Assembly: GCF_964213995.1 (NCBI RefSeq)
Contig: NC_135821.1
Location: 77,562,001-77,626,000, forward strand
Length of the DNA: 64,000 nt
Source of the DNA: Mustelus asterias
Taxonomy: Eukaryota
Direction of reading: 5' to 3'
The notes under the pieces are model-generated. The model had not been told where the DNA came from. It did not search any database and saw only the letters and a list, made by a program, of their open reading frames with translations. Below are positions 1 to 64,000 of the stretch, in pieces. Both the position numbers and the translations under genes were made by a program. How positions within the stretch are numbered: the first letter of the stretch is position 1; every line of letters starts with the position of its first letter.

Positions 1-1754
1 AAAGTTTTTATAAATATATAAAAAGGAATAGAGTGGCTAGAGTGAATGTTGGACCCTTGGAGGACGAGAGGGGGGAGTTAATAGTGGGAAATGAGGATAT
101 GGCTGAGTCTTTAAATAAGTTTTTTGTGTCGGTCTTCACGGTGGAGGACACAAATAGTTTGCCAAATATTAACGATAGAGGGTTGGCAGCAGAAGAAATA
201 CTTAATACAATTAATGTTACCAGAGAGGCAGTGCTGGGTAGACTAATGGGACTGAAGGTGGACAAGTCCCCGGGTCCGGATGGAATGCATCCCAGGGTAT
301 TGAAAGAAATGTCAGAGGTAATAGTGGATGCGTTAGTGATTATTTATCAAAACTCGTTGCATTCTGGGGTAGTGCCGGTTGATTGGAAAACGGCTAATGT
401 TACGCCGCTGTTTAAAAAAGGAAGGAGACAAAAGGCGGGTAACTATAGGCCGGTCAGCTTAACGTCTGTAGTAGGGAAAATGCTGGAATCCATTATTAAA
501 GAGGAGATAGCAGGGCATCTGGATAGAAATGGTTCGATCAATCAGACGCAGCATGGATTCATGAGGGGAAAGTCGTGCTTGACGAACATGTTGGATTTTT
601 ATGAAGATGTGACTAGGGCGGTTGATGGAGGAGAACCGGTGGATGCGGTGTTTTTGGATTTCCAAAAGGCGTTTGATAAGGTGCCCCATAAAAGGCTACT
701 GAAGAAGATTAGGGCACACGGAGTTGGGGGTAGTGTGTTAAAGTGGATTGGGGACTGGCTATCCGACAGGAAGCAAAGAGTCGGAATAAATGGGTGTTTT
801 TCCGGTTGGAGGAAGGTAACTAGTGGCGTGCCGCAGGGATCGGTACTCGGGCCGCAACTGTTTACCATTTATATAGATGATCTGGAGGAGGGGACGGAGT
901 GTAGGGTAACGAAGTTTGCAGACGACACAAAGATAAGTGGAAAAGTGAATCGTGTGGAGGACGGAGAAGATCTGCAGAGAGATTTGGACAGGCTGAGTGA
1001 GTGGGCGAGGATATGGCAAATGGAGTATAACGTTGAGAAATGCGAGGTTATACACTTTGGAGGAAATAATAACAAATGGGATTACTAAGTCAATGGAAAC
1101 AAATTAAAACATGCTACCGTGCAAAGGGACCTGGGGGTCCTTGTGCATGAGACGCAAAAGCCCAGTCTGCAGGTACAACAGGTGATCAAGAAGGCAAATG
1201 GGATGTTGGCCTATATTGCGAAGGGGATAGAATATAAAAGCAGGGATGTCTTGATGCACCTGTACAGGGCATTGGTGAGGCCGCAGCTGGAATACTGTGT
1301 GCAGTATTGGTCCCCTTATATGAGGAAGGATATATTGGCATTGGAGGGAGTGCAGAGAAGGTTCACCAGGTTGATACCGGAGATGAGGGGTTTGGATTAT
1401 GAGGAGAGGCTGAGGAGATTGGGTTTGTACTCGTTGGAGTTTAGAAGGATGAGGGGGGATCTTATGGAGACTTATAAGATAATGCGGGGGCTGGATAGGG
1501 TGGAGGCGGAGAGATTCTTTCCACTTAGTAAGGAAGTTAAAACTAGAGGACACAGCCTCAAAATAAAGGGGGGTCGGTTTAAGACAGAGTTGAGGAGGAA
1601 CTTCTTCTCCCAGAGGGTGGTGAATCTCTGGAATTCTCTGCCCACTGAGGTGGTGGAGGCTACCTCGCTGAATATGTTTAAAGCGCGGATGGATGGATTC
1701 CTGATCGGTAAGGGAATTAAGGGTTATGGGGATCAGGCGGGTAAGTGGTACTGA
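1..1754 (+). pseudogene. CR1 ORF2 reverse transcriptase portion, broken by one in-frame stop (TAA 1086-1088)
   Basis: ORFs 33-1088 and 1119-1754 share a frame; the paralog near 54560 reads DYYLNG where this copy reads DY*VNG. Confidence 0.9.
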
Positions 1755-1860
1755 TCCACGTCAGATCAGCCATGATCTTATTGAATGGCGGGGCAGGCTC
1801 GGGGGGCTAGATGGCCTACTCCTGCTCCTATTTCTTATGTTCTTATGTTCTTATGTTCTT
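1..1860 (+). mobile_element. CR1 LINE (young subfamily A1), 3' part; runs off the window's left edge
   Basis: RT motifs [39 protein letters not shown]; C-terminal TRGH...FFSQRVVNLWNSLP; 3' UTR ends in (TTCTTATG)n at about 1832-1860. Confidence 0.95.
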
Positions 1861-1987
1861 AATGGCCTTGCAAGCCACTCAACTGTATTCAATCAAGTAG
1901 GTAAATCACCACTATATTTTCAAGAGCAATTAGGAGCAATAAATACTGGCCTTGCCTATTTATCTTGCGAATTAATTTTAAAAAATA
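1859..1987 (+). mobile_element. 3' part of family-B SINE
   Basis: gcaagccactca...gcaattaggagcaataaatactggccttgcc matches the tails at about 57140-57243 and 58845-58916. Confidence 0.6.
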
Positions 1988-1994
1988 CTTAGAC

Positions 1995-2948
1995 AAATGC
2001 AAGGATCAGCAGAAATCTAACAATGTGAGTTATAACGGGTAACAATGAAAGTAACAAAGTGAAAAATGGGTAATGCAAAAAACTCGCAATGGATATCAAA
2101 ACTAACTGCAAAATGTTTATAAATATATTAGGAGAGCGTGGGAGGAAGTAGTCTCTTATAGATAGATACAGGCAAGTCTATAAATATTGTTAAAGAGTAC
2201 TTTGCATCCATTTTCACAGCGGAAGAAAATTACAAACTCCTGGTGGTACAAAGGAGCCTGAAAATAAGCCAAGGAGAGATGCTCAATTAACTTAAAACTA
2301 GTTAAAAATGGTAATGAAGAAAGTAACGTAACTTAAAATTGGCAATTCTCCAGGTCTGATGGTTTCCATCTCCGATTACCAAGAGAAATGGGCAGGAGAT
2401 GGGAAATATTTTAGTCAGAATTTTCCCAAGTTTTCTAGATTCAGTGCAATGAAACACAGGCTGGTACTTGGTTGGACAGAGGAGGTAGTGATAAAGGCTT
2501 TCGATTGGCAGAATATGACAGATTGCACTCAGTAGGGGTCTACACCAGAACCTCAGTTCTTCAATATTAATGACTTGGATGAACAGAGCGTTAAATATTC
2601 AGTCTGCAGATTACACTTAGGAAGTAAAGTAAGTTGCGTAGAATTGAGCAGGAAGTCACAAAGGACCATGGGCAGGCCAAATGTGTCTGCACGATTATGG
2701 CTGATATGTGGGGAACCATGAGGTAATCTACTTTAAGATATAGGAAAGACAAGTTAATGGTGAGAAACTAGGAACTGCAGAGGAACAAAATGACTTGGCG
2801 CTCATAATCAAAAATGATAATGGAATGTTCGCATTCATCACAGGGGATTTGGAATATAAAAGTGAAAAGGGTAACATTTCAGTTGTTACTTTGATCCCAC
2901 AAACAGTACGGATGACTGTTTTGGGCACCAACCTCAGGAAAGATGTAT
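1995..2948 (+). mobile_element. Old, heavily decayed CR1 ORF2 relic; its 3' end continues at about 3545-3965
   Basis: Residual SPG.DG.H.R near 2345, ttggaatataaaagt near 2850, ctggaactctc near 3790. Confidence 0.65.
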
Positions 2949-2949
2949 A

Positions 2950-3545
2950 AAACCAAAATTTGCAGATGCTGGAAATCTGAAGAAAATGCTGAATTTTTTT
3001 TTTATTCGTGGGACTTGGACATCGGTGGCTGGCCAGTGTTTATTGCCAATCCCTAGTTGCTCTTGAGAAAGTGGTGGTGAGCTGCTTTCTTGACCATCGA
3101 GTGGCTTGCTAGGCTATTTCGGGGGCAGTTGAGAGTCAATCACATTGCTCTGGAGTCACATGTAGGCCAGACCAGGTAAAGAAGGTAGATTTCCTTCCCT
3201 AAAGGACATTGGTGAACCAGATGGGTTTTTCTGATGATCGACAATGGTTTCATGGTCATCAGTAGATTCTGAATTTAACTTCTACCATCTGCTGTGGCTG
3301 GATTCAAACCCAGGTCCCCAGAACATGAGCTCGGTTTCTGGATTGATAGTCAAGCGATAATACCACTAGGCCATCGCCTCCCCAGGCAGCCTCTGTGGAC
3401 AGAGAAACAGAGTTAGCGTTTCAGGTCAATGACCTTTTGTTAGATGTTCTGATAAATGGTAATTGACCCAAAACACTAACGGTTTCTATCTCCACAGATC
3501 CTGCCTGATCTGCTGAGTGTTTTCAGCATTTTCAGTTTATATCTC
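2950..3545. mobile_element. Palindromic (fold-back) short element, probably PLE-terminus-derived, interrupted by a SINE at 2993-3383
   Basis: caggcagcctctgtggacagagaaac...gtttctatctccacagatcctgcctg forms an imperfect inverted repeat centred near 3445; gaaaatgctgaa (2981) pairs with ttcagcattttc (3522). Confidence 0.65.
2993..3383 (-). mobile_element. Family-B tRNA-headed SINE, full length
   Basis: Minus strand starts GGGGAGGCGATGGCCTAGTGGTA (A box) with GGTTTGAATCC (B box); body tttagggaaggaaatct; A-rich tail. Confidence 0.85.
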
Positions 3546-3967
3546 CAGAAAAATGGTGGTCTTGGGAGGGGTTTCAGCACAGGTTCACCAGAGCTTGGGT
3601 TGTAATCCCTTGAGTTCAGAGGTTGAATGGGGTTTTAACAGAAGCATTTAAAATGATAAAGGGTTTTGATATGGTGGATACAAGTAAATTATTCTCTCCT
3701 ATGGGTGTTTCAAGTACAAAGAGGATAAATCTTAAAATGAGACCTGATTCCATAAAAGTGAAATGAAAAAGCAATTTTTCCACAGTAAGTCTGGAACTCT
3801 CACTCTCCCCCAGTGGCAAAGAATGTTTGGTCAATTGAAATTTTCAAGACAAATCTATTCAGTTTTGCTAGTTAAATGCATTTGGGAATATGGAGCAGTG
3901 TGGGCAAATGGAGTTCAGATACACTCTCACCTCAGAGTCATGAATGAAGCAGATAATCTAGAATGAC

Positions 3968-4308
3968 ACTCTGCTAAGGGAATGATGTACAGTCGGATGT
4001 GTCATCATTCAAATGGGACATCAACCCATGGCACTGTTTAGATGAATGTTATTAAAAAAACCCGATGGCATTACTTGAAAAAGGTTGAAGAGCTCCCTTC
4101 TGGGTTCCTGATCAACATTTCTCTGTCAGTCAACACCAACAAAACCGTATCAACCGGTCAGTCATATCCTTTGCTGCTTGAGGGTCTTCAGTGTTTGCGA
4201 ATTGGTTGTCCATAGTTTGTCAACTTAACAACAGTACTGTTTGTGAAGTGCTTTAAAATGTTTGGAGGATGTGATCACGTAATTTAAAATGCAAGTTCTT
4301 CCTTTTTA
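3968..4308 (+). mobile_element. Decayed Deu-domain SINE (SacSINE1/AmnSINE1-like)
   Basis: Colinear with 18085-18453; tail aaatgcaagttcttcc. Confidence 0.6.
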
Positions 4309-5886
4309 GCTATTGAAGCTGAGTCAATCGCAACATTTGAGAGAGCATGAAATACACGGAAAGAACACAGAAGTGGAATTCTGGTAGGTGACTCGAACAT
4401 GGAGCTATCAGCAGCAAATGGCTTTGATACTTCAATTTCAATGATTCTGTATTTACAATGCAACTTCTGTTACTCTATGATACTGGACATTGCTCAGGAT
4501 TCTAAAATCTTTGAAAAATAGGAGTGAAGGAATCATCTTTTCCAACATTACAATAGTAGCCACACTTGAAAAGTTCTTCGATAGTTGTGAAATGCTTTGT
4601 GTGTTCTGTGGATGTGAAACGGCAAAATGTAAGTGCAAGTCTTTCTTTTCTTTCGAATTAGCACTTGATACTCTGCTAAAAATTGATTGTAACTGAGAAA
4701 CTAAGCACCTGGGCGTAATAAACATGAGAAATAGCAAGGAAGCATCTTGTTGCCGATTTCTGCAAGGGTGGTTTCACTACAGGGGCAGAGAATTTTTAAG
4801 AGCAGGAAGTCATGTGACCAGTCCATTTTATCTGATCTATAATTCACTTTGTTACCTTTGCAGTTCTTTCTCCAAAGCATATGACTGTCTCCTGAACTCA
4901 TTTACAGCGCTTCAATGGCTTTTCGTCATCACTTACTGCTGATGCTTATTATGCGTATTTGAAGTAATTTTGTTGGAATTCCCTTTTCTTCCAATTATGC
5001 AACACCCTGATTATTTTGTCATTGAAACCATACACTGAGGCTGATGATGTCAACTGTTGTTCTATCATAATCCTTTCATGATCAATTCACTGTATACCTG
5101 TTCCATTTAACACAACTTGTTCAATTTGGATTCTTGTTCACACAGTAATTATTTCAAATTTGTCACAGATCCATTAACGATTAGCACCCTGCTTGCAATG
5201 CTGCAAACAATTTCTTCTGCTTTCAATTTAATCTTCCTTTGGATAACATATATATTCCCATTTATATGCATGTTTGATTGCCCTTTTATATTTTCCTGCC
5301 TTTCTGCATTTGTCTCTGTTCATGCACTGCAGCCCATGCACTGCATTCAAGATGTCTAACAGTACTGCTTGTGAGCTGGTTTCTAAGTGGTGCAGAAATT
5401 AAGGCAAGGATAAAATCTTCCAAATTCTGGCATCAATACTTTACGTGCAGAACTATTGAAAGACAGCAGTCAGATGATCAGTATATTCCCTTTGTTAATT
5501 CTTAAATTCTAGTATTTATCAATCTGCATTTTACTGTGATAGGAAGACGGTGGGATTCTCTGTCTGCTTTGTAAAGAGCCTATGGTGACCATTTCCTTTC
5601 ATCCTGAATGTCTGATTTTAATTACAAAAATTGCAAACTTGATGTTGCACCTAAATACAGTCAAGCTCGCTGACAGCGAGTTTGAATAAAGTGAATTTTG
5701 CTTTATAATGAATTGTGATGTTTCAATGCATTTACTGAACAGTTACAAATTGACTATTCCAATGCCAATCTGAATCCTATTCTGTTTAGTGATGAAGTTA
5801 CTGACAGGTCAGTAAAACTACAGTAGATATGGGCGTTTAGGGCAACCTTTGAAACCTTCAAAATATTTTCCAAAAACAGGAGTTGT

Positions 5887-5999
5887 AGGGCAGGATTCTC
5901 CGATCTCATCCGTGGCCACCCACTGCAAGTGAGAATGGAGAATTTGGCATTCCAGCCAAAACGCCATTCACTTTCAGCGGCACCAGAGAATCCCAGCCA
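5887..5999. mobile_element. MITE-like short element with terminal inverted repeats
   Basis: gggcaggattctc ... gagaatcccagcc; related ends near 18475 and 33955. Confidence 0.55.
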
Positions 6000-6207
6000 T
6001 GAACGAGGTTGGAGGTTTTTGGCAAAGGAACATGTAAAAAGATGAACCACAAGCATGGGTGGTCAGCATCTTCCTCATTCGGCACATAGGGTCTGCTCTG
6101 TGTGGGTGTGTCTAAACTCACGTGCATCTTGCAATACAGCTTGTAATGCCTGCTTGATCCTTGGCACTCTGTTATAAAGCAAGTAAAACATCCACTTGCG
6201 GGGTAAA

Positions 6208-6422
6208 CAGAAACATAAAAGATAGGAGCAGGAGGAGGCCATTCAGCCCTTAGAGCCTGCTCCACCATTCATCATGATCATGGCTGATCGTCCAACTCAA
6301 TAGCCTGATACTGCTTTCTCCCCATAACCTTTGATCCCGTTCGCCCCATAACCTTTGATCCCGTTCGCCCCACGTGCTATATCCAACCGCCTCTTGAATA
6401 CATTCAATGTTTTGGCATCAAG
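6208..6422 (-). mobile_element. CR1 3' end fragment with an internal tandem duplication of about 25 bp
   Basis: aaacataaaagataggagcaggag...; ccccataacctttgatcccgttcg repeated at about 6320-6372. Confidence 0.85.
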
Positions 6423-7859
6423 TGTAAAAAAGGAGGCTGATTACTAATGTGAGTAGGACATATTGTGGCTGAAAAAATAGTGAGGGAGTAATCACATAAT
6501 ACACTCAGTATATGCAAAACATGACGTTTGGAGCGGAAAAAGTGGGGTTGATGTATAGGCTGCAATCTGTGGTAAACGCAAGATATCGCTATGCTTTGCC
6601 ATGACAATGGATCATCAAGGATCTTTACTGCAAGAGTTCCTGATCTCAACTGCACTGAAGGAACTGTGCTGAGGGACAACAGGTGCTAGTGGGAAAGGGA
6701 TACATGATGCACAAACCTAACTCGTGCTTCTGTATTGTCTAATGACCAGTTGAATAATGGAATTAACAGGGATTTTGAGAATGCTATTTTGTACACAGAA
6801 ATGGAACAAATTCAATGGGTGCGTTTAGAATAATGAAAATAAGTAAATCCGTCAATATTTGGGAGAGATGCGCATAATGTTTTTCTTGGTCCAGAATATT
6901 ACTTTTGACATGATTGTAATAAAATATTGTGCAACTTATTTTGCATTCCAATATCCCACGAGTTGAACAGAACGAAAGCCAATTTCCTTGTTCCAACTTT
7001 AGACCTCTGTGGGAAATGCATTAAATGTAATTAAGTTACACAAGGGGCTGTATTTTCACCTCCTGATTGGAACAGTTGGAATAGAATCAAGGAATCAAGG
7101 AAGCTAAAACCTTTACTTTTTTCACTGCAAAAATGAATTTCCTCTCACTTCTCAACCCCAAAGTGTTTTGTGTGGCGTTTTCACAGGTCAGGAAAGCCTT
7201 GGGTTTTGTAAGCCCTAAAAAAAGCCCTGTCTCATTAGAGAGTTTGTGACCACGAGGGAAGCCTGCTGAGGAGGGGGCAACATCATGAAAGATAAATATT
7301 AAATGTTATAACTTCAAATATCACTTAGTTGTTTTATTGTAACGTAGATGTGTTTTAACTGCAGTGATTCATAATAAGGCTCTGTCCTGAAAAAGCAAGT
7401 CGAGCATTACATTGACTACCACAGTTTAAGTGTTAAGAAGGATTTGAGAACTTTGCCCATTGCATTCAAAATTGTAGAAAAATGTGCTGGGAAAACTGTC
7501 GTGACTTGGACCGGGATTTAAAAACTAGGAGATCTTCAGTTTTAAAGAAATACCATTCTTTTGAAAGCAAAAAGACAAAGCATTTGCTCCATTCTACTGA
7601 TTGACAGAAAAAGAAATTCAACACCATCTACATTTTGGCATAACATGTTGTTTTAGTTTCAATCGCCTGCATTGCTTAGGTTTCCCAAGGTTTATTATAG
7701 TTGAACCTATTACAAATGCTTGGCTGAGTTTCAAAAGCACAAAAAACACTTACCTTCAAGTAGCCTCATTTATTATAAAAAAGGAAATTCTATACAAGTA
7801 CCTCGTTAAATAATGATTCATTTTGCTTTGATCTTTACTGACTTGTCCTGTGTTTGACT

Positions 7860-8755
7860 TATTCAAAATCTTTTTCACCCATTCCCTTAGAATTAAAATC
7901 TTTGTTTCTACCTTCATAGTTTCTCGCTATTTACCCCGACAGTACCCTTTAATAGTTTGAAAATCTCAATCAAATTACCCTTAACTTCTAAATTCTAGGA
8001 AGTTTGTGAATCTCTCATATTTGAACATTGGAATTCAGGAATCATTCAGGTAAATCTATGCTGTACTTCCTGCTTACAATGACTCCAAGTCTAACCAGGG
8101 TTTCATATAGCTGAAACATGACTTCTACCTTTTTCTATTTCATTCTGCTAGATAAGAAAACCATTGGTCTTTCTGATTATTTTCTGGTATTGGAAAATCA
8201 TGGTATGTACCTTGAACCCCATATTTTGTGTTGGCCTCCAAAGTTTCAATGTTACACCAATTAAAAGTACATGATCTCTCATTTGTCTACATTGAAATCC
8301 ATTTGCTGGTTTTGCTCAGTTACTGAATCTAGCAATATCACTTTGCAATATTATGCTTCCATCTACACTGCTTACAGTGCCAACTATCTTTGATGTATCT
8401 AAAGATTTGAATATGTAGTTTTCTAAGTGATCAAAGTCATTAATAAATATGAATAGTTCACGCCCCACAGATCCTGTGGGACACCACCAGTAACATTCTA
8501 CCAATTAGAGTACCATCATCCTGTCTCTCTATCTCCTGTCATTCAGTCAATTTTCTAGCCATGGTCAATAATTAGCCTTCAGTTCCATGAGCTTCAACTT
8601 CAGTAACAGTCTGTTATGAGAAACTTCTTCAAATGTTTTCTGCAAAACCATATAAATAACATCCATTGATATTCCTCTATCGTCTACATCTACCTGTTCA
8701 AAATATTTAATCAAGTTTGTCAGGCAGATATATTCTTTGCAAATCCATTATAGAT
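7860..8755 (-). mobile_element. Old CR1 ORF2 relic
   Basis: Reverse strand carries a G.P.GSV motif (ggacaccaccag near 8480) and a decayed DF.K.F motif near 8640. Confidence 0.6.
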
Positions 8756-8756
8756 C

Positions 8757-8780
8757 TCACACACACACACACACAAACAC
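8757..8780. repeat. (CA)n microsatellite
   Basis: cacacacacacacacacaaacac. Confidence 0.9.
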
Positions 8781-9829
8781 AATCCTATAATCATAGTTAT
8801 GTAGCAATTTAATTTATAATCTATTTTAAGTGAAAAACCCTTTACCTCAGGAAGTCTGTCACGTCATCAGTTTTCTGTATCTACTGGTTATTCATTTTAT
8901 AAGCTATCCTCTACAATAACACTGGCTTCTTTTTAGATATTGATACTGTCTTTTGGAAGTTAGGAAAAGTGGTCCCTGAAGGCATTAATGGCTTTAAAAG
9001 GGGCTATTCATGCAGTAAAGTTTGATAGCCACTGCAAAATGATATTGTGAGTAGTCTAAAGAAGATACACAGCTGAACTTCATAGTTTACTGAAAAATAA
9101 ACCAGCAGTGAATTGGACTTCATGCTATACGCCCACATAACTCAATAGTAGCTTGCTGAAAAATAAACTAAGTCAAACATTGAATCCTCTAGGTAAAATA
9201 AACAACAGGGCTCCACACATTTAACCATTATGTTTGCTAAGTAAAGTTGAGCTAGAACACAGTTCAAGCAATCTTGTTATAGCGCAACTTTTGATCTAAC
9301 AAAGTGCTGTTGTAATACTAGAATCTTATTGAGAGGGATTCCATCATATTACATCAGTCATATAATGACACCATACTTCCACATACCAACATAAAATAAA
9401 TATGCAATGGATTAAACAGACTTACAGTTTTTAATATTTCCAAGTTAAACACACATTAAGAACTCTCAAACATACAACACACCAAATTCCACATATAATG
9501 CTGCCAAAATCCACAGCCATTTTGAAACAAAATCGGGACAGGAAGATCAAATTCAGTGGTAGAATGATACAAAATAGATCAGACATTCGACCCATCAAAA
9601 AATGTACTGGTGCTTTATTTTTTGCATACAAACCACCTTGTCTAACGCCAACTCTTATGCCCTCTACCCTTTAATATTCCCCTTTGTCATGCAAATGTAC
9701 AATTACCTTGTAAAAGAATGTAGTTTTTTGCAATGGTTTGAAGTATGATTAGCATCTGGAAAAAAATGTAGCCTTTTTAATTCTGAGATTACCTTAAATT
9801 TATGCCCCCTTGATATCATACAAAAACTA

Positions 9830-10185
9830 AGAAACTAAGATACAAGGATTCATGCAAGCGAGACATCATTTCACGCCAGACTGACTTCAATAACTGGAAA
9901 CAGTCTGCACATGACTGAAGCACTCGGCGCCGAAGTCTCCACTGTGGAGCATGGAAACTCGAAGAACTATGTCTTCAAATTACCACAGAAAAGCGTCGTT
10001 GCTGGAAGGAGCATGCGACAGTTGCCCCGGTATTAGGGAATGATGACCTATGATGCCCCATTGCACTGACAATGCCTTACTCAATTTGGACTTTGTACAC
10101 CCTCACAACAGTAGATGCGAATCATTGACAATGATGCTATGTCAAAGAAATAGTATTACCATTTCACTGACCAGCAGTAGCAGTC
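9830..10185 (+). mobile_element. RTE-clade LINE 3' end, inserted in an old minus-strand CR1 3' relic (about 9590-10300)
   Basis: Translates LRYKDSCKRDI...NWKQSAHD.S..RR...G....E.......KRR, followed by a CxxC..C....GL remnant, typical of RTE ORF C-termini. Confidence 0.7.
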
Positions 10186-10929
10186 TATTCTTATCATAAC
10201 TCAAAACTTTGAAGACCTCGATTAGATCAACCTTCCCTGCATTATTGGAATAATCCCAAAATTCTCTTAACTAAAATCCCTCATTCCTCGGTAACATCCC
10301 AGTGAATTATCATGTGATTGCTGCTTGCCTTGTATAAACACCACTGATCTATCAAGACAAAGTTTGCACATTCTGTATAGGATTACGAATCTTCTCGATT
10401 AACAGTTCCGATGGCTCTCTAACTGAATAGTCTTTCTCTTTCACAAACTAACTTAATCTGGTGCGCTTCCATCATCTGCAATTTATTTTAAATTTTTATC
10501 TATACCACTTTTGATATTTGAGCCAAAGTACTGGCTGCGGAGGCCTTCATTTGAGCCCAATCATACCCGACATGCTTGAAGCACAACATTTTCTAGCAGG
10601 GATATTGATCGAAGAGTCAGAATGCTGGCTGGCTCCCCCTCACCACCTTCCCCCATCCCCCCAATTCATAATCAGTTTTAGAATATTAATTGTGTAAAGA
10701 AAAGCATCAGTGTTTTACAAGCACAATAGGCAAAACAAAGGAAAAACTCAGTTTGATGGTCAAATGAACAAGAAACAGTCAAAGAACAGGATGGCTAGAA
10801 GACTTGGAGAGATGCACGATGTTGGAAAAGAATTCTGGGGGAAGGGGCCGAATAGTTAAAGAACAGCCTCCAATGACAAAGTCGAGAGTGTAGTCAATTT
10901 GCACTAATGTGCTTCAGTGGCAAGAAAGC

Positions 10930-11375
10930 AAAAAGAAATGCATTTATAAAACACCTTTCAAAACCTCCAGAACATCACAATGCTTCACAATCAGTTGAGC
11001 ACTTTTGATGTATAGTCACTTTTGTAGAAAATGGACAACCAATTTGTACACAGCAAGCTCCCACGAACAGCAATGTGATAATGACCAGATGATTTTCTTT
11101 TGTGATGCTGATTGAGAGATAAATATTAGCCAGGGCACAAGGGATAAGTCCATGGTTCTTTAAAATAGAGCTGCGAGATCTTTTGCTTTCACCTGAAGGA
11201 GAGGTTGGGACCCCAGCTTAACTTATCAAAAAAGATGTAATCTTCAAAAGTGCAACACTCCCTCCAATTGCATTGGAATATCTTGGTTTTGTGCCCCACC
11301 TGGGAATGGGTCTTGAACCCACACCTTTTTGACTCAAAGGCCAGCATGCTATCAACTGAGCCATCCACGGCTGAC
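10930..11375 (-). mobile_element. Deu-domain SINE (SacSINE1-like), full length
   Basis: tRNA-like head on the minus strand (TGGCTCAGTTG...GGTTCAAGACC); Deu core atatttatctctcaatcagcatcac...cattatcacattgctgttcgtgggagcttgctgtg; tail tataaatgcatttctttt. Confidence 0.85.
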
Positions 11376-12134
11376 ACACCAAGAGGGCACATGCAGATCC
11401 ACACACTGATGGAGATCACCAACATAGGGTGGAGGGAGGTCATGGAGACAATTCATGAGGACACAAAAAGTCAGTGGAGCTTTGCAAGGATAGGGTAATG
11501 GTTGCGTAGAACCTTACCATACAGACAGAATAATCAGGTTTGGAGATGTTAGAGAAAGTTAGATTTCCTCTCTGTACATTCAGAAGCTGGAAATCCATTA
11601 AATTAAAAAGTCTTTAAATGGAAATCCTTTGAAAGTGGATAACTTTCAGCATTGCACGAGATCCTAAAAACGTTATAAAAGGGGCAGTAAAAACCTTATC
11701 ACTTCCCTTTCCCATTGAAAATGCGTTCAACTTTAAAGGAAACATCAACAAATGAACAAAAATTTTGTAAAACGTGAGACAAGTGACCAAAAGAATATTT
11801 AAATTGTTTAATAAAATCTGAATGATAAAATTACATACTCATGGTCATTTACACAGAGCAAGGGACAATTGTTTCCCAATTACAGTCACTAAACCTAGTC
11901 AATATTGGCTTTGCCACACCTTGAAGATGCATTTATTTTGAATGGAAAAGCTTTCACAGTTGAAGTCGATATTTAAAATATACATAGCTTCTTTACTACT
12001 TGATGCCACTGCCGACAGAACATTGCACACCAAGGGCAATTACTAAATTGGGGAGAGAAACTAAATTCCATGGGGCAATGGCTTTTCAACCAACCAAACC
12101 AGTTTCCTCCCTCTCCTCCTTTCCTGAAGGTCCA

Positions 12135-12460
12135 CCACCTCCTGAGGAACAAGCCATTTAGCCCCTTAAGCAATGAGATCATGGCAGATCAGCAACTTAA
12201 CTTCACTTGCACCAGTCTTTTCCCCACATCCCTTCATAAATTTGGCTACACAAATCCATCACCTCAGATTGAAAAATTAACATCAATTGCCATTTGCTTC
12301 AAACTTCCACTATTCTTTCCCGAAGAAATGCTTCCTAATTTCACTCCCGAAAGGTCTGGCTCTTATTTGTGGATTATGACAACTGGTCCTACAACCTACA
12401 AATATCATCAATAGCTTCTCCCCATTTTATACGCCTGATCTCCTAATGCTCAACATTTCA
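12135..12460 (-). mobile_element. Old CR1 3' end relic
   Basis: gccatttagcccc...tgagatcatggcagatc...gaagaaatgcttcctaatttc. Confidence 0.6.
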
Positions 12461-13374
12461 TTCAAGTGGCTGGTACCCACATATGAACATTAGAAGGGAT
12501 TAAAATGGAGTGGGGAGGGGGGTGAGGAGGACCACCTCCGATCCCATCCTAACTTCATATCTGCATGCGTTTTCCAGCAAGGGTCACTGAATATCAGGAA
12601 TAGGAAAAGATGGCCAATTTCATCACAGACTGCAGACATTTACACCTCAGCTGTTTATTAAACTAGCTGAGGTTTAGAGGAAGATGCTAGCTTATTTTAA
12701 CATTTTGATTCATTTCGGAATGCTTCATCTTCTGCACACTGAGTATAACGTCTGACTATGAATTATTTGGTATTGGTGATCTGGCTGTAAGAGCACAATG
12801 TTCCAACAAAATGAAATGAGAAGCAATAGAATCAATGGGCAAGTTAAATTTTAATTTCAATAACCTGAAATAGAGAAACCAGTAACAAATAATTTATTGA
12901 GATTCACAATGTGATATCAAAAACAAGGTCAAGGGAGCCATTAAGTCAATAAGTTGGAGAAACGTTAAACATAGTAACAACAATATCCATGAACTCCATT
13001 AAAAAGTATTACTCTCATTCTTTCCCATGTATTCACTCGCATCTCCTCAATCTGTGCTTGACTAATGCTCTGTCTAACTGTAAACAGTTGCAGTTTTTTG
13101 CTTTCCTTTCACTAACTTCAATCACTACCCTTCACCACTGGCCATCTAGCGAACCACTAGATTAACTGCAAGTCGCTGCTGGCCTGATTAAAGGCTATTT
13201 ATGGAAATGATGGGATGTATAAACATCTACTCCACCCAATTACTAGTTGATTCCACATCAGGAAATTAACCTGAGTGACCCATTTATTTTCTCATAAAAG
13301 AATTTTGATTGGACATTACTACATTGCTATTCAGATGCTGATTACTAATCAGTACAGCACCAAACTGATTCCTG

Positions 13375-13505
13375 TGCAAAATTTAACCAGGGTTTCCATT
13401 CCTGATCCACAATCTCCGACCCCTGCCGAAATGCACATGGTCATTAGCTGAGAACAAACTCCAGCTTAGCACTGATGCCCACAATATTGGCAAATAGCCC
13501 ATAAC
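13375..13505. mobile_element. Ancient SINE-like dispersed repeat; opposite-orientation copies at about 10535-10650, 12520-12625 and 41082-41200
   Basis: ccagggtttccattcctgatc...gacccctgc here, versus ccagcaagggtcactgaatatcaggaat (12573) and ggggacactggatggcatttaggagcagaaaccttgactgattttcccc (41147). Confidence 0.5.
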
Positions 13506-16500
13506 ATTCATGAAAAAGCTGCACAAAATCAAATGGCAAATCTAAATCAATGTCCTTAGCAGAGGAGGGAAGCAAATTGGAGGGAGCAAAATAAAACCGA
13601 TTCATGCAAAATACTTTACTACTGTAAAATAAAAAACAAGTACAAACCTGCCAATCAGCCGGCACTAGGTGGGAAAGAAACTAAAATGAGGTACCCGCTG
13701 TGCTTTGGAGATATTTAAACAGGTAAGGTGCACATAAACAATGGGAACAATTGTCTTTAACAATTGGTGCAGTAATAACAACTTGAAAAAAAAACTTAAC
13801 TCAAGCTGCTATTGAGGTGTTAAGGCTGCCTGTGATGTTAACCCTTTAAATTCTGAAACTGTTTCCAGCTTGCATTGCATGCTCCGCCTTTACATCTGCC
13901 CCCACAAAAAATTTGAATTTTTAATGTTGAGTCTTAAAGAAAAAAATTGAATTAGAACTTAGCTACAAAAATGCTACTGTATTCCTCAAAGGGTTAATTC
14001 GGAATTACCATGTTTTTGAGATGAGTTAACAAGAAAGAAAAATTAAAACATACTAGGGAAGTTCTACTGATGCTGATCGTGATGCATTCTCTTCCTGCAA
14101 GCAAAGGCACTACATTTTAAATCTTGCCTCTATGGGGCATTGCAGCTGCCAGTAAAAATGAGACATATGCCATTTTGTGGTTGGTGGAAAAAGCACAGGG
14201 TTTGCTTGTTTGTGTGAAATGAATGTAAAAGTTACAAATGATGAAAACTGTACTTTTTATTCCTTTATCATTTTACTTTAAGAGAACTACTAGCAAATTA
14301 ATACTAATGCTCACCTCACTATAGGCTAATCAAATCCAGCCAAGATCAAAAGTGATCCCAATCCGAGTTTCACCCAAGGGAGTGAAAACATATGAGGTAT
14401 GATTAACACAAACCTGTAAATTCATGAACCCACTCCGCCAAAAGCAAAAAGCATACCCAAAAAAGTGTGAAAAATGTAGACAAGATTTTACAGACATTGC
14501 ACAGTATATAATGGTGCAGTAAACTCAATTTCTCAAGTCTAGACATTCTGGTTATTATTTTTAAGACAGTACTGTATGCAGCCTTTCAATCAATGTTCTG
14601 TAAATGCAGCTTCAATTCCTCTGACATCACAGCTCTGCTTTGGATCCTTTCTCCATGGCAACACAGGTCAGAGTGCTCAAAGGGAAATCAGCTGCTCCAG
14701 TCAGAATTCAAATATTAAGCTGAAATATAAACAAACACTCAGCCAAATGATGTTCACTCCAGCCGAGGGAGTTGAGCTTTTGTTAGATGCCAAGTCATGT
14801 GGATTAGGGTTTTCAGCCCTGAAGACTAAAACCTGTCTGGGTTTCTCTTCAGTGTACTTCAAGTGAATGATTTCAGAAACTGCTCGCTGATGTTCTATTT
14901 CTTTCTCCCTAGACCGTCCTCCTAAAAGATCACACCAACAGTCTCACTATGCACAATCCAAGTATAAAGGTTAATTATCCAAGCGCAGGTTCATGAGAGG
15001 TCTGTGGGCACAAATAAATTGCAGTGCTCCCCGATCCACATGCTTTAATTGAACTGGTTCATAATGAAGGCAAAATTGTTGCCAGATGACAGCCCCAGCA
15101 CCATGAAAAATCATCACATACAAGCATAAAGTCAGAAGACAAAATCCAAACAGCACATTTCCAGCAGTGCACTATTCCCACCACCCAGACAAAAAAAAAT
15201 GGGGCAGTATGCTAGGGAAATGTTTGTACTTCTTTAAATGTTTGCACTCTAATTAACAATGAAGTATACTCTTTAAAAATGCTTTTACATATCTCTACTG
15301 AATAAGCATAACCTTGATACAACCACTGTACAATACTCACACATGAACAGCATCAAGTCTGTTTTTTTTTCTATAGGGACTGTTCTAGTTGCTAAGATAC
15401 TACCAGCATTGCAAATGGAAATGGGTCAGTAAACCTGTAGAGAGATACTGTGCTACTCCAACCATGCAGCTGTTACGACACAGATCTAAATCCCCTTTAA
15501 TATTTATTGCCTGTAGTGTAAGCTTCACTCTGAGTACTGAGTGTTTACTGAACTTTGCACCATGTTCCCCCACCACCCCCACAAGGCGTTACTGCTGAAG
15601 CTATCCTCATGCTATTTTCTGTAATTTTCTTCTGTGGTTAATCTAAATTAAACTGAGGCTTCCAATGTAGACTTGTTCCACAGAATTGTAATCGAAAACT
15701 GTACATGGAAAACTGCAAACAACTACACAGATATTTGCATGGGTGCAAATGGTCAACAACAATTTATTTAAGTATCTGTTTGCTTTATTCCTCATAAGAT
15801 AAAACACTTTTGTGGAATAATTATTCAGCACCCGATCAACATGCTGTCAATATGTAAAGGCTCTTTGCAGCAACATCCATTAAAGGTCATTCATCATTAA
15901 ATCAATCTCCTGCCCCATTCAGGCACCTCAGATTTTGATTAATTTTGACAGTTAGGCCTTCACCTTATTAAGAATAGAGTGCCACAATCTGGACTGCTCA
16001 TTTCTAGATTTGTAAGGTATGTAGTAATTAGCACTGGGATAAAAAAAAACAATGTCTTGAGGCAATATTTTATATCACTGTACACCCTGACTTGGAATGC
16101 TTTTAATATAGTGGGGAAACTAGATCAGTTTTGGATCTGTCCAGGTTAGTAAACAGATCTATTTTACTAGAATATGCATAAACAGATCAAATTGTGAATA
16201 ATGAAATATGTATACAAATAGTCCTCCAAGTCAGGAAGAGAGGAGGGTCAGAGAGTGAATAAAGATACTAATTCAGACCTAAAAATAAATGATAAACAAA
16301 AGAACTGTAGAGAACAAGAGCAGCAAGCTTAACAGGATGTACCGTAACTGTAATGGAGATGTTCCAATCAATTAGAATTGATTTACATTAAAAAGATTGC
16401 TAAAAATGAATCAACTAACTTGGGCTCCATCTAACTAATACAAATGGAGTAATATACTCCACATTCAGCTCCTTAAACTCAATTTTCAGAGGAATTTACA

Positions 16501-16542
16501 AATCAGTTTCCTCTTTAACAGGAGTTCGGCTCATGAAAGGTA

Positions 16543-16890
16543 AAGGTATTGTGGCGCAATGGGTAGCTCCTGCCTCTGAACCTGAAGCTCCGGGTTTGAG
16601 CACCACCCCAGGACTTGGATGCCGAGGAAGGTGCAAAACCTGCACCTTATCAACTTGCAAATTTTTCAAACACATTCTAGTGGCAGGTGGTCAAAGTAGG
16701 AGATTACTGGCCTGCCACAAACTGGAGCCTCCACCCTCACTCTCCATACCTTCAGCCCACAACATGCATGCAAAATTCCATATTGCCCCATCAACTTGGA
16801 CTTACTTTGTGATCGGCAATACACTACTGCCACTCACGGAGGCTGAAAATTGCAAAGTGGACTCTCTGAACTCATGAGACTATTTTTATT
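16543..16890 (+). mobile_element. tRNA-headed SINE-like element, family unassigned
   Basis: GTGGCGCAATGGGTAGC (A-box-like) and CCGGGTTTGAGCACC (B-box-like); internal hairpin gtggcagg...cctgccac (16680-16718). Confidence 0.5.
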
Positions 16891-17149
16891 CTTTATTACC
16901 TCAAAGTCGATGAAAACTAACAAAGAGATGGCAACTTAACACCTCGAGTTCCTCAAACCCTTTTGATACCATTTTGCATAGTATTGTAAGTGCCATTTGC
17001 CATGACTATTTGTTTTAAAATGAATAATCAACTGTCTTCATAGTTGAAATGTAGTTGTTAGGTAGACAAGTATTGTGCTCAGTTGTTTTAGCAGTAACAC
17101 ATTTAAAGCATGTTTCTCATGAACAAAATGTTGAAAGGTGAAAAAAAAG

Positions 17150-17445
17150 TCCCATAGCCCTCCGAGATATCTGCACTTCCTCCAATTCGAGTCTCTTGTG
17201 CATATCCCATTTTTAATTGCGCCATCATTGGTAGCTGTACCTTCAGTTGCCTCAGCACCAAGCTCTGGAATGCCCTCCCTACACCTCTCCACCTCCATCT
17301 TTAAAACTTTCCTCAAAGCCTATCTCTTTCACTAAGCTTTCAGTCATCTGTCCTAATATCTCCACGTGACTCAGTTGCTCCTATGAAATGCCTTGGGACG
17401 TTTCGTTACATGAAAGATATTATATAAATACAAGTTTTTGTTGAT
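17150..17445 (+). mobile_element. L2 LINE 3' end
   Basis: Translates roughly G.CTFSCLSTKLWNALP...FKTFLKAYLF; tail ttgggacgtttcgttacatgaaagatattatataaatacaagtt. Confidence 0.75.
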
Positions 17446-18084
17446 TGGCACAGGACACCTCTTATCAGACCAAAACAAGTATATTGGAGTTACTCTAGGT
17501 TTTCAGATGACAAAAATCTGAGGTGGGAAGAAATGAAGAGACAAACTTGACAATTTAACATGAACATAACCTATGGGAATGTCTCTAGATACTTGAACAC
17601 AACAGCAGATGAAGTTGAGGAAGTAGATATTATGGTAAAAGGCACATTCATCAGATGCTTCCACATAAGCCCAAGAAGCTGATTTGCTCCATCAGTACAA
17701 TACATATCTTCCCAGGAAATGGGAAACACTTTGGTCCTTAAAATTTATTGTGAAGCTGGGTACAATTAAAAAAGCACTTGAAGGGAACAGAAAGTTTGAA
17801 CATGGACAGGCTGTTCCCACAAAACATGCATTGAAATGTATTTTGGACCTTTGTTGGTTCGCCGGTTGATCAATTAGGTCAATGAGTCAACAGAGAGGGC
17901 TTCATCTCACATGTCTACTTCTATAATATTAAAAGCAATTATAGTCAACAAGTTGCACTTTTGTAACAGATTTACTGAATTGGAATGTTCAATAAATCAT
18001 TTTATTAACGATCAGAATATTCAATTGTTAAAATGCTACATCACCTCTAACTAATAATGCTACCCTCCAAACCCCACTCTACAA

Positions 18085-18453
18085 CTTGAGCGCAAAAATC
18101 TAGGCTGTTACTCGATGCAGCATCGAGGGAGTGCTGCGCTGTCTGAGATGTAGTCTTCCAGGTAAGACTTCAAACTGAGGCCCGGTCTAACCTCTCAGGA
18201 CAATGTAAAAGATTTCATGAGACTATTTAAAGAACAGAATGGGATTTTCTACCTGGTGACCTGACAAATATTTCATCCTCAATCAACATCACACAAAAAG
18301 ACTATCCGAATCTGATCACATTGCCATTTCTGGAAGTTTCATATGTGTAACTGGCTGCCACAGGCTAAGCTGCAAAAATAGTTCCTTGGATATAAAGCAA
18401 TTTAGGGGTCCTGAAGGCATGAACAGTGCTATGTAAATGCAAGTCTTTCTTTT
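18085..18453 (+). mobile_element. Deu-domain SINE (SacSINE1-like), head missing
   Basis: gagggagtgctgcgctgtc...aaactgaggccc...caaatatttcatcctcaatcaacatcac...gtgctatgtaaatgcaagtctttct. Confidence 0.8.
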
Positions 18454-18473
18454 ATGTATAGTAAGTCAAATAA

Positions 18474-18660
18474 TGGCTGGAATTCTCCAACGCCCGTTTA
18501 TGGCAAGCGGGAGAGCTGATTTGGGGCAAAGAATCCAACAAGTCCCCAGGCAGCTTTTACTCCAGTGGGATTTCCCATTCAGATTGTCTCACTCCCTGCC
18601 AATGACATGATGGGGTGCCTGCCATGAAAGGCAAGGAACCCCATCACCATTCATTTACTT
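18474..18660. mobile_element. MITE/DNA-element-like fragment
   Basis: Begins ggctggaattctcc, similar to the terminal repeat at 5887. Confidence 0.4.
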
Positions 18661-18757
18661 TATTGTGTTTTCATGTTGTTCCAAGTTGAAACAAGGGCAC
18701 TTTAAGGGACCAATCACATGCCAATCCCAACAGCCTGTAAACAGCTTTCCAATAAAA

Positions 18758-18913
18758 ATCTAACCTGCACTTCTTTGGACTATGGGAGGAAACCCACACA
18801 GACACAGGGAGAACGTGCAAACTTCACACAGACAGTCACCCAAGACCAGACTGAACCGGAGTCCCTGGCGCTATGAGGCAACAGTGCTAACCACTGTGCC
18901 ACGATGCCGCCCC
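18758..18913 (-). mobile_element. HE1-type V-SINE 5' part; replaces the LTR end, PBS and gag start
   Basis: Reverse strand reads gggcggcatcgtggcacagtggttagcactgttgcctc...gtctgtgtgaagtttgcacgttctcc. Confidence 0.85.
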
Positions 18914-21900
18914 ATGTGCGGGTTAAAAAGCGAAGCTATCCAAAAGTGGTTAACAGAAAGCAACCTAAATCTAAAGACGGCTTTAGAAATCGTGGTTTCC
19001 AATCGAATCGGCAGCCTAGGAAATTCAACAATTAAGTTTGAGCATCAGAATCCTTAAAATGTCAGCTGATACCCAAACACTGACACAGGTTCGAAACTGC
19101 AACCAACGTGCAAGAACTGGGCATGCAGCAACAGATTGCTGGTGCAGAAATTGAGGCAGAAAGGGATACAGTGAATGTGCTTGTTGGAGAAAGAAACAAC
19201 AAGTTCCAAGCAAGAACTATAAAAAAGCAAGAACCGAATGTATCATATGGAAAAGCGAAGAGAGTAAAGTATTGACGCAACACGAAAAGGGCATGAAAAA
19301 AACTAGAGTCACAGTCAGAAGTTGAACTGTCATTGAACATACTGGCTTTGCTGATGTAACAAACCCATACTAGGTCACTCCTTTACTGGACAGACAACCG
19401 GTGAAAATGGAGCAGCAGTTTTGTTGGTACCAGAAATCATTTACCACGAAAAACTATGACATATTGTCTTGAAACCCTCAAAGATGATATTATTGATGTA
19501 AACGTGCAGTTGAATGGACAGACCGCAGACTTGTCCCTGCACATTGTTAAAGGTATGCAGCATTAACAGGGAGAACCTGGCTGGAAAGCATCAAATTAAA
19601 CTGGGCCACGGTGAATCTCATGTCAGATTCTTAAGCAGGTCCACTGAAAATTTTAAATAAACTTGCCATTGTCTTTAATGCGGAGCTGGGAAGCATGAAG
19701 GAGATCTCAGTCAAGTTAAAGATTAAGGATGAAAATTAAGCCAGATGCTTAAAGGCTAGTTGAGTGCCTTACACACTCAGGCCTGAGGTTGAGGTAGAAT
19801 TAGACCGGCTGGTCAAGTCGGGAGTCCTCAAACCCAATTGGGCCACGCCAATAGTAAATTCACTATCAATCCGGTACTGTGTGCAGAACAGCAACCCCTC
19901 TTTGCTGGGTTGGCTGAAGGCCAATATTTGAGTAAGATTGTCCCTCATCAAACTTATCTCCAGATGAATGTGGATCTAGATTCACAACAACATTTGACAA
20001 TCATGACACACAGTATTAAAGACTTCAATTTAGCATTACGTCCACACCTGTATTATTCCAACGTGCCATGAATCAAATTCTAAGTGGATTAGGAGTTCAA
20101 TATTATTTAGACAATATCTTAGTTACTGGAAAGAATGAGGAAGAACATCTCCACAACCTAGATGTCACACTCCAGATTACAGATTAATAGAACGATAGAT
20201 AAGTCTGAATTTTTCCAATTTTCTATTGATTATCTGGGTAATGTTACGGATACAAACCGACTGCACAAATCACCTTCAAAGGTCAAAGCTATTACTGAGG
20301 CACCTGCACCTCAAAACATCAATCAACTCTGTTATCTTTTGGTCTAATTAAACTATTATGGAAAGTTTGTCCCCAATCCAACAACTATCCTTAAACATGT
20401 ACACAACTTGTGTCAAACCAGGAAATGGAAATGGCTAGATCAGTGCGAGAAAAGCCTTCTTAAAAACCAAAAGAGGCATAACCGAAGTGTGACACATCGC
20501 CATAGGGGGTGGGGACTGTGGTTTCTCACATAATGCCCAATGGTGAGGAGAAGCCAATAAGCTTTTGCATCAAGAACCTCGAACAAAGCAGAAGTGAACT
20601 TTGCACAGATAGATAAAGAAGTTCCCAGGAATCAATTCCAGCATTAAACATTTCTACCAATACCTATGTGGAAGAAAACTTACTTTATTAATGGATCAAC
20701 CACTGACAGTGATATTTGGGCCTGATACTGGGATTCCATTTCTAGCAGCGAGCCGGATGCAGAGATGGGTAATGCTGTTGTCAGCACACACATATAATAA
20801 AATATTGTCAGTCAAATCTCTATGGGAAAACTGATGGACTTTCCAGATTACACAATGAGTCGTCAATCAACAATTCGAGTGGAAACATTTCCTACTTCAA
20901 GCAAGTAGATAACACTCCTGTAACCACAGGACAAATTAAGATGCATACCAGAAATGATCCATTACTGTCAGACATTTGGACATGGTACTTTGTGGCAAGG
21001 CTGCGGGAGCAAACCAGGAGTTGAAGCCATATGTCACCTGAAGACTCAAACTATCCATGCAAGCTGGTTGCTTCCTCTGGGGAATGAGGGCCATCATTTC
21101 ACCATTACTAAGGAAAGATATAGTATCCCAACTATATGGAGGTCATTGTGGTATAGTAGGATGAAGACGATAGCCAGAAGCTGCTTTTGGTGGCCAGAGC
21201 TTGATACCCAAATCGAGGAGAAAGCAGGGATGTGTTTGTCTTGTGCACAAGTTCAGAACCTGCCACCAGTAATGCAATTGCACCCATGGGAATGGCCAAA
21301 AGAGCCTTGGCAAAGTGTTCATATAGATATCATATTATTTGAAACGTGTATGTTTCTCATTGTAGCCGATATGCATTTGAAATGGCCTGAAATCGCCATT
21401 ATGAAGACAATATCCTCAGAGAGAACAACGGAAAGCCGAGGTGAGATTTTTGGAAGAACAATGAGAGTGACAATGGACCGCAGTTCATTTCTCAAGAATT
21501 CACAAGCTCTTCAAAGGAGAACAGGATTCAACACATTCGATCCGCTCCTTATCATCCTGCCACAAATGGACAGTTTGTTCAGACGATGAAATATTTGTTG
21601 AAGGTAACTCGAAAGCAAGGTCATTGTCTAAACGACTGAGCCAATTCCTGATGACATACAAAAATACTGTACATTCGACAACCAAAAGTTCTCCGACATT
21701 GCTCATGATAAAACGCTAATTACGCACTGCGTTCGATTTGCTTAAGCCAACCAACACAAGAGAAACTGTCAAGAAGAAACAGCATGGTCAGGTTATACAA
21801 CGTGATAACAGGACTAAATGCCCTGTTCTTCATAAAGGTCATGAAGTATTGGCAAGGAACTACATCAGTGAGAAGGGGATACCTGCTATCGTTTTAGCAA

Positions 21901-22357
21901 AGACGCCACACAATACAAACACATGACGATGTAGTATGGAGAAGACATGCAGACCAGAACCAGTCTGCCAGAGACAGAAACAATCAAGAGTCCACAACAA
22001 GCTGTGCCAAGTGAAGGTATAGACATACCTCAGAACCTGACCATACCCGAAACATTGGGGAAGACAGTAGCTCAATTGAGAACACTTTATCATGTCAACT
22101 TCCAAACACCATGTCGACTCCGGTGCAGACAACCACGGACCAACATCCAAACTAAACCAAAAACATCAAAGGTTGCAGTCAACACGAGAAGGCAGACACC
22201 TGAGGTTCACCAACAACCGCCCAGAAATCAACGTCGTCTGGAACATCCAAACTATTGACTGTTGTTTATTAATTGTTCATATTGAAAATTTTGATTGTTA
22301 ACATTATTTTGTATTTTCTTGCAGGAGCCTCTGTTGTGAAGGGAAGGGAAGGGAAAG

Positions 22358-22527
22358 TGTTGTGCATTCGCATTGTTCTTATCTGGAACAAGAGTACTTT
22401 AAGGGACCAATCACGTGACATTCTGATAACGTCATACACCGTTTGCACAGGTGAATGGGCGGTATATCCTAACAGCTTGTGAAGTAAACACCTTTTCAAT
22501 ATAGCTCTTGTTTGTTTGTACCTCCGT
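22358..22527 (+). repeat. 3' LTR of the Gypsy element; matching 5' LTR start at 18661-18725
   Basis: Both read t[a/g]ttgtg...aacaag[g/a]g[c/t]actttaagggaccaatcac[a/g]tg. Confidence 0.75.
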
Positions 22528-22529
22528 GT

Positions 22530-22732
22530 TCTGCAAGCCGATCATGGAATCCCTGCAATGCAGAAGGAAGCCATTCAGCCCATCGAGTCTGCACTGACTC
22601 TCAGACAAAGCATCTAACCCAGGCCCTATCCCCTTAACCCCACACATTTACCCCACTAATCCCCCTAACCTACACATCTTGGGGTGCTATGGGGCAATTT
22701 AGCATGGGAAGAAAATGCAAACTCCACACAAA
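22530..22732 (-). mobile_element. V-SINE 3' part with a CR1-derived tail, internally deleted
   Basis: gccattcagcccatcgagtctgcac...ggggcaatttagcatgg...gcaaactccacac. Confidence 0.8.
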
Positions 22733-23278
22733 AAGAGTTAATAATAGCACATAGATATAATTTGAATACTTCCTTATGGTACTCAACCACCCCCCCACCC
22801 CACTCCCACCTCATTTGAGTCAGTGGGATTCGCAACAAGTCCTGCAAAATGGGGACCTGGAAAAGTGAACTTGCCTGGACAATGCTCTGACAATGTCCCC
22901 TGGCCCCGCCCCCAGCATGGGGCAGTGCCAGGGGCTACTGTTGGGGAGGTCAATGGGGGTAGGGTTTCCCATGTCCATGGAGGATGGTGGGGTTCCATGT
23001 GTCTGTGGAGGGGAGGGTCCCCATGGGAATGGGGGTGTGAGGGAAGGGGGAGTGGAGGCTCCCCTCGTTAGTGGGGCGGTGGTGCATTTATTTTGATCAG
23101 GGAGCCATTTAAAAAGGTGGGACCTTGGGTCAGGGTGGGAGGGTGCGCAGGGAGAGGGAGAGAGCGCACGCATGCTCGAGAGTGCATGGGGAGTCCCTTG
23201 GGGTTTCAGCGGTGTGAGGAAAGTCGGGGTGGGGGGGACAGAGCTGGGAGCGAGTCTGTATAATCAGAAGTCAAAAGT

Positions 23279-23447
23279 CATAATGTGGAGATGCCAGCGT
23301 TGGATTGGGGTGGGCACAGTAAGAAGTCTCACTACACCGGGTTAAAGTCCAACAAGTTTATTTGGTATCACGGGCTTTCGGAGCGCTGCTCTGAAAGCTC
23401 ATGATACCAAATAAACCTGTTGGACTTTAACATGGTAAAGTGAGACT
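23279..23447. mobile_element. Fold-back PLE-terminus insertion (older subfamily), 15-bp TSD
   Basis: TSD tcagaagtcaaaagt at 23264-23278 and 23448-23462; arms invert around ggagcgctgctc (hammerhead stem II region). Confidence 0.85.
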
Positions 23448-23647
23448 TCAGAAGTCAAAAGTGGTTTTAAACCTTCCACTTTTTTCTGGATAGCTATTGA
23501 TGTAACAGTAAGAACCATTCGAAGTTTGCAATTTAACTCACGAGTTTTAGTTGGTTCCTAATGCAAGGCAATCATTACACGGGAACCTTTGGACATTTGG
23601 CTCCTGGAAAATTCAAAGTTATGTAAAACAGACTGTCTGAGGCACAC

Positions 23648-23945
23648 AGCCTCCCCACAAAACTGCCCACGCCCCACCTTACCAAAACCTAGCCTCTCCA
23701 CAAAACTGCCCACACCCCACCTTACCAAAGCCCAGCCTCCCCATAAAACTACCCACACCCCACCTTACCAAAGCCCAGCCTCCCCATAAAACTACCCACA
23801 CCCCACCTTACCAAAACCCAGCCTCTCCATAAAACTGCCCACGCCCCACCTTACCAAAGCCCAGCCTCCCCATAAAACTACCCACACCCCACCTTACCAA
23901 AACCCAGCCTCTCCACAAAACTGCCCACGCCCCACCTTATCCAAG
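23648..23945. repeat. Minisatellite, about 7 x 43 bp
   Basis: Unit cagcctccccataaaactacccacaccccaccttaccaaa[a/g]cc. Confidence 0.95.
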
Positions 23946-24064
23946 ACCACTGACCCAGCTCTTAGAGGATCAGCATGGATATTACGTGGGAATGTCCAGG
24001 AAAATAGCGATGTTAACACAAATCAACAGCAGTACAATGTGAATGCAGGGTTTTTCACTAAATC

Positions 24065-25120
24065 ACTGAATAATTACAGCATAGAAGTCCAATCGACCCA
24101 TCATGTCTGTGCTAGCTCTCCGAATTAGCAATTCATCTAGCGCCAGTCACCACCTTTGTCCAATACTAATGCATGTTTTACTTTTCAGATAATCGAATTC
24201 TCTTGTGAATACCTCGATTGAACCTGCCTCTACCACACTCACAGGCAGTGATTTCAGATCTTAACGACTAACTGCATGAAAAAGTTTTTCAATCTCCATT
24301 GTAACATACCTGGATTTCCATAGGCATTCAATTGTGCCACACAAAAGGTTAAGAAGCAAGATAAGAACTCATGAATTGGGGATAATATATTAGCATGGAT
24401 AGAGGACTGGTTAATGAACAGGAAGCAGGGAGTGGGCATAAACTGGATTGGAGTGGATAGTTGAGTGCTGCAAGAGTCTGTGCTGGGGCCTCAACAATTT
24501 ACAAACTATCTGGACAACTTAAATGAGACAAAGAGTAATGTGTCAAGGTTTGCTGATTATATAAAACTAGGTGGGAATGTAAGCTGTGGGAAGGATACAG
24601 AGTCTGCAAAGATATAGAGACAGTTTAAGTGAGTGGGCAACAAGATGGCAGATGGAGTGTAATGTAGGGAAATATGAAGTTTTTAACTTTAGTCATAAGA
24701 ATAAAAAGCATAATATTTTTTCAAATATTGTGAAACATGAGAATTAATTTTCAGGGAGACTAGTGTGCGATTGTACAAGGAATGCACAAAGGTAGCATGC
24801 AGGTACAGCAAGCAATTGGAGAGCAATGTTAATACAAACCAATGGTGAGGACTTCCTGTACATTTATAAAATAATACAACACAGGAGACCATTCAACCTA
24901 TTGTGCTGTGCCAGTTCTTTGACGGAGCTATTTAACTAATCCCAGACCCTTGTCTATTTCCCAAAGCTCTGCAAAATTTCACTTTCAAGTAGATATCAAA
25001 TACCTTTTGAATGTTACTCTGAAACTGGTTCAGAAGCCTCTAAGACAGCGCATTCCAGATCATCACAACAATTCACCGCATAAACAATTTGTCCTATTCT
25101 CCCCACTGGTTCTTTAGCCC
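24065..25120. mobile_element. Cluster of old CR1 relics (minus about 24065-24300, plus about 24310-24870, minus about 24870-25120)
   Basis: The plus piece translates GDNILAWIEDWLMNRKQGVGI and RFADY; the flanking pieces resemble CR1 3' UTR in reverse. Confidence 0.65.
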
Positions 25121-25779
25121 AGGACTGGAGTCACAAAGTTATTTAATGATTCAGCTCCTTTTTTACCCTCTCTAACCTCGAAGAGCAGCATCCAATTAGA
25201 ATTTGAATGAGCCCAAACGAACTCTTTTCATTTAGGTTCTTACAACCAGCCATAGAAGCTAATTCCCACCGTGTAAGCTAGATATGCACAAAGATCCCAG
25301 AAATAAAAGGACAATGTGCTCACCAAGTCCACAGATGAATTAAGAAATATCATAATTTGTGATTTAAGGAAACAACTGTAAATAAAGCACAAGAATTTAG
25401 AGTTAACCAATATTTCAGCTCCCTGAACAGCAATGTTCAAATCTCTCATCAGGTTTCCACCCCTGCCACTGTACACCCACTTACACAGCCCTAATCAGAG
25501 TCACTAATCAATTCTCTGTGACTGTGCTGCACTCGTATTCTGGTCTTTCTCAGCATCTTTGCAGCCTTCTGCATCATCCTCCTCCAACACCACTAGCACA
25601 TTCTACATCATTCCAATCTTATCTATCCAATTGTAGCCAGAACTTCTCCCACAATGGTTTTTCTTCTTGTCCACCCACTTTCTTTTTGAGATCCCCAAGG
25701 ACATATTCCAACCTCCATCTCCATACTGCCCCTTGGTCACAACATCCAAAGATATGAGATCAGGTTCAACATATAGGCT

Positions 25780-26180
25780 GATGATAATTTTTAACTCTCT
25801 CTCAACGCTTCGCTGCCTGTGCTATCAGACTGCTCGTCTGACATCCAGTCTTGGATAATAAGCAATGTCCACCAACTCTATATAGGGAAGACCAAAACTC
25901 CCGCCAGAAGCTCCTTACAATTGCTACCAGTTCCATTCTTCTGCATGGCCAATCTCAGGTTGAGCCAGAGTGGTTAAAAACCTCTGCATCCTGGTTAACT
26001 CAGAGCTGAGTGTCCATCATAAAAATTCCTACTTTCACCCTCCTAATATCACCTGTCCCTACCGCTGCCTTAGCCCAACTACCAACGAAAACCTCACCTA
26101 TGCCTCACTGAGTTTGTCACCACCAAATTTGGCTATTCCAATATTCTACTGGTTTCCAATCCGGAGCACAACTCCGTGTC
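25780..26180 (+). mobile_element. L2-like ORF2 relic
   Basis: CLSDI...SNVHQLYIGKTK and VKNL.ILVNSELS resemble L2 RT-thumb motifs. Confidence 0.5.
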
Positions 26181-26387
26181 AAAAAATTCTTCATAAAACT
26201 TTAATCTTGACCAAATAGTTGAGCAGTGAAATAAATACCGAGGATATTCTCTGAAAACATAACAGCAAATAAGATTCCAAAGTGCAACAAGACTGAACAA
26301 AGTATTTCAGATTGGACAAACACAGAAAAAGATCTACTGTCAGTTGCTGACTGAAGTAATGTGTTGTTCAAAGTGAGGACTAGTATG

Positions 26388-26642
26388 AGAACCACAGAAT
26401 TCCTACAGTGCAGAAGGAGCTATTCGGCCCATCAAGTCTGCACTGACTCTGCAAGAGCATCTTTCCCAGGAACACCCCCACAACTTTGCACATTTACCAT
26501 GGCCACTTCACCTAAATTGACTGTGGGAGCAAACTCACGCAGACACAGAGAAAACATGCAAACTCCACACAGTCACCCAAAGCCAGAATCGAACCCGGTC
26601 CCTGGCGCTGAGAGGCAGCAATGCTAACCACTGTGCCGCCCC
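26388..26642 (-). mobile_element. V-SINE, internally deleted
   Basis: Reverse head gggcggcacagtggttagcattgctgcctc; CR1-type tail cacagaattcctacagtgcagaagg. Confidence 0.8.
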
Positions 26643-27018
26643 ATTCTTGAGATTGAACACAGCATCTTTGATTTTAGCACTAAATGAAAATAATTGCATC
26701 TAGATTTGAAACAAAAATATTTTTGTAGTTATGTTCACTAACTGAAGATCAAAATTTATGGAAATGAGACCAAATGAATGTGTCTATAGAATTATATCGA
26801 CATTACAGTTTCCCACTCAGTTATATTTCTTTACAGCAGATGACACCCAAATTATTTTAGCACTTCTCTGAATACAATTTTTGGCTTACTACACTAATCA
26901 CCTTTGTTGGCATTAATGCCTACCTAGCCTTGGAAGCAGCTGCCAAATGAAAGCTAAACAAAACGTGGAGTTCCTTGTCTGAGATTTATGAATGCTGTGT
27001 ATCATATCAACAGTCAAC

Positions 27019-27247
27019 TTTTTTTATTTACTTATTAGTCACAAGTAGGCTTACATTAACACTGCAATGAAGTTACTGTGAACATCCCCTCGTCGCCACA
27101 CTCTGGCGCTTGTTGGGGTACACAGAGGGGGAATTTAGCATGGCCAATGCACCTAACCAGCATGTCTTTCAGGCTGTGGGAGGAAACCACACCACCCAGA
27201 GGAAACCCACACAGACACAGAGAAAACGTGCAAACTCCACACACAGT
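27019..27247 (-). mobile_element. V-SINE with an alternative (non-CR1) tail, head lost
   Basis: V core ggaaacccacacagacacagagaaaacgtgcaaactccacac joined to ttattagtcacaagtaggcttacattaacactgcaatgaagttactgtg. Confidence 0.8.
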
Positions 27248-27772
27248 TTCAGGGTTTTAGATATCTGGACCATTGGGATCTCTTCCGGGGCAGGTGGGAC
27301 CTGTACAAGAAGGACAGGTTGCATTTAAACTGGAAGGGCATAAATATTCTGGCCGGGAGGTTTGCTAGTGTCACACAGCAGGATTTAAACTAGTTTGGCA
27401 GGGGGGTGGGAATCAAAGCAAAGGTGAATTAACTGAAGGGGAACTAGAGAGTAGGGCCAGTCAGACTCGGAGAAAGAGCAAGCAGGGTGTGGTTGCTGAT
27501 CAAAGAGGGTCTGGTGGACTGAAGTGCATTTATTTCAATGCAAGAAGTGTAACAGGTAAAGCAGATGAACTTACAGCTTGGAACTATGATGTTGTTGCTA
27601 TTACAGGGACTTGGTTATGGGAAGGAGGTGGTATTGGGGTTCTTGAGAAACATTAAGGTAGCCAAGTCCCCAGGGTCTGATGGGATATACCCCAGAATAC
27701 TGAGAGGGGCAAGAGAGGAAATTGCTGGGGCCTTGAGAAATCTTTGTATCCTCACTGGCTACAAGGGAGGTC

Positions 27773-27926
27773 ATGATGTGGAGATGCCGGCGTTGGACTA
27801 GAGTAAACACAGTAAGAAGTTTAACAACACCAGGTTACCTGAAGAAGGGCCTTGGGGCTCCGAAAGCTTGTGTGGCTTTTGCTACCAAATAAACCTGTTG
27901 GACTTTACTGGTGTTGTTAAACTTCT
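27773..27926. mobile_element. Young PLE-terminus fold-back insertion with a 13-bp TSD
   Basis: TSD taca[a/g]gggaggtc at 27760-27772 and 27927-27939; inversion junction caggt-t-acctg at about 27831-27841. Confidence 0.9.
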
Positions 27927-28091
27927 TACAGGGGAGGTCCCAGAGGATTGGAGGTTGTTCCTTTGTTTAAGAAGGGTAGCAAGGATAATCCAGATAAATA
28001 CAGGCTGGTGAGCCTTATGTCAATGGTAGGGAAATTATTGGAGCGGATTCTTCGAGACAGGATTTACTCCCACGTGGAAATAACCGGAAGT

Positions 28092-28447
28092 CATAGAATC
28101 ATAGAAATCATAGAAACCCTACAGTGCAGAAAGAGGCCATTTTGGCCCATCGAGTCTGCACCGACCACAATCCCACCCAGGCCCTACCCCCATATCCCTA
28201 CATATTTACCCGCTAATCCCTCTAACCTACGCATTTCAGGACCCTAAGGGGCAATTTTTAGCATGGCCAATCAACCGAACCCGCACATCTTTGGACTGTG
28301 GGAGCACCAGAGCACCTGGAGAAAACCCACGCAGACACGAGGAGAATGTGCAAACTCCACACAGACAGTGACCCAAGCCGGGAATCGAACCCAGGTCCCT
28401 GGAGCTGTGAAGCAGCAGTGCTAACCACTGTGCTACCGTGCCGCCCT
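28092..28447 (-). mobile_element. HE1-type V-SINE, full length, young
   Basis: Near-identical reverse complement of 63252-63596; (TTCTATGA)n-type tail; about 40 bp of host CR1 is missing at the site compared with 61890-61970. Confidence 0.92.
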
Positions 28448-29676
28448 CACTAACTTGATTGAGTTTTTCGAGGAAGTGACAAAGATGATTGATGAGGGTA
28501 GGGCAGTGGATGTTGTCTACATGGACTTCAGTAAGATCTTTGACAAGGCAGACTGGTGCAGAAGGTGAAGTCGCATGGGATCAGAGGTGAGCTGGCAAGG
28601 TGGATACAGAACAGGCTCGGTCATAGAAGACAGAGCGTAGCAGTGGAAGGGTGCATTTCTGAATGGAGGGCTGTGACAAGTGGCGTTCCTCAAGGATCAG
28701 TGCTGGGACCTTTGCTAAAAATGATTTGGAGGAAAATGTAACTGGCTTGATTAGTAAGTTTGTGGATGACACAAACATTGGTGGATTTGTGGATAGCGAT
28801 GAGGGCCATCAGAGGATACAGCAGGATATAGATCAGTTGGAGACTTGGACAGAGGGATGGCAGATGGAGTTTAATCTGGACAAATGTGAGATAATGCATT
28901 TTGGAAGGTCTAATACAGATAGGAAATATACAGTAAATGGCAGAACCCTTACGAGTTTTGATAGGCAGAGGGATCAGGGTGTACAGGTACACAAGTCACT
29001 GAAAGTGGCAACACAAATGGAGAAGTTAGTCAAGGTGGCATACGGCATGCTTGCCTTCATCGGCCAAGGCATTGAGTTTAAAAATTGGCAAGTCATGTTG
29101 CAGCTTTATAGAACCTTAGTTAGGCCGCACTTGGAATATAGTGTTTAATTCTGGTTGCCACACTACCAGATGGATGTGGAGGCTTTGGAGAAGGTACAGA
29201 AAAGATTTACCAGGATGTTGCCTGGTATGGAGGGCATTAGCTATGAGGAGAGTTTGGAGAAACTTGGTTTGTTCTCACTGGAACGACGGAGGTCGAGGGG
29301 CAACCTGACAGAAGTCTACCAGATTATGAGGGGCATGGACGAATGGACAGTCAGAAGCTTTTTCCCAGGGTGGAAGAGTCAATTACTAGGTGGCACAGGT
29401 TTAAGGTGCGAGGGGCAAGGTTTAAAGGAGATGTACGAGGCAAGTTTTTTGTTTTACACAGAGGGTGGCGGGTGCCTGGAACTCACAGCTGGGGGAGGTA
29501 GTGGAAGCAGATACAGTAGTGACTTTTAAGGGGCGTCTTGACAAATACATGAATAGGATGGGAATAGAGGGATGTGGTTCCCGGAACGGTAGGGGGTTTT
29601 AGTTCAGTCGGGCTGCATGATCGGTGCAGACTTGGAGGGCTGAAGGGCCTGTTCCTGTGCTGTAATTTTCTTTGTG

Positions 29677-29752
29677 ACTCATGCCAGGAATCGAACCCGG
29701 ATCCCTGGTGCTGTGAAACAACAGTGTTAACCACTGTGCCACCATGCCGCCC
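29677..29752 (-). mobile_element. V-SINE tRNA-like head fragment
   Basis: Reverse strand gggcggcatggtggcacagtggttaacactgttg...gggttcgattcc. Confidence 0.75.
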
Positions 29753-30364
29753 AAACTTGCAATGTCATGACACTATTTACTATGGGAAAAGTTAATAGGA
29801 AAAAAAGTAATTGCAAAATATTGTTCTGAAATAAGAATAAAATATCAGTTCAGATTTTTATTTTGTGCTGGGAAATCCAGACACCAATTGATCATTCCTA
29901 GGCCCATTAATTTCTTACCTCCCCATCAATGTTTCCTTCCACCCAGGTTTCATCTTGGGATCTTTCAATGTGTTTAAGACAGTAGTATTTAAATACAAGT
30001 TGTTTTTGTTGCATTAGCTAATCACCAGTTCTTGATTTATCCCATCATCTGTTGCTCTCAACTTGGTGTAATGTAGTGTGGACCCCTAACCCTTCAATTA
30101 CATTACTCAACAAAATATACCCAAGGCAAGGGAAATATGGCATCTGCTGCAGGATGCAAGGAAACCATAAGATGATTAATTTGAATAGAGTGAAGTTCCC
30201 ATTCATAAACCAAATCAAGTTTTAACACTTTCTCTTTGGGTGAGCAAAATGCTGAACCATGTAACAGAAGGCATGGACATTTTTCAACACTTTAATTGAC
30301 AACTGAATACCACAAGTGGGACCATTTTCACTGAGAAATCAGCCCGCAGTGGAGTCAGCTGGCA

Positions 30365-30700
30365 TAGGAAGATTTCACAGGAGAGTGACCAGATAAAACT
30401 TAGCACTGAGCCACAAAAAGCAACATTAGGACCAAAACAGGTATGTTTTAAGGAGCACCATAAAGGAGGGAAGCGAGGTAGAGAGGTGGAGAGGCTTAGA
30501 GACGAAATTCCAGACCTTGGAGTCTCAGTGGCTGAAAGTGCAAGGGTCCCTGACGGAAACATTGCAGTGTAGGGGAGGCCAGAATTGCAGGGATCGATGC
30601 TCTTGTTGGGTTATAGGACTGAAGGAGGTTACACAGATAGGGAAGCCCCCTCCCATGGAAGTATATTAAAATGAGGATGAGAATTTTGAAATCGAGCCAC
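30365..30700 (-). mobile_element. L2 LINE 3' fragment
   Basis: Reverse-complement match to 17150-17400 (aaattccagacc, gctgaaag, ccagaattg). Confidence 0.65.
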
Positions 30701-33700
30701 AGTTTATTCCAATGGATCCATTTTTAAAGGTTGTACAATTCTTATTTACACTTTGTCAATTTATATGGCTTAACTGCGGTTGTCTATGCACATGTCAATT
30801 TCCAAACTCGCCGACATTCTGCAAGAAGTTCAAATAGATATGCATACACATTAAACACATGGCTGGTAAACTTGCATCATAGTCTATTGGCAAGTTTGAT
30901 CATTTTCCCCTTCACACAATTGCTCCCCTGGATGCCACCCAGGAGAGATTGGATTTATCAAGTCTGGAAATGACAAATACATGGATGAGGGTTTTGACAG
31001 TTAATAGGCCAAAGCAGGAAGGTGATTGTTACTACTACTGCTAAAATAGGAACACAGCTCTGAAATATGACATGGGAGGCTGTGGCATAGTGGTAATTTA
31101 ATTGGACTAGTAGTCCAGAGGCTGTGGCTAACATCGTATGAGTTCTAATCTGTGAAAGTTAAATCTAATCAATGAATCTGAAATTAAAAGCTGGTCCAAT
31201 GGTGACCATGAAACCATCACCGATTGTTGCAAAACCCTTCTGGTTCACTGATGCACTTTAGGGAAGGAAATCTGCCATTCTTACCTGGTCTGGCCGACAT
31301 ACGACTCCAGACCTACAACAATGTGGTTGAATCTTAAGTGGCCCCTGAAATGGCCAATCAAGCCTTCAGTTGTATCAAACTGCTACAAAGTCTGCAAAAA
31401 GGAATGAAATCGGACAGACCACGCAGCATCGACCTAGGTACTGGAAATGACAACAGCGCACACAATCCTGTCAACCCTGCAAAACCTGGAGCCTTGTGCC
31501 AAAACTGGGAGAGTTATAGCACAGACAAGACAAGAAACAGTATGACATAATAATACTCATGGAATCATACCTTATGCCCCAGACATCACCACCAACATCC
31601 CATTGACAGGACAGACCAACCAGAGGTGGCAGCAAAGCATTATACAGTGGGGGTGGGAGTTGCCATAAGTGCCCTCAACATTGACCCAGGACCCCATGAA
31701 ATCTTATGGTATCAAGTCAAACACGGGCAAGAAAACCTCCTGCTGGTTATCACTTACTGTCTCTGCACCCTCCACTCAGCTGATGAATCAGTACTCCTCC
31801 ATGTTGAACACTACTTGAAAGAAACACTGAAGGTGGCGAGAACATAGAATGTACATTGGGTGGGGAACTTCAATGTCCATCACCAAGGGAGGCTCAATAG
31901 TACCACTACTGACTGAGCTGGCTCAGTGTTAAAGAATATAGATGGGTCTTCAGCAGGTGGCGAGGGAGCAACAAGAGAGGAAATCCCACTCAACCTCGGC
32001 TTCATCAATCTACCTGTTGCAGATGCATCTGTCCATGACAATATTGGTAGGACTGACCACCACACAAACTTTGTGGAGATGAAGTCCTGGCTTCACAATG
32101 AGGACACCCTTCATCACTGAATCGTATAGTGTGGCACTACCACCTTGCTAAATGGATAGATTTCAAATAGATCTTTCAACTCAAGACTGGGCAACCATGA
32201 GGCGCTATGAGCCATAGCAGAATTGAATACAACCACAACCTGCAACCCCATGGCCTGGCGTATCCCCCACTCTATCATTATCAAGCTGGAGGAACAACGC
32301 TGATTCAGTGAAGAATGCAGAATGGCATGCCAGGCGCAAAACCAGGCAGATCTAAAAATGGAGTGTTAACCCGGTGAAGTTACAACACTTGCGTGCGAAA
32401 CTCTGGAAGCAGCATTTGATAGACACAGCTAAGCAATTCCATAACCAATGGGCCAGATCTAAGCTTTGCAGTACGAGCATATCCAGTCATAAAATAATGG
32501 TGAACAATGAAACACTTAACTGAAGGAGGAGGTGCTGCAAATATCCCCACCTTTGATGTGCAAAAGACAAAGATGAAAGATTTGCAGCCATCTTCAGCTC
32601 GAAGTGCTACATGGATGATCCATCCTGGTCTCTTTCTGAGATCCCCCACGTCACAGATGACAGTCTTCAGCCAATTTGATTCACTCCACTTGATGTCAAA
32701 GAACAGCTGAAGGCTATGGGCCCCAACTACATTCTGACAATAGAACTAAAGTCCTATGCTCCAGAACGAGCCATTCCCTTAGCTATCTACCTGGCAATGT
32801 AGAAAATTACCCAGGTATGCCCTGTCCACAAAAAGCAAGACAAATCCAACTGACCAATTACCACCCCATCAGTCTACTCTCGATCTTTGGCAAAGTGATG
32901 GAAGGTGTCAACTACAATATTATCAAGTGGCACTTACTCAGCAATAACCTGCTCACTGAAGCAGAGTTCGAGTTCAGCCAGGGCCACTCAGCCCCTGATC
33001 TCAGCTTAGGTCCAAACTTGGACAAAAGAGCTGAATGCAAGAGGTAAGGTGAGAATGACTGCTCTTAATATCAAGGCAGCATTTGATCAAGTGTAGCATC
33101 AAGGTGCTCTAGCAAAACTGAAGTCAATGGGAACTGGGGTCAGGACGGTGCAGAAACTTTCCAATGGTTATAAAGTCATACTTTGTACAAAAGAAGATGG
33201 CTGTGGTTTTTAGAGGTCAATTATCTGAGTCCCAAAACAAGAGTTCCTTCAGGTAGTGTCCTCGGCATAACCATCTTCAAGTATTTTGTCAATGACATTC
33301 CCTCCATCAAAAAGGTCAGAAGTGAGGATTTTTGCAGGTAATTGCAAAATATTCAGTCAGCATCATTCACTACTCCTCAGATGTTGAAGCAGTCTGTGTC
33401 CACGTGCAGCAAGATTTGGACAACATTCGGGCTCGGGCTGACAAGTGGCAAGTAGCATTTGCACCAGATAAATGTCAGGCAATGACACAATGAACAAGAA
33501 AGAATCTAACCCTCACCCCTTGACATCCGATGGCATTATCATTGCCGAATCCCCATCAACATCCTGGGGGTTACCATATGTTAACATATATACATGGATA
33601 GAAAGCTTAAGGACATCATCACTGCAGAGCAGCTGGTGTGCAGCAGCAGTTCCTTCTAACTGACATAGCACTCAGCCTGGCAGCGAGTTGACATACTGGT

Positions 33701-33814
33701 CAGACATAATGAACAGTCTCAGATCATGCAACATGGCATGGGTCAATCCTTGACATCCTGGTCAGATTGCATCTGAGAGTGTAGAAACCACAATGTGCTG
33801 ACCTCAGAAGATAA

Positions 33815-33970
33815 ATGCAAAAATCTTACAGTCGCGCTGATGGCACACCCCTGCCATGGGTTTCCCAGTGGTGAACGGTGTGTTCAATAGGAAATCCCGT
33901 TGACAATAAAGTCCCGTTACCAACAACACTCGGCCTCCTGCCGCAGAGAGGGAGAAAAATCCTGCCCATA
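33815..33970. mobile_element. MITE-like element
   Basis: Ends gagaaaaatcctgccca, the reverse complement of the gggcaggatt terminus at 5887. Confidence 0.45.
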
Positions 33971-35051
33971 GTGCAGAGATAATGCTCAAATAAAAAGTTG
34001 GTAAGCAGACGGATCCCTGACGGTGAGTTTGCAGCACATAATGAGTCAGTTCAGTGAATGGGACAGCGCATCGAGAGGTCCAGCACCGGACCGGGTTAGC
34101 TCAATAAGGCAAGGCAAGTGGCCAGGGTGGGGCCGGATCAAGAGTGAGTGAATGTCAGTCAAACAAAAGAAAAACAGAACAACCATCATAAGAACTGGGC
34201 CACAGAAGGTTGTGATCATTGGTGGCTTCAGGACTTGCTGAACAACAAACTGAATGAAACAAGGAGGAAGATCAAAGGGATATTTTCAAAATTCAAAAAT
34301 TCCCCAAGTTAAATTGGGATGCAACTGACCTACTATCAGAGTTCAAAATGTTTAAAGAGCATGCAGAGCTTTTGTTTCTTGATCCACGTGTTTGAACCAG
34401 AACAGCAAGCCATAGAAATTTGACTAGTGTTTGGGAATGAGGGTCTGCAAAAGCTGAACATGTCAAGATTGACATAAAAAGAGCAGCTACCAGATCCCCA
34501 AAAGATGGACTACATTGGAAGACCGGTTCAGAATCAGGTTAAACTTTCGCTTTCATGTCATTTTGTCAACAGCTGACAGAATCAACAGGCCAATTTGTTA
34601 GCAGATGTAAAGAAAGGAGTACATCATGTATTTTTTCAGATGAAGAGCTGGCAAACAAAAAGTTGGTGCTTCCCAAGATCTTCTAGACAAGCCCAAAATG
34701 CATAGCATTAAACAACTACTCAAAGATCAACATATGTATGAAGCAATATTAGCAGGTCGATGAATCTTACAAGTCCTGAGTACAACCCCAATTGTTGACG
34801 CTTTTACTAGAACATTAGAACCTAGCAAGACATGTAGAAAGTGACCGTCTGAGTGGACTAAGGAAATGCCCAGCTTTCCATCAATTCTGCAAAGCATGTG
34901 GGAGAAAGGGCCATTGACAGCAGCACTGCACTAGCTCAAAGGCTGATGCAGCTACAAAGAGCTATGCATTGATCCAAATGGACCAGACACAACAGCTACG
35001 CTCAAGCAATAAGAATGACTGTCTGGTATCCCATCTGAAACATATCCATCA

Positions 35052-35350
35052 TTTATTTATTTTTCAATTTTATTTATTAGTCACAAGGAGGTTGACATCC
35101 ACACTGTAATGAAGTTACTGTGAAAATCCCCTAGTTGCCACACTCCGGCGTCTGTTAGGGTACACTAAGGGAGAATTTAGCATGGCCAATGCACCTAACC
35201 AGCACATCTTTCAGACTGTGGGAGGAAACTGAAGCACCCGAAGGAAACCCACGCAGACATGGAGGAGAACGTGCAAACTCCACACAGACAGTGACCCAAG
35301 CTGGGAATCGAACTCAGGCTGGCACTGTGAGGCAGCAGTGCTAACCACTC
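35052..35350 (-). mobile_element. V-SINE with the alternative tail, inserted in the Gypsy relic
   Basis: Same tail as 27019-27247 plus V core and partial head (gcagtgctaaccact). Confidence 0.85.
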
Positions 35351-37131
35351 AGGTCACCGAAAAACCAGAAAATGATGATGACAAAGAGACGAACAGCAAA
35401 GACATATTACACACCCAATCTCGTGGAAAACAAGGTGTCATCGCACCATCCAAAGTGTTTGCTAAGATTCAAATTATCTGCCCTAAGTTAGTTGTTGGTT
35501 ACTCATTATTAGCCAAGATTGACACGGGGCAAGTGACAACATACTAGCCCTGCAAATTCTAAAAGACATGAATCCACAGATGTGGAAAGCCATGGCAAAA
35601 CCTACTACTGCACAATTTTCAGCTTACAATGATTCACTAATTCCATATATTCCTGGAGTGCAAATATAAACAATCCTCCTGGGTATCACAGATGTTCCAT
35701 GTCATCGAGACTAAAGGCCCAGCAATTGTAGGTCTACCAGTATGCCGTGAACTCATACTAGCGATAATCCAAGGAATTCGTAAGACCTCATATAGCATAT
35801 CCCACCATATTATGATGTAAAATACACCAACTGTTCATAAGGGATTGTGCAAACACATTGTGGGTTCACTTATTAATTCTAGGCCCATGTGAACACATAT
35901 GGAGAGAAAGCTTGAGGACTTCAGAACTGCAGGGTTGAGTCTGCTGTGTTCTGTTACAGCCAGAAGTGAAACGAAGGCTGGATCATATGACACACTTCCC
36001 TTAAAGTGATGTCATGCTGCTATCCCTTAAAGACATATTACAACCACTACCTGTAATCTCCTCCAATTCTCACACCATCCTGACATGGAACTATATCGCC
36101 ATTGTTTCACTGTTGGTGGGTCAAAATCCTGGAACCTACTTGCTAACGACACTGTGGGTGTTCCTAAAATACATGGACGGCAGTGGTTCAAGAAGGCAGC
36201 ATATCAACTCCTGAAGGGTAATTAGGGATGGATGGGTAATGAATGCCGGCCTAGCCAGTTATGCCCACATCCCTTGAATTTAAAAAATGCCACTTTGATG
36301 CAGTAGCAAATGACTTAGTTTTTTGAAAGCCGAATCACTGAACCTCTTACCACTTTGGACATTACAATATTCTTTCATGGGACTCATCTCCTGAAAGAAT
36401 TCTAAAAATTTGGTTCAATTCATATCTGATTAATTGATGGTTCTGTGATTACTCTTCAAGTGGCTCAATAGTATACATCATCTATGAGTCATCTGTATTT
36501 TCTGAGTGGAATGTCTGTGGAATCAGTTTTAATAATATTATGTAACATTTTTGTCAAACGTTATTTGAGAAACAAAGTAACAGTGAATAACAGAATATTG
36601 TAATTTCACAGAGGTCTTGTGTCTGAATCAAGTACAGATTGATTAACATCCCTTTGTCTGCTAGCTAAAGGCTCCTAAGTACTCTGAGGTTGTGTAGTCC
36701 AAACCCAATCCTTAATAAATAGAAACTTACAGCAGGAAAATTGCTAATAACTCGCTACAATTTGGCAATTTTACTTTTGAAAGAAAAGACAAGTATTTGA
36801 TATGGGAAGTGAAAGGTCACACTAATACAATAGGGGGGGGCTCCTAGGTGGGGAATTCAGAAAGAGAAAGCATGAAATAAGCAAAGCTATTTAAGCCTAT
36901 TATGCCGTGGTTTCTTCAACAGATGATATGCAATCTTTGTTACATTGGATGAGGTCCAAACCATCTAAATTGCTTGAGAGATTTAAAATACATTGTTGGA
37001 TAGTGGAGTGGGAACTTCATCTGCTTACAGATCTACAATGCACAATGTAGGTAGGTTTAATGCTATAAACAAGAATGTATCTGACCCACAGCACAAGTAG
37101 ATGCCTGAAATATAACAAATGACATAAAATT

Positions 37132-37711
37132 TGCTGCAGGAAAGAATGCCCTGAGGCGTGGTACGTCGACGAGACCATGCAGACGCTTGGACAGCGGATG
37201 AACGGACACCACGCAACAATCACCACGCAACAATCACCAGGCAGGAGTGTTCTCTTCCTATCGGGGAACACTTCAGCAGTCAAGGGCATTCAGCCTCTGA
37301 TCTTCGGGTAAGCGTTCTCCAAGGCAGCCTTCAAGACGCATGATAACTCAGAATCGCCGAGCAGAAACTGATAGCCAGGTTCCGCACGCGTGAGGAGGGC
37401 CGCAACCAGGATCTTGGGTTGCAAAATCCTACTAACTGTCCTGGCTTGAGATAATTCACACCTCTTTAACCTGTGATCATCCCTCTCTCCACTCGCATTG
37501 TCTGTACTTGTAAAGACTCATATTATAACCATTATCTTGCAATTGCATCTCTGTCTATATATGCCATGTTTGTGAACATAACTCTCCACTCACCTGAGGT
37601 AGGAGCAGCGCTCCGAAAGTTCATGATTCCAAATAAACCTATTGGACTTTAACCTGGTGTTGTGAGACTATTTACTGTGCCCACCCCAGTCCAACGTCAG
37701 CATCTCCACAT
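37132..37711 (+). mobile_element. Penelope-like element (older subfamily), 5'-truncated: decayed GIY-YIG C-terminal half plus pLTR/tail
   Basis: CPEAWYVDET, CSLPIGEHFS; TSD cataaaatt at 37123-37131 and 37712-37720; hammerhead-like ctgaggta...gaaag at 37594-37625. Confidence 0.9.
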
Positions 37712-40700
37712 CATAAAATTCAGGGGTCACCAAAATCTCAAGGTTCACACAATGTGACTAATCATTGAAACTACACTCTCTACTTCTAACTTTATTTGAA
37801 CATTGGAATCATGTCCAATTAGCCCCGTACTATTACCATGTGTATAACTGCGAGATTAACAGTCTGTCCATGCCTCTTTAAAGCAAACTGCCACATGACC
37901 ACAATGCCATGAGATACAAACTTTGAACAATGCAACTAGCATCCTGAATAGAACCTCCTTCCCCAAAAATAACTGGTGGGATCATTTAATTGTGAGAAAT
38001 CCCATTTAGAATGGTAAAAAGACAATGGTAACATGATTGAAATAATAAATGAAATGTTAACAACCATTCTCTAACTACTGCTACACAGTTCAGTTCTGGA
38101 ATATTTGGATACAGACATCTGAATTTTTACATGTGCTTAAAATTATTTTCTTTCCTTTTATTTTTTGATAGAAAGTACATATGTCGATCAAGGATGTAAA
38201 TTGTGGACAATCTCATGGATTCTCAGCAATATTATTAAGTCACTGTTGGACAAAGAGTCAAGGTACCTGTTGAGTATACCCTACTAGAAGCTAATGGTAT
38301 CCTAAGATATACCTTTTTCTTAAAAAAGAAAACCCATCTGGAACAATTTATAACTTGAATTTTGTTTTTAATGGATAATGTGAACTTCTTATGAGATACT
38401 CCATCCTTCCCTATTCCTTTATCTATACAAACATAACACAACTGTTTCAACGACAGATGGTAGTAGTTGTTTTTGGCCAATGGCCTTCCAAATGATTCAA
38501 CACTAAGCTTTGGAGTCACAGTATGCTGAAACTAGTCCTTGCATTTACAATTGGCTGGGGAGGTGCAAATGTGATTCTGCTTAAACCAAGTAAAGCCATT
38601 TTAGCTTAACACAAGAAACATTAGAGGTCCTGGAAGTGAAGAGGCCATTCAGCCCATCAAACCCCTGCATCAAGCACCTTACATCTCCTATTATAACACT
38701 CAGCTACGTTTTGAATGTTGCATACATTCTTTCCAATATACTGAATTTAAATTTATTTTTGACTAATTTATGGGTATTGCAAGAGAGTGAAACCAGGTCA
38801 GAACCACTTCTGAACATGTTGCAAAATACACCAACCACTTTGCAACATTTGCCCAATATGTCATTATGACTCAGGCAACACTTAATATATTTATGACCCC
38901 ATTTGTGGAGGTATGCTACATGAAATACCCAATTTAAACTACTTTTTTCTCATTGTAACCTTCTTTCTCGATAGCTGCCAGGATGCAATAATAAACGAGA
39001 CATCACAGAACATCACAAAATATTGTAATGGAGGCACACCTGAGGCTATCATGAACTTGCAACCAATGCAAGACTGAAATGTGACACTGAAACTCAGCAC
39101 CTTTGTGCCCCTTTTGTGGAACTGCCCAACTGCAGGCCATTTTGAAAAGGATAACAGGCCACCATAAAAGAGCAAGCCTCTTCCAAAACTCTAAAATACA
39201 GACCTGAACACAAAGCCAGACTGCTACTTCAAAAGCTTTTAACAACCCTCTGGATTACTTTAGAAGCATTGGTAAAATAAATCCTATGAATTCTGATGTC
39301 TTGTAGAAATGAAACTGCAAGGTTATCTATGTGGAATTTTGTTTTAACCATTGGAATGTTTTGAAGATTATACTGTTAATTAAATATGTCCTTATAAGAG
39401 CCAACAAAACCCAGGAAGAGTACACAGGGAAATCACCACATCTTGAAGTTGAGCCACTTATCCTTGCTTGTCTGTCTGTTTGTTTTATGAAATGCAGCAT
39501 GTACCAACATACATATTGAATATTATTCATGCCTCTCATTGTCAATGCTCACTGGCAAGCTGAGGCTTAGGTTCACAGGACTCTGAAAATTTAGCTCAAA
39601 GGCTGAATATTTCAACAAGGTTAATTTCACTTAAGTTCAGACACTAGTTATCAAGATTGTTTATTCTACCCCAACCACCGCCCCCAACCTCCAGAAAAAT
39701 AATGGTGCTCTCTAGAATTTGCTTGTGCAGTTTCAAAACTTACGACTGCCAGGTAAAGACTTCAACAATTATGCTGCTCACAATAGATTGCTTAATGTCA
39801 GGAAAAACTTCAAGTTGAATACCTGAGAAACAATTTAATAAATATATAGCAAATCAGTATGGAAAACTTGAATTAGTCATTTTTAGCAGAAAAGCTTATG
39901 ATTTATTGTCAAGCTCTTTCCTCCATATGGAAAGCGTGACACAACCAGCTGCAGTAGCATGGACTGAAGCAATATTGTACAAGACCGAGTAAACTTGCCT
40001 GGACTGAACAGCACATTTTATAAGACGTCACTATAAATTAAAGAAGAACATGGTATGTAGAACCACTTTGTTAACACCCAAGCTTTAAATATAAACAGAG
40101 CACGCATTTCAGAAACCCTCCCCACCTCAAGGACCAGGTTTTTTGGCTTATGGTCTGCAGGAAATTCCTAATGATCTTCATCATGTGTTCAGAAAAAAAA
40201 TCTTTCCTGCCAAGACTACCCTAAAGGACATATGTTGAACATTCTGCACACATTGTATGCTTGCAATCCTTCTGCCTTTCTCAAAAATCCTGTGTCCTCT
40301 GTCCACATCACCCATGTTAGAGAAACTGAGTCCACCGCTGAAGGGCTAAACATGATCGCAAATGGCCATCTCTCAGCAGTTATTATTTTTGTCCAATAAG
40401 CCTTTACATTTTTTATTACACCAGGTTGTTGTTTAACGACATGAATTTCTTCCATATTTGCTGGTTTTCCCTGGCTAAAAGCCAGCCTGCTAGGCTGTCA
40501 GCTTCCTGCTGTGTCTGAATCACGTGGCAGTGAGTGCAACCTAGTAACACCCAAAGTACTTGCTGCTCGATGCTGTTCAGTCATTAGAGACTAACAATTC
40601 TTTTGAATGCTCAGCAATACACAGCACTTGGTGTTCTTCCACTGTGGACAGATGTGAAATGTTCCAACACAACGGTTCCTTAAGAATTTAGATTTGTATG

Positions 40701-41982
40701 CAGCCACATTCAGCAAATTAAAAACAAACCGTCACCATTGCGGCTTCTTTAGAGACACAAAATCTGATTGATCCCAGCCAGAAATAGATGTGCTCCACCC
40801 ACATCAGCACCCCACCCCCTTCACAAATGGTACATAGTTAATTTAAAATGTTCCAAGTCAATCTACTAAAAATCCCATGCACGAAACAAAAGATCGCATC
40901 ACCGGGAGCACTGTGTGCTTGTTCACACAGCTTCAATTCTGCTCTTTGTTACTGCCTAATTCTTTCAAGGCTATTGTGCTACAGGCAACAGTTGCTGCCT
41001 AGTACCTAGTTTGATAATTTGTGTGCGAGACTAGACAGGAAGTATTGACATGGAGGGTGGTAGGGGAAGGGGGGAAGGATGGGGAAAACGGCATCACAGC
41101 TGAATCTGATCATGCTGTCAACCAGCACACACACACACTTTGCAGGTGGGGACACTGGATGGCATTTAGGAGCAGAAACCTTGACTGATTTTCCCCTCGA
41201 CAATGAGGCTAAGTTTCCCACTCCAACAATTGCACTGCCTGAAAGCAGCTCACTCGGTCAGTACAGCTCGGAAATTAAATTTCAAACCTTCTTGGTCATT
41301 ATGGCTCAGCTCCAGACTAGACTATTTATTAACTGAGCTATTGGAGGAAGCTTGCTTGTGTATTGCATACACATGTATATATTATATTATAAAAGCAAAT
41401 GTATTATTGGGCCAAAATTGCTTATTTTTCCAGAACTTCTGCTACCAAAAAATAAACACGTTTAATTTTTGCATGTCAGATATTGATGAGGTTGACAAAA
41501 TGTAAATTACATTTTTGATATTAGTCAAATTAAGGGTTTTACATAACTCAAACCACTGGATATCCAAGGGGCCGGGGGAAATGTCATGATATGTAATTAA
41601 AAGATTCTGACCCATAGTGAAAACTGCAAAGGACAAATCTCATGTAATTTATGAACATCTGCAGGACCAAGTGGCTAAATTGCCATTTCTAATACTTTAC
41701 TTTATGAAATACATGTGAAATGTTGCTGAAAAGAACATTTATAAAAATCTATTGTTGTCACTTCCCTCAGAGGTCAATGGTAACATTACAACAGTACAAC
41801 AAACTGATTAATCCCTCATTAAATACATACTGTGGTGCAGCAACTAGAACACCGCTGTATAATTGGTGACAATGCTGGTCGTCATAATTCTTGAAAACAT
41901 TCAATATTAGAAACTAGCATCCTATTAGGCATCATTCTGATTATACATTAACCAACCTGTCATTCATGGAGAATATTTTAAA

Positions 41983-42508
41983 CACAGTAAGAAGTTTAAC
42001 AACACCAGGTTAAAGTCCAACAGGTTTATTTGGTAGCAAAAGCCACACAAGCTTTCGGAGCTCTAAGCCCCTTCTTCAGGTGAGTGGGAATTCTGTTCAC
42101 AAACAGAGCTTATAAAGACACAGACTCAATTTACATGAATAATGGTTGGAATGCGAATACTTACAACTAATCAAGTCTTTAAGAAACAAAACAATGTGAG
42201 TGGAGAGAGCATCAAGACAGGCTAAAAAGATGTGTATTGTCTCCAGGCAAGACAGCCAGTGAAACTCTGCAGGTCCACGCAACTGTGGGAGTTACAAGTA
42301 GTGTGACATGAACCCAATATCCCGGTTGAGGCCGTCCTCGTGTGTGCGGAACTTGGCTATCAGTTTCTGCTCAGCGACTCTGCGCTGTCGTGTGTCGCGA
42401 AGGCCGCCTTGGAGAACGCTTACCCGAATATCAGAGGCCGAATGCTCGTGACCGCTGAAGTGCTCCCCAACAGGAAGAGAACAGTCTTGCCTGGTGATTG
42501 TCGAGCGG
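41983..42508 (-). mobile_element. Young Penelope-like element, 5'-truncated
   Basis: RSTITRQDCSLPVGEHF...VAEQKLIAKFRTHEDGLN; nearly identical to the arms at 46466-47734; probable TSD tttaaa at 41977-41982 and 42509-42514. Confidence 0.92.
42043..42088 (-). ncRNA. Minimal type I hammerhead ribozyme motif in the PLE pLTR
   Basis: Minus strand CAC-CUGAAGA-A-GGGGC-uuaga-GCUCC-GAAA-G-CUU/GUG. Confidence 0.75.
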
Positions 42509-44053
42509 TTTAAAAACATGGCCACAATATCTAAAGACCAGATTGTTAAGATGACCATTCTGTTCTCCATCCAAACTAGTCTGCTGTCAGTGATCACAGG
42601 ATAGTCTATCTCAGGTGGCCCTGTATTCATACAGCCTCAGAACTTTATCAGCAATAGATTGGACAGCAACAAGCACTAATGCAGCATGCAAAGTTCACTG
42701 CTTTATTTTCCTTTTAATATTGATGAACTGAAATTTCAATTTTTTACAAAGGCAATTAATTGAAGGCGGAACTACAAACTTAATATTTGAAAAAAATCTA
42801 CAAAATTTAATGGTATAGACATTTTCTTACTCCATCATTTTTCGCAACTTTTCTTTTGAAACTAATTTTCTTCAATTCAGTCCCCTTCTGCTTCCCACCT
42901 CCCCCCGCCCCCCCCCCCCCCCCCCCCCAACCCAAGTCACCACTATTTCTTCTTCCCTAAACAGTAGAAGCAGTTAGCTATCCATTACAGTGCTGGAATG
43001 TAGTAAACTGCACAATGATTCCAACACAAGGTTTCCATTACCACCAGCATGGTAAACAGAACAGCCAGGAAAATAAAACCACCTGGTTCTGTTCAGGGAG
43101 AGCTCAGAATATCCTGACTCTGTGCACCAAGACAGCCTTCAGAAAGCACAGACCGATAAAGCCAAAAAACATGTTACTGCTTCCAACAAATGGAGTTTCA
43201 TTTGTTTTATAGTTCACTTTGACAGATCACAGCATCTGTTTTGCTAGTGGAAACATTTTTTAAAAAGCAAATGGAACGTAGATTAATTAAGAATGTGAAT
43301 GAATAAATATACATTGTCCTCTTGCTCCACATTACAACTACTTTGCTTTAAAAGACTAAAGCTTAGTGGCATATTATCATAGCAACGAAACATGCTGCAT
43401 TAAACATTTTTCCGCAGCAGGATTAACTTGATTTCAACCAGATCCACCTATAGATTTGAATTAGTTTGAAACGCATGAGTTTTTTAAAAAAAGGAACCAA
43501 TCTTCCAAGCTGCAATGCCCACATTTATTGCAAGACAAGTAAATCATTTCTTCCTATATAGATGTAGTTAGTAAAGTAACGATTATAAAGTCTCCTCTCA
43601 CTCCAAGCTGTGAGAACATATTGAAGTTGCTGCATCAAAGTCAATTTGAGGAATGCAGAGTTTGCATATTCATGTCACTGACCATCAAGCTGTCAATGAT
43701 GGAATCAAAGCCTGGAGACAAAGATCACAAGTTGGTCTGCATTGCAGCTGTAGGGTAAGTTTGCACTTTGAGTGGAAAAGTCCAAAACTGCAGAAATAAG
43801 AATTTAAACTGCAGTTACCTTCTATGTAGTATTTAAAGAATCAGTGAAATAACCTACAGCACCTACCACCAAAAGCCAGGTCCTTGCGAGAAAAAGTCAC
43901 AGGTTACTTTGAAAGCATAAGGAGTGGCTGGTCTTATTAATGTTGAAGGTAACAAGCTGGAGGAGGCTGACCTGCACTGTGGCCCAAACAGTTTTTCATC
44001 TCAGAGTGAATAAACATATCATGCACTCCACACAGTAACAATCCACTCAAAGG

Positions 44054-44945
44054 ACATAAGAACTAGGAGCAGGAGTCGGCCATCTGGCCCCTCAAGCCTG
44101 CTCCGCCATTCAATAAGATCATGGCTGATCTTTTTGTGGACTCAGCTCCACTTACCCACTCGCTCACCATAACCCTTAATTCCTTTACTGGTCAAAAGTT
44201 TATCCATCTTTGCCTTAAAGACATTCAACAAGGCAGCCTCAACTGCTTCACTGGGCAGGGAATTGCACAGATTTACAACCCTTTGGGTGAATAAGTTCCT
44301 CAACTCAGTCCTAAATCTGCTCCCCCTTATTTTGAGGCAGACGTGACCTCTGCACACTTTGCTCCACCACTCATCCTAGTGTCATCTGCAAACTTTGACA
44401 CACTACATTTGGCCCCCAACTCCAAATCATCTATGTAAATTGTAAACAATTGCTGTCCCAACACTGATCCCTGAGGCACACAACTCATCAGCCAGAAAAG
44501 TCCCCTTTACCCTCACTCTTTACTTTCTGTTAATTAACCAATCCTCTATTCATGCCAATACATTACCCACAATACTGTGCACTTTCATCTTATGCAACAG
44601 CCTTTTGTGCAGCACCTTGTTTAATGCCTTCTGGAAATCCAAATCCACCAGATGCACCGATTCCCCCATGTCCACTGTGCTCATAACGTCCTCAAAGAAT
44701 TCCACTAAATTAGTTAAACATGACCTGCCTTTCACGAACCCATGCTGTGTCTTCCCAATGGGACAATTTCTATCCAGATGTCTTGCTATTTCTTCCTTGA
44801 TGATAGATTCAAACATTTCCCCCACCACAGAAGTTAAGCAAACCAGCCTATTGTTACCCGCCTTTTGTCTACCTCTTTTTAAACAGTGGCGTCACACCTG
44901 CTGTTCTCCAATCTGCCGGAACCACCCCAGCGTCCACCAAATTCC
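44054..44945 (-). mobile_element. CR1 subfamily A1 fragment with internal deletions
   Basis: TQHGFVKGRSCLTNL, LDFQKAL, FTQRVVNLCNSLP; tail acataagaactaggagcagg. Confidence 0.9.
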
Positions 44946-45217
44946 ACTCTCAACTAGTTTTCTCATTTGAAAACAAATGTATTCCATTAGATTATCGCTG
45001 ATCTGTGCCTGATCTCCATCTGCCCACCTTGATTCAGTAAGCCTTAACACAATCGCCTTGCAAAAATGTAATAATCTCAGTCTTGATATTTTCAACTGAC
45101 ACCAAAGTCTTAGCAGCCTCTTTTTGGAGAGGGGTGGGGAGAGGGATGTGAAAGGCAAGGTTCAAGGTTTCCACTATCCTTGAGAAAACACAACAAGTTC
45201 TACAAATTAATAGATCA

Positions 45218-45402
45218 GTCTAAAGATATGCAGGTTCGGTGGCTTGGCCATGCTAAATTGCTCCTTAGGTGTCCCACGGTTTGTAGTTTAGGGATAAATA
45301 CATGGGGTTACGTGGATACCTGGGTGGGATGCTCTGTTGGAGAGTTGGTGTGGACTTGATGGGCTGAATGGCCGCCTTCTGCATTGTAGGGATTCTATGA
45401 AG
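45218..45402 (+). mobile_element. V-SINE 3' part
   Basis: cagtctaaagatatgcaggttcggtggcttggccatgctaaattg...gtagggattctatga. Confidence 0.8.
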
Positions 45403-46525
45403 AAAAGGCTACCAAACAAAGAACAAAGAACAATACAGCACAGGAACAGGCCCTTCGGCCCTCCAAGCCTGCGCCGCTCATGTGCCCACTAGACCATTCT
45501 TTTGTATCCCTCTATTCCCAGTCTGTTCATGTGGCTATCTAGATAAGTCTTAAACGATCCCAGCATGTCCGCCGCAATCACCTTGCTTGGCAGTGCATTC
45601 CAGGCCCCCACCACCCTCTGTGTAAAATACATCCCCCTGACATCTGTGTTGCCCCCCTCACCTTGAACCCGTGACCCCTTGTGTTCGTCACCTCCGACGT
45701 GGGAAAAAGCTTCCCACTGTTCACCCTATCTATGCTCTTCATTATTTTATACACCTCTATTAGGTCGCCCCTCATCCTCCGTCTTTCCAGTGAGAACAAC
45801 CCCAGTTTACCCAATCTCTCCTCATAGCGAAGACCCTCCATACCAGGCAACACCCTGGTGAACCTCCTCTGTACTATCTCCAAAGCCTCCACGTCCTTCT
45901 GGTAGTGTGGCAACCAGAACTGGATGCAGTATTCCAAATGTGGCCTAACCATCGTACTATACAGCTGCAACATCATATGCCAACTTTTATATTCCATGCC
46001 CCGTCCAATAAAGGCAAGCATGCCATATGCCTTCTTGACCACCCTCTCCACCTGTGCTGCCACTTTTAAGGATCTGTGGACTTGTACCCCCAGGTCCCTC
46101 TGTGTGTCTATACTCCTGATGGTTCTGCCATTTATTGCATAGCTCCCCCCTTACATTAGATCTACCGAAATGCATCACTTCGCATTTATCTGGATTAAAT
46201 TCCTTCTGCCATTTCTCCGCCCAATGTTCCAGCCTATGTATATCCTGCTGTATTCTCTGACAACGTTCATCACTATCCGCAACTCCAGCAATCTTCGTGT
46301 CGTCCGCAAACTTACTGATCACACCAGTTACATCTTCCTCCAAATCATTTATAAATATCACAAACAGCAGAGGTCCCAGTACAGAGCCCTGCGGAACACC
46401 ACTAGTCACAGACCTCCAACTGGAAAAAGACCCCTCCACTGCTACCCTCTGTCTTCTATGGCTAACACAGTAAGAAGCTTAACAACACCAGGTTAAAGTC
46501 CAACAGGTTTATTTGGTAGCAAAAG

Positions 46526-46571
46526 CCACACAAGCTTTCGGAGCTCTAAGCCCCTTCTTCAGGTGAGTGGG
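46526..46571 (-). ncRNA. Minimal hammerhead ribozyme motif (left arm)
   Basis: Same motif as 42043-42088. Confidence 0.75.
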
Positions 46572-46774
46572 AATTCTGTTCACAAACAGAGCTTATAAAG
46601 ACACAGACTCAATTTACATGAATAATGGTTGGAATGCGAATACTTACAACTAATCAAGTCTTTAAGAAACAAAACAATGGGAGTGGAGAGAGCATCAAGA
46701 CAGGCTAAAAAGATGTGTATTGTCTCCAGGCAAGACAGCCAGTGAAACTCTGCAGGTCCACGCAACTGTGGGAG

Positions 46775-47092
46775 TTACAAGTAGTGTGACATGAACCCAA
46801 TATCCCGGTTGAGGCCGTCCTCATGTGTGCGGAACTTGGCTATCAGTTTCTGCTCAGCGACTCTGCGCTGTCGTGTGTCGCGAAGGCCGCCTTGGAGAAC
46901 GCTTACCCGAATATCAGAGGCCGAATGCCCGTGACCGCTGAAGTGCTCCCCAACAGGAAGAGAACAGTCTTGCCTGGTGATTGTCGAGCGGTGTTCATTC
47001 ATCCGTTGTCGCAGCGTCTGCATAGTTTCCCCAATGTACCATGCCTCGGGACATCCTTTCTTGCAGCGTATCAGGTAGACAACGTTGGCCGA
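46775..47092 (-). pseudogene. PLE GIY-YIG endonuclease domain (C-terminus of the PLE ORF; RT absent)
   Basis: SANVVY.IRC...C....YIGET...LRQRMNEH...HF...E...GLN: GIY-YIG motif with CCHH residues; the S.NVVY form resembles Neptune-clade PLEs. Confidence 0.9.
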
Positions 47093-47591
47093 TACGCTGC
47101 AAGAAAGGATGTCCCGAGGCATGGTACATTGGGGAAACTATGCAGACGCTGCGACAACGGATGAATGAACACCGCTCGACAATCACCAGGCAAGACTGTT
47201 CTCTTCCTGTTGGGGAGCACTTCAGCGGTCACGGGCATTCGGCCTCTGATATTCGGGTAAGCGTTCTCCAAGGCGGCCTTCGCGACACACGACAGCGCAG
47301 AGTCGCTGAGCAGAAACTGATAGCCAAGTTCCGCACACACGAGGACGGCCTCAACCGGGATATTGGGTTCATGTCACACTACTTGTAACTCCCACAGTTG
47401 CGTGGACCTGCAGAGTTTCACTGGCTGTCTTGTCTGGAGACAATACACATCTTTTTAGCCTGTCTTGATGCTCTCTCCACTCCCATTGTTTTGTTTCTTA
47501 AAGACTTGATTAGTTGTAAGTATTCGCATTCCAACCATTATTCATGTAAATTGAGTCTGTGTCTTTATAAGCTCTGTTTGTGAACAGAATT

Positions 47592-47638
47592 CCCACTCAC
47601 CTGAAGAAGGGGCTTAGAGCTTCGAAAGCTTGTGTGGC
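47592..47638 (+). ncRNA. Minimal hammerhead ribozyme motif (right arm)
   Basis: CUGAAGA 47601-47607, stem II ggggc/gcuuc, GAAA 47624-47627, palindromic AAGCUU, predicted cut after 47631, GUG pairing with CAC 47598-47600. Confidence 0.75.
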
Positions 47639-48867
47639 TTTTGCTACCAAATAAACCTGTTGGACTTTAACCTGGTGTTGTTAAACTTCTTACTGTGTTT
47701 ACCCCAGTCCAACGCCGGCATCTCCACATCATGACTTCTATGGCTAAGCCAGTTCTCCACCCATCTAGCTAGCTCACCTTTTATCCCGTGAGATTTAACC
47801 TTTTGCACCAGCCTGCCCTTCGGCCCTCCAAGCCTGCGTCTCTTGTCAAACGCTTTACTAAAAACCATATAGACGACATCTATGGCCCTTCCCTCGTCAA
47901 TCGTTTTTGTCACCTCCTCAAAAAACTCAACCAAATTCGTGAGGCATGACTTCCCTCATACAAAATCATGCTGTCTATCGCTAATGAGATTATTCAGTTC
48001 TAAATGCGCATATATCCTATCTCTAAGAATCTTCAACAACTTCCCTACCACGGACGTCAAGCTCACCGACCTATAATTACCCGGGTTATCCTTGCTACCC
48101 TTCTTAAATAACGGGACCACTGGTCCTAAATTTACAAGTTCCTCTTTTCATCAAGTGATCAGCATATGCAATGATTTCCAAGTAGGGTAGTGAAGGTAAA
48201 ATTCCTAGAATTGTTTAAGAAGCAGTTGGATAAAGCAAAGAGATCTTTCTGGTTGGACAAAGGTAGAACGTTGATACAGTTACTGTTTACAAAATGTCAA
48301 CAAATCAGGAAAACTGGTCATTAAACAAAATGAATCAATTTTTCTCATGAGACATTAATCTCAAGGTTTTCTGGATTTTTGTATTCACTACATCTTAGAA
48401 GATGCCAGTATAAGTCAATAGCCTGTGATTTGATGACAAAGTTAAAAATCACCTGTCATTAACATTGAAAAATAATTTCTTCCTCATATTGTCTGATTTT
48501 AATCCAGTTGACAAAGTGGCCAACATTTTGTAAACTGGGTTAGTGAGCCAGGTCAGTACGTTATGGTCATGGTCATATTAACATATTTTAAAAATTTGTT
48601 ACAGATTTCTAAGTTCATGCAAGTGAAAAGCTACTCATGGGGATTGAGAACTAGCTTCAGTACCAAGCGCCCTCCAGTAAGAACTTTACTACAGCAGTAT
48701 AGAGTAAAGTGCACTATATTCTGCAGCAATTAACACCGTGCTTTAATTGTGCCTTTAAAGAGCAACTAAACAACAACTTGTATTTATATAGTGCCTTTAA
48801 TGTAATAAAATGTTCCAAGGTGCTTCACAGGCACATTATAAAACAAAATATGACAACAAGGCACTGA

Positions 48868-49866
48868 TTATTTTTATTCATTAATGGGACATGGCCATCA
48901 GTGGCCAGGCCAAGATTTATTGCCCATCTTTAACACTCTTAAAATGGCGATGGTAAGCAAACTTCATCACCCACTGCAGTTCATCTGATGGAGGTACATT
49001 CACAGTGCTGTTAGGGAGGGAGTTCCAGGAGTTTGGCCAAGCGACAGTGATAGAACAGTGATATATTTCCAATTCAGGATTGTGATTGACTTGGAGGGAA
49101 ACTTGCAGGTGGTAGCGTTCCCATGCATCTGTTGCCCTTGTCCTTCTAGCTGATAGAGGTTGAGGGTTTGGAAGATGGTGTCAAAGGAGCTTGGTAATAC
49201 CATTGAATGTCAATGTGATATTGTTAGATTCTCTCTTGTTGGATACAATCATCGCCTGCCTGACACTTGTGTGGCATGAATGTTATTTGCCAGTTGTCAA
49301 CACCAGCCTGAATATTGTCTGGGTCTTGCTACACATGCACATGGACATAGACATGGATGGTTTGTATCTGAGGTTTTGAAGACAGAGCTGAACATAGTAC
49401 GTTCTGAGGATTGCACAGTTACCTTACAGAATGTCATTGACAAAACGGCTGAAGATGGTTGTGCCTAGGACACTATCCTGAGGAACTCCTGCAGTGATAC
49501 TCTGGGACTGAGATGATTAACAAACAACCACAGCTATCTTTCTTAATGCTAGGTATGGCTCCAACCAGTGGAAAGTTTTCTCACTGATTGCCATTGAATT
49601 TACTTTTGCTAGCACTCCTTGATGTCACATTTGGTCAAATATTGCCTTGATATCAAGAGCAGTCACTCTCACCTCATGAGTTCAGCTCTTTTGTCTATGT
49701 TTGGACCAAGGCTGTAATAGGGTCAGGAGCTGAGTGGCCCTGGCAGAATCCAAACTGATCATTAGTGCGCAGGTTATTGCCGAGACAAGGACCACTTGAT
49801 AGCACCGTCAATGACCCCTTCCAAAATTTTGATGATGTTTAGATAGATTGATGGGGCGATAATTGG
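48868..49866 (-). mobile_element. Family-B LINE, 3' portion with deletions
   Basis: Tail tttttattcattaatgggacat...atttattgcccatc; reverse strand AGVPQDSVLG and LDIKAIFDQM. Confidence 0.8.
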
Positions 49867-49867
49867 T

Positions 49868-50090
49868 CATAGGGCAATGTTAGACAGAAGACTATGAACT
49901 TGAACAAATAGGTGGGACTTAAAGAGTGTCTGAAAGAGGGAAAGAGAGGTTGAGAGGTTTAGGGAAGGAATTCCAGAGCTTAGCCCACAGGCAGCTGAAG
50001 ACAGGGCCACCAATTGTGGAGCAATTAAAATCAGGGATGGGCAGAATGCAGGAATTAGAAGAGGGCAAATACCTTGGAAAGTTGTGGGGG
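49868..50090 (-). mobile_element. L2 LINE 3' fragment
   Basis: GGPVFSCLWAKLWNSFPKPL; homologous to 17150-17350. Confidence 0.75.
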
Positions 50091-50854
50091 AGAACAAAGA
50101 ACAAAGAACAAAGAAAATGACAGCACAGGAACAGGCCCTTCGGCCCTCCAAGCCTGCACAGAACATGCTGCCCGACTTAACTAAAACTCCCTACCCTTCC
50201 GGGGACCATATCCCTCTATTCTCATCCTATTCATGTACTTGTCAAGATGCCCCTTAAAAGTCACTACCGTATCTGCTTCCACTACCTCCTCCGGTAACGA
50301 GTTCCAGGCACCCACCACTCTGTGTAAAAAATCTGCCTCGTACATTTCCTTTAAACCTTGCCCCTCACACCTTAAACCTATGCCCCCGAGTAATTGACTC
50401 TTCCACCCTGGGAAAAAGCTTCTGACTATCCACTCTGTCCATGTCTCTCATAATCTTGTAGACTTCTATCAGGTCGCCCCTCAACCTCCGTCGCTCCAGT
50501 GAGAACAAACCACGTTTCTCCAACCTCTCCTCATAGCTAATGCCCTCCATACCAGGTTACATCCTGGTAAATCTTTTCTGTACCCTCTCCAAAGCCTCGA
50601 CATCCTACTGGTAGTGTGGCGACCAGAATAAAACACTATATTCCAAGTGTAGCCGAACTAAGGTTCTTATAAAGCTGCAACATGACTTGCCAATTTTTAA
50701 ACTCAATGCCTCGGCCGATGAAGGCAAGCATGCCATTGTTCAACCGGAGCAAGGCAGAGAGGAGCGATTTGTAGCTGGAGTAAAAAGAGTAAGGGATTGA
50801 CTTTTTTTCCCTTACTTTTTCGTGGGGTTTCTTTTTTTTTTCCTAGTTTAAGTG

Positions 50855-51055
50855 AAAAGCGGAAGTAGGCCGGCCGCGGGATGACCTGGGAAGGAATTTT
50901 TTATTTTTTTTTTATAAGCGCGCGGGAGGTTTAAAAAGCAGGCCGCACTATCCAGCGGGCAACGTCGTTAGCGGGCAGCGAAGTGAGCAGGTAGCAGAGT
51001 GAGGGCTGAAGGGCTTTGGTTCAACGGGCTTAGGCGGAAACGGGCAAGGCAGGGT
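50855..51055 (+). promoter_or_regulatory. CpG-rich CR1 5' UTR, likely internal promoter
   Basis: Dense CpG in a CpG-poor window; ETS-like GCGGAAGT at 50859-50866. Confidence 0.45.
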
Positions 51056-51107
51056 AGGTTTAGTTCTTAGTTTTTAAAAACTTAAAAACAAAACCAATCA
51101 AATAAGG

Positions 51108-52046
51108 ATGGAGGGTCAGGTGATGTGTTGTTCCTGCATGATGTGGGAGCTGGTGGACCCCATTGTGGTTCCCAGTGAACATGTCTGCAGTAAGTGTTGG
51201 TTGCTTGAGGAACTCCGGCTCAGGGTTGATGAGCTGGATTCTGAGCTTCGGACACTGCGACACATCAGGGAGGGGGAGAGATACCTGGATGCTGTGTTTC
51301 AGGAGGCAGTCACACCCCTTAGACTAACTAACTTGAATTCAGTCAGTGGTCAGGGGCAAGAGGGTTTGGCTGCGAGTGAGGCAGGTAGTGGGATCCAGGA
51401 GGTAGAGTTCCAGGAGCCTCAGTCCCTGAACCTGTCCAACAGGTTCGAGATTCTTGTTCTGTGTGTGGACGGGAACGGGGAGTGCAGGGAGGATGAGCAA
51501 ACTGACCACAGCACCATGGTACAGGGAGCCGTTCAAGTGGGGGGAGAAAAAAGAAATGTAGTCGTAATTGGGGAGAGTATAGTTAGGGGCATTGACACTG
51601 TTCTCTGTGACCAGGATCGAGAATCCCGAAGATTGTGTTGCTTGCCTGGTGCTCGGGTCCAGGATATCTCATGTGGGCTGCAGAGGAACTTGGAGTGGGA
51701 GGGTAAAAATCCAGTTGTCGTGGTCCACGTAGGTACCAACGACATAGGTAGAACAGGAACAGAGGTTCTGCTACGGGAATATGAAAAGCTAGGAGCTAAA
51801 TTAAAAAGCAGAACCAAAAAGGTAATAATCTCTGGATTACTACCTGAGCCACGAGTGAATTGGTGCAGGGTCAATAAGATTAAGGAGGAAAATGCGTGGC
51901 TCAAAGATTGGTGTGGGAGGAATGGGTTTGAATTCATGGGACATTGGCACCAGTATTGGGGAAGAGGGGACCTGTTCCGATGGGATGGTATTCATCTGAA
52001 TCGTGCTGGGACCAGAGTCCTGGCGAATCATATAAGTCGGCTGTAG
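51108..52046 (+). CDS. CR1 ORF1p: Zn finger, leucine zipper and SGNH/GDSL esterase domain; open frame of 312 aa
   Basis: CxxC...CxxC (CCSC...CSKC); LEELRLRVDELDSELRTL; VIGESIVR (block I), HVGTNDI (block III), DGIH (block V). Confidence 0.9.
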   Translation: MEGQVMCCSCMMWELVDPIVVPSEHVCSKCWLLEELRLRVDELDSELRTLRHIREGERYLDAVFQEAVTPLRLTNLNSVSGQGQEGLAASEAGSGIQEVEFQEPQSLNLSNRFEILVLCVDGNGECREDEQTDHSTMVQGAVQVGGEKRNVVVIGESIVRGIDTVLCDQDRESRRLCCLPGARVQDISCGLQRNLEWEGKNPVVVVHVGTNDIGRTGTEVLLREYEKLGAKLKSRTKKVIISGLLPEPRVNWCRVNKIKEENAWLKDWCGRNGFEFMGHWHQYWGRGDLFRWDGIHLNRAGTRVLANHISRL

Positions 52047-52275
52047 ATAGGGCTTTAAACTAAATAGTGTGTGTTTGGGGGGGGGGGGGTTCAGTTGTAT
52101 GGAGAATTAGAAAATCAAAGGTAAAGGAGAGGGTAGGAATGCAGGTTAATGATGAGGACTTTCAACAAGTTAAAGGAGCCGAGGGCTCAGGAGAGGTTAG
52201 TAAAGTTTCCAGACCACGTAATAGAACAGAGTATAGAAGGTGGCAGGAATCTAGACCTCAGGCAGAGTAAAAAAG

Positions 52276-55234
52276 GTGACAAGCATGAGAAGGGAGGTGG
52301 TCAACACAGTGCAAGGAGATGGTCTGGGGAAGAATAACCAGTCTGTGACAGGAAGGGACGGAGCATGCAAACAAAGGAATGCACGTAGCATTCGAAACAA
52401 AGTGAATGAATTGACGGCACAAATCAGTGCAAATGGGTATGATCTAGTGGCCATTACAGAAACGTGGTTGCAGGGTGACCAGGACTGGGAACTAAATATC
52501 CAGGGGTATCAGACAATTCGGAAGGATAGACAGAAAGGAAAAGGAAGTGGGGTAGCTCTGTTAATTAAGGATATCAGGGCGGTAGTGAGAGATGATATAG
52601 GCTCTAAGGAGCAAAATGTGGAATCAATGTGGGTGGAGATAAGAAATAGTAACGGGAAAAAGTCACTGGCGAGCGTAGTCTATAGGCCCCCAAATAATAA
52701 CTTCAAGGTGGGGCGGGCTATAAACAAACAAATAACAGATGCATGTAAAAATGAAACAGCAATAATCATGGGGGATTTTAACCTCTATATTGATTGGTCA
52801 ACTCAAGTCGGACGCGGTGGACTTGAGGAAGTTCTTAGAATGCTGTTGCGATAGTTTCCTCGAACAGCATGTTCCAGAACCTACGAGGGAGCAAGCTATC
52901 TTGGATCTGGTCCTGTGTAATGAGACAGGTAAAATTAATAATCTCCTTGAGAGGGATCCTCTTGGAATGAGTGATCACAATATGGTTCAATTTCTAATAC
53001 AGATGGAGGGTGAGAAAGTAGGGTCCCAAACCAGTGTCCTCTGCTTGAACAAGGGGGATTACAATAGGATGAGGGCGGAGTTGGCTAATGTAGACTGGGA
53101 ACACAGACTAATTGGTGGAACAGTTGAGGAACAGTGGAGGATTTTTAAGGAGATTTTTCTCAGTACTCAGCAAAAATATATTCCAGTGAAAAAGGAGGAA
53201 TGTAAGAAAAGGGATAACCAGCCATGGATAACTAAGGAAATAAAGGAGAGTATCAAATTAAAGACCAATGCATACAGAGAGGCCAAAATTAGTGGGGAAC
53301 TAGAAGATTGGGAAGGCTTTAAAAAACAATAAAGAACTACTAAGAAAGCAATAAAGGAAAGATAGATTATGAAAGTAAACTAGCACAAAATATAAAAACT
53401 GATAGTAAAAGTTTTTACAAATATATAAAACGGAAAAGAGTGGCTAAAGTAAATGTTGGTCCCTTAGATGATGAGAAGGGGGATTTAATAATAGGAAACG
53501 AGGAAATGGCCGAGGCCTTAAACAAGCTTTTTGTGTCAGTCTTCACAGTGGAGGACACAAATAGCATACCAATAATTGACGGTCATGGGACTGTCGGGGG
53601 TGAGGACCTTAAAACGATCACTATTACTAAAGAGGTAGTGCTGGGTAGGCTAATGGGACTAAAGGTAGACAAGTCCCCTGGTCCAGATGGAATGCATCCC
53701 AGGGTACTAAAAGAAACGGCAGAAGCAATAACAAATGCATTAGTTGTAATTTATCAAAATTCACTGGACTCTGGGGAGGTCACAGTAAGAAGTTTAACAA
53801 CACCAGGTTAAAGTCCAACAGGTTTATTTGGTAGCAAAAGCCACACTGGGGAGGTGCCAGCTGATTGGAAAACAGCTAATGTAACACCACTGTTTAAAAA
53901 AGGAGGTAGACAAAAGGCAGGTAACTACAGGCCGGTTAGCTTAACATCCGTAGTTGGAAAAATGCTGGAATCTATCATTAAGGAAGAAATAGCAGGACAC
54001 CTGGAAAAGAATGGTTCAATCAAGCAGACGCAGCATGGATTCATGAAGGGATAGTCGTGTTTGACTAATTTACTGGAATTTTTTGAGGATATAACGAATG
54101 CGGTTGACAGAGGGGAACCGATGGATGTGGTGTATTTAGATTTCCAGAAGTCATTCGATAAGGTGCCTCACAAAAGGTTGCTGCATAAGACAAAGGTACA
54201 CCGAGTTGGGGGTAAAGTGTTAGCGTGGATTGATGATTGGCTATCTAACAGAAAGCAGAGAGTTGGAATAAATGGGTGCTTTTCCGGTTGGCAATCAGTG
54301 ACTAGTGGCATGCCGCAGGAATCAGTGCTGGGGCCTCAACTATTTACCATATACATAGACGATCTGGAGGAGGGAGCCGAGTGTAGGGTAAAAAAGTTTA
54401 CGGATGGCACAAAGATGAGTGGGAAAGCAAATTGCGTGGAGGACACAGAGTCTGCAGAGAGATTTGGATAGGCTAAGTGAGTGGGAAAGGATCTGGCAGA
54501 TGGAGTGTAACGTTGGTAAGTGTGAGGTTATCCACTTTGGAAGGAATAATAATAAAATGGACTATTATTTAAATGGTGAAAAATTACAACATGCTACTGT
54601 GCAGAGGGACCTGGGGATCCTTGTGCATGAATCGCAAAAACTCAGTTTGCAGGTGCAGCAGGTAATCAAGAAGGCAAATGGACTGTTGGCCTTTATCGAG
54701 AGAGGGATGGAGTATAAAAGCAGGGAGGTTATGCTGCAACTGTACAGGGTACTGGTGAGGCCGCACCTGGAATACTGTGTACAATTTTGGTCCCCTTATT
54801 TAAGAAAGGATATATTAGCTTTGGAGGGGGTACAGAGAAGGTTCACCAGGTTGATTCCGGAGATGAGGGGATTTGCTTATGAGGAGAGATTGAGTAGACT
54901 GGGCCTGTACTCATTGGAGTTTAGAAGGTTGAGGGGAGATCTTATAGAGACATATAAGATAATGAAGGGGCTCGACAGGGTAGAAGCAGCAAGGTTATTT
55001 CCACTTACAATGGAAACAAGAACTAGGGGGCATAGCCTCAAAATACGGGGGAGTCAATTGAGAACAGAGTTGAGGAGGAACTTCTTCTCCCAGAGGGTAG
55101 TGAATCTTTGGAATTCTCTGCCCAATGAAGCAGTAGAGGCTACCTCGTTAAATGTGTTTAAGTCACAGATAGATAGATTTTTAACCATTAAGGGAATTAA
55201 GGGTTATGGGGAGTGGGCGGGTAAGTGGAACTGA
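52276..55234 (+). pseudogene. CR1 ORF2 (APE endonuclease plus RT), disrupted by frameshifts, stops and a 65-bp PLE insert
   Basis: NARS, AITETWL, YRPP, GDFN, LDLVL, SDH; KSPGPDG, NYRPVSL, DFQKSFD, FTDG (mutated FADD). Confidence 0.92.
53781..53845 (-). mobile_element. 65-bp young PLE-tail insertion with a 10-bp TSD
   Basis: TSD ctggggaggt at 53771-53780 and 53846-53855. Confidence 0.92.
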
Positions 55235-55775
55235 ACCCACACTCAGATCAGCCACGGTCTATTTGAATGGCGGAGCAGGCTTGAGGGGCTAGATGGCCTA
55301 CTCCTGCTCCTATTTCTTATGTCCTTATGCCGTATGCCTTCTTGACTACCTTCTCCACCTGCATTTCCACTTTCAGTGACCTGTGTACCTGTACACCCAG
55401 ATCCCTCTGCCTATCAATACTCTTAAGGGTTCTGCCATTTACTGTATATTTCCTATCTGCATTAGACCTTCCAAAATGCATTACCTCACATTTGTCCGGA
55501 TTAAAACTCCATCTGCCATCTCTCCGCCCAAGTCTCCAACTGATCTATATCCTGCTGTATCCTCTGATGGTCCTCATCGCTATCCGCAAATCCACCAACC
55601 TTTGTGTCGTCCGCAAACTTGCTAATCAATCCAGTTACATTTTCCTCCAAATCATTTATATATATATTACAAACAGCAAAGGTCCCAGCACTGATCCCTG
55701 AGGAACACCACTTGTCACAGCCCTCCATTCAGAAACACACCCTTCCACTGCTACCTTCTGTCTTCTTTGACCAAG

Positions 55776-55944
55776 ATGTGGAGATGCTGGCATTGGCCTG
55801 GGGTAAACACAGTAAGAAGTTTAACAACACCAGGTTAAAGTCCAACAGATTTATTTGGTAGCAAAAGCCACCTTTTGCTACCAAAGTGGCTTTTGCTACC
55901 AAATAAACCTGTTGGACTTTAACCTGGTGTTGTTAAACTTCTTA
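55776..55944. mobile_element. Young PLE-terminus fold-back insertion with a 13-14-bp TSD
   Basis: TSD cttctttgaccaa(g) at 55762-55775 and 55945-55958; arms invert at gccac/gtggc with a duplicated cttttgctaccaaa filler. Confidence 0.92.
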
Positions 55945-56694
55945 CTTCTTTGACCAAGCCAGTTTTCTATCCACCTTGCTAGCTCACCTCTGATCCCATG
56001 CAACTTCATCTTCTGCACCAGTCTGCCACGATGCCACTTCCTATCAGAAGTGGCATCAAGCAAGGATGTGTGTGTTTGCACCCACTCTTTTCTCCAATTT
56101 CCAAGTGGTCATCCCCAACATGTTAATCCAAAAAGGATCAGGTCTATGTTTTAAGGAATTCTTTCCTTTTATTTCCTACCCCATAGAGTTTGCACCCTGA
56201 ATTCGCACCTCCCTCTATCACAGCTGTCAGTCATAAATCATTCTGCATATTATAAACATTGTAAAAAGGTAAATAATGCCTATTTTGGTAATAATTCCAC
56301 ATATTTAAACATATGGTCTAAAATATGCTTTAAAAATGGCTTTAACTTTCACTTGTGCAACATCGTGATTGCAAAGATTTTTGTAGGAAACATAAGATTT
56401 TGTTGCTATATACATCATGGCCTGTCACTCAATTGGGGTGGCATGATATGGATGCAAGTTGAACGCAGTCACTAGTATATCTCTACTGACTGTACGTCCA
56501 CATCATGCTCCAGTGATTAACAGTTCTCAGCACTAATATCGCCACAAATCTTGGATAACTACAGAAACAAGGAGAATGTTACACCTCTTTGTTTACTGTT
56601 AAATGTTATTAAATTATTTAATTTTTATTTGTTCGAACTGCGAGAAATGGTATTTCCTAACTCCGTCAAAGCTGCCTCTGGGTCAGCAATGTGA

Positions 56695-56761
56695 TGATGT
56701 GGAGATGCCGGCGTTGGACTGGGGTAAACACAGTAAGAAGTTTAACAACACCAGGTTATGA
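56695..56761 (-). mobile_element. 67-bp young PLE-tail insertion in unique DNA, 11-bp TSD
   Basis: TSD cagcaatgtga at 56684-56694 and 56762-56772. Confidence 0.92.
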
Positions 56762-56877
56762 CAGCAATGTGAGCCAATGGAACAATTAGTTTATCATCTG
56801 TGTGTCTGGCTGTACTTGGAAAATGTATTTAGGCAGTGGGTAATCAATCTATTTTCATCTGTAGTGACAATGAAGAG

Positions 56878-57243
56878 GGTACAGTTGCATAGTGGTTACG
56901 TTAGTGGACTAGAAATCCAGAGGGCTGGATTGAAGGCTTGGAGATCCACTAGAATTAATTTAAATTTGGTCACTCCAATAAAAGGAGAAAAATAACTTAT
57001 CAGTAATGATAGCCATGATTCTATCAGATTGTCATAAAAACTCATTTGGTTCACTATTGTCCTTCAGTGAAGGAAATCTGCCATCTTTATCTAGTCTGGC
57101 TTACATGCAACTCCAGGCCCACAGCAATGTATCTTCTGTTTAGCAAGCCAGTCACTTGTTTTTAAAAATGCAGCTCACCACCATCTTCTCAATAAATGCT
57201 GGCCTTGTTTGCACCTACATCCCACGATTGAATTTAAAAAAAG
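56878..57243 (+). mobile_element. Family-B SINE
   Basis: gcatagtggttacgttagtggactagaaatccagag head; ggttcact...gaaggaaatctgcc body; aataaatgctggcc...catcccacgattgaatttaaaaaa tail. Confidence 0.8.
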
Positions 57244-57427
57244 GAACGAGTGGGTAGATGGGTCACACTGCACATCTTCATTTCATATTTGATAAACTTA
57301 TCTTTTAAAAAAATATCAGTCAGAGGAACATTTTTTGTAACATCTGGATAAAAGCATTTGTATTGCATATTTGAGGATAACATTTTCCAATTACAAACTT
57401 CACCAAAAGAAACCGTGACTAAATTTG

Positions 57428-57645
57428 GAGTCCAAAGATGTGCAGGTTAGGTGGACTGCCACGTTAAATTGCCTCTTGGTGTCCAAAATTGTGTGTAGGT
57501 TAGGTGGATTAGCCATGGTAAATGTGCATTATTAAGGGGATAGGTAAGAGTGGGGGAAGTGATGGGCCTGGGTAAGATGCTCTTTCAGAGAGTCGGTGCA
57601 GACTTGATGGGCCGAATGGCCCCGTTCTGCACTGTAGGGATACTG
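57428..57645 (+). mobile_element. V-SINE 3' part
   Basis: gtccaaagatgtgcaggttaggtgga...gacttgatgggccgaatggcc...ctgcactgtaggga. Confidence 0.8.
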
Positions 57646-57805
57646 AACATAACAGCACTGGTACACCATCAGAACCAAAGACTCTGCTTTGCAACTGGTG
57701 CTAACAAAGGGAGGTAATCGTATGGGGTCGAGTATCTGACCCATCCTGCTCATCTACAAGATGGTCATGGAACAGTCAGAAAGTTGCTGCGCACAAGGGT
57801 CAGTT

Positions 57806-58210
57806 AGAGATAGGAGCAGGAGTAGACCATATGGCTTATCGAGCTTCCGCCACCATTCAGTACAAACGTAACTGACCTTGGGCTTCAATTCCATTTTCCT
57901 GCCCTCTCCCCATATCCCATAATTCCCTGAGACACAAAAAATCTGTCTATCCCAGTTCTAAATATATTCCACGATGGAGCATCCATAACTCTCTGGGGTA
58001 GTGAATTCCAAAGATTCACAGCCCTTTGACTGAAGGAATTTCTCCTCATCTCAGCCCGCGATCCTCGGCCCCTTATCTTGATATTGTGCCCCATGTTTTA
58101 GATTCCCAACCAGTGGAAACAATCTCAGTGTCCACCCTATCAAGCCCCTTCAGAATTTCGCAGGTTTCAATTAGATCAGTTATCATTCTTCCCAACTCCA
58201 GAGAATACAA
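57806..58210 (-). mobile_element. CR1 3' end fragment
   Basis: GHNIKIRG...RNSFSQRAVNLWNSLP. Confidence 0.85.
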
Positions 58211-58582
58211 AATATATTTAAAACACAAGAATATTTATAATAAAGCATTTATAAAGAATATTTGTAATAAAAAATATTTTAAAATAGCACAGTTACACAT
58301 TGTCTTAAAAAAATCCTGACTTTATCCTTTCACATCTAGTGATAGACTTCCCTGTATACAGAATGACACTGCAATCATGGTTTCTTTGAAATGAATGTGG
58401 TCTATTTGTTTTTGTTTGTTGCTGTTTAGTCAGCACCCAACCCCCACCCATCATAATTCCTTGACATGGCACATGATCAGCAGGAATTTATTGTATGCAG
58501 AAAGAAGTGGGTAGGTTACAAAATAATATAAGAAATAGGAGAAGTAGGCCATTCAGTCCTTCGAGTTTGATCTACCATTTAA

Positions 58583-58916
58583 GGGGAGGCAGTGGCGCAG
58601 TGGTATTGTCACTGGACTAATAACCCAAAGACCCAGGACAAGATCCAGGAACCTGCGCTCAAATTCCACCATGGCAGATTTCAATAAAAAGTAACTCTAA
58701 TGATAATCATGAAAACCATTGTTGATTATTGTAAAAACCCATCTGGTTCACTAATGTCCTTTAGGGAAGGAAATCTGCCATCCTTAACTGGTCTGGCTAC
58801 ATGTGACTCCAAGTCGACAGCAACTCAAATTCCCTCTGAAATGGAGAGCAGTTAGGGATGGGTAATAAATACTGGCCCAGCCAGTGACACCCACATTCCC
58901 TGAGCAAATAAAAAAA
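58583..58916 (+). mobile_element. Family-B SINE, full length, inserted in a minus-strand CR1 3' end (about 58525-59020)
   Basis: GGGGAGGCAGTGGCGCAGTGGTA head; body and tail as at 2993-3383. Confidence 0.85.
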
Positions 58917-59637
58917 GTTATCATGGCTGACCTTCTGCCTCAACTTCACCTCGCACTATTTCCTTTAATATCCCAAAACATCTATCGAAAATATCCCTAA
59001 TAGTGAATTACTCAGTGACACAGTACTGATCTTGGCATCACTTGCATTTATTTTCTGTTAGCTTCAACTACAATTTGCTGCAAGCTGAATTGTTCTTAAA
59101 ATAACAATCATCCATTTTTCACAATCCTCCCCACGAGGAGACTCTGCATAGCTTCACATCTGTCATAATGCTGCCATAGGCTTCCTGTGCACTACAGGAA
59201 TCAACAACTCATGCAAGTACTTCAAGGGAGAGCAAAGGAACATTGAACTGGGACCAGAAACACTCAATTTCTGCTGCAGCAAAATATTCAGTGTATTCTA
59301 AGTAGCACATGTGTCGCAGTGCACAATAAACCGACACTGAGTGAAACAGCTGTCAGCTTCTTCCCAATATGAGAGCAATGCAGAGAAAGCAAGAATGCTC
59401 TTCTAACTGCCCCTTATGGGGTGTAAGCGAAGAATTCAGTACAAGATCACATCTTGATCCACCAACAACATTAAACCATTTTTTCCTTTCATACAGATAC
59501 TGCATTGCATTCACACTATTTCCTATCTAATGCTGAGCCCACATGTTGCAGACTTTGTCTATTGATTCCAACACCAATACACCAATCTGGCTGGGGGAGG
59601 GGGGGCAGCTTTATTAGAAGATGACAGAAACAAAAAA

Positions 59638-60225
59638 GGGAAAAATATTTATACAGCACATCAGGTTGTCTTAAAGCAGTTTACAACCCTTAAGGTACTG
59701 TTAAGTTAGATATTGGAGACAAAGAAAAGCTATTCCATTAACTGATGGTACAAGGACTAAGTGACACAAATTTAAGGTTTCAGGCAGGAGTTGAGGAACA
59801 TTTCTTCTAACATAGCAATTGGTAATCACCTGGAACTTTCTGCTTGTGTGGGTGGTGAAAGTATAGATGAATGATTTCAGAAGGAAATCAGATGACATTT
59901 GAGGGATGTAAACTTGCAGAGTTACGGGGGGTAAAGTGGGAGAATGGGACTGACTGGATGATTCCACGGACAGCCAGCGTAAACTGGATGGGCTGAATGG
60001 TCTCCTTCCCTGCTGAAACGCTACAACTTTCATTGTAATCACTGCTGTAATGTGGAAAACACAGCAGCCATTTGGCCACAGCTAGCTTCCACCACAGAAA
60101 AATGACAGTGACTAGGTTCCATAGAGGGATAAATATTGACAGGACAATGGGCAGAACTCCCTCCACCCAGGGGGCAGGTGGGGCCAGGGTCTGATGTTTC
60201 ATCTGAAAGACAGCACACATTGAAC
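59638..60225 (-). mobile_element. Deu-domain SINE, interrupted by an old plus-strand CR1 3' end (about 59700-60015)
   Basis: gagggataaatattgacaggacaatgggcagaactcc core; the insert carries cctggaactttctgc and gatgggctgaatggtctcct. Confidence 0.65.
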
Positions 60226-60509
60226 ATCTAAACTAAAAGTATAAAATTCTCAAATTACAAAGTAAATCAACCAGTATCTGAAAGGAAAGATAGGTAGTTT
60301 TACCTCTCATGAACACCCAAACCTTTAAGCTATATTGTTCATTTAGTGCTGGTCAATCTGCTGTACATTTCCAGTACTTATTTTTGAATCTGAGATTGTT
60401 ACCAGTCACACAAGTTAAAATCGCAAAATGGTGGAACTTCAATTTGTATTCAGACTTTTACTGAACTACGTGTTTGCTTAAGTAACAATAGTGATTACAC
60501 TTCAAAAGT

Positions 60510-61100
60510 CAGACAAAAAAAATGTTGTCCAGGTATTGGACATGGGCTGCTTCAGTACCTAAGAAGTTGCAAATACTGAACACTGTACAAGCAAACATCC
60601 CCCTTCTGATGGAAAGGAGGTCATTGAGGACACAGCTAAAGATAACTGGGTCTGGGACATTACCCTGAGGAACTCCGCCAGTAGTATGTTTGGGGTGAGG
60701 TGACTGGTCTCCAACAACCACAAACACCTCCCTTTGTGCTAGGTATGACTTCAAGCAGTCTGGTTTTCTCCCCGACTCCCACCGATTTCAATTTTGCTGG
60801 AGCTCCTTATGCTACGCCCAATCAAATGCTGCCTTGATGTCAAGGGATGTCATTCTCACCTCCGGAATCCAGCTCTTTCCTCCAAGCTTGGACCAAGGTT
60901 ATAATGGCATTGAACCGTGGCAGAATCCAAACAGAATATCAATGAGCAGGTTTATTGCTAAGTAAGTGCTGCTTGATAGCACTATAGATGGCATCATCAG
61001 TTTGCTGATGAAGAGCAGATTGATTTGCCAGTAATTGGCTGAATTGAATTTGTCCTGCTTTTTGTGCACAGGACATTCATATTGTTGGGTAGCTTCCATT
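60510..61100 (-). mobile_element. Family-B LINE RT fragment
   Basis: KSYLAQREVFVVVGDQ...GGVPQGNV; ANYWQINLL. Confidence 0.8.
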
Positions 61101-61219
61101 TCTCTTTGCTGTTAGCCACCCATATGCAGGCCTTTAGTGTTGAGTTAAAGATAGCTAGGCTCAAACACTTCCAAGTTAATCTATCTTGCATAACTGCCTT
61201 GGATAACGAGAAATATTGT

Positions 61220-63190
61220 GAGCCTAGTCAAAGAGAAAAAGGAAGCGTCTGTCAAGGCGAGGAGGCTGGGAACACATGAAGCAAATGTGGAATACAAGGA
61301 AAGTAGAAAGAAACTTAAGCAAGGAGTAAGGGCGGCTAAAAGGGGTCAGAAAGTCATTGGCCAGCAGAACTAAGGAAAATCCCAAGGCTTTTTATACATA
61401 AATAAAGAGCAAGAGGGTAGCGAGGGAGTGGGTTGGCCCACTCAAGGGCAAGGGAGGGAATCTATACGTGGAGCCAGAGCAAATGAGCGAGGTATTAAAT
61501 GAGTACTTTGCATCAGCATTCACCAAAGAGGAGGACTTGGTGGATGATAAGTCTGGGAAAGGGTCTGTAGATAGTTTGGGTCATGTTGAGATCAAAAAGG
61601 AAGAGGTATTGGGGTTCTTGAGAAACATTAAGGTAGACAAGTCCCCAGGACCTGATGGGATATACCCCAGAATACTGAGATGGGCAAGGGAGGAAATTGC
61701 TGGGGCCTTGAGGGAAATCTTTGTATCCTCACTGGCTACAGGGGAGGTACCAGAGGACTGGAAAATAGTTAATGCTGTCCCTTTGTTTAAGGGGGTTAGA
61801 AAGGATAATCCAGGTAATTACAGGCTGGTGAGCCTTATGCCAGTGGTAGGGAAATTATTGGAGAGGATTCTTCGAGACAGGATTTACTCCCACTTGGAAA
61901 TAAGTGGACGTATTAGTGAGAGGCATCATGGTTTTGTGAAGGGGAGGTCGTGTCTCATTAACTTGATTGAGTTTTTCGAGGAAGTGACAAAGATGATTGA
62001 TGAGGATAGGGCAGTGGATGTTATCTACATGGACTTCAGTAAGGCCTTTGACAAGATCCCTCATGGCAGACTGGTACAGAAGGTGAAGTCGCACAGAATC
62101 AGAGGTGAGCTGGCAAGATGGATACAAAACTGGCTCCGTTATAGAGAGAGGGTAGCAGAGGAAGCATGCATTTCTGAATGGAGGGCTGTGACAAGTGGTG
62201 TTCCTCAAGGATCAGTGCTGGGACCTTTGCTGTTTGTAATATTTATAAATGATTTGGAGGAAAATGTACGTGGTTTGATTAGTAAGTTTGCAGACGACAC
62301 AAAGGTTGGTGGATTTGCGGATAGCGATGAGGACCATCAGAGGATACAACAGGATATAGATCAGTTGGAGACTTAGGCAGAGAGATGGCAGATGGAGCTT
62401 AATCCAGACAAATGTGAGGTAATGCATTTTGGAAGGTCGAATACAATGGGAAAGATACAGTAAATGGCAGAACCCTTAAGAGTATTGATAGGCAAAGGGA
62501 TCTGGGTGTACAGGTACACAGGTCACAAAGTGACAACGCAGGTGAAGGCGGCAGTCAAGAAGGCACACAGCATGCTTGCCTTCATCAGCGGGGGCATTGA
62601 GTTTAAAAATTGGCAAGTCTTGTAGCAGCTTTATAGAACCTTAGTTAGGCCACACTTGGAATATAGTCTTCAATTCTAGTCGCCACACTACCGGAAGGAT
62701 GTGGAGGCTTTGGAGAGAGTACAGAAAAGATTTACCAGGACGTTGCCTGGTATGGAGGGCGTTAGCTATGAGGAGAGATTGGAGAAACTTGGTTTGTTCT
62801 CACTGGAACGACAGAGGTTGAGGGGCGACCTGATAGAAGTCTACAAGATTATGGAGGGGCATGGACAGAGTGGATAGTCAGAAGCTTTTTCCCAGGGTGG
62901 AAGAATCAATTACCAGGGGGCATAGGTTTAAGGTGCGAGGGGCAAGGTTTAAAGGAGATGTACGAGGCAAGTTCTTTTTAACACAGAGGGTGGCGGGTGC
63001 CCGGAACTCGCTGCCGGGGAGCTAGTGGAAGCAGATACGATAGTGACTTTTAAGAGGCGTCTTGACAAATACATGAATAGGAATAGAGGGGTATGGTCCC
63101 CAGAAAGGTAGGCGGTTTTAGTTCAATCGGGCAGCATGGTCGGTGCAGGCTTGGAGGGCCTGTTCCTGTGCTGTAATGTTTTTGGTTTTT
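61220..63190 (+). mobile_element. CR1 subfamily A2, 5'-truncated; RT frame open 61468-62376, then stops and frameshifts
   Basis: [37 protein letters not shown]; 3' UTR gggcctgttcctgtgctgtaatgtt. Confidence 0.92.
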
Positions 63191-63251
63191 TTTATAAATG
63201 TAGGGTGGCAATTTATATGGAAGCCCTCTGGGTAATGGAAATCTAGAACTA

Positions 63252-63596
63252 GGCGGCACGGTAGCACAGTGGTTAGCACTGCTGCTTCACAGCTCCAGGG
63301 TCCCAGGTTCGATTCCCGGCTCGGGTCACTGTCTGTGTGGAGTTTGCACATTCTCCTCGTGTCTGCATGGGTTTCCTCCGGGTGCTCCGGTTTCCTCCCA
63401 CAGTCCAAAGATGTGCGGGTTAGGTTGATTGGCCAGGTTAAAAAAAAATTGCCCCTTAGAGTCCTGGGATGCGTAGGTTAGAGGGATTAGTGGGTAAAAT
63501 ATGTGGGGGTAGGGCCTGGGTGGGATTGTGGTCGGTGCAGACTCGATGGGCCGAATGGCCTCCTTCTGCACTGTAGGGTTTCTATGATTTCTATGA
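63252..63596 (+). mobile_element. HE1-type V-SINE, full length, young
   Basis: A box TAGCACAGTGG, B box GGTTCGATTCC, V core gtctgtgtggagtttgcacattctcc...gggtttcctccgggtgctccggtttcctcccacagtccaaag, CR1-like tail ending (tttctatga)2. Confidence 0.93.
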
Positions 63597-63599
63597 ACT

Positions 63600-63800
63600 T
63601 TCTCTCCTAAAAGGATCTAGATGAGAAGTCAATAGAAATTTCACACATTGATATTAGTACATTTTTGTTAGGTAAAGGTACCAAGATCTATGGAGCAAAG
63701 GTAGGTAAATTGAGTTGAGGGACAGATCAGCAATGATAGAATAGAATGGCAGTTAAGGGTCTATAGATTGAATGGTCCCCTCTTGTCCATGTTCCAAGAA
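63600..63800 (+). mobile_element. Old CR1 3' end relic
   Basis: tatggagcaaaggtaggtaaattgagttgagg...gatcagcaatgat...gaatggc. Confidence 0.6.
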
Positions 63801-64000
63801 ACTGAAGTTCATTAGATTTAACCTTCCCCTGGCTAGATAGATAAGACAGGCGGAGGCCAATTGGCTGAAGGGGGAATTCCTCTTCAAGGGGAGGTGAAAA
63901 GCTGCAGAATGTGTGTCTTTCTCCACAACAAATACCACGCAAACTAAATCCCGGCAATGTGAATTCTGAAACATGAGATTTCTGAGGATCAATTTCATTT

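Follow-up and report, generated by a model that had tools for sequence, protein, structure and literature searches.

Inverted TG and CA signals, 16 or 17 bases apart, at most insertion sites of a Penelope-like element family in Mustelus asterias

Sequence comparison indicates that a Penelope-like element (PLE) of Mustelus asterias inserts mostly between inverted TG and CA signals 16 or 17 bases apart. TG-N16-CA or TG-N17-CA was found at 94 of 112 non-homologous target sites, compared to 5.05% of control positions, in support of the original prediction of a motif-targeted PLE with inverted half-sites. The six inserts of the window, by which we mean the whole 64,000-nt stretch of DNA analysed, are members of one young, very abundant family, a 30-mer of which has 34,571 exact matches genome-wide. 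PLE integration is poorly understood: the origin of the inverted pLTRs and of the tail is left unresolved in PMC8557442, and the one in vitro PLE system (PMC11167929) has no defined genomic target. This family, present in tens of thousands of copies of which many retain intact ORFs, allows the nicks on both strands to be placed to the nucleotide, and offers a defined short substrate along with a strict rule linking two nicks to two RT start sites. It thereby becomes possible to test directly whether the protein acts as a dimer or a monomer, in which order it cleaves and how the tail arises. The family is also of interest for retroelement-based genome writing.

Target sites in the window and across the genome

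The six inserts, their TSDs and the rebuilt empty sites were all found where the original prediction had placed them (Table 1), and under the refined rule each site reads TG, 2 nt, a 12-nt core, 2 nt, CA. The sites represent four distinct contexts, two in CR1 and two in unique DNA, as had been proposed, since 27773/53781 and 46466/55776 are homologous CR1 positions. The core was duplicated in full at the inserts at 46466 and 55776 and with one mismatch at 27773; duplication was partial at the 5'-truncated junctions of the inserts at 56695 (11 nt), 53781 (10 nt) and 41983 (6 nt). Site 2 (41983) received no motif-positive score from the TSD caller; here the 3' end of the element abuts the core exactly and in register. 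An empty CR1 site homologous to site 1 is present at about 61727-61756, and an empty allele of site 6 was found in contigs of two other organisms, which skip 56684-56761, corresponding to the insert and one TSD. An older copy in the window, at 23283, has a TSD and no TG/CA.

Table 1. Features of the PLE family and its insertion sites, in window coordinates.
Feature	Position	Strand	Remarks
Site 1, CR1 LINE	27756..27942	.	TG 27756-57, core 27760-71, CA 27941-42
Site 1 insert, inverted	27772-27926	.	tailed arm left; core copy 27927-38, 1 mismatch
Site 2, unique DNA	41967..42518	-	TG 41967-68, core 41971-82, CA 42517-18
Site 2 insert, single-arm, 5'-truncated	41983-42508	-	only 6 nt of core repeated, 42509-14
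Site 3, CR1 LINE, commonest hot spot	46450..47751	.	TG 46450-51, core 46454-65, CA 47750-51
Site 3 insert, inverted	46466-47735	.	arms 609 nt, 99% complementary; tailed arm right; core copy 47736-47
GIY-YIG region, inverted copy	about 46775-47072	-	site 3 insert
PLE ORF 3' end, C-terminal GIY-YIG endonuclease	47092..47388	+	matches 1ln0_A in near-full-length model
Minimal hammerhead-like core (CUGAAGA, stem, GAAA) in pLTR	47600..47630	+	letters in sequence
PLE tail, between proximal and distal RT start sites	47694..47735	+	
Site 4, CR1 LINE	53765..53859	-	TG 53765-66, core 53769-80, CA 53858-59
Site 4 insert, single-arm, 65 nt	53781-53845	-	10 nt of core repeated
Site 5, CR1 LINE	55759..55961	.	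TG 55759-60, core 55763-74, CA 55960-61
Site 5 insert, inverted	55775-55945	.	core copy 55946-57
Site 6, unique DNA	56679..56776	-	TG 56679-80, core 56683-94, CA 56775-76
Site 6 insert, single tailed arm	56695-56761	-	11 nt of core repeated at 5'-truncated junction

For the genome-wide analysis, TSDs were called for 146 of 189 complete inserts, the remaining 43 standing outside the motif counts, and homologous targets were collapsed to give the 112 non-homologous sites. The TSD-anchored comparison with control positions, which the original prediction had called for, revealed enrichment of TG-N16-CA (66/112 compared to 2.3% of 20,000 controls) and of TG-N17-CA (28/112 compared to 2.8%). TG-N18-CA occurred at 1 of the 112 sites, and spacers of 13, 14 and 15 at 11, 12 and 11 of them, somewhat over control. 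The motif was lacking at 18 sites; in a tighter register, 14/112 had one half-site only and 8/112 had neither. The exact motif first proposed, TG[G/T]-N14-[C/A]CA, proved too narrow, as it fits only 24/112 sites, its K and M positions are weak (42/66 and 40/66), and the spacer between TG and CA may be 16 or 17. The base outside TG was C in 71% and G in 3% of cases, the cores were A/T-rich (64% compared to 56% in the flanks), and TSD lengths peaked at 12-13 bp (53 and 39 of 146). Held-out loci carried TG-N16-CA at 17/31, TG-N17-CA at 9/31 and the N18 form at 0/31, and a sister family carried the first two at 13/30 and 6/30. The rule is known from these two families of this genome only, as none of the 78 loci of distant relatives taken from metagenomes provided a usable insert, complete at both ends and with a TSD. 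Genome-wide pattern counts, taken at distances up to 15, were highest at distance 12 (1096/3016) and near background at distances 9 and 15; distance 12 falls inside the signal because microhomology of 1-2 nt shifts the apparent end. Among the matches listed, a tail variant and a CR1 hot spot add to the distance-12 count.

A preference for (TA)n microsatellite targets of the Neptune type was also considered and rejected. A dinucleotide repeat was present in the 20-nt flanks of 1/189 inserts and at 1/146 empty sites, the latter compared to 0.77% of controls.

One concern with these counts is that the pattern might arise artefactually, from a small number of CR1 hot spots, from copying of CR1s that were already filled or from the TSD calls, as two CR1 positions hold 21 and 5 of the 146 sites and 4/6 of the window sites lie at those two positions. 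We give this reading almost no credence and regard it as refuted. The count of 94/112 was obtained after collapsing homologous targets, the hot-spot inserts are not alike in length (range 175-2169 nt), in orientation or in the CR1 sequence that hosts them, the caller made 9 false calls in 400 swapped flanks compared to 146 calls in 189 real inserts, and the empty allele exists in other organisms. The target rule accounts for recurrent insertion at the same CR1 positions; the ranking of the hot spots, however, is not fully explained by the motif. By position-weight scores, which were trained on motif-positive sites and so are partly circular and were used only for ranking CR1 positions, the commonest hot spot comes only 5th and 2nd, respectively, in two empty CR1 copies, and at most one insertion was found at a CR1 position that scores higher. 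This partial fit, like the A/T-richness of the cores, is what might be expected from indirect readout or host bias, in which the flexible TG/CA steps on either side of an A/T-rich core would be a sign of DNA that bends easily or is phased by nucleosomes, and is favored by a non-specific nuclease or a host factor. Such an explanation is quite unlikely given the strong preference for C and against G outside TG, the fixed 2-nt offset of the nick from CA on both strands, and the fall to background at spacer 18, which is probably sharper than shape alone would give.

Family identity and the encoded protein

The family encodes RT and GIY-YIG domains in a single ORF, which was intact in 8/8 retrieved copies (883/893 aa). 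RVT_1 was present in 53/53 aligned relatives, and the best fold matches were TERTs (3du5_A, E 8.5e-10; 6zdp_A, Z 16.9). Residues 763-859 of a modelled near-full-length copy matched the I-TevI catalytic domain 1ln0_A (Z 10.7, rmsd 1.9, 91 aligned). At E<=0.05 the PF01541 profile matched 41/53 relatives and gave no match to the window family's own protein. The CCHH motif residues C788, C792, H828 and H834 were nearly invariant, as were C745, C750 and C753 of a CX4CxxC linker upstream of the GIY-YIG domain; a CX2-5CxxC motif was present in 51/53 aligned proteins. Copies show direct or inverted pLTRs, partial tandems and a 30-40-bp tail. The predicted TERT-related RT and C-terminal GIY-YIG domain with CCHH motif, along with the pLTRs and the tail, identify the family as an EN+ Penelope-like element.

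The family shares with Neptune/Nematis-type EN+ PLEs (PMC8557442) the single ORF coding for a TERT-like RT and, C-terminally, a GIY-YIG domain that carries CCHH, the CX2-5CxxC linker before the EN, and the pLTRs, inverted 5'-truncated copies and 30-40-bp tail at one end. Its linker is of the Neptune/Nematis type, the two clades being taken here as one class. Membership of the Penelope/Poseidon clade was rejected, the CX4CxxC linker being present. The pLTR contains the letters of a hammerhead core together with stem II, a putative hammerhead ribozyme by comparison with PMC4209133; an Rfam search of the locus (L091) at E<=1 gave no hammerhead match.

Junctions and a proposed mechanism of integration

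The insertion sites have the geometry (C)TG-NN, 12-13-bp TSD, NN-CA(G). No extra base was present between element and core at 198/214 motif-anchored junctions, and each nick is therefore located 2 nt 5' of CA(G), with the two nicks 12-13 nt apart. Nicking of both strands at positions tied to the half-sites was as predicted, although the nicks had been placed about 13-14 nt apart and lie closer, 2 nt inside each half-site. TG and CA are found in the flanks at least 12 nt away from element sequence, so the element ends cannot supply the half-sites. The half-sites were about equally strong regardless of the arm primed, and in single-arm inserts without a TSD a CA was found 12-15 nt past the 3' junction in 26/36 cases, compared to 28.9% of controls. 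Inverted inserts had one tailed and one untailed arm in 127/128 cases (33/35 in the sister family), indicating that each of the two known RT start sites is primed from one of the two nicks. The arm ends lay at most 15 nt apart in 45/127 (permutation mean 5.8, max 16). The untailed arm reached further 5' in 44/127 and the tailed arm in 38/127, and a tailed cDNA folding back on itself was therefore rejected as the only origin of the inversions.

Primer-template matches of 1-2 nt were enriched (61/100 compared to 33 expected; for 2 nt, 31 compared to 7), and both RT start regions carry a TG. Both observations would fit an RNA-guided or microhomology-based choice of target, with TG plus two bases in the RT start pairing in register with the half-site. 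We consider this very improbable, and in-register pairing was rejected: the template register spans -5 to +14 at the motif-anchored junctions, with few of them in register, and the half-site side of the nick is without an excess of matches (microhomology outside the core, 32 vs 27.6 and 25 vs 23.9). Relative to the nick, moreover, the TG is on the side away from the primer.

We propose instead that the element's own endonuclease units probably read both half-sites and cut both strands, by means of two EN domains in one dimeric RNP; a dimer is likely. The genome sequence shows that insertions fall within the spaced motif and that its core is duplicated, so each strand is cut at 5'-..|NNCA(G)-3', leaving 12-13-nt 3' overhangs. 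The CA(G)/(C)TG pairs next to the nick would be read by the GIY-YIG domain, to which the CX4CxxC linker may contribute. Both nicks would be made before or early in cDNA synthesis, most likely by two EN domains that B-DNA geometry would place about one helical turn apart on the same DNA face. Both 3'-OH ends usually prime, one at the distal (tailed) and the other at the proximal (untailed) RT start, aided by 1-2 nt of primer-template pairing, and head-to-head joining of the two cDNAs gives the inverted structure. More tentatively, the element may be a dimeric restriction-enzyme-type retrotransposon, in which two GIY-YIG domains jointly recognize (C)TG-N16/17-CA(G) and make a concerted 12-13-nt staggered break, after which two RTs extend both ends from the two start sites of one RNA. 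If this reading is true, a single mechanism would account for why PLEs have a fixed TSD, inverted pLTRs, a tail on one side only and arms that end together, and the element would be a natural two-ended, site-symmetric RNA-to-DNA writer.

The two protein units, which the original prediction had also invoked, are what we infer; the footprint would be no different if a single nuclease acted two times over a fixed reach. A single GIY-YIG domain, either monomeric or the only active one, could nick at ..|NNCA(G) and, once priming has begun, nick the other strand at the same short motif within a fixed 12-13-nt reach. The palindrome would then reflect two successive recognitions, and the same motif counts are predicted. 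The 127/128 tailed/untailed asymmetry implies non-equivalent primings and fits such an ordered pathway. The equal strength of the half-sites, the narrow stagger and the retention of the far half-site even in single-arm inserts are, however, explained more simply by simultaneous recognition, and the monomeric GIY-YIG enzymes known to us cut only about 2 nt apart. In favor of the single domain, GIY-YIG homing endonucleases nick sequentially with one catalytic domain (PMC3161791). We consider use of one domain twice rather unlikely, and favor the two-domain dimer. A homodimer prediction for residues 1-500 scored 0.00, with no alignment and with controls not folded, and was weighed neither way; the EN domain alone gave a pLDDT of 33 in a single-sequence fold.

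Relation to known elements and endonucleases

R2 and LINE-1 (twin priming) use target-primed reverse transcription, in which a second nick can prime a second cDNA and give rise to an inversion. The single target of R2 is long and asymmetric and the motif of LINE-1 is one-sided, whereas the target of the window PLE is short, symmetric and genome-wide, and the element 3' end is found on both arms. The GIY-YIG restriction enzymes Eco29kI and Hpy188I and homing endonucleases I-TevI and I-BmoI cut within a compact site with a stagger of about 1-2 nt and are uncoupled from reverse transcription, whereas 16-17 nt separate the half-sites of the PLE, which primes cDNA from both ends. These enzymes have a nuclease fold in common with the PLE EN (1ln0_A, Z 10.7). 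The base pair beside the nick is needed by I-BmoI, and Eco29kI and Hpy188I act as dimers on palindromes (PMC3161791).

Described PLE targets include (TA)n, (CA)n, 28S rDNA, telomeres and AT-rich/ATT preferences (PMC8557442, PMC11167929). The original statement that PLEs are not generally described as sequence-specific thus needs qualification, while its view of the spaced palindrome as undescribed held for these two sources and for the literature searched, a search that left Repbase and key older PLE papers outside. Linker-bearing clades prefer (TA)n microsatellites and the distance to the second nick is variable (PMC8557442), whereas 1/189 inserts of the window family touch a microsatellite and its 12-13-nt distance is tied to two half-sites. 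PAc, a Poseidon element of Anolis carolinensis (PMC11167929), differs from the window family in belonging to the Penelope/Poseidon clade, described as without the linker Zn motif. Purified PAc prefers ATT/AT-rich DNA, with no spaced palindrome or fixed stagger reported, which counts against the target-rule explanation, and its start sites show no strand preference in vitro (PMC11167929). PAc is nevertheless a predicted dimer that, like the window family, cuts and extends both strands and has two RT starts bounding the tail (PMC11167929). In the window family, the distal RT start site coincides with the start codon of the ORF in the next copy downstream in the tandem.

Target sites and the spaced TG/CA motif

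Loci for the young Penelope-like element (PLE) were retrieved by element-only queries, together with regions taken from the resulting lists. The sample represents a few hundred of tens of thousands of copies and is skewed to the start of contig C1 and to copies of sufficient length to include the endonuclease (EN). A caller of target-site duplications (TSDs) that was blind to the motif identified 189 distinct complete inserts, with 26 stretches touching locus ends excluded. TSDs of 10–20 bp were found in 146 of these (12 bp in 53, 13 bp in 39, and 14 bp in 18); the remaining 43 lie outside the motif counts. The 146 sites were reduced to 112 by merging homologous targets, and a motif was scored if centred on the TSD to within 2 nt.

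TG-N16-CA was present at 66 of the 112 sites (2.3% of controls) and TG-N17-CA at 28 (2.8% of controls), one or the other being found at 94 sites compared to 5.05% of controls. Spacers of N13, N14, and N15 occurred at 11, 12, and 11 sites, respectively (controls 2.5–2.8%), and N18 at one; the motif was absent from 18 sites. Outside the window, too, the pairing of TG with CA greatly exceeds chance expectation. The original form of the motif, TG[G/T]-N14-[C/A]CA, exceeded its control (24 of 112 sites versus 0.64%) but describes a minority of targets; its K and M positions are present in just 42 and 40 of the 66 TG-N16-CA sites. Among loci fetched once the rule was fixed, N16, N17, and N18 spacers were found at 17, 9, and 0 of 31 sites. 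A sister family with a distinct 3' sequence had N16 at 13 and N17 at 6 of 30 TSD-bearing inserts (35 inserts found); its 26-mer has 80,537 exact matches in the genome. Swapped flanks drew a TSD call in 9 of 400 cases. An artefactual origin of the motif is scarcely credible.

A genome-wide test used 3016 junctions, each an untailed end followed by a non-template base, with CA scored by distance beyond. CA was found at distance 9 in 272, 12 in 1096, 13 in 473, 14 in 803, and 15 in 251 (background 7.4%); a CR1 hot spot raises the counts at 12 and 14, and a tail variant adds to that at 12. A peak at 12–14 instead of 14–15 is what microhomology would predict, and the sampled loci show it as well. 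These counts agree with the target rule, though they are blunter than the sampled loci. The two-sided rule is real and genome-wide for this PLE family and its sister family in one genome.

All six inserts of the window (contig C21, 77562001-77626000) and their duplications were located where the original prediction had placed them. They represent four contexts, two CR1 positions each used twice and two unique-DNA sites. At one of the latter, site 56695, single contigs of X1 and X5, two runs whose codes denote other organisms, span the site and lack precisely the insert and one TSD copy. The two CR1 hot spots account for 21 and 5 of the 146 TSD-bearing sites, insert lengths at the commoner ranging from 175 to 2169 nt. 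Because hot-spot inserts vary in length, orientation, and host CR1 sequence, they represent separate events. An empty copy of one hot spot is present in the window. The motif predicts only in part which CR1 positions become hot; a target preference set by DNA shape or host bias is nevertheless improbable. A third CR1 site and SINE-like repeats were further recurrent targets among the matches listed and the site clusters.

Features of the window
Feature	Position	Remarks
PLE insert	27773	inverted, 27772-27926
PLE insert	41983	single-arm; no surviving TSD, far half-site present
PLE insert	46466	inverted, 46466-47735
PLE insert	53781	within LINE at 51078-55234
PLE insert	55776	inverted, 55775-55945
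PLE insert	56695	insert plus one TSD copy, 56684-56761
Sister-family copy, older	23279-23449	14-15-bp TSD; no TG/CA beside it
Sister-family copy, older	about 37130-37714	
Near-complete LINE	51078-55234	CR1-type, judging by its translated motifs; ORF1 (322 aa) 51078-52046, ORF2 broken
221-aa frame	20924-21589	resembles an integrase remnant of a Gypsy-type LTR retrotransposon
Tandem array	23604-23990	43-bp period

Nick positions, priming, and insert anatomy

The most frequent layout, TG-NN-(12 bp)-NN-CA, was found at 31 of the 66 N16 sites, and TSD length at N17 sites peaked at 13 bp. Across 164 half-sites, the base outside TG was mostly C (71%) and rarely G (3%). With nicks set 2 nt inside TG and CA, no additional base separates the element from the core in 198 of the 214 junctions examined (107 motif-positive inverted inserts), while the template register spans −5 to +14. 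At 61 of 100 (33 expected) and 61 of 98 junctions (37 expected), the next template base was matched by the first base of the core. The base on the half-site side showed no excess of template matching (32 versus 27.6; 25 versus 23.9). Near-constant abutment of the core, variable register, and matching confined to the core side indicate that the target sets the nick and that the RNA then finds 1–2 nt of pairing; selection of the target by RNA pairing is highly improbable. The far half-site is also found in inserts whose TSD did not survive: of 36 single-arm inserts of this kind, 26 had CA 12–15 nt past the 3' junction, compared to 28.9% of controls.

Of the 189 inserts, 128 were inverted head to head and carried a 3' end at each border. 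One tailed and one untailed arm, starting at the distal and proximal reverse transcriptase (RT) start sites, respectively, were found in 127 of the 128, and in 33 of the sister family's 35. The 5' ends of the two arms lay at most 15 nt apart in 45 of 127, where 5000 permutations gave a mean of 5.8 and a maximum of 16. Either arm may be longer (38 versus 44 of 127), which does not fit a simple fold-back. The pairing of tailed with untailed arms, their co-ending, and the variable longer arm fit an origin from two cDNAs: two nicks would prime one each at the two RT start sites, often off one RNA, and these cDNAs would then be joined.

Genomic scars show the motif, the placement and stagger of the nicks, and the pattern of priming. 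Recognition of the target is very probably due to the element's own protein, in one form or another. Conservation is about the same for the half-sites at either nick (n = 94), and we somewhat favor recognition by the two EN domains of a dimer; a single EN domain acting twice is a distinctly less likely version.

Relation to known PLEs

An anole PLE protein is reported to cleave and extend both strands, to prefer ATT, to have two RT starts, and is predicted to dimerize (PMC11167929). For PLEs, a variable distance to the second nick, a tail often restricted to one end, and targeting of (TA)n, (CA)n, 28S rDNA, and telomeres are reported (PMC8557442). Full-text searches brought up no paper whose title, opening of the abstract, or consulted passages (these two papers, PMC3846280, PMC3161791, PMC4209133, PMC2377424, PMC12910113, PMC8969392, and 10.64898/2026.07.22.740005) point to a PLE target in the form of a spaced palindrome; Repbase, Pyatkov 2004, Arkhipova 2006, and Evgen'ev and Arkhipova 2005 may hold an earlier mention. 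The element class is already known; the targeting geometry appears to be new.

The distal RT start falls on the ORF's ATG (L262 and other loci), so the tail sits immediately 5' of that codon; RT starts of the anole element lie 111–118 nt within its ORF (PMC11167929). All eight fetched full-length candidate copies (L291–L298) have an intact ORF with a pLTR upstream, of 883 aa in one and 893 aa in seven, the longer carrying some 60 additional nt where the ORF ends. Exact matches to a 30-mer of the element's 3' end number 34,571 across the 3.68-Gb genome, and arms >150 nt have a median identity to references of 98% (n = 470). The family is probably still active, since 51 of 51 scored genome matches have stop-free frames of at least 899 aa.

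A model of one near-full-length copy (pLDDT 92.4) has telomerase RTs as its best structural matches, and its residues 763–859 resemble the GIY-YIG domain of I-TevI (Z 10.7, rmsd 1.9, 91 aligned). Upstream of the EN lies a CX4CxxC motif, and 51 of 53 aligned proteins have a motif of this type (CX2-5CxxC); by the linker criterion separating Neptune/Nematis from Penelope/Poseidon (PMC8557442), this marks the family as a putative Neptune/Nematis rather than Penelope/Poseidon member. The closest protein relatives, from sharks (81–94% identity, partial matches) and turtles (~43%), suggest that the genome is that of a cartilaginous fish.

Follow-up and report, generated by a model that had tools for sequence, protein, structure and literature searches.

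A short gapped palindrome frames insertions of a Penelope-like retrotransposon at a recurrent CR1 site and elsewhere in the genome of Mustelus asterias

Two insertions at the same CR1 codons

The 64,000-nucleotide stretch of Mustelus asterias DNA analysed here (the window) contains two insertions of a Penelope-like element (PLE) that break the same codons, S-L-x-x-G-E-V-P, of the reverse-transcriptase ORF2 of a CR1-type retrotransposon, a position termed hotspot A. At site 1 the host is a frameshifted copy of subfamily A2 on the plus strand (27622..29675) that is also split by a SINE-like insert. Reading along the plus strand, a CTG half-site (27755..27757) precedes the left copy of a 12-base target-site duplication (27760..27771; TACAAGGGAGGT(C), the next C being common to the element end), which is followed by the shorter, tail-bearing arm of the PLE in minus orientation (27772..27837; a 36-37-base tail and the start of the pseudo-LTR), an inverted core arm in plus orientation that extends deeper into the element (27838..27926), the right copy of the duplication (27927..27938; TACAGGGGAGGT(C), its first 3 bases common to the core end) and a CAG half-site (27941..27943). 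The two copies of the duplication differ by one mismatch, and the insert is 93.7% identical to the reference copy. At site 2 the host is a plus-strand A1 copy with its own stops and frameshifts (52528..55330). Here, again on the plus strand, CTG (53764..53766) and the left duplication copy (53769..53780; 10 bases exact, 12 with one mismatch) are followed by a single minus-strand core arm (53781..53845) that is identical to young copies and 100% identical to the reference copy, then by the right duplication copy (53846..53855) and CAG (53858..53860); the exact 10 bases, CTGGGGAGGT, occupy 53771-53780 and 53846-53855. The first-pass annotation had described these as two independent insertions that differ in length and structure, and both points are borne out: each duplication copies the variant of its own host, so the events are independent, and a two-armed insert at site 1 stands against a single core arm at site 2.

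Related sites occur elsewhere in the window. A second A2 copy holds an empty plus-strand hotspot-A site, SSLATGEVPEDW (CTG-N16-CAG, 61732..61753), which has the best motif score among 1,561 positions. Two further insertions, one of them two-armed (46464..47731) and a second at 55775..55946, both recorded without strand, share the same motif at another set of ORF2 codons, W-L-x-x-R-x-Q-R-V (hotspot B). A minus-strand insertion at CTG-N16-CAA (56695..56758) has flanks that gave no CR1 match in a self-comparison of the window.

The element encodes a 915-codon open frame (locus L031) with a Pfam RVT_1 match and a YIDD motif, and the top three matches to its structure model (pLDDT 90) are telomerase reverse transcriptases. 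A GIY-YIG endonuclease is indicated by VVYLIRCKKGC..WYIGET and two later histidines (the CCHH motif), aligned with relatives of which many carry PF01541; the Pfam search of the query protein itself did not call this domain. Relatives are present in other sharks, turtles, ticks and amphioxus. A CX2-5CxxC zinc-finger linker, CHSNLCKTC, lies between the reverse transcriptase (RT) and the endonuclease (EN) and is present in 48 of 50 aligned sequences, and the pseudo-LTR, inverted arms and 30-40-base tail are those of EN+ Penelope-like elements. CTGAAGA..CGAAA, picked out by eye, is a candidate hammerhead core in the pseudo-LTR; an Rfam search of 27700-28500 returned no hammerhead match, and folding (z=0.75) gave it no support either. 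A Poseidon-type identity was dropped since the linker zinc finger, which the Penelope/Poseidon clade is without, is present. The linker is a defining feature of the Neptune and Nematis clades (PMC8557442) and, judged from its sequence, the element is a Neptune-type PLE, that is, Neptune or Nematis. Neptune EN+ PLEs as portrayed in the relevant sections of PMC8557442 resemble it in their one ORF, telomerase-like RT, C-terminal GIY-YIG with CCHH and CX2-5CxxC linker, and in tail, inverted arms and 5' truncation. The host ORF2 has an RVT_1 match, FADD and GVPQG motifs and a (TTCTTATG)n tail. These features would fit the CR1 clade; the labels CR1, A1 and A2 come from the first sequence reading rather than from a named CR1 reference.

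Hotspot A and the gapped-palindrome target motif

Genome-wide, 681 filled hotspot-A junctions (194 core-left and 487 tail-left) were found against 3,532 empty sites. When junction positions were scored by eye, 99 of the 100 junctions listed (of 164) in a 75-base search window with an upstream anchor fell on hotspot A, as did all 100 of those listed (of 153) in a 45-base search window with a downstream anchor; the following 75 bases downstream of hotspot A contained 1 junction. An earlier control window gave 0 junctions, but its anchor was present in 1 of 30 filled loci, and it was replaced. The distribution of PLE-in-CR1 junctions along CR1, which the first-pass annotation had proposed as a check, is non-uniform and hotspot A is real, with a share of ~0.5% of roughly 125,000 young insertions. 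Many of the junctions are letter-identical and one control junction has been amplified on small contigs, as would be seen if a single CR1-PLE chimera, or a handful of them, had been multiplied by CR1 retrotransposition or by segmental duplication to give the repeated junctions. We regard this explanation as almost certainly wrong: among the 30 filled loci fetched, a duplication was called for 15, and the inserts of these range over 81-1,377 bases, which is incompatible with copying from a single chimera. Both orientations and several host variants are also found, and the duplications copy private host changes.

To describe the target, we used 94 insertions that are young (>=88% identity) and come from neither the window nor the 30 hotspot-selected loci; the overall sample comprised 303 PLE blocks, 265 of them far enough from locus ends and 149 with a called duplication. 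The target of the element is a gapped palindrome, (C)TG-N16/17-CA(G), with ~12 bases duplicated. Against a background of 4.3%, TG-N16/17-CA surrounds 59 of 74 non-CR1 insertions and 18 of 20 CR1 insertions; it is present at 18 of the 24 sites that were taken from random stretches, and at 15 of 34 older, more diverged copies. The longer form CTG-N16-CAG occurs in 26/73 young sites and its N17 counterpart in 12/73 (background ~0.2% each). The arrangement is inverted only, with CTG..CAG in 39 of 94 sites and the other three arrangements in 0 of 94, and the two half-sites are demanded equally at either end (16 vs 15). In 69 of the 128 junctions host sequence stops 2 bases ahead of CAG, and in 35 it stops 1 base ahead. 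In an independent check, junctions were picked by the left half alone and 20 loci were fetched; the twentieth, a minus-strand match, was left out, 7 of the other 19 were without a clear right duplication, and CA stood at the predicted spot in 9 of the 12 non-CR1 junctions with one. Recurrent insertion sites are present in other repeats too. Loss of half-site bases in A2 copies, counted by eye, was only weakly rarer in filled than in empty sites (6 vs 16 of 200, p=0.046); for loss of TG/CA alone the counts were 3 and 8 (p=0.22). In the literature searched, we found no published target of this form.

Site occupancy and the question of CR1 preference

A "held-out" scoring matrix was counted from the 74 non-CR1 sites, with half-site placements taken from a fit to these and the 20 CR1 sites together. 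It puts hotspot A first among 1,561 positions in 150/150 bootstraps and gives hotspot B the top rank in 3 other copies. For the A2 site it predicts an occupancy of 22% (11-41%), where ~19% of non-A1 copies are filled, and for the A1 site one of 1.8% (0.7-5%), where ~1.1-1.8% are filled. The A1-type sites (20 of 21 listed are identical) look younger, so age may also reduce their occupancy. Fourteen of the 94 sites score <3. Pattern-matched sites outside CR1 (CTGGC-N10-GT-NN-CAG) are ~0.6% filled in the tail-left orientation (0.14-1.4%; 3/12), compared with ~14% for hotspot A in that orientation; the matrix predicts a 2.5-4-fold gap between the two, leaving ~fivefold unexplained.

This residual would be accounted for if the motif decided cutting and hotspot A were boosted by 3-4-base pairing of overhang and RNA at both ends, perhaps together with permissive regions in which both A2 copies and PLEs lie. 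Nearly all tail-left junctions among those listed read GGAGGT-CATGATG and most core-right junctions among those listed read CTTCTTAC-AGGGG, both types using bases common to the element. Junction overlap of at least 2 bases is also enriched generally (55/119 observed vs 16% expected), and the window is richer in young PLE blocks (6 in 64 kb vs 38 in 1.12 Mb). Longer homology between target and element was sought as a guide, and only overlaps of 1-4 bases were found. However, no boost is needed for the matrix to predict 22% at the A2 site, the residual rests on 3/12, and the top-strand GT is already fixed in the control. We consider the boost plausible, while leaning somewhat against it.

It had been proposed that CR1 supplies a highly repeated preferred target and that the PLE parasitises and inactivates it. 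The first part stands in that CR1 provides many copies of a good target, but not as a preference for CR1 as such. CR1 ORF2 lies on both flanks of 11 of 94 unselected young insertions, and random positions give 13.6% (p=0.76). Once motif score is matched, the odds ratio for CR1 is 1.0-1.2; the looser one-flank criterion gives 20/94 vs 15.3% and a score-matched odds ratio of 1.8 (p=0.05). The latter ratio would fit an element that specifically seeks CR1, through longer CR1 sequence, chromatin or transcripts, and disables a competing retroelement, as would the filling of ~19% of non-A1 hotspot-A copies, the unexplained excess over pattern-matched sites, the 6 of 94 unselected insertions at hotspot B, and the presence of 4 of the 8 window PLE blocks in CR1 ORF2, which spans 19% of the window. 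Such seeking is nevertheless very unlikely in view of the two-flank results, a motif that is equally strong outside CR1, and a homologous A1 site filled at just 1-2%. The claim of inactivation fares poorly as well. All 23 filled A2 hosts examined have upstream stops, frameshifts or apparent 5' truncation of their own, of which some may postdate insertion, and the hosts, more diverged among themselves (median 90.6%) than the inserts (94.5%), look older and independently broken.

A preference for CR1 as such is mostly not supported, and the same motif frames insertions outside it; the pile-up at the CR1 spot most likely reflects a short code and not a hunt for CR1. Nor does the element behave as a site-specific retroelement with a dedicated multicopy target, given the small shares of hotspot A and of CR1 ORF2. 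Hotspot A most likely exists because subfamily A2 has a near-optimal site in thousands of older copies. Overall, we consider this reading probable: an inverted (C)TG-N16/17-CA(G) frames the insertions, with ~12 bases duplicated, inside and outside CR1 alike, the GIY-YIG endonuclease likely reads each half-site, and hotspot A most likely arises from the near-optimal A2 copies.

Insert structure and a proposed route of integration

The inserts end in one tail and one core in 70 of 94 cases, with 0 tail+tail and 0 core+core, and only one element terminus is visible in 24 of 94; tail start and core start lie ~36-37 bases apart. The shorter arm bears the tail in 20 of 68 parsed two-arm inserts, so in these inserts fold-back of one arm cannot have produced the other (15/83 were unparsed and 10 were mixed; the count of 68 is the one used, a different method having given 24 vs 21 and another 10 and 26 with 50 tied, distorted by alignment breaks). 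The two arms match at 506 of 527 subfamily columns, where 314 are expected at random. A rule by which the core end rebuilds the target every time, as it does at 46449 and 53764, was rejected because 3 of 48 core junctions are in register, the peak being 2-4 bases short.

Tail and core ends, and a tail on the shorter arm, suggest that both ends of the cut are primed, likely by a dimer. The symmetry of the target suggests an enzyme that works as a pair and likely does its cutting and copying at both DNA ends. The GIY-YIG endonuclease, as predicted from sequence, would read each half-site and nick each strand 2 bases 5' of CAG, giving 12-base 3' overhangs. Each overhang would prime reverse transcription with the help of 1-4 bases paired to the element RNA; one would begin at the tail start and the other at the core start, ~36 bases further in, and the two cDNAs would join mid-element to yield the inverted arms. 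The symmetry would be explained if a protein dimer acted on one RNA, and the linker zinc finger may recognise the half-site or fix the distance between the two. A homodimer prediction for residues 1-330, in which no alignment was used (score 0.16, mark 0.32), counts neither for nor against a dimer. That Neptune-type PLEs in general integrate as such a symmetric dimer, with two GIY-YIG domains on inverted TG half-sites 16-17 bases apart, a double-strand break that leaves 12-base 3' overhangs, and two RTs on one RNA that start at either edge of the tail, we judge to be nearly an even call, if slightly short of one.

Near-perfect palindromes make up 26 of the 68 two-arm inserts, and fold-back accounts for these as well as double priming does. 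A monomer could accordingly act in sequence, with one nick and priming, a second arm or nick made by fold-back or template switching, and later resolution. The shared subfamily of both arms and the inserts with only one element terminus would fit such a course, self-priming has been proposed for PLE inverted repeats (in the part of PMC3846280 on this subject), and PMC8557442, where it treats GIY-YIG homing enzymes, presents them as nickases that act as monomers. Against it stand the 20 of 68 inserts with the tail on the shorter arm, which are not simple fold-backs, the equal half-site demand at both ends and the fixed 16-17-base spacing, and we consider the sequential course rather unlikely.

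Two-ended priming has a close parallel in the anole Poseidon element PAc, which in vitro cleaves and extends both strands, uses two adjacent RNA start sites bounding its tail, and for which a dimer has been modelled (Frangieh et al. 2024, PMC11167929). PAc differs in preferring ATT in AT-rich DNA, in starting without homology in vitro, and in belonging to a clade without the linker zinc finger; the sections of PMC11167929 covered here contained no spaced palindrome, overhang length or tail+core pairing. The linker-bearing PLEs discussed in PMC8557442 show a microsatellite bias, whereas the shark element uses spaced inverted half-sites of 2-3 bases in DNA of mixed sequence. DNA transposons and retroviral integrases likewise have a symmetric consensus about a duplication of fixed length, which the passages concerned take as a sign of a multimeric enzyme (PMC2577343, PMC4422553), but these are DDE enzymes acting on DNA donors, while the shark element is target-primed with a GIY-YIG nuclease. 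Young elements also stack at single positions of older repeats in the human nested-TE hotspots, where such piles reveal integration motifs; these involve Alu, hAT, ERV1 and MaLR, with no Penelope-like element found in the portion of that study covered (Levy et al. 2010, PMC2836564).

When one element peaks sharply within another, a short motif can be the cause, and parasitism need not be involved. R2 and transposon-targeting elements insert time after time at a single position of a multicopy sequence. The spike-moss PLE-X is described as doing so in 28S rDNA (PMC8557442, in its treatment of that element). These elements have one long conserved target, as far as these descriptions go, whereas ~99% of insertions of the shark element fall outside hotspot A and its recognised target carries ~9-10 bits. 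Target choice and cutting by PLEs, and the origin of their tail and inverted arms, are stated to be open questions in PMC8557442, and both are only outlined in PMC11167929. With a defined substrate, (C)TG-N16-CA(G), predicted nicks, a near-intact protein and ~10^5 insertions, two-ended priming becomes testable with the published in vitro assay. If the symmetric-dimer reading is true, a single mechanism would account for the tail and inverted repeats of PLE insertions as well as the length of their duplications, and a target-primed retroelement would have a target rule like that of a restriction enzyme.

Two insertions at one place in a CR1-type host

Two insertions of the Penelope-like element (PLE) interrupt the G-E-V/P codons of a reverse-transcriptase ORF in the window. 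At site 1, in a host of subfamily A2, duplications of 12-13 bases with one mismatch (27760 and 27927) enclose a two-armed insert; at site 2, in a host of subfamily A1, duplications of 10-12 bases (53771 and 53846) enclose a single 65-base arm, and an empty homologous copy of the site lies at 61732-61753. The two inserts are unlike each other in structure and in age (identity to the reference PLE copy is 93.7% at site 1 and 100% at site 2), and the first-pass annotation of two inserts at the same CR1 ORF2 codons was confirmed in place, duplications included. The host ORF has a Pfam reverse-transcriptase match and features typical of CR1 elements, in keeping with the putative label CR1 assigned in that annotation. 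Downstream of its PLE, the host at site 1 is also broken by a SINE-like insert (28099-28445), which has related copies at 63252-63596 and elsewhere.

The nearest named relatives of the element are shark proteins (81-94% identity), and its predicted protein structure (pLDDT 90) lies nearest to telomerase reverse transcriptases. By the definitions in the available text of PMC8557442, its sequence identifies it as a putative Neptune-type, not Poseidon, element. The 3.68 Gb host genome, where chromosome-scale contigs sum to about three quarters of the assembly, has 35,398 exact matches to a 37-base segment of the element's end, and extrapolation from the 38 young blocks found in 1.12 Mb of randomly chosen sequence puts the number of young insertions at ~125,000. 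One near-full-length copy (L031:5013-8338) retains an open 915-codon frame and another (L072:1896-5037) has 1.55-kb inverted arms; both have a ~70-base duplication near the ORF end. An older, more diverged subfamily is present in the window at 23283-23449 and 37133-37713. One junction recurs many times on small contigs (C28-C46), which suggests an amplified segment or redundant assembly. Long open frames like LTR-retroelement pol genes occur in random stretches L100, L122, L128, L129, L133 and L144.

Across the genome, junctions that match these S-L-x-x-G-E-V-P codons (hotspot A) number 194 of the core-left and 487 of the tail-left type (named for the two PLE ends), compared with 3,532 empty sites (16% raw), and the place accounts for ~0.5% of young PLE insertions. 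The peak expected in the first-pass annotation is evident: in two windows chosen without regard to the site and scored by eye, one with 164 junctions and one with 153, hotspot A takes 99 and 100, respectively, of the 100 listed from each, and the next 75 bases downstream hold 1. At the sole off-peak junction of 100 listed (G000:C6:75704092-75704184), the host copy has CTG instead of CAG as its right half-site. Insert lengths of 81-1,377 bases, in 15 loci with a called duplication out of 30 fetched, indicate that hotspot A insertions are separate events.

A spaced, symmetric target

The target was characterized in a host-blind sample of 98 loci centred on the PLE end and 112 random 10-kb stretches, in which 265 evaluable blocks gave 149 with a duplication and 94 young insertions, all outside the window and the hotspot-selected loci. 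Duplications are mostly 12-13 bases long, and two bases beyond each end lies an inverted half-site, c-T-G-k-c, with T and G at 0.95 after fitting and a fitted spacer of 16 (0.66) or 17 (0.26). Without fitting, TG-N16/17-CA is found at 59/74 non-CR1, 18/20 CR1 and 15/34 older copies, versus 4.3% of random places. The arrangement CTG..CAG occurs in 39/94 and the other three orientations in 0/94. Among non-CR1 junctions picked by the left half alone (20 fetched, 12 with a clear right duplication), CA stands at the predicted place in 9/12 (p about 1e-8). In the window, CTG-N16-CAG frames each of the four insertions in CR1, which lie at hotspot A and at a second recurrent place (hotspot B, W-L-x-x-R-x-Q-R-V codons). 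Where the core end starts CACAG, the filled junction rebuilds this pattern (window 46449-46470 and 53764-53785), which is common at hotspot A but found at 3/48 core junctions generally.

Hotspot B exceeds hotspot A in unselected data (6/94 insertions), with insertions at window 46464-47731 and 55775-55946 and in L001, L007, L008, L014, L044 and L050; in the site-1 host (28604-28635) its left half-site is CAG for CTG and the site is empty, a single case. Independent insertions also pair at homologous places in other repeats (L081:4898/L183:1592, L050:2179/L041:4998, L098:9485/L204:321 and L012:248/L019:1357), one of the four pairs being SINE-like.

A half-site matrix was counted from 74 non-CR1 sites, placed by a fit in which CR1 sites also took part. 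It gives hotspot A the top score among 1,561 positions of the empty A2 copy (150/150 bootstraps), and in three other copies the top position is hotspot B. The occupancy it predicts is 22% (11-41%) for the sequence at site 1 and 1.8% (0.7-5%) for the one at site 2; observed occupancies are about 19% of non-A1 sites and 1.1-1.8% of A1 sites. The same codons therefore form a hotspot of unequal strength in the two subfamilies, strong in A2 and weak in A1, and A1 represents 20/100 listed empty versus 4/200 listed filled sites. The motif most likely explains the hotspot, but a residual excess remains over pattern-matched non-CR1 sites. These are ~0.6% (0.14-1.4%) filled tail-left, an estimate based on 3/12 and ~82 eye-counted chromosome-scale matches, against ~14% for hotspot A, and the gap expected from the matrix is 2.5-4-fold. 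Also contrary, half-site loss is only weakly lower in filled (6/200) than in empty (16/200) A2 copies (p=0.046). The most probable additional factor is base pairing at both overhang ends: on one strand the A2 site has 2-3 bases in common with the tail start, on the other 3-4 with the core start or the tail start, and junction overlaps of at least 2 bases occur in 55/119 versus 16% expected.

Of the proposal that CR1 is a preferred target, the supply of many copies of a good site is borne out, but CR1 ORF2 overall is not enriched: it holds 11/94 insertions versus 13.6% expected (p=0.76), with an odds ratio of 1.0-1.2 at equal score; a one-flank criterion gives a contrary 20/94 versus 15.3% and a score-matched odds ratio of 1.8 (p=0.05). 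The further proposal that the PLE parasitises and inactivates live CR1 found little support: hosts are more diverged than their inserts (90.6% versus 94.5% identity), and 23/23 filled A2 hosts have upstream stops, frameshifts or apparent 5' truncation, though part of this damage may be later decay.

Probable priming at both ends

On either strand, host sequence breaks off 2 bases short of CAG at 69/128 junctions and 1 base short at 35 more. The outward ends of the 94 inserts are tail and core in 70, a single terminus in 24, and two tails or two cores in 0; 70/94 come from tail-anchored loci, and the 24 random ones give 14 tail-core, 0 two-tail and 0 two-core. Two core-core blocks were seen, both among those without a duplication. 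Tail and core starts are ~36-37 bases apart, and arms of one insert share subfamily (506/527 columns).

These features are consistent with a scheme in which two endonuclease domains would nick symmetrically to leave 12-base 3' overhangs, each overhang would prime at one of the two start sites, probably with a single RNA serving both, and the two cDNAs would join in the middle. Fold-back, for which PMC3846280 proposed self-priming in PLE inverted repeats, accounts equally well for symmetric inserts, and 26 of 68 parsed two-arm inserts are near-symmetric (12 have a further-reaching tail arm and 10 are mixed). However, in the 20 with a further-reaching core arm, site 1 included, fold-back cannot have copied one arm from the other in either direction. 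Two-ended priming is likely in this Neptune-type PLE, and a dimer is the simplest carrier of symmetric nicking and two-ended priming; that a dimer primes both ends on one RNA is offered tentatively, as a real but slightly disfavoured possibility. The two-ended dimer scheme agrees with data for anole Poseidon, for which the available text of PMC11167929 describes cutting and extension of both strands, two adjacent starts and a modelled dimer.

Hotspots of one element within another are already known and have been used to discover motifs (PMC2836564, in the part available), and PLE biases in the literature available to us involve AT-rich DNA or ATT, microsatellites, telomeres and rDNA. A spaced palindromic PLE target was not found in the available texts searched, which included PMC2377424, PMC12602865 and bioRxiv 10.64898/2026.07.22.740005. 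The main result is a target rule of symmetric, spaced half-sites in a putative Neptune-type PLE.

Follow-up and report, generated by a model that had tools for sequence, protein, structure and literature searches.

Eight inserts in a stretch of shark DNA are, on balance, probably products of target-primed reverse transcription by a Penelope-like element (PLE) that bears an endonuclease, with both nicks of a symmetric target site able to prime. Seen in the sequence are two zones of outer ends, a symmetric target with the primed ends 1–2 nt inside it, short matches between primer and template, and a contrast in how long the target-site duplication (TSD) is between inserts with one arm and inserts with two; the nick positions, a dimer, the use of a single RNA and the route by which the arms are joined are what we infer. 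The pattern is real and is a further example of PLE behavior that is mostly known, so the headline result changes little. Less familiar is the placing of every young copy in a short mirror-symmetric target, the two end points themselves having been described already. Published work is cited for the portions of each paper that were covered.

The inserts and the element from which they derive

The window, by which we mean the whole stretch of 64,000 nt that was analyzed, comes from Mustelus asterias (GCF_964213995.1, NC_135821.1, 77,562,001–77,626,000) and is animal DNA rich in CR1. All coordinates are those of the window; positions marked ref are numbered along the sense arm (47091–47734) of the insert at 46466. 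TSDs flank all eight inserts, four of which have two arms and four a single arm.

Three of the two-armed inserts are young, and their arms are called short or long after the zone in which the outer end falls. The insert at 27773–27926, in CR1, has the long arm on the left (ref 47668–47733) and the short arm on the right (ref 47599–47693), a mirror junction at 27831–27841 and a TSD of 12–13 nt with one mismatch. The insert at 46466–47734, also in CR1, has the short arm on the left and the long arm on the right; the short arm extends 20 nt further 5', the arms overlap by 2 nt (47091–92) and differ at four positions, and the TSD is 13 nt. At 55776–55944 both arms end at ref 47634 with a 14-nt snap-back copy (55872–55885) between them; the TSD is 14 nt, and the CR1 site occupied is homologous to that of the 46466 insert. 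The fourth two-armed insert (23279–23447) is older, with a long left end, a short right end, a turn within hammerhead stem II and a TSD of 14–15 nt (23264/5–23278 and 23448/9–23462).

Three of the one-armed inserts are likewise young and lie on the minus strand. That at 41983–42508 has a short end with 4 nt of microhomology, a 5' end at ref 47171 and a TSD of 6 nt. The next (53781–53845, 65–66 nt in length) has a short end, a TSD of 10 nt and a 5' end that coincides with the predicted hammerhead cut, and occupies a CR1 site homologous to that of the 27773 insert. The third (56695–56761) has a long end, a 5' end at ref 47668, a TSD of 11 nt and three extra bases (56759–61) that match neither the arm nor the TSD. 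The remaining one-armed insert (37132–37711, plus strand) is older, about 70% identical to the reference arm, and has a long end, a 5' end at ref 47096 and a TSD of 9 nt.

Judged by homology, the inserts are 5'-truncated copies of a shark PLE of the GIY-YIG type, with relatives of the Neptune/Nematis type. The 46466 insert carries a C-terminal GIY-YIG endonuclease fragment of the putative PLE ORF on the plus strand (47092–47388) and its mirror copy on the minus strand (46775–47092); the Pfam match for GIY-YIG, on 46778–47137, scored 24.0 bits (cut-off 22.6), with both cysteines in frame. For the fragment at 47092–47385, 53 relatives were found among 59 candidates, the top one, in a shark, being 94% identical. 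No full-length PLE copy is present within the 64-kb window and no copy there extends into the reverse transcriptase (RT); the relative P0006, 84% identical over 98 aa, carries RVT_1. A CX4CxxC linker was found in all eight of the relatives checked (of the 53 found), the window copies being truncated short of it. In the portion of PMC8557442 covered, a CX2-5CxxC linker between RT and endonuclease marks Neptune/Nematis and is absent from Poseidon. A protein scan gave two distant loci among 231 candidate stretches, and a search of metagenome, genome and viral contigs for the 35-nt pLTR pattern gave no loci.

Several annotated isoforms of shark host genes contain the endonuclease fragment, which suggests frequent exonization or mis-annotation of such inserts. 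Other features of the window include a 14-nt tandem duplication within the old one-armed copy (37207–37243), a 43-nt tandem repeat in seven copies (23647–23948) lying 200 nt beyond the right end of the 23279 insert, and a near-complete CR1 (51078–55300), whose ORF1 is of the GDSL-esterase type and whose ORF2 is broken, and which contains the 53781 insert and adjoins an opposite-strand CR1 piece at about 55300. A decayed frame at 20924–21589, where an integrase zinc-binding domain matches weakly and short of the Pfam cut-off, is probably a remnant of an LTR retrotransposon.

Two zones of outer ends

The outer ends of the inserts fall into two zones, with six of the 12 ends in each. The preliminary description listed eleven of these ends, all at correct coordinates; the twelfth, the right end of the 23279 insert, is short, and makes this insert a fourth fold-back. 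Short ends lie within 47687–47701 on the plus strand, the ref intervals allowed by microhomology being 47687–89 (right end of 23279), 47690–93, 47692–94, 47697, 47697–99 and 47697–701. Long ends lie within 47729–47733, at 47729–30, 47729–32, 47731–32, 47732–33 and, in two cases, 47733. No end falls in the 27 nt between the zones (ref 47702–47728), for which P = 0.0015 when 12 ends are spread uniformly between the extremes and P = 0.034 when just eight points are drawn. What had been proposed as two start points about 35 nt apart proved to be two clusters, 36 nt apart at their commonest positions, but each cluster is a zone (about 15 nt wide for the short ends and 5 nt for the long) rather than a point.

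Upstream of both zones is a minimal hammerhead motif with a palindromic helix III (47598–47634, plus strand), whose predicted cut, read from the consensus, lies between 47631 and 47632. The motif scan gave four matches, every one inside a PLE insert, and the motif fits the minimal hammerhead as defined in PMC4209133; an Rfam search gave three chance matches and none to a hammerhead. A 36-nt tail (47698–47733, plus strand), which contains the long zone, is present at six of the 12 outer ends. Within it, the 8 nt at 47706–47713 are complementary to a conserved stretch further upstream, ref 47659–47666. RNA folds of the end region (n = 5) gave z from -1.27 to 1.29, no better than shuffles, and we therefore claim no structural account of the two zones. 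Two cDNAs with long starts end at ref 47668, immediately 3' of the 47659–47666 stretch.

The inserts share 1–4 nt with the target at nine of the 12 ends (P = 5e-4), 19 nt in total (P about 1e-5), which bears out the earlier statement that most junctions show such microhomology. After the long end, three window ends read ATGAC, and the loose-end consensus of two public sequencing runs (X15 and X17, below) starts GCTAC; if the young subfamily continues ATGAC, the true microhomology exceeds our count. The long zone finishes on ATG (47731–47733), which, as a guess, may serve the following tandem copy as its ORF start codon.

Contigs of four of 21 public runs (X1, X3, X15 and X17) were aligned to 47480–47775, low-share rows and habitat labels being left out. 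Among the loose-end rows listed (six per run, with 603 others beyond them), the sole downstream loose ends in X15 and X17 are at 47697 (104 and 28 contigs, respectively) and 47733 (252 and 88 contigs); X3 has 47697 (20 contigs) and no long-end row, and X1 has 47732 (2 contigs). Agreement among the loose ends is low (0.33–0.42), as is to be expected where the flanks are many and different. Both peaks are biased: another subfamily differs from the reference at 47698–47700, so that slightly later ends pile up at 47697, and the reference stops being element at 47733, so that longer contigs pile up there. Summed depth in X15 is level over 47690–47719 and drops after 47729; in X17, X3 and X1 it declines more steadily. 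A genome-wide histogram of ends had been proposed as a check; both zones do recur in these contigs, but they give no clean histogram and do not prove that the gap is empty. In X15, X17 and X3, five of the 15 joint rows connect short ends at 47689–47694 to the CR1 site beside the 46466 copy. Although one of these rows may derive from the 55944 locus, and five bases at this point are common to element and site, the rows suggest a recurrent CR1 target. Loose ends on the upstream side, at 47634–47647, were considered as 5' junctions and rejected, being other subfamilies with a different hammerhead stem II (agreement 0.55–0.83). The loose-end consensus hints at AG about 15–16 nt beyond the long end and is too blurred for counting.

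Target site and duplication length

When every mirror word and spacing was searched, TG-N16-CA emerged around all six young inserts and around neither of the two old ones, with CTG-N16-CAG around four. For four of four independent young sites P = 0.0014, and for at least four of six sites P = 0.016, neither motif nor spacing being fixed in these calculations. The primed ends of the young inserts sit 1–2 nt inside TG-N16-CA. Over all inserts a CA lies 1–2 nt beyond the primed end at ten of 12 ends, both ends of the 23279 insert failing, and at seven of nine independent half-sites (post hoc P = 0.002). A symmetric PLE target was not found in the part of the literature covered, and may be in print. 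At the old one-armed copy (37123–37131 / 37712–37730) there is a CA 1 nt beyond the primed end, and another CA yields TG-N17-CA, which differs by one base from the motif of the young inserts.

The position of the ends bears on the proposal that the tail and the inverted arm arise by self-priming on an antisense template or by endonuclease resolution of a DNA intermediate. This was put forward in PMC3846280 and PMC8557442, before the in vitro work, and accounts for the palindromic junctions. We consider it highly unlikely for the shark inserts, given that RT starts determined in vitro coincide with the tail boundaries (PMC11167929) and that microhomology at nine of 12 ends, together with the fixed distance to CA, indicates priming at target nicks.

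Two CR1 positions were each hit twice (46436–46470 / 55745–55780 and 27758–27772 / 53767–53780), the 46466 and 55776 inserts sharing one position in two CR1 copies that are 80% alike. CTG-N16-CAG occurs just 0–2 times per CR1 span in the six spans, so repeat insertions follow from the target preference. None of the eight targets is a microsatellite; for Neptune/Nematis a bias toward microsatellites such as (TA)n is described, as a tendency, in PMC8557442. Homologues of the hit CR1 sites that are empty exist within the window, and this is one reason why we find it scarcely credible that the fold-backs are post-insertional or assembly artefacts and their clustering due to chance. Long palindromes are prone to mis-assembly and the sample is small, but TSD and turn are individual to each insert, the arms at 46466 differ from one another (in a manner that cannot tell one template from two), and both zones recur in the public runs.

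TSD lengths are 14, 12, 13 and 14 nt in the two-armed inserts and 9, 6, 10 and 11 nt in the one-armed inserts (P = 0.014), the ranges being 12–15 and 6–11 nt; counting a shared base lengthens two of the two-armed values by one. The three young one-armed copies fall short on their unprimed side (gaps of 8, 4 and 3). L1 has the same contrast, attributed to protection of the primed end (PMC11702581).

The mechanism that we favor would proceed as follows. A protein, probably a dimer, would nick each strand 1–2 nt 5' of the CA(G) half-site, giving a 3' stagger of 13–14 nt. Priming from a nick would then begin at an internal position of the RNA, in the short zone or in the long one, with 1–4 nt of pairing setting the exact position. 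Where one nick primes, the other end would be trimmed and joined to the cDNA, to give one arm and a TSD of 6–11 nt; where both nicks prime, both ends would be protected, to give two arms and a TSD of 12–15 nt. The two cDNAs would terminate at one or other of a few preferred 5' positions, after which end-joining would unite their 3' ends, with tiny overlaps or snap-back filler.

Joining of the arms and comparison with known systems

All four two-armed inserts, including the older one at 23279, pair a short end with a long end. The probability of this by chance is 0.03–0.06 under independent choice and 0.10 by permutation, so that the earlier observation that fold-backs pair one end of each type stands at four of four but is under-powered. 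Such pairing would follow from both nicks engaging one RNA, for which we judge the chances about evenly balanced. A further suggestion, that the 56695 insert ends in a vestigial second arm, agrees with the three extra bases outside both arm and TSD, but such an arm would make the insert long plus long, against the pairing. If the subfamily continues ATGAC, this stub agrees with the long end at five bases, of which three are free (by our reckoning about 1 in 64), and if it is read in this way the pairing tally becomes four of five.

The alternative is that two separate RNAs are used, each nick picking its zone independently, with no pairing rule and the four of four due to luck. The chance probability of up to 0.10 and the possible long-plus-long stub would fit this, as would the use of both starts on both strands by PAc, the Poseidon element of Anolis carolinensis (PMC11167929), and the designation of the tail as "optional" (PMC3846280). 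The two ends are nevertheless discordant in four of four inserts, the arm lengths are coupled, and the tail is often at one end only (PMC8557442); we regard independent choice as unlikely.

The junctions between arms are of mixed type. A microhomology join between the two cDNAs had been proposed, and is clean at 46466, where there is a genuine 2-nt overlap (ga) at 47091–92. Elsewhere the 27773 insert turns at caggt-t-acctg (27831), a 5-bp mirror with an overlap of 1 nt, the 55776 insert has no overlap and a templated 14-nt snap-back copy, and the 23279 insert turns in stem II. Such a mixture may reflect some self-priming, which the hairpin-like form of all four turns favors. The first cDNA might fold back and copy most of the second arm from itself, the second nick priming a short tail piece or accepting the fold-back strand. 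The mirror-like turns at four of four junctions and the snap-back copy in 55776 would fit such a hybrid, an 18-nt hairpin loop would account equally well for the 2-nt overlap at 47091, and self-priming from such palindromes has been proposed (PMC3846280). Pure fold-back requires nested arms, however, and in 46466 and 27773 the arms are not nested in either direction; one cDNA therefore cannot supply both ends and a second priming is still required. The arm 5' ends in the four inserts are 0, about 10, 20 and 69 nt apart, the last in 27773; this asymmetry could also have arisen if a palindrome that was once nested suffered a deletion between two 5-nt repeats. Matched arm lengths are also explicable without fold-back, because the same 5' stops recur in separate, unrelated inserts (47071/47091/47096, 47632/47634, and 47668 twice). 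The hybrid is to our mind rather improbable, and priming by both nicks is the reading that we retain.

The 5' ends at 47071, 47091 and 47096, from two subfamilies about 70% alike, lie within 25 nt inside the endonuclease coding region, and are possibly the RNA 5' end or a strong RT stop. A rule placing 5' ends at the hammerhead cut was rejected, as just three of 12 inner ends are within 2 nt of it and one coincides with the motif's upstream edge.

Within a TSD, both arms are directed outward from 3'-OH ends, and this counts for double priming; counting against it are the sample of only eight inserts, the 56695 stub, if real, the hairpin turns and the two old inserts that are without TG-N16-CA. 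The proposal that both nicks prime, at two RT starts, is strengthened by the TG-N16-CA target and by the full-length TSDs of the two-armed inserts, and has already been published for PAc in vitro (PMC11167929). More tentatively, and in our view with the chances against it, a dimer may read TG-N16-CA (best CTG-N16-CAG) with a fixed stagger of 13–14 nt, the two starts of one RNA being handed one to each nick. If so, the tail would be a footprint of dimer geometry on a single RNA, every fold-back would represent concerted double priming, and both CR1 positions would be genome-wide hot spots.

Comparison with other elements bears out the statement that PLE copies often carry inverted 5'-truncated segments. 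An inverted 5'-truncated copy with an optional tail of 30–40 nt, often at one end, is described in PMC3846280, PMC8557442 and PMC8969392, and the shark inserts resemble these complex insertions in their inverted arms, one-end tail, TSD round the whole unit, palindromic junctions and minimal hammerhead. In the covered portions of the same papers, TSD length is ascribed to a variable nick distance, with a microsatellite or moderate target bias, whereas for the shark PLE a fixed stagger is suggested, at a symmetric site and followed by trimming.

An analogy had also been drawn to twin priming by L1, in which the second primer lies far inside the RNA and adjacent arms result, with short deletions or duplications (10.1101/2024.08.27.596794). 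The analogy is loose. The shark arms copy the same RNA stretch, overlapping over most of the shorter arm in four of four inserts, and this is not L1-type twin priming; they start within 46 nt of each other, in contrast to L1 arms, which start far apart on adjacent stretches. Shared with L1 are priming by both nicks, an inverted arm, a discrete long TSD when both ends are primed, and small overlaps or filler at the junction. MITEs and fold-back DNA transposons have identical terminal inverted repeats and a TSD of fixed length. The shark inserts are like them in being short and non-coding, with inverted ends and a TSD, but this assignment was rejected: the ends differ by about 36 nt, TSDs range from 6 to 15 nt, lengths and turns vary from copy to copy, and the inserts consist of retroelement 3'-end sequence.

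The details added here bear on how inverted PLE copies and a one-sided tail arise after initiation, steps that are unvalidated in the covered part of PMC11167929; PMC8557442 asks for them to be studied in vitro. Of the results given here, the symmetric target and the TSD contrast merit testing across the genome, and a young, high-copy family with a defined symmetric target offers countable predictions (TSD by arm number, pairing, half-site position) and a ready substrate in vitro.

The closest known system is PAc, in which two internal RT starts just 3' of the hammerhead bound a tail of 30–40 nt; both strands are nicked and extended from the same starts, a dimer is predicted, and genomic ends match the starts (PMC11167929). 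The shark PLE likewise has two start sites about 30–40 nt apart and 3' of a hammerhead, recognized here from genomic ends alone. PAc differs in that AT-rich DNA is cut at ATT and the start is described as not homologous to the target; the shark PLE does not match this target type, using CA(G) half-sites 16 nt apart, with TG-N16-CA at six of eight inserts and 1–4 nt of microhomology at nine of 12 ends. Relatives of the shark PLE carry the Neptune/Nematis linker, whereas Poseidon is without it.

Follow-up and report, generated by a model that had tools for sequence, protein, structure and literature searches.

A palindromic target motif and a recurrently used CR1 position in insertions of a Neptune-type Penelope-like element from the shark Mustelus asterias

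Inverted arms, tails and short target site duplications (TSDs) are already known traits of Penelope-like elements (PLEs), and the origin of the inverted arms and of the one-sided tail has been named as needing mechanistic work in the available text of Craig et al. (2021, PMC8557442). According to the same text, the Neptune clade of endonuclease-bearing (EN+) PLEs has an insertion bias for microsatellites, attributed to a CX2-5CxxC linker, which is common to Neptune and Nematis; a microsatellite preference of PLEs also appears in the accessible part of PMC9977147. For PAc, a Poseidon element of Anolis carolinensis, cutting and extension of both strands were described, together with two starts of reverse transcription that bound the tail and a dimer predicted by AlphaFold2 (Frangieh et al. 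2024, PMC11167929, available sections). Regarding the shark family presented here, we consider it likely that a Neptune-type PLE inserts at the palindromic sequence (c)TGnn-N12-nnCA(g) with a TSD of about 12 bp, likely by means of symmetric GIY-YIG nicks (probably of a dimer) and with both 3' ends likely serving as primers.

Two insertions at the same aligned position of CR1

The window, by which we mean the whole stretch of 64,000 nucleotides analysed, contains two inserts that are inverted fragments of a Neptune-type PLE and that occupy the same aligned CR1 position. Insertion 1 is bordered by exact direct repeats of CTTCTATGGCTAA (46453-46465 and 47735-47747) and insertion 2 by those of CTTCTTTGACCAA (55762-55774 and 55945-55957), the maximal repeats being 13 bp and 14 bp long, respectively. 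After in silico removal of the inserts, both hosts are minus-strand CR1 reverse transcriptase (RT) in register, one of them reading ENWLSHRRQRVAVEG; exact repeats and RT register thus agree with the preliminary description, which had placed both TSDs on the same aligned bases of two CR1 copies. The label CR1 itself is presumed, being taken from that description and from familiar motifs. The insert sizes given there (1.27 kb and 169 bp) were measured as 1,269 bp and 169 bp, or 170 bp if an ambiguous G is counted as element. The claimed 13-bp footprint holds as a shared site, but not in its length, which is 12 (+/-1) bp: a 12-nt core is invariant (46454-46465 and 55763-55774), and the extra C, plus the G in insertion 2, also continue the element ends and are therefore ambiguous. 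The tail was said to lie on opposite sides, and indeed CATCTCCACATC lies on the right in insert 1 (47719-47730, plus strand), at its end, and on the left in insert 2, again at the end (55775-55786, minus strand). The features of both loci are as follows.

45729..47900, minus strand: host CR1 copy 1 (RT region; minimum extent), broken at N-W-L-S-H-R-R-Q (inverted matches I3, I6 and I7 with further CR1 copies; translation)
46449..46453, plus strand: left half-site CTGTC of target 1, with TG at -4/-3 (sequence; site score)
46454..46465, plus strand: 12-nt TSD core, left copy, insertion 1 (the C at 46453 is ambiguous)
46464..47072, minus strand: PLE arm, antisense, to the short (tail-less) 3' end (inverted repeat I1; blastn)
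47091..47734, plus strand: PLE arm, sense, with the end of the GIY-YIG ORF, 3' UTR/pLTR and tail (inverted repeat; blastn)
47092..47388, plus strand: putative C-terminal GIY-YIG endonuclease fragment of the PLE ORF (translation; weak Pfam match; C-terminus as in the ORF of copy L163)
47601..47627, plus strand: candidate hammerhead-like core CTGAAGA...GAAA (motif letters)
47694..47734, plus strand: PLE tail of about 41 nt between the short and the long 3' end, reaching into the ORF start codon
47736..47747, plus strand: 12-nt TSD core, right copy, insertion 1
47748..47752, plus strand: right half-site GCCAG of target 1, with CA at +3/+4
55327..56030, minus strand: host CR1 copy 2, broken at N-W-L-G-Q-R-R-Q (inverted matches I15, I17 and I18; translation)
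55758..55762, plus strand: left half-site CTGTC of target 2
55763..55774, plus strand: 12-nt TSD core, left copy, insertion 2
55775..55871, minus strand: PLE arm, antisense, from the tail
55886..55945, plus strand: PLE arm, sense, to the short 3' end
55946..55957, plus strand: 12-nt TSD core, right copy, insertion 2
55958..55962, plus strand: right half-site GCCAG of target 2

The two hosts share 82.7% identity over 313 aligned columns on one side of the site and 78.6% over 70 on the other, too little for a recent duplication. Insert 1 forms an inverted repeat of 609 nt with 99% identity; compared with hosts that are about 83% identical, the two insertions are thus young, and the CR1 copies that received them are older and distinct. 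Read mapping at the window locus gave a 183-nt skip joint that stems from empty paralogous sites; it is silent on polymorphism of the locus itself, because the reads of all repeat copies pile up there. A tandem array of 43-nt units is located at 23604-23990 of the window.

The element and the architecture of its insertions

An intact ORF of 892 aa, comprising RT and a C-terminal EN, is present in copy L163 (2643-5321, minus strand), preceded by a partial upstream pLTR and followed by a downstream pLTR that stops at the short end; continuing activity of the family is possible. Pfam recovered RVT_1 (E 2.7e-10) and, weakly and below the cut-off, GIY-YIG (E 0.005, for the window fragment at 47092-47388). 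The best Foldseek matches of the 892-aa monomer model (pLDDT 90) are telomerase RTs (TERT), and a PDB sequence search with a 61-sequence profile returned 0 matches at E <= 0.1. A CX4CX2C linker (C754, C759, C762) and a CCHH motif (C797, C801, H837, H843) show a conservation of at least 0.98 each in 61 homologs, and Y793, Y806, G808, R817, E867 and N882 are conserved in this alignment as well. The traits of EN+ PLEs are present, namely a single ORF with a telomerase-related RT and a GIY-YIG EN, a pLTR containing the ORF start, inverted 5'-truncated arms and a tail of about 41 nt at one end, as are the Neptune traits of a CX2-5CxxC linker before GIY-YIG and a CCHH motif. Judged by the features described in PMC8557442 (available part), the element, which the preliminary description had not recognised as a PLE, is assigned to the Neptune type, an assignment made from sequence. 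Its closest named homologs come from sharks (up to 95% identity), those of turtles being about 45% (44-47%) identical. For the hammerhead-like core letters at 47601-47627, Rfam gave no hammerhead match; its 15 matches at E <= 1 all stayed under the gathering score and were mostly miRNA models on the inverted repeat, and the RNA fold of the 150-nt end region was no better than that of shuffles (z = +1.0).

The genome (3.68 Gb) contains 19,037 exact 51-nt PLE tails and 93,519 tails of 14 nt. In several copies (L004, L021, L078 and L108; also in L010 and L011) the alignment to the window arm is interrupted each time at positions 278/294; these copies may form a subfamily that carries additional sequence close to the end of the ORF.

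A typical insertion consists of a TSD, an antisense arm starting from the tail, an inversion, a sense arm that stops about 40 nt short of the tail, and the second TSD; a median of 104 element bases is common to both arms (56 loci), and the tail continues into the ORF start. TSD lengths were computed after allowing for bases common to the element ends, in an unselected sample (the first 100 exact tails on contig C1, covering its first 16.4 Mb and the youngest subfamily) as well as at the CR1 site of the two window insertions, hereafter the hotspot. A length of 12 bp fits 58 of the 61 unselected TSDs, compared to 36 for 13 bp and 53 for 11 bp, and in 23 of the 61 the longest possible TSD is 12. 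At the hotspot, 12 bp fits 20/21 in orientation A and 18/20 in orientation B; the nick on the tail side could in some cases be at 13. Loci without a two-ended TSD call were excluded (29/90 unselected and 19/60 hotspot loci), most of these 19 being without a short end within 1.5 kb, and two-tailed insertions were uncountable because the TSD calls needed a short far end. Three PLE inserts in the window have a single arm (53781-53846, 41979-42509 and 56694-56758); two of these lack a tail and begin with the short end, and the third consists of the tail arm only, which shows that some events leave a single arm. One PLE insertion (L030/L094, G000:C1:3485000-3488400) is compound: it contains an internal pLTR-ORF start, and its outer ends fall within the same CR1 hotspot.

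Target motif and the share of insertions in CR1

Away from the hotspot, the insertions share the palindromic motif (c)TGnn-N12-nnCA(g), with TG-N16-CA centred on the TSD in 40 of 58 cases; the remaining 18 sites are without a perfect TG-N16-CA. Spacings of 17 (9), 15 (4) and 14 (4) were also counted among the 58, in a tally made without any 12-nt assumption, and TSD-sized spacings of 11 or 13 occur as well. In 33 uniquely placed sites, from which four hotspot sites had been removed, the frequencies are 0.79 for T at -4, 0.88 for G at -3, 0.85 for C at +3 and 0.79 for A at +4, with weaker preferences for C at -5, G at +5, K at -2 and M at +2. TG and CA are both present in 18 of the 26 sites without alignment to the CR1 copies of the window (the non-CR1 set), as against 353 of 63,976 window positions (0.55%). 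The listed target sites are not simple repeats, and a microsatellite insertion bias is absent from them. The CR1 codons for W-L-x-x-R-R-Q read CTGGC-N12-GACAG, and both reconstructed window targets score 11.3 bits, a value reached by 5e-5 of the window positions. Ten held-out loci, inspected by eye, comprised several that fit at 12, two at 11 or 13 and two with one half-site. The majority bases of loose read ends comprise CTG at -18..-16, ahead of the tail, in runs X21 (12,986 reads) and X18 (230 contigs); in X21 they also include CAG at +15..+17, beyond the short end. This register is as the motif predicts, a hint only, with an agreement of 0.36-0.38 and source organisms that perhaps are the species of the window. 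Cuts fixed by the target and free orientation, as at a symmetric site, had been proposed from the two window insertions, and this proposal is supported: scattered edges, a single orientation and a shared duplication, the three conditions that would have spoken against it, were each checked, and none of them applies. It has also gained in scope, since the symmetric motif is directly visible and characterises the PLE family throughout the genome.

At the CR1 site, 1,142 tail junctions were counted for one orientation and 2,180 for the opposite one (1:1.9); the two search patterns differ in sensitivity, and a bias of up to about 2:1 is possible. An insertion restricted to one orientation is in any case not what is found. 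Neither are the edges scattered, as only 3 junctions fall within 0-10 nt past an 11-nt anchor just downstream, compared with the 1,142 at the site. Inside the core, 112 junctions were counted with an 8-nt anchor against a rough chance figure of 110, part of these rows being CR1 junctions shortened by AGA microhomology. With 105,643 empty CR1 sites the occupancy is 3.0%, and the hotspot accounts for about 3.6% of the 93,519 tails, roughly 1,200-fold above the uniform expectation; this share is approximate, because its numerator was obtained with a 12-nt tail and restrictive CR1 patterns and its denominator with a 14-nt tail. In the unselected sample, 5/100 copies sit at the CR1 site (L001, L006, L007, L033 and L164; CI 1.6-11.3%).

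It could be argued that such numbers arise from looser processes. Inserts in repeats are neutral and survive, an established principle that may raise the share of inserts found there; as the explanation of the hotspot, loose insertion followed by retention is highly improbable, for it can yield neither the single-base precision of 1,142 junctions versus 3 nor a palindromic motif at non-CR1 sites. Multiplication of a few PLE-bearing CR1 copies, by retrotransposition or segmental duplication, would fit the frequent recurrence of some TSD cores, as large CR1 subfamilies would give. Inserts that share a core, however, are of different lengths (103-1,228 bp for the called ones) and have different inversion points; both orientations and many CR1 subfamilies occur, as do at least 3 PLE end variants, and the window hosts are 83% identical compared to 99% between arms of separate PLE copies, all of which renders such an amplification exceedingly improbable. 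Of the 60 hotspot loci fetched, 41 had two-ended TSD calls, and these are heterogeneous in their CR1 subfamilies and PLE end variants as well as in length and inversion point. Segmental duplication, a concern already raised in the preliminary description, is rejected for the hotspot loci on account of differing inserts, differing subfamilies and host divergence, the 60 loci differing in CR1 subfamily, insert length and inversion point.

More attention should be drawn to the possibility that the PLE has evolved a CR1-specific targeting, a safe harbour recognised by sequence beyond the short motif. Three to five per cent of all copies reside at one CR1 position, 13/62 unselected TSD sites aligned to the CR1 copies of the window, and a first prediction of the CR1 share from motif strength, based on 7 empty sites and 6-nt half-sites, gave 0.5-1.3%, less than the observed share. 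That estimate has been superseded, owing to sample size, by one with 100 sites: a matrix built from the 26 non-CR1 sites and applied to 100 listed empty CR1 sites predicts on its own a share of 4.0% (60 bootstraps: 1.8-7.8%), compared to the observed 3.6%, or 5/100. Motif strength multiplied by CR1 copy number is thus in rough agreement with the observed share. Since about 95% of the copies lie elsewhere, and other motif-fitting CR1 positions as well as other repeats are also used repeatedly, CR1-specific targeting seems very unlikely to us. The cause of the hotspot resides in the element rather than in CR1, which passively carries a near-optimal site in high copy number; thousands of copies sit at the CR1 site because one spot of CR1 matches the PLE signature so well, and given the motif the hotspot follows from simple arithmetic. 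The conserved CR1 codons thereby act as a sink: among CR1 copies matching the site pattern, about 3% are interrupted at this one position.

The fit of the matrix is uneven in its details. GGCAG was predicted at 25% and seen in 10/100, AGCAG predicted at 1% and seen in 11/100. Natural variation of the CR1 site otherwise follows the motif: in hand tallies of occupied and empty CR1 rows, C at -5 occurs in 83/100 versus 61/100 (p 0.0009) and G at +5 in 99/100 versus 85/100 (p 0.0003). The age of CR1 subfamilies is a possible confounder of these misfits and tests alike.

A second CR1 hotspot, at S-L-x-T/S-G-E-V-P, holds two insertions in the window (27760-27771 and 53769-53780). It fits the motif and has 463 tail junctions genome-wide in one orientation, nearly all junction rows being in the same 2-nt microhomology register. 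Among the 100 unselected copies, further repeat positions were used two or three times (L062 and L089; L027, L032 and L057; L040 and L172/L173); these correspond to the CR1 3' end, another repeat and CR1 V-T-S-G-V-P-Q-G, each of them motif-like.

Proposed mechanism and comparison with known systems

The insertions have a symmetric motif, a TSD of 12 (+/-1) bp, a two-armed inversion and RNA 3' ends at both junctions. On this basis, we propose that the GIY-YIG nuclease would nick both strands, each time two bases 5' of a CA, and that the stagger of 12 nt would leave 12-nt 3' overhangs, as follows from the geometry of target-primed reverse transcription on a sense RNA template. Priming by one 3'-OH would then begin at the tail end, that by the other some 40 nt further upstream, and the two cDNAs would join at the inversion; the junction bases suggest that 1-2 nt of microhomology may set the exact start of reverse transcription. 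The tail can be on either side because symmetric nicks would each prime reverse transcription, and orientation would be free because in a symmetric site either strand can take the tail. With a stagger of 12 nt, the two scissile bonds would point to roughly the same side of the helix, and the nuclease may well be dimeric, with sequential nicking or two independent complexes giving the same footprint as a dimer. An antisense template is argued for in the available text of PMC3846280, in which case the polarity argument would change and the motif would not.

Instead of the protein alone, RNA-DNA pairing could help to set the nicks. Both 3' start regions are half-site-like (CTGTG ahead of the short end, ATGAC where the tail ends), and many orientation-A junctions have the in-register form GTCAT. 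The starts of reverse transcription vary by about 10 nt at both ends, however, while the target edges are fixed, and in-register tail junctions are a minority (about 7/61 unselected sites, by eye), making a contribution of the element RNA to target choice very unlikely. In the window, the half-site-like start regions are at 47689-47697 (CTGTG) and 47726-47734 (ATGAC), and given this resemblance in-register junctions would rebuild a half-site beside the TSD.

Returning to nicks set by the protein, we regard the chances as evenly balanced that this shark Neptune-type family has a bipartite palindromic target resembling that of a restriction enzyme, in which a dimeric RT-GIY-YIG complex would recognise, on a single face of the DNA, two CA(G) half-sites spaced by roughly a helical turn, leave 12-nt 3' overhangs and prime from both ends, at the tail start and at the short start. 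If true, the target signature would expose the geometry behind the inverted-plus-tail architecture of all PLEs, and it apparently is undescribed. No palindromic PLE motif or PLE hotspot in CR1 was found in searches of the literature, and Repbase reports or subscription papers may note it; the available parts of PMC12774661, PMC12910113 and bioRxiv 10.64898/2026.07.22.740005 mention neither. Exact predictions for nicks, stagger and priming can be drawn from this family, which is young, has about 90,000 tails as well as an intact ORF, and uses a sharply defined symmetric target.

Compared to the microsatellite bias of the Neptune clade (PMC8557442, available part), the shark family has a non-repetitive palindromic TG-N16-CA and a near-fixed 12-bp TSD. 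The data on PAc agree with our proposal in two-strand cutting, two starts of reverse transcription and a predicted dimer; PAc differs in its clade and in an AT-rich preference (5'-ATT-3'), and the accessible sections describe no fixed stagger or bipartite symmetric motif (PMC11167929). Penelope elements of Adineta vaga resemble the shark PLE in their inverted pLTRs, an optional 31-bp tail, TSDs of 8-10 bp and one copy inside a LINE, as the shark PLE in CR1, but they have few copies, and no target consensus or hotspot is described in the available text (PMC3846280). I-TevI and I-BmoI share the GIY-YIG domain and a short tolerant cleavage motif, but this is CNNNG or NNNNG, with nicks 2 nt apart and beside a long binding site (PMC12774661, available part). 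In the shark PLE, in contrast, two half-sites surround a 12-nt stagger. Twin priming of L1, in which both target ends prime cDNA, also results in an inversion; L1 arms are not known to overlap, whereas those of the shark PLE overlap by a median of 104 element bases. Strictly site-specific R2-like retrotransposons have nearly all copies at one site, as opposed to about 3.6-5% of the shark PLE at the CR1 site. In the P element a palindromic target gives free orientation, and symmetric target and free orientation are common to both, but the P element is a DNA transposon with a DNA transposase; a non-LTR-type element, too, can have a palindromic specificity like that of a DNA transposon.
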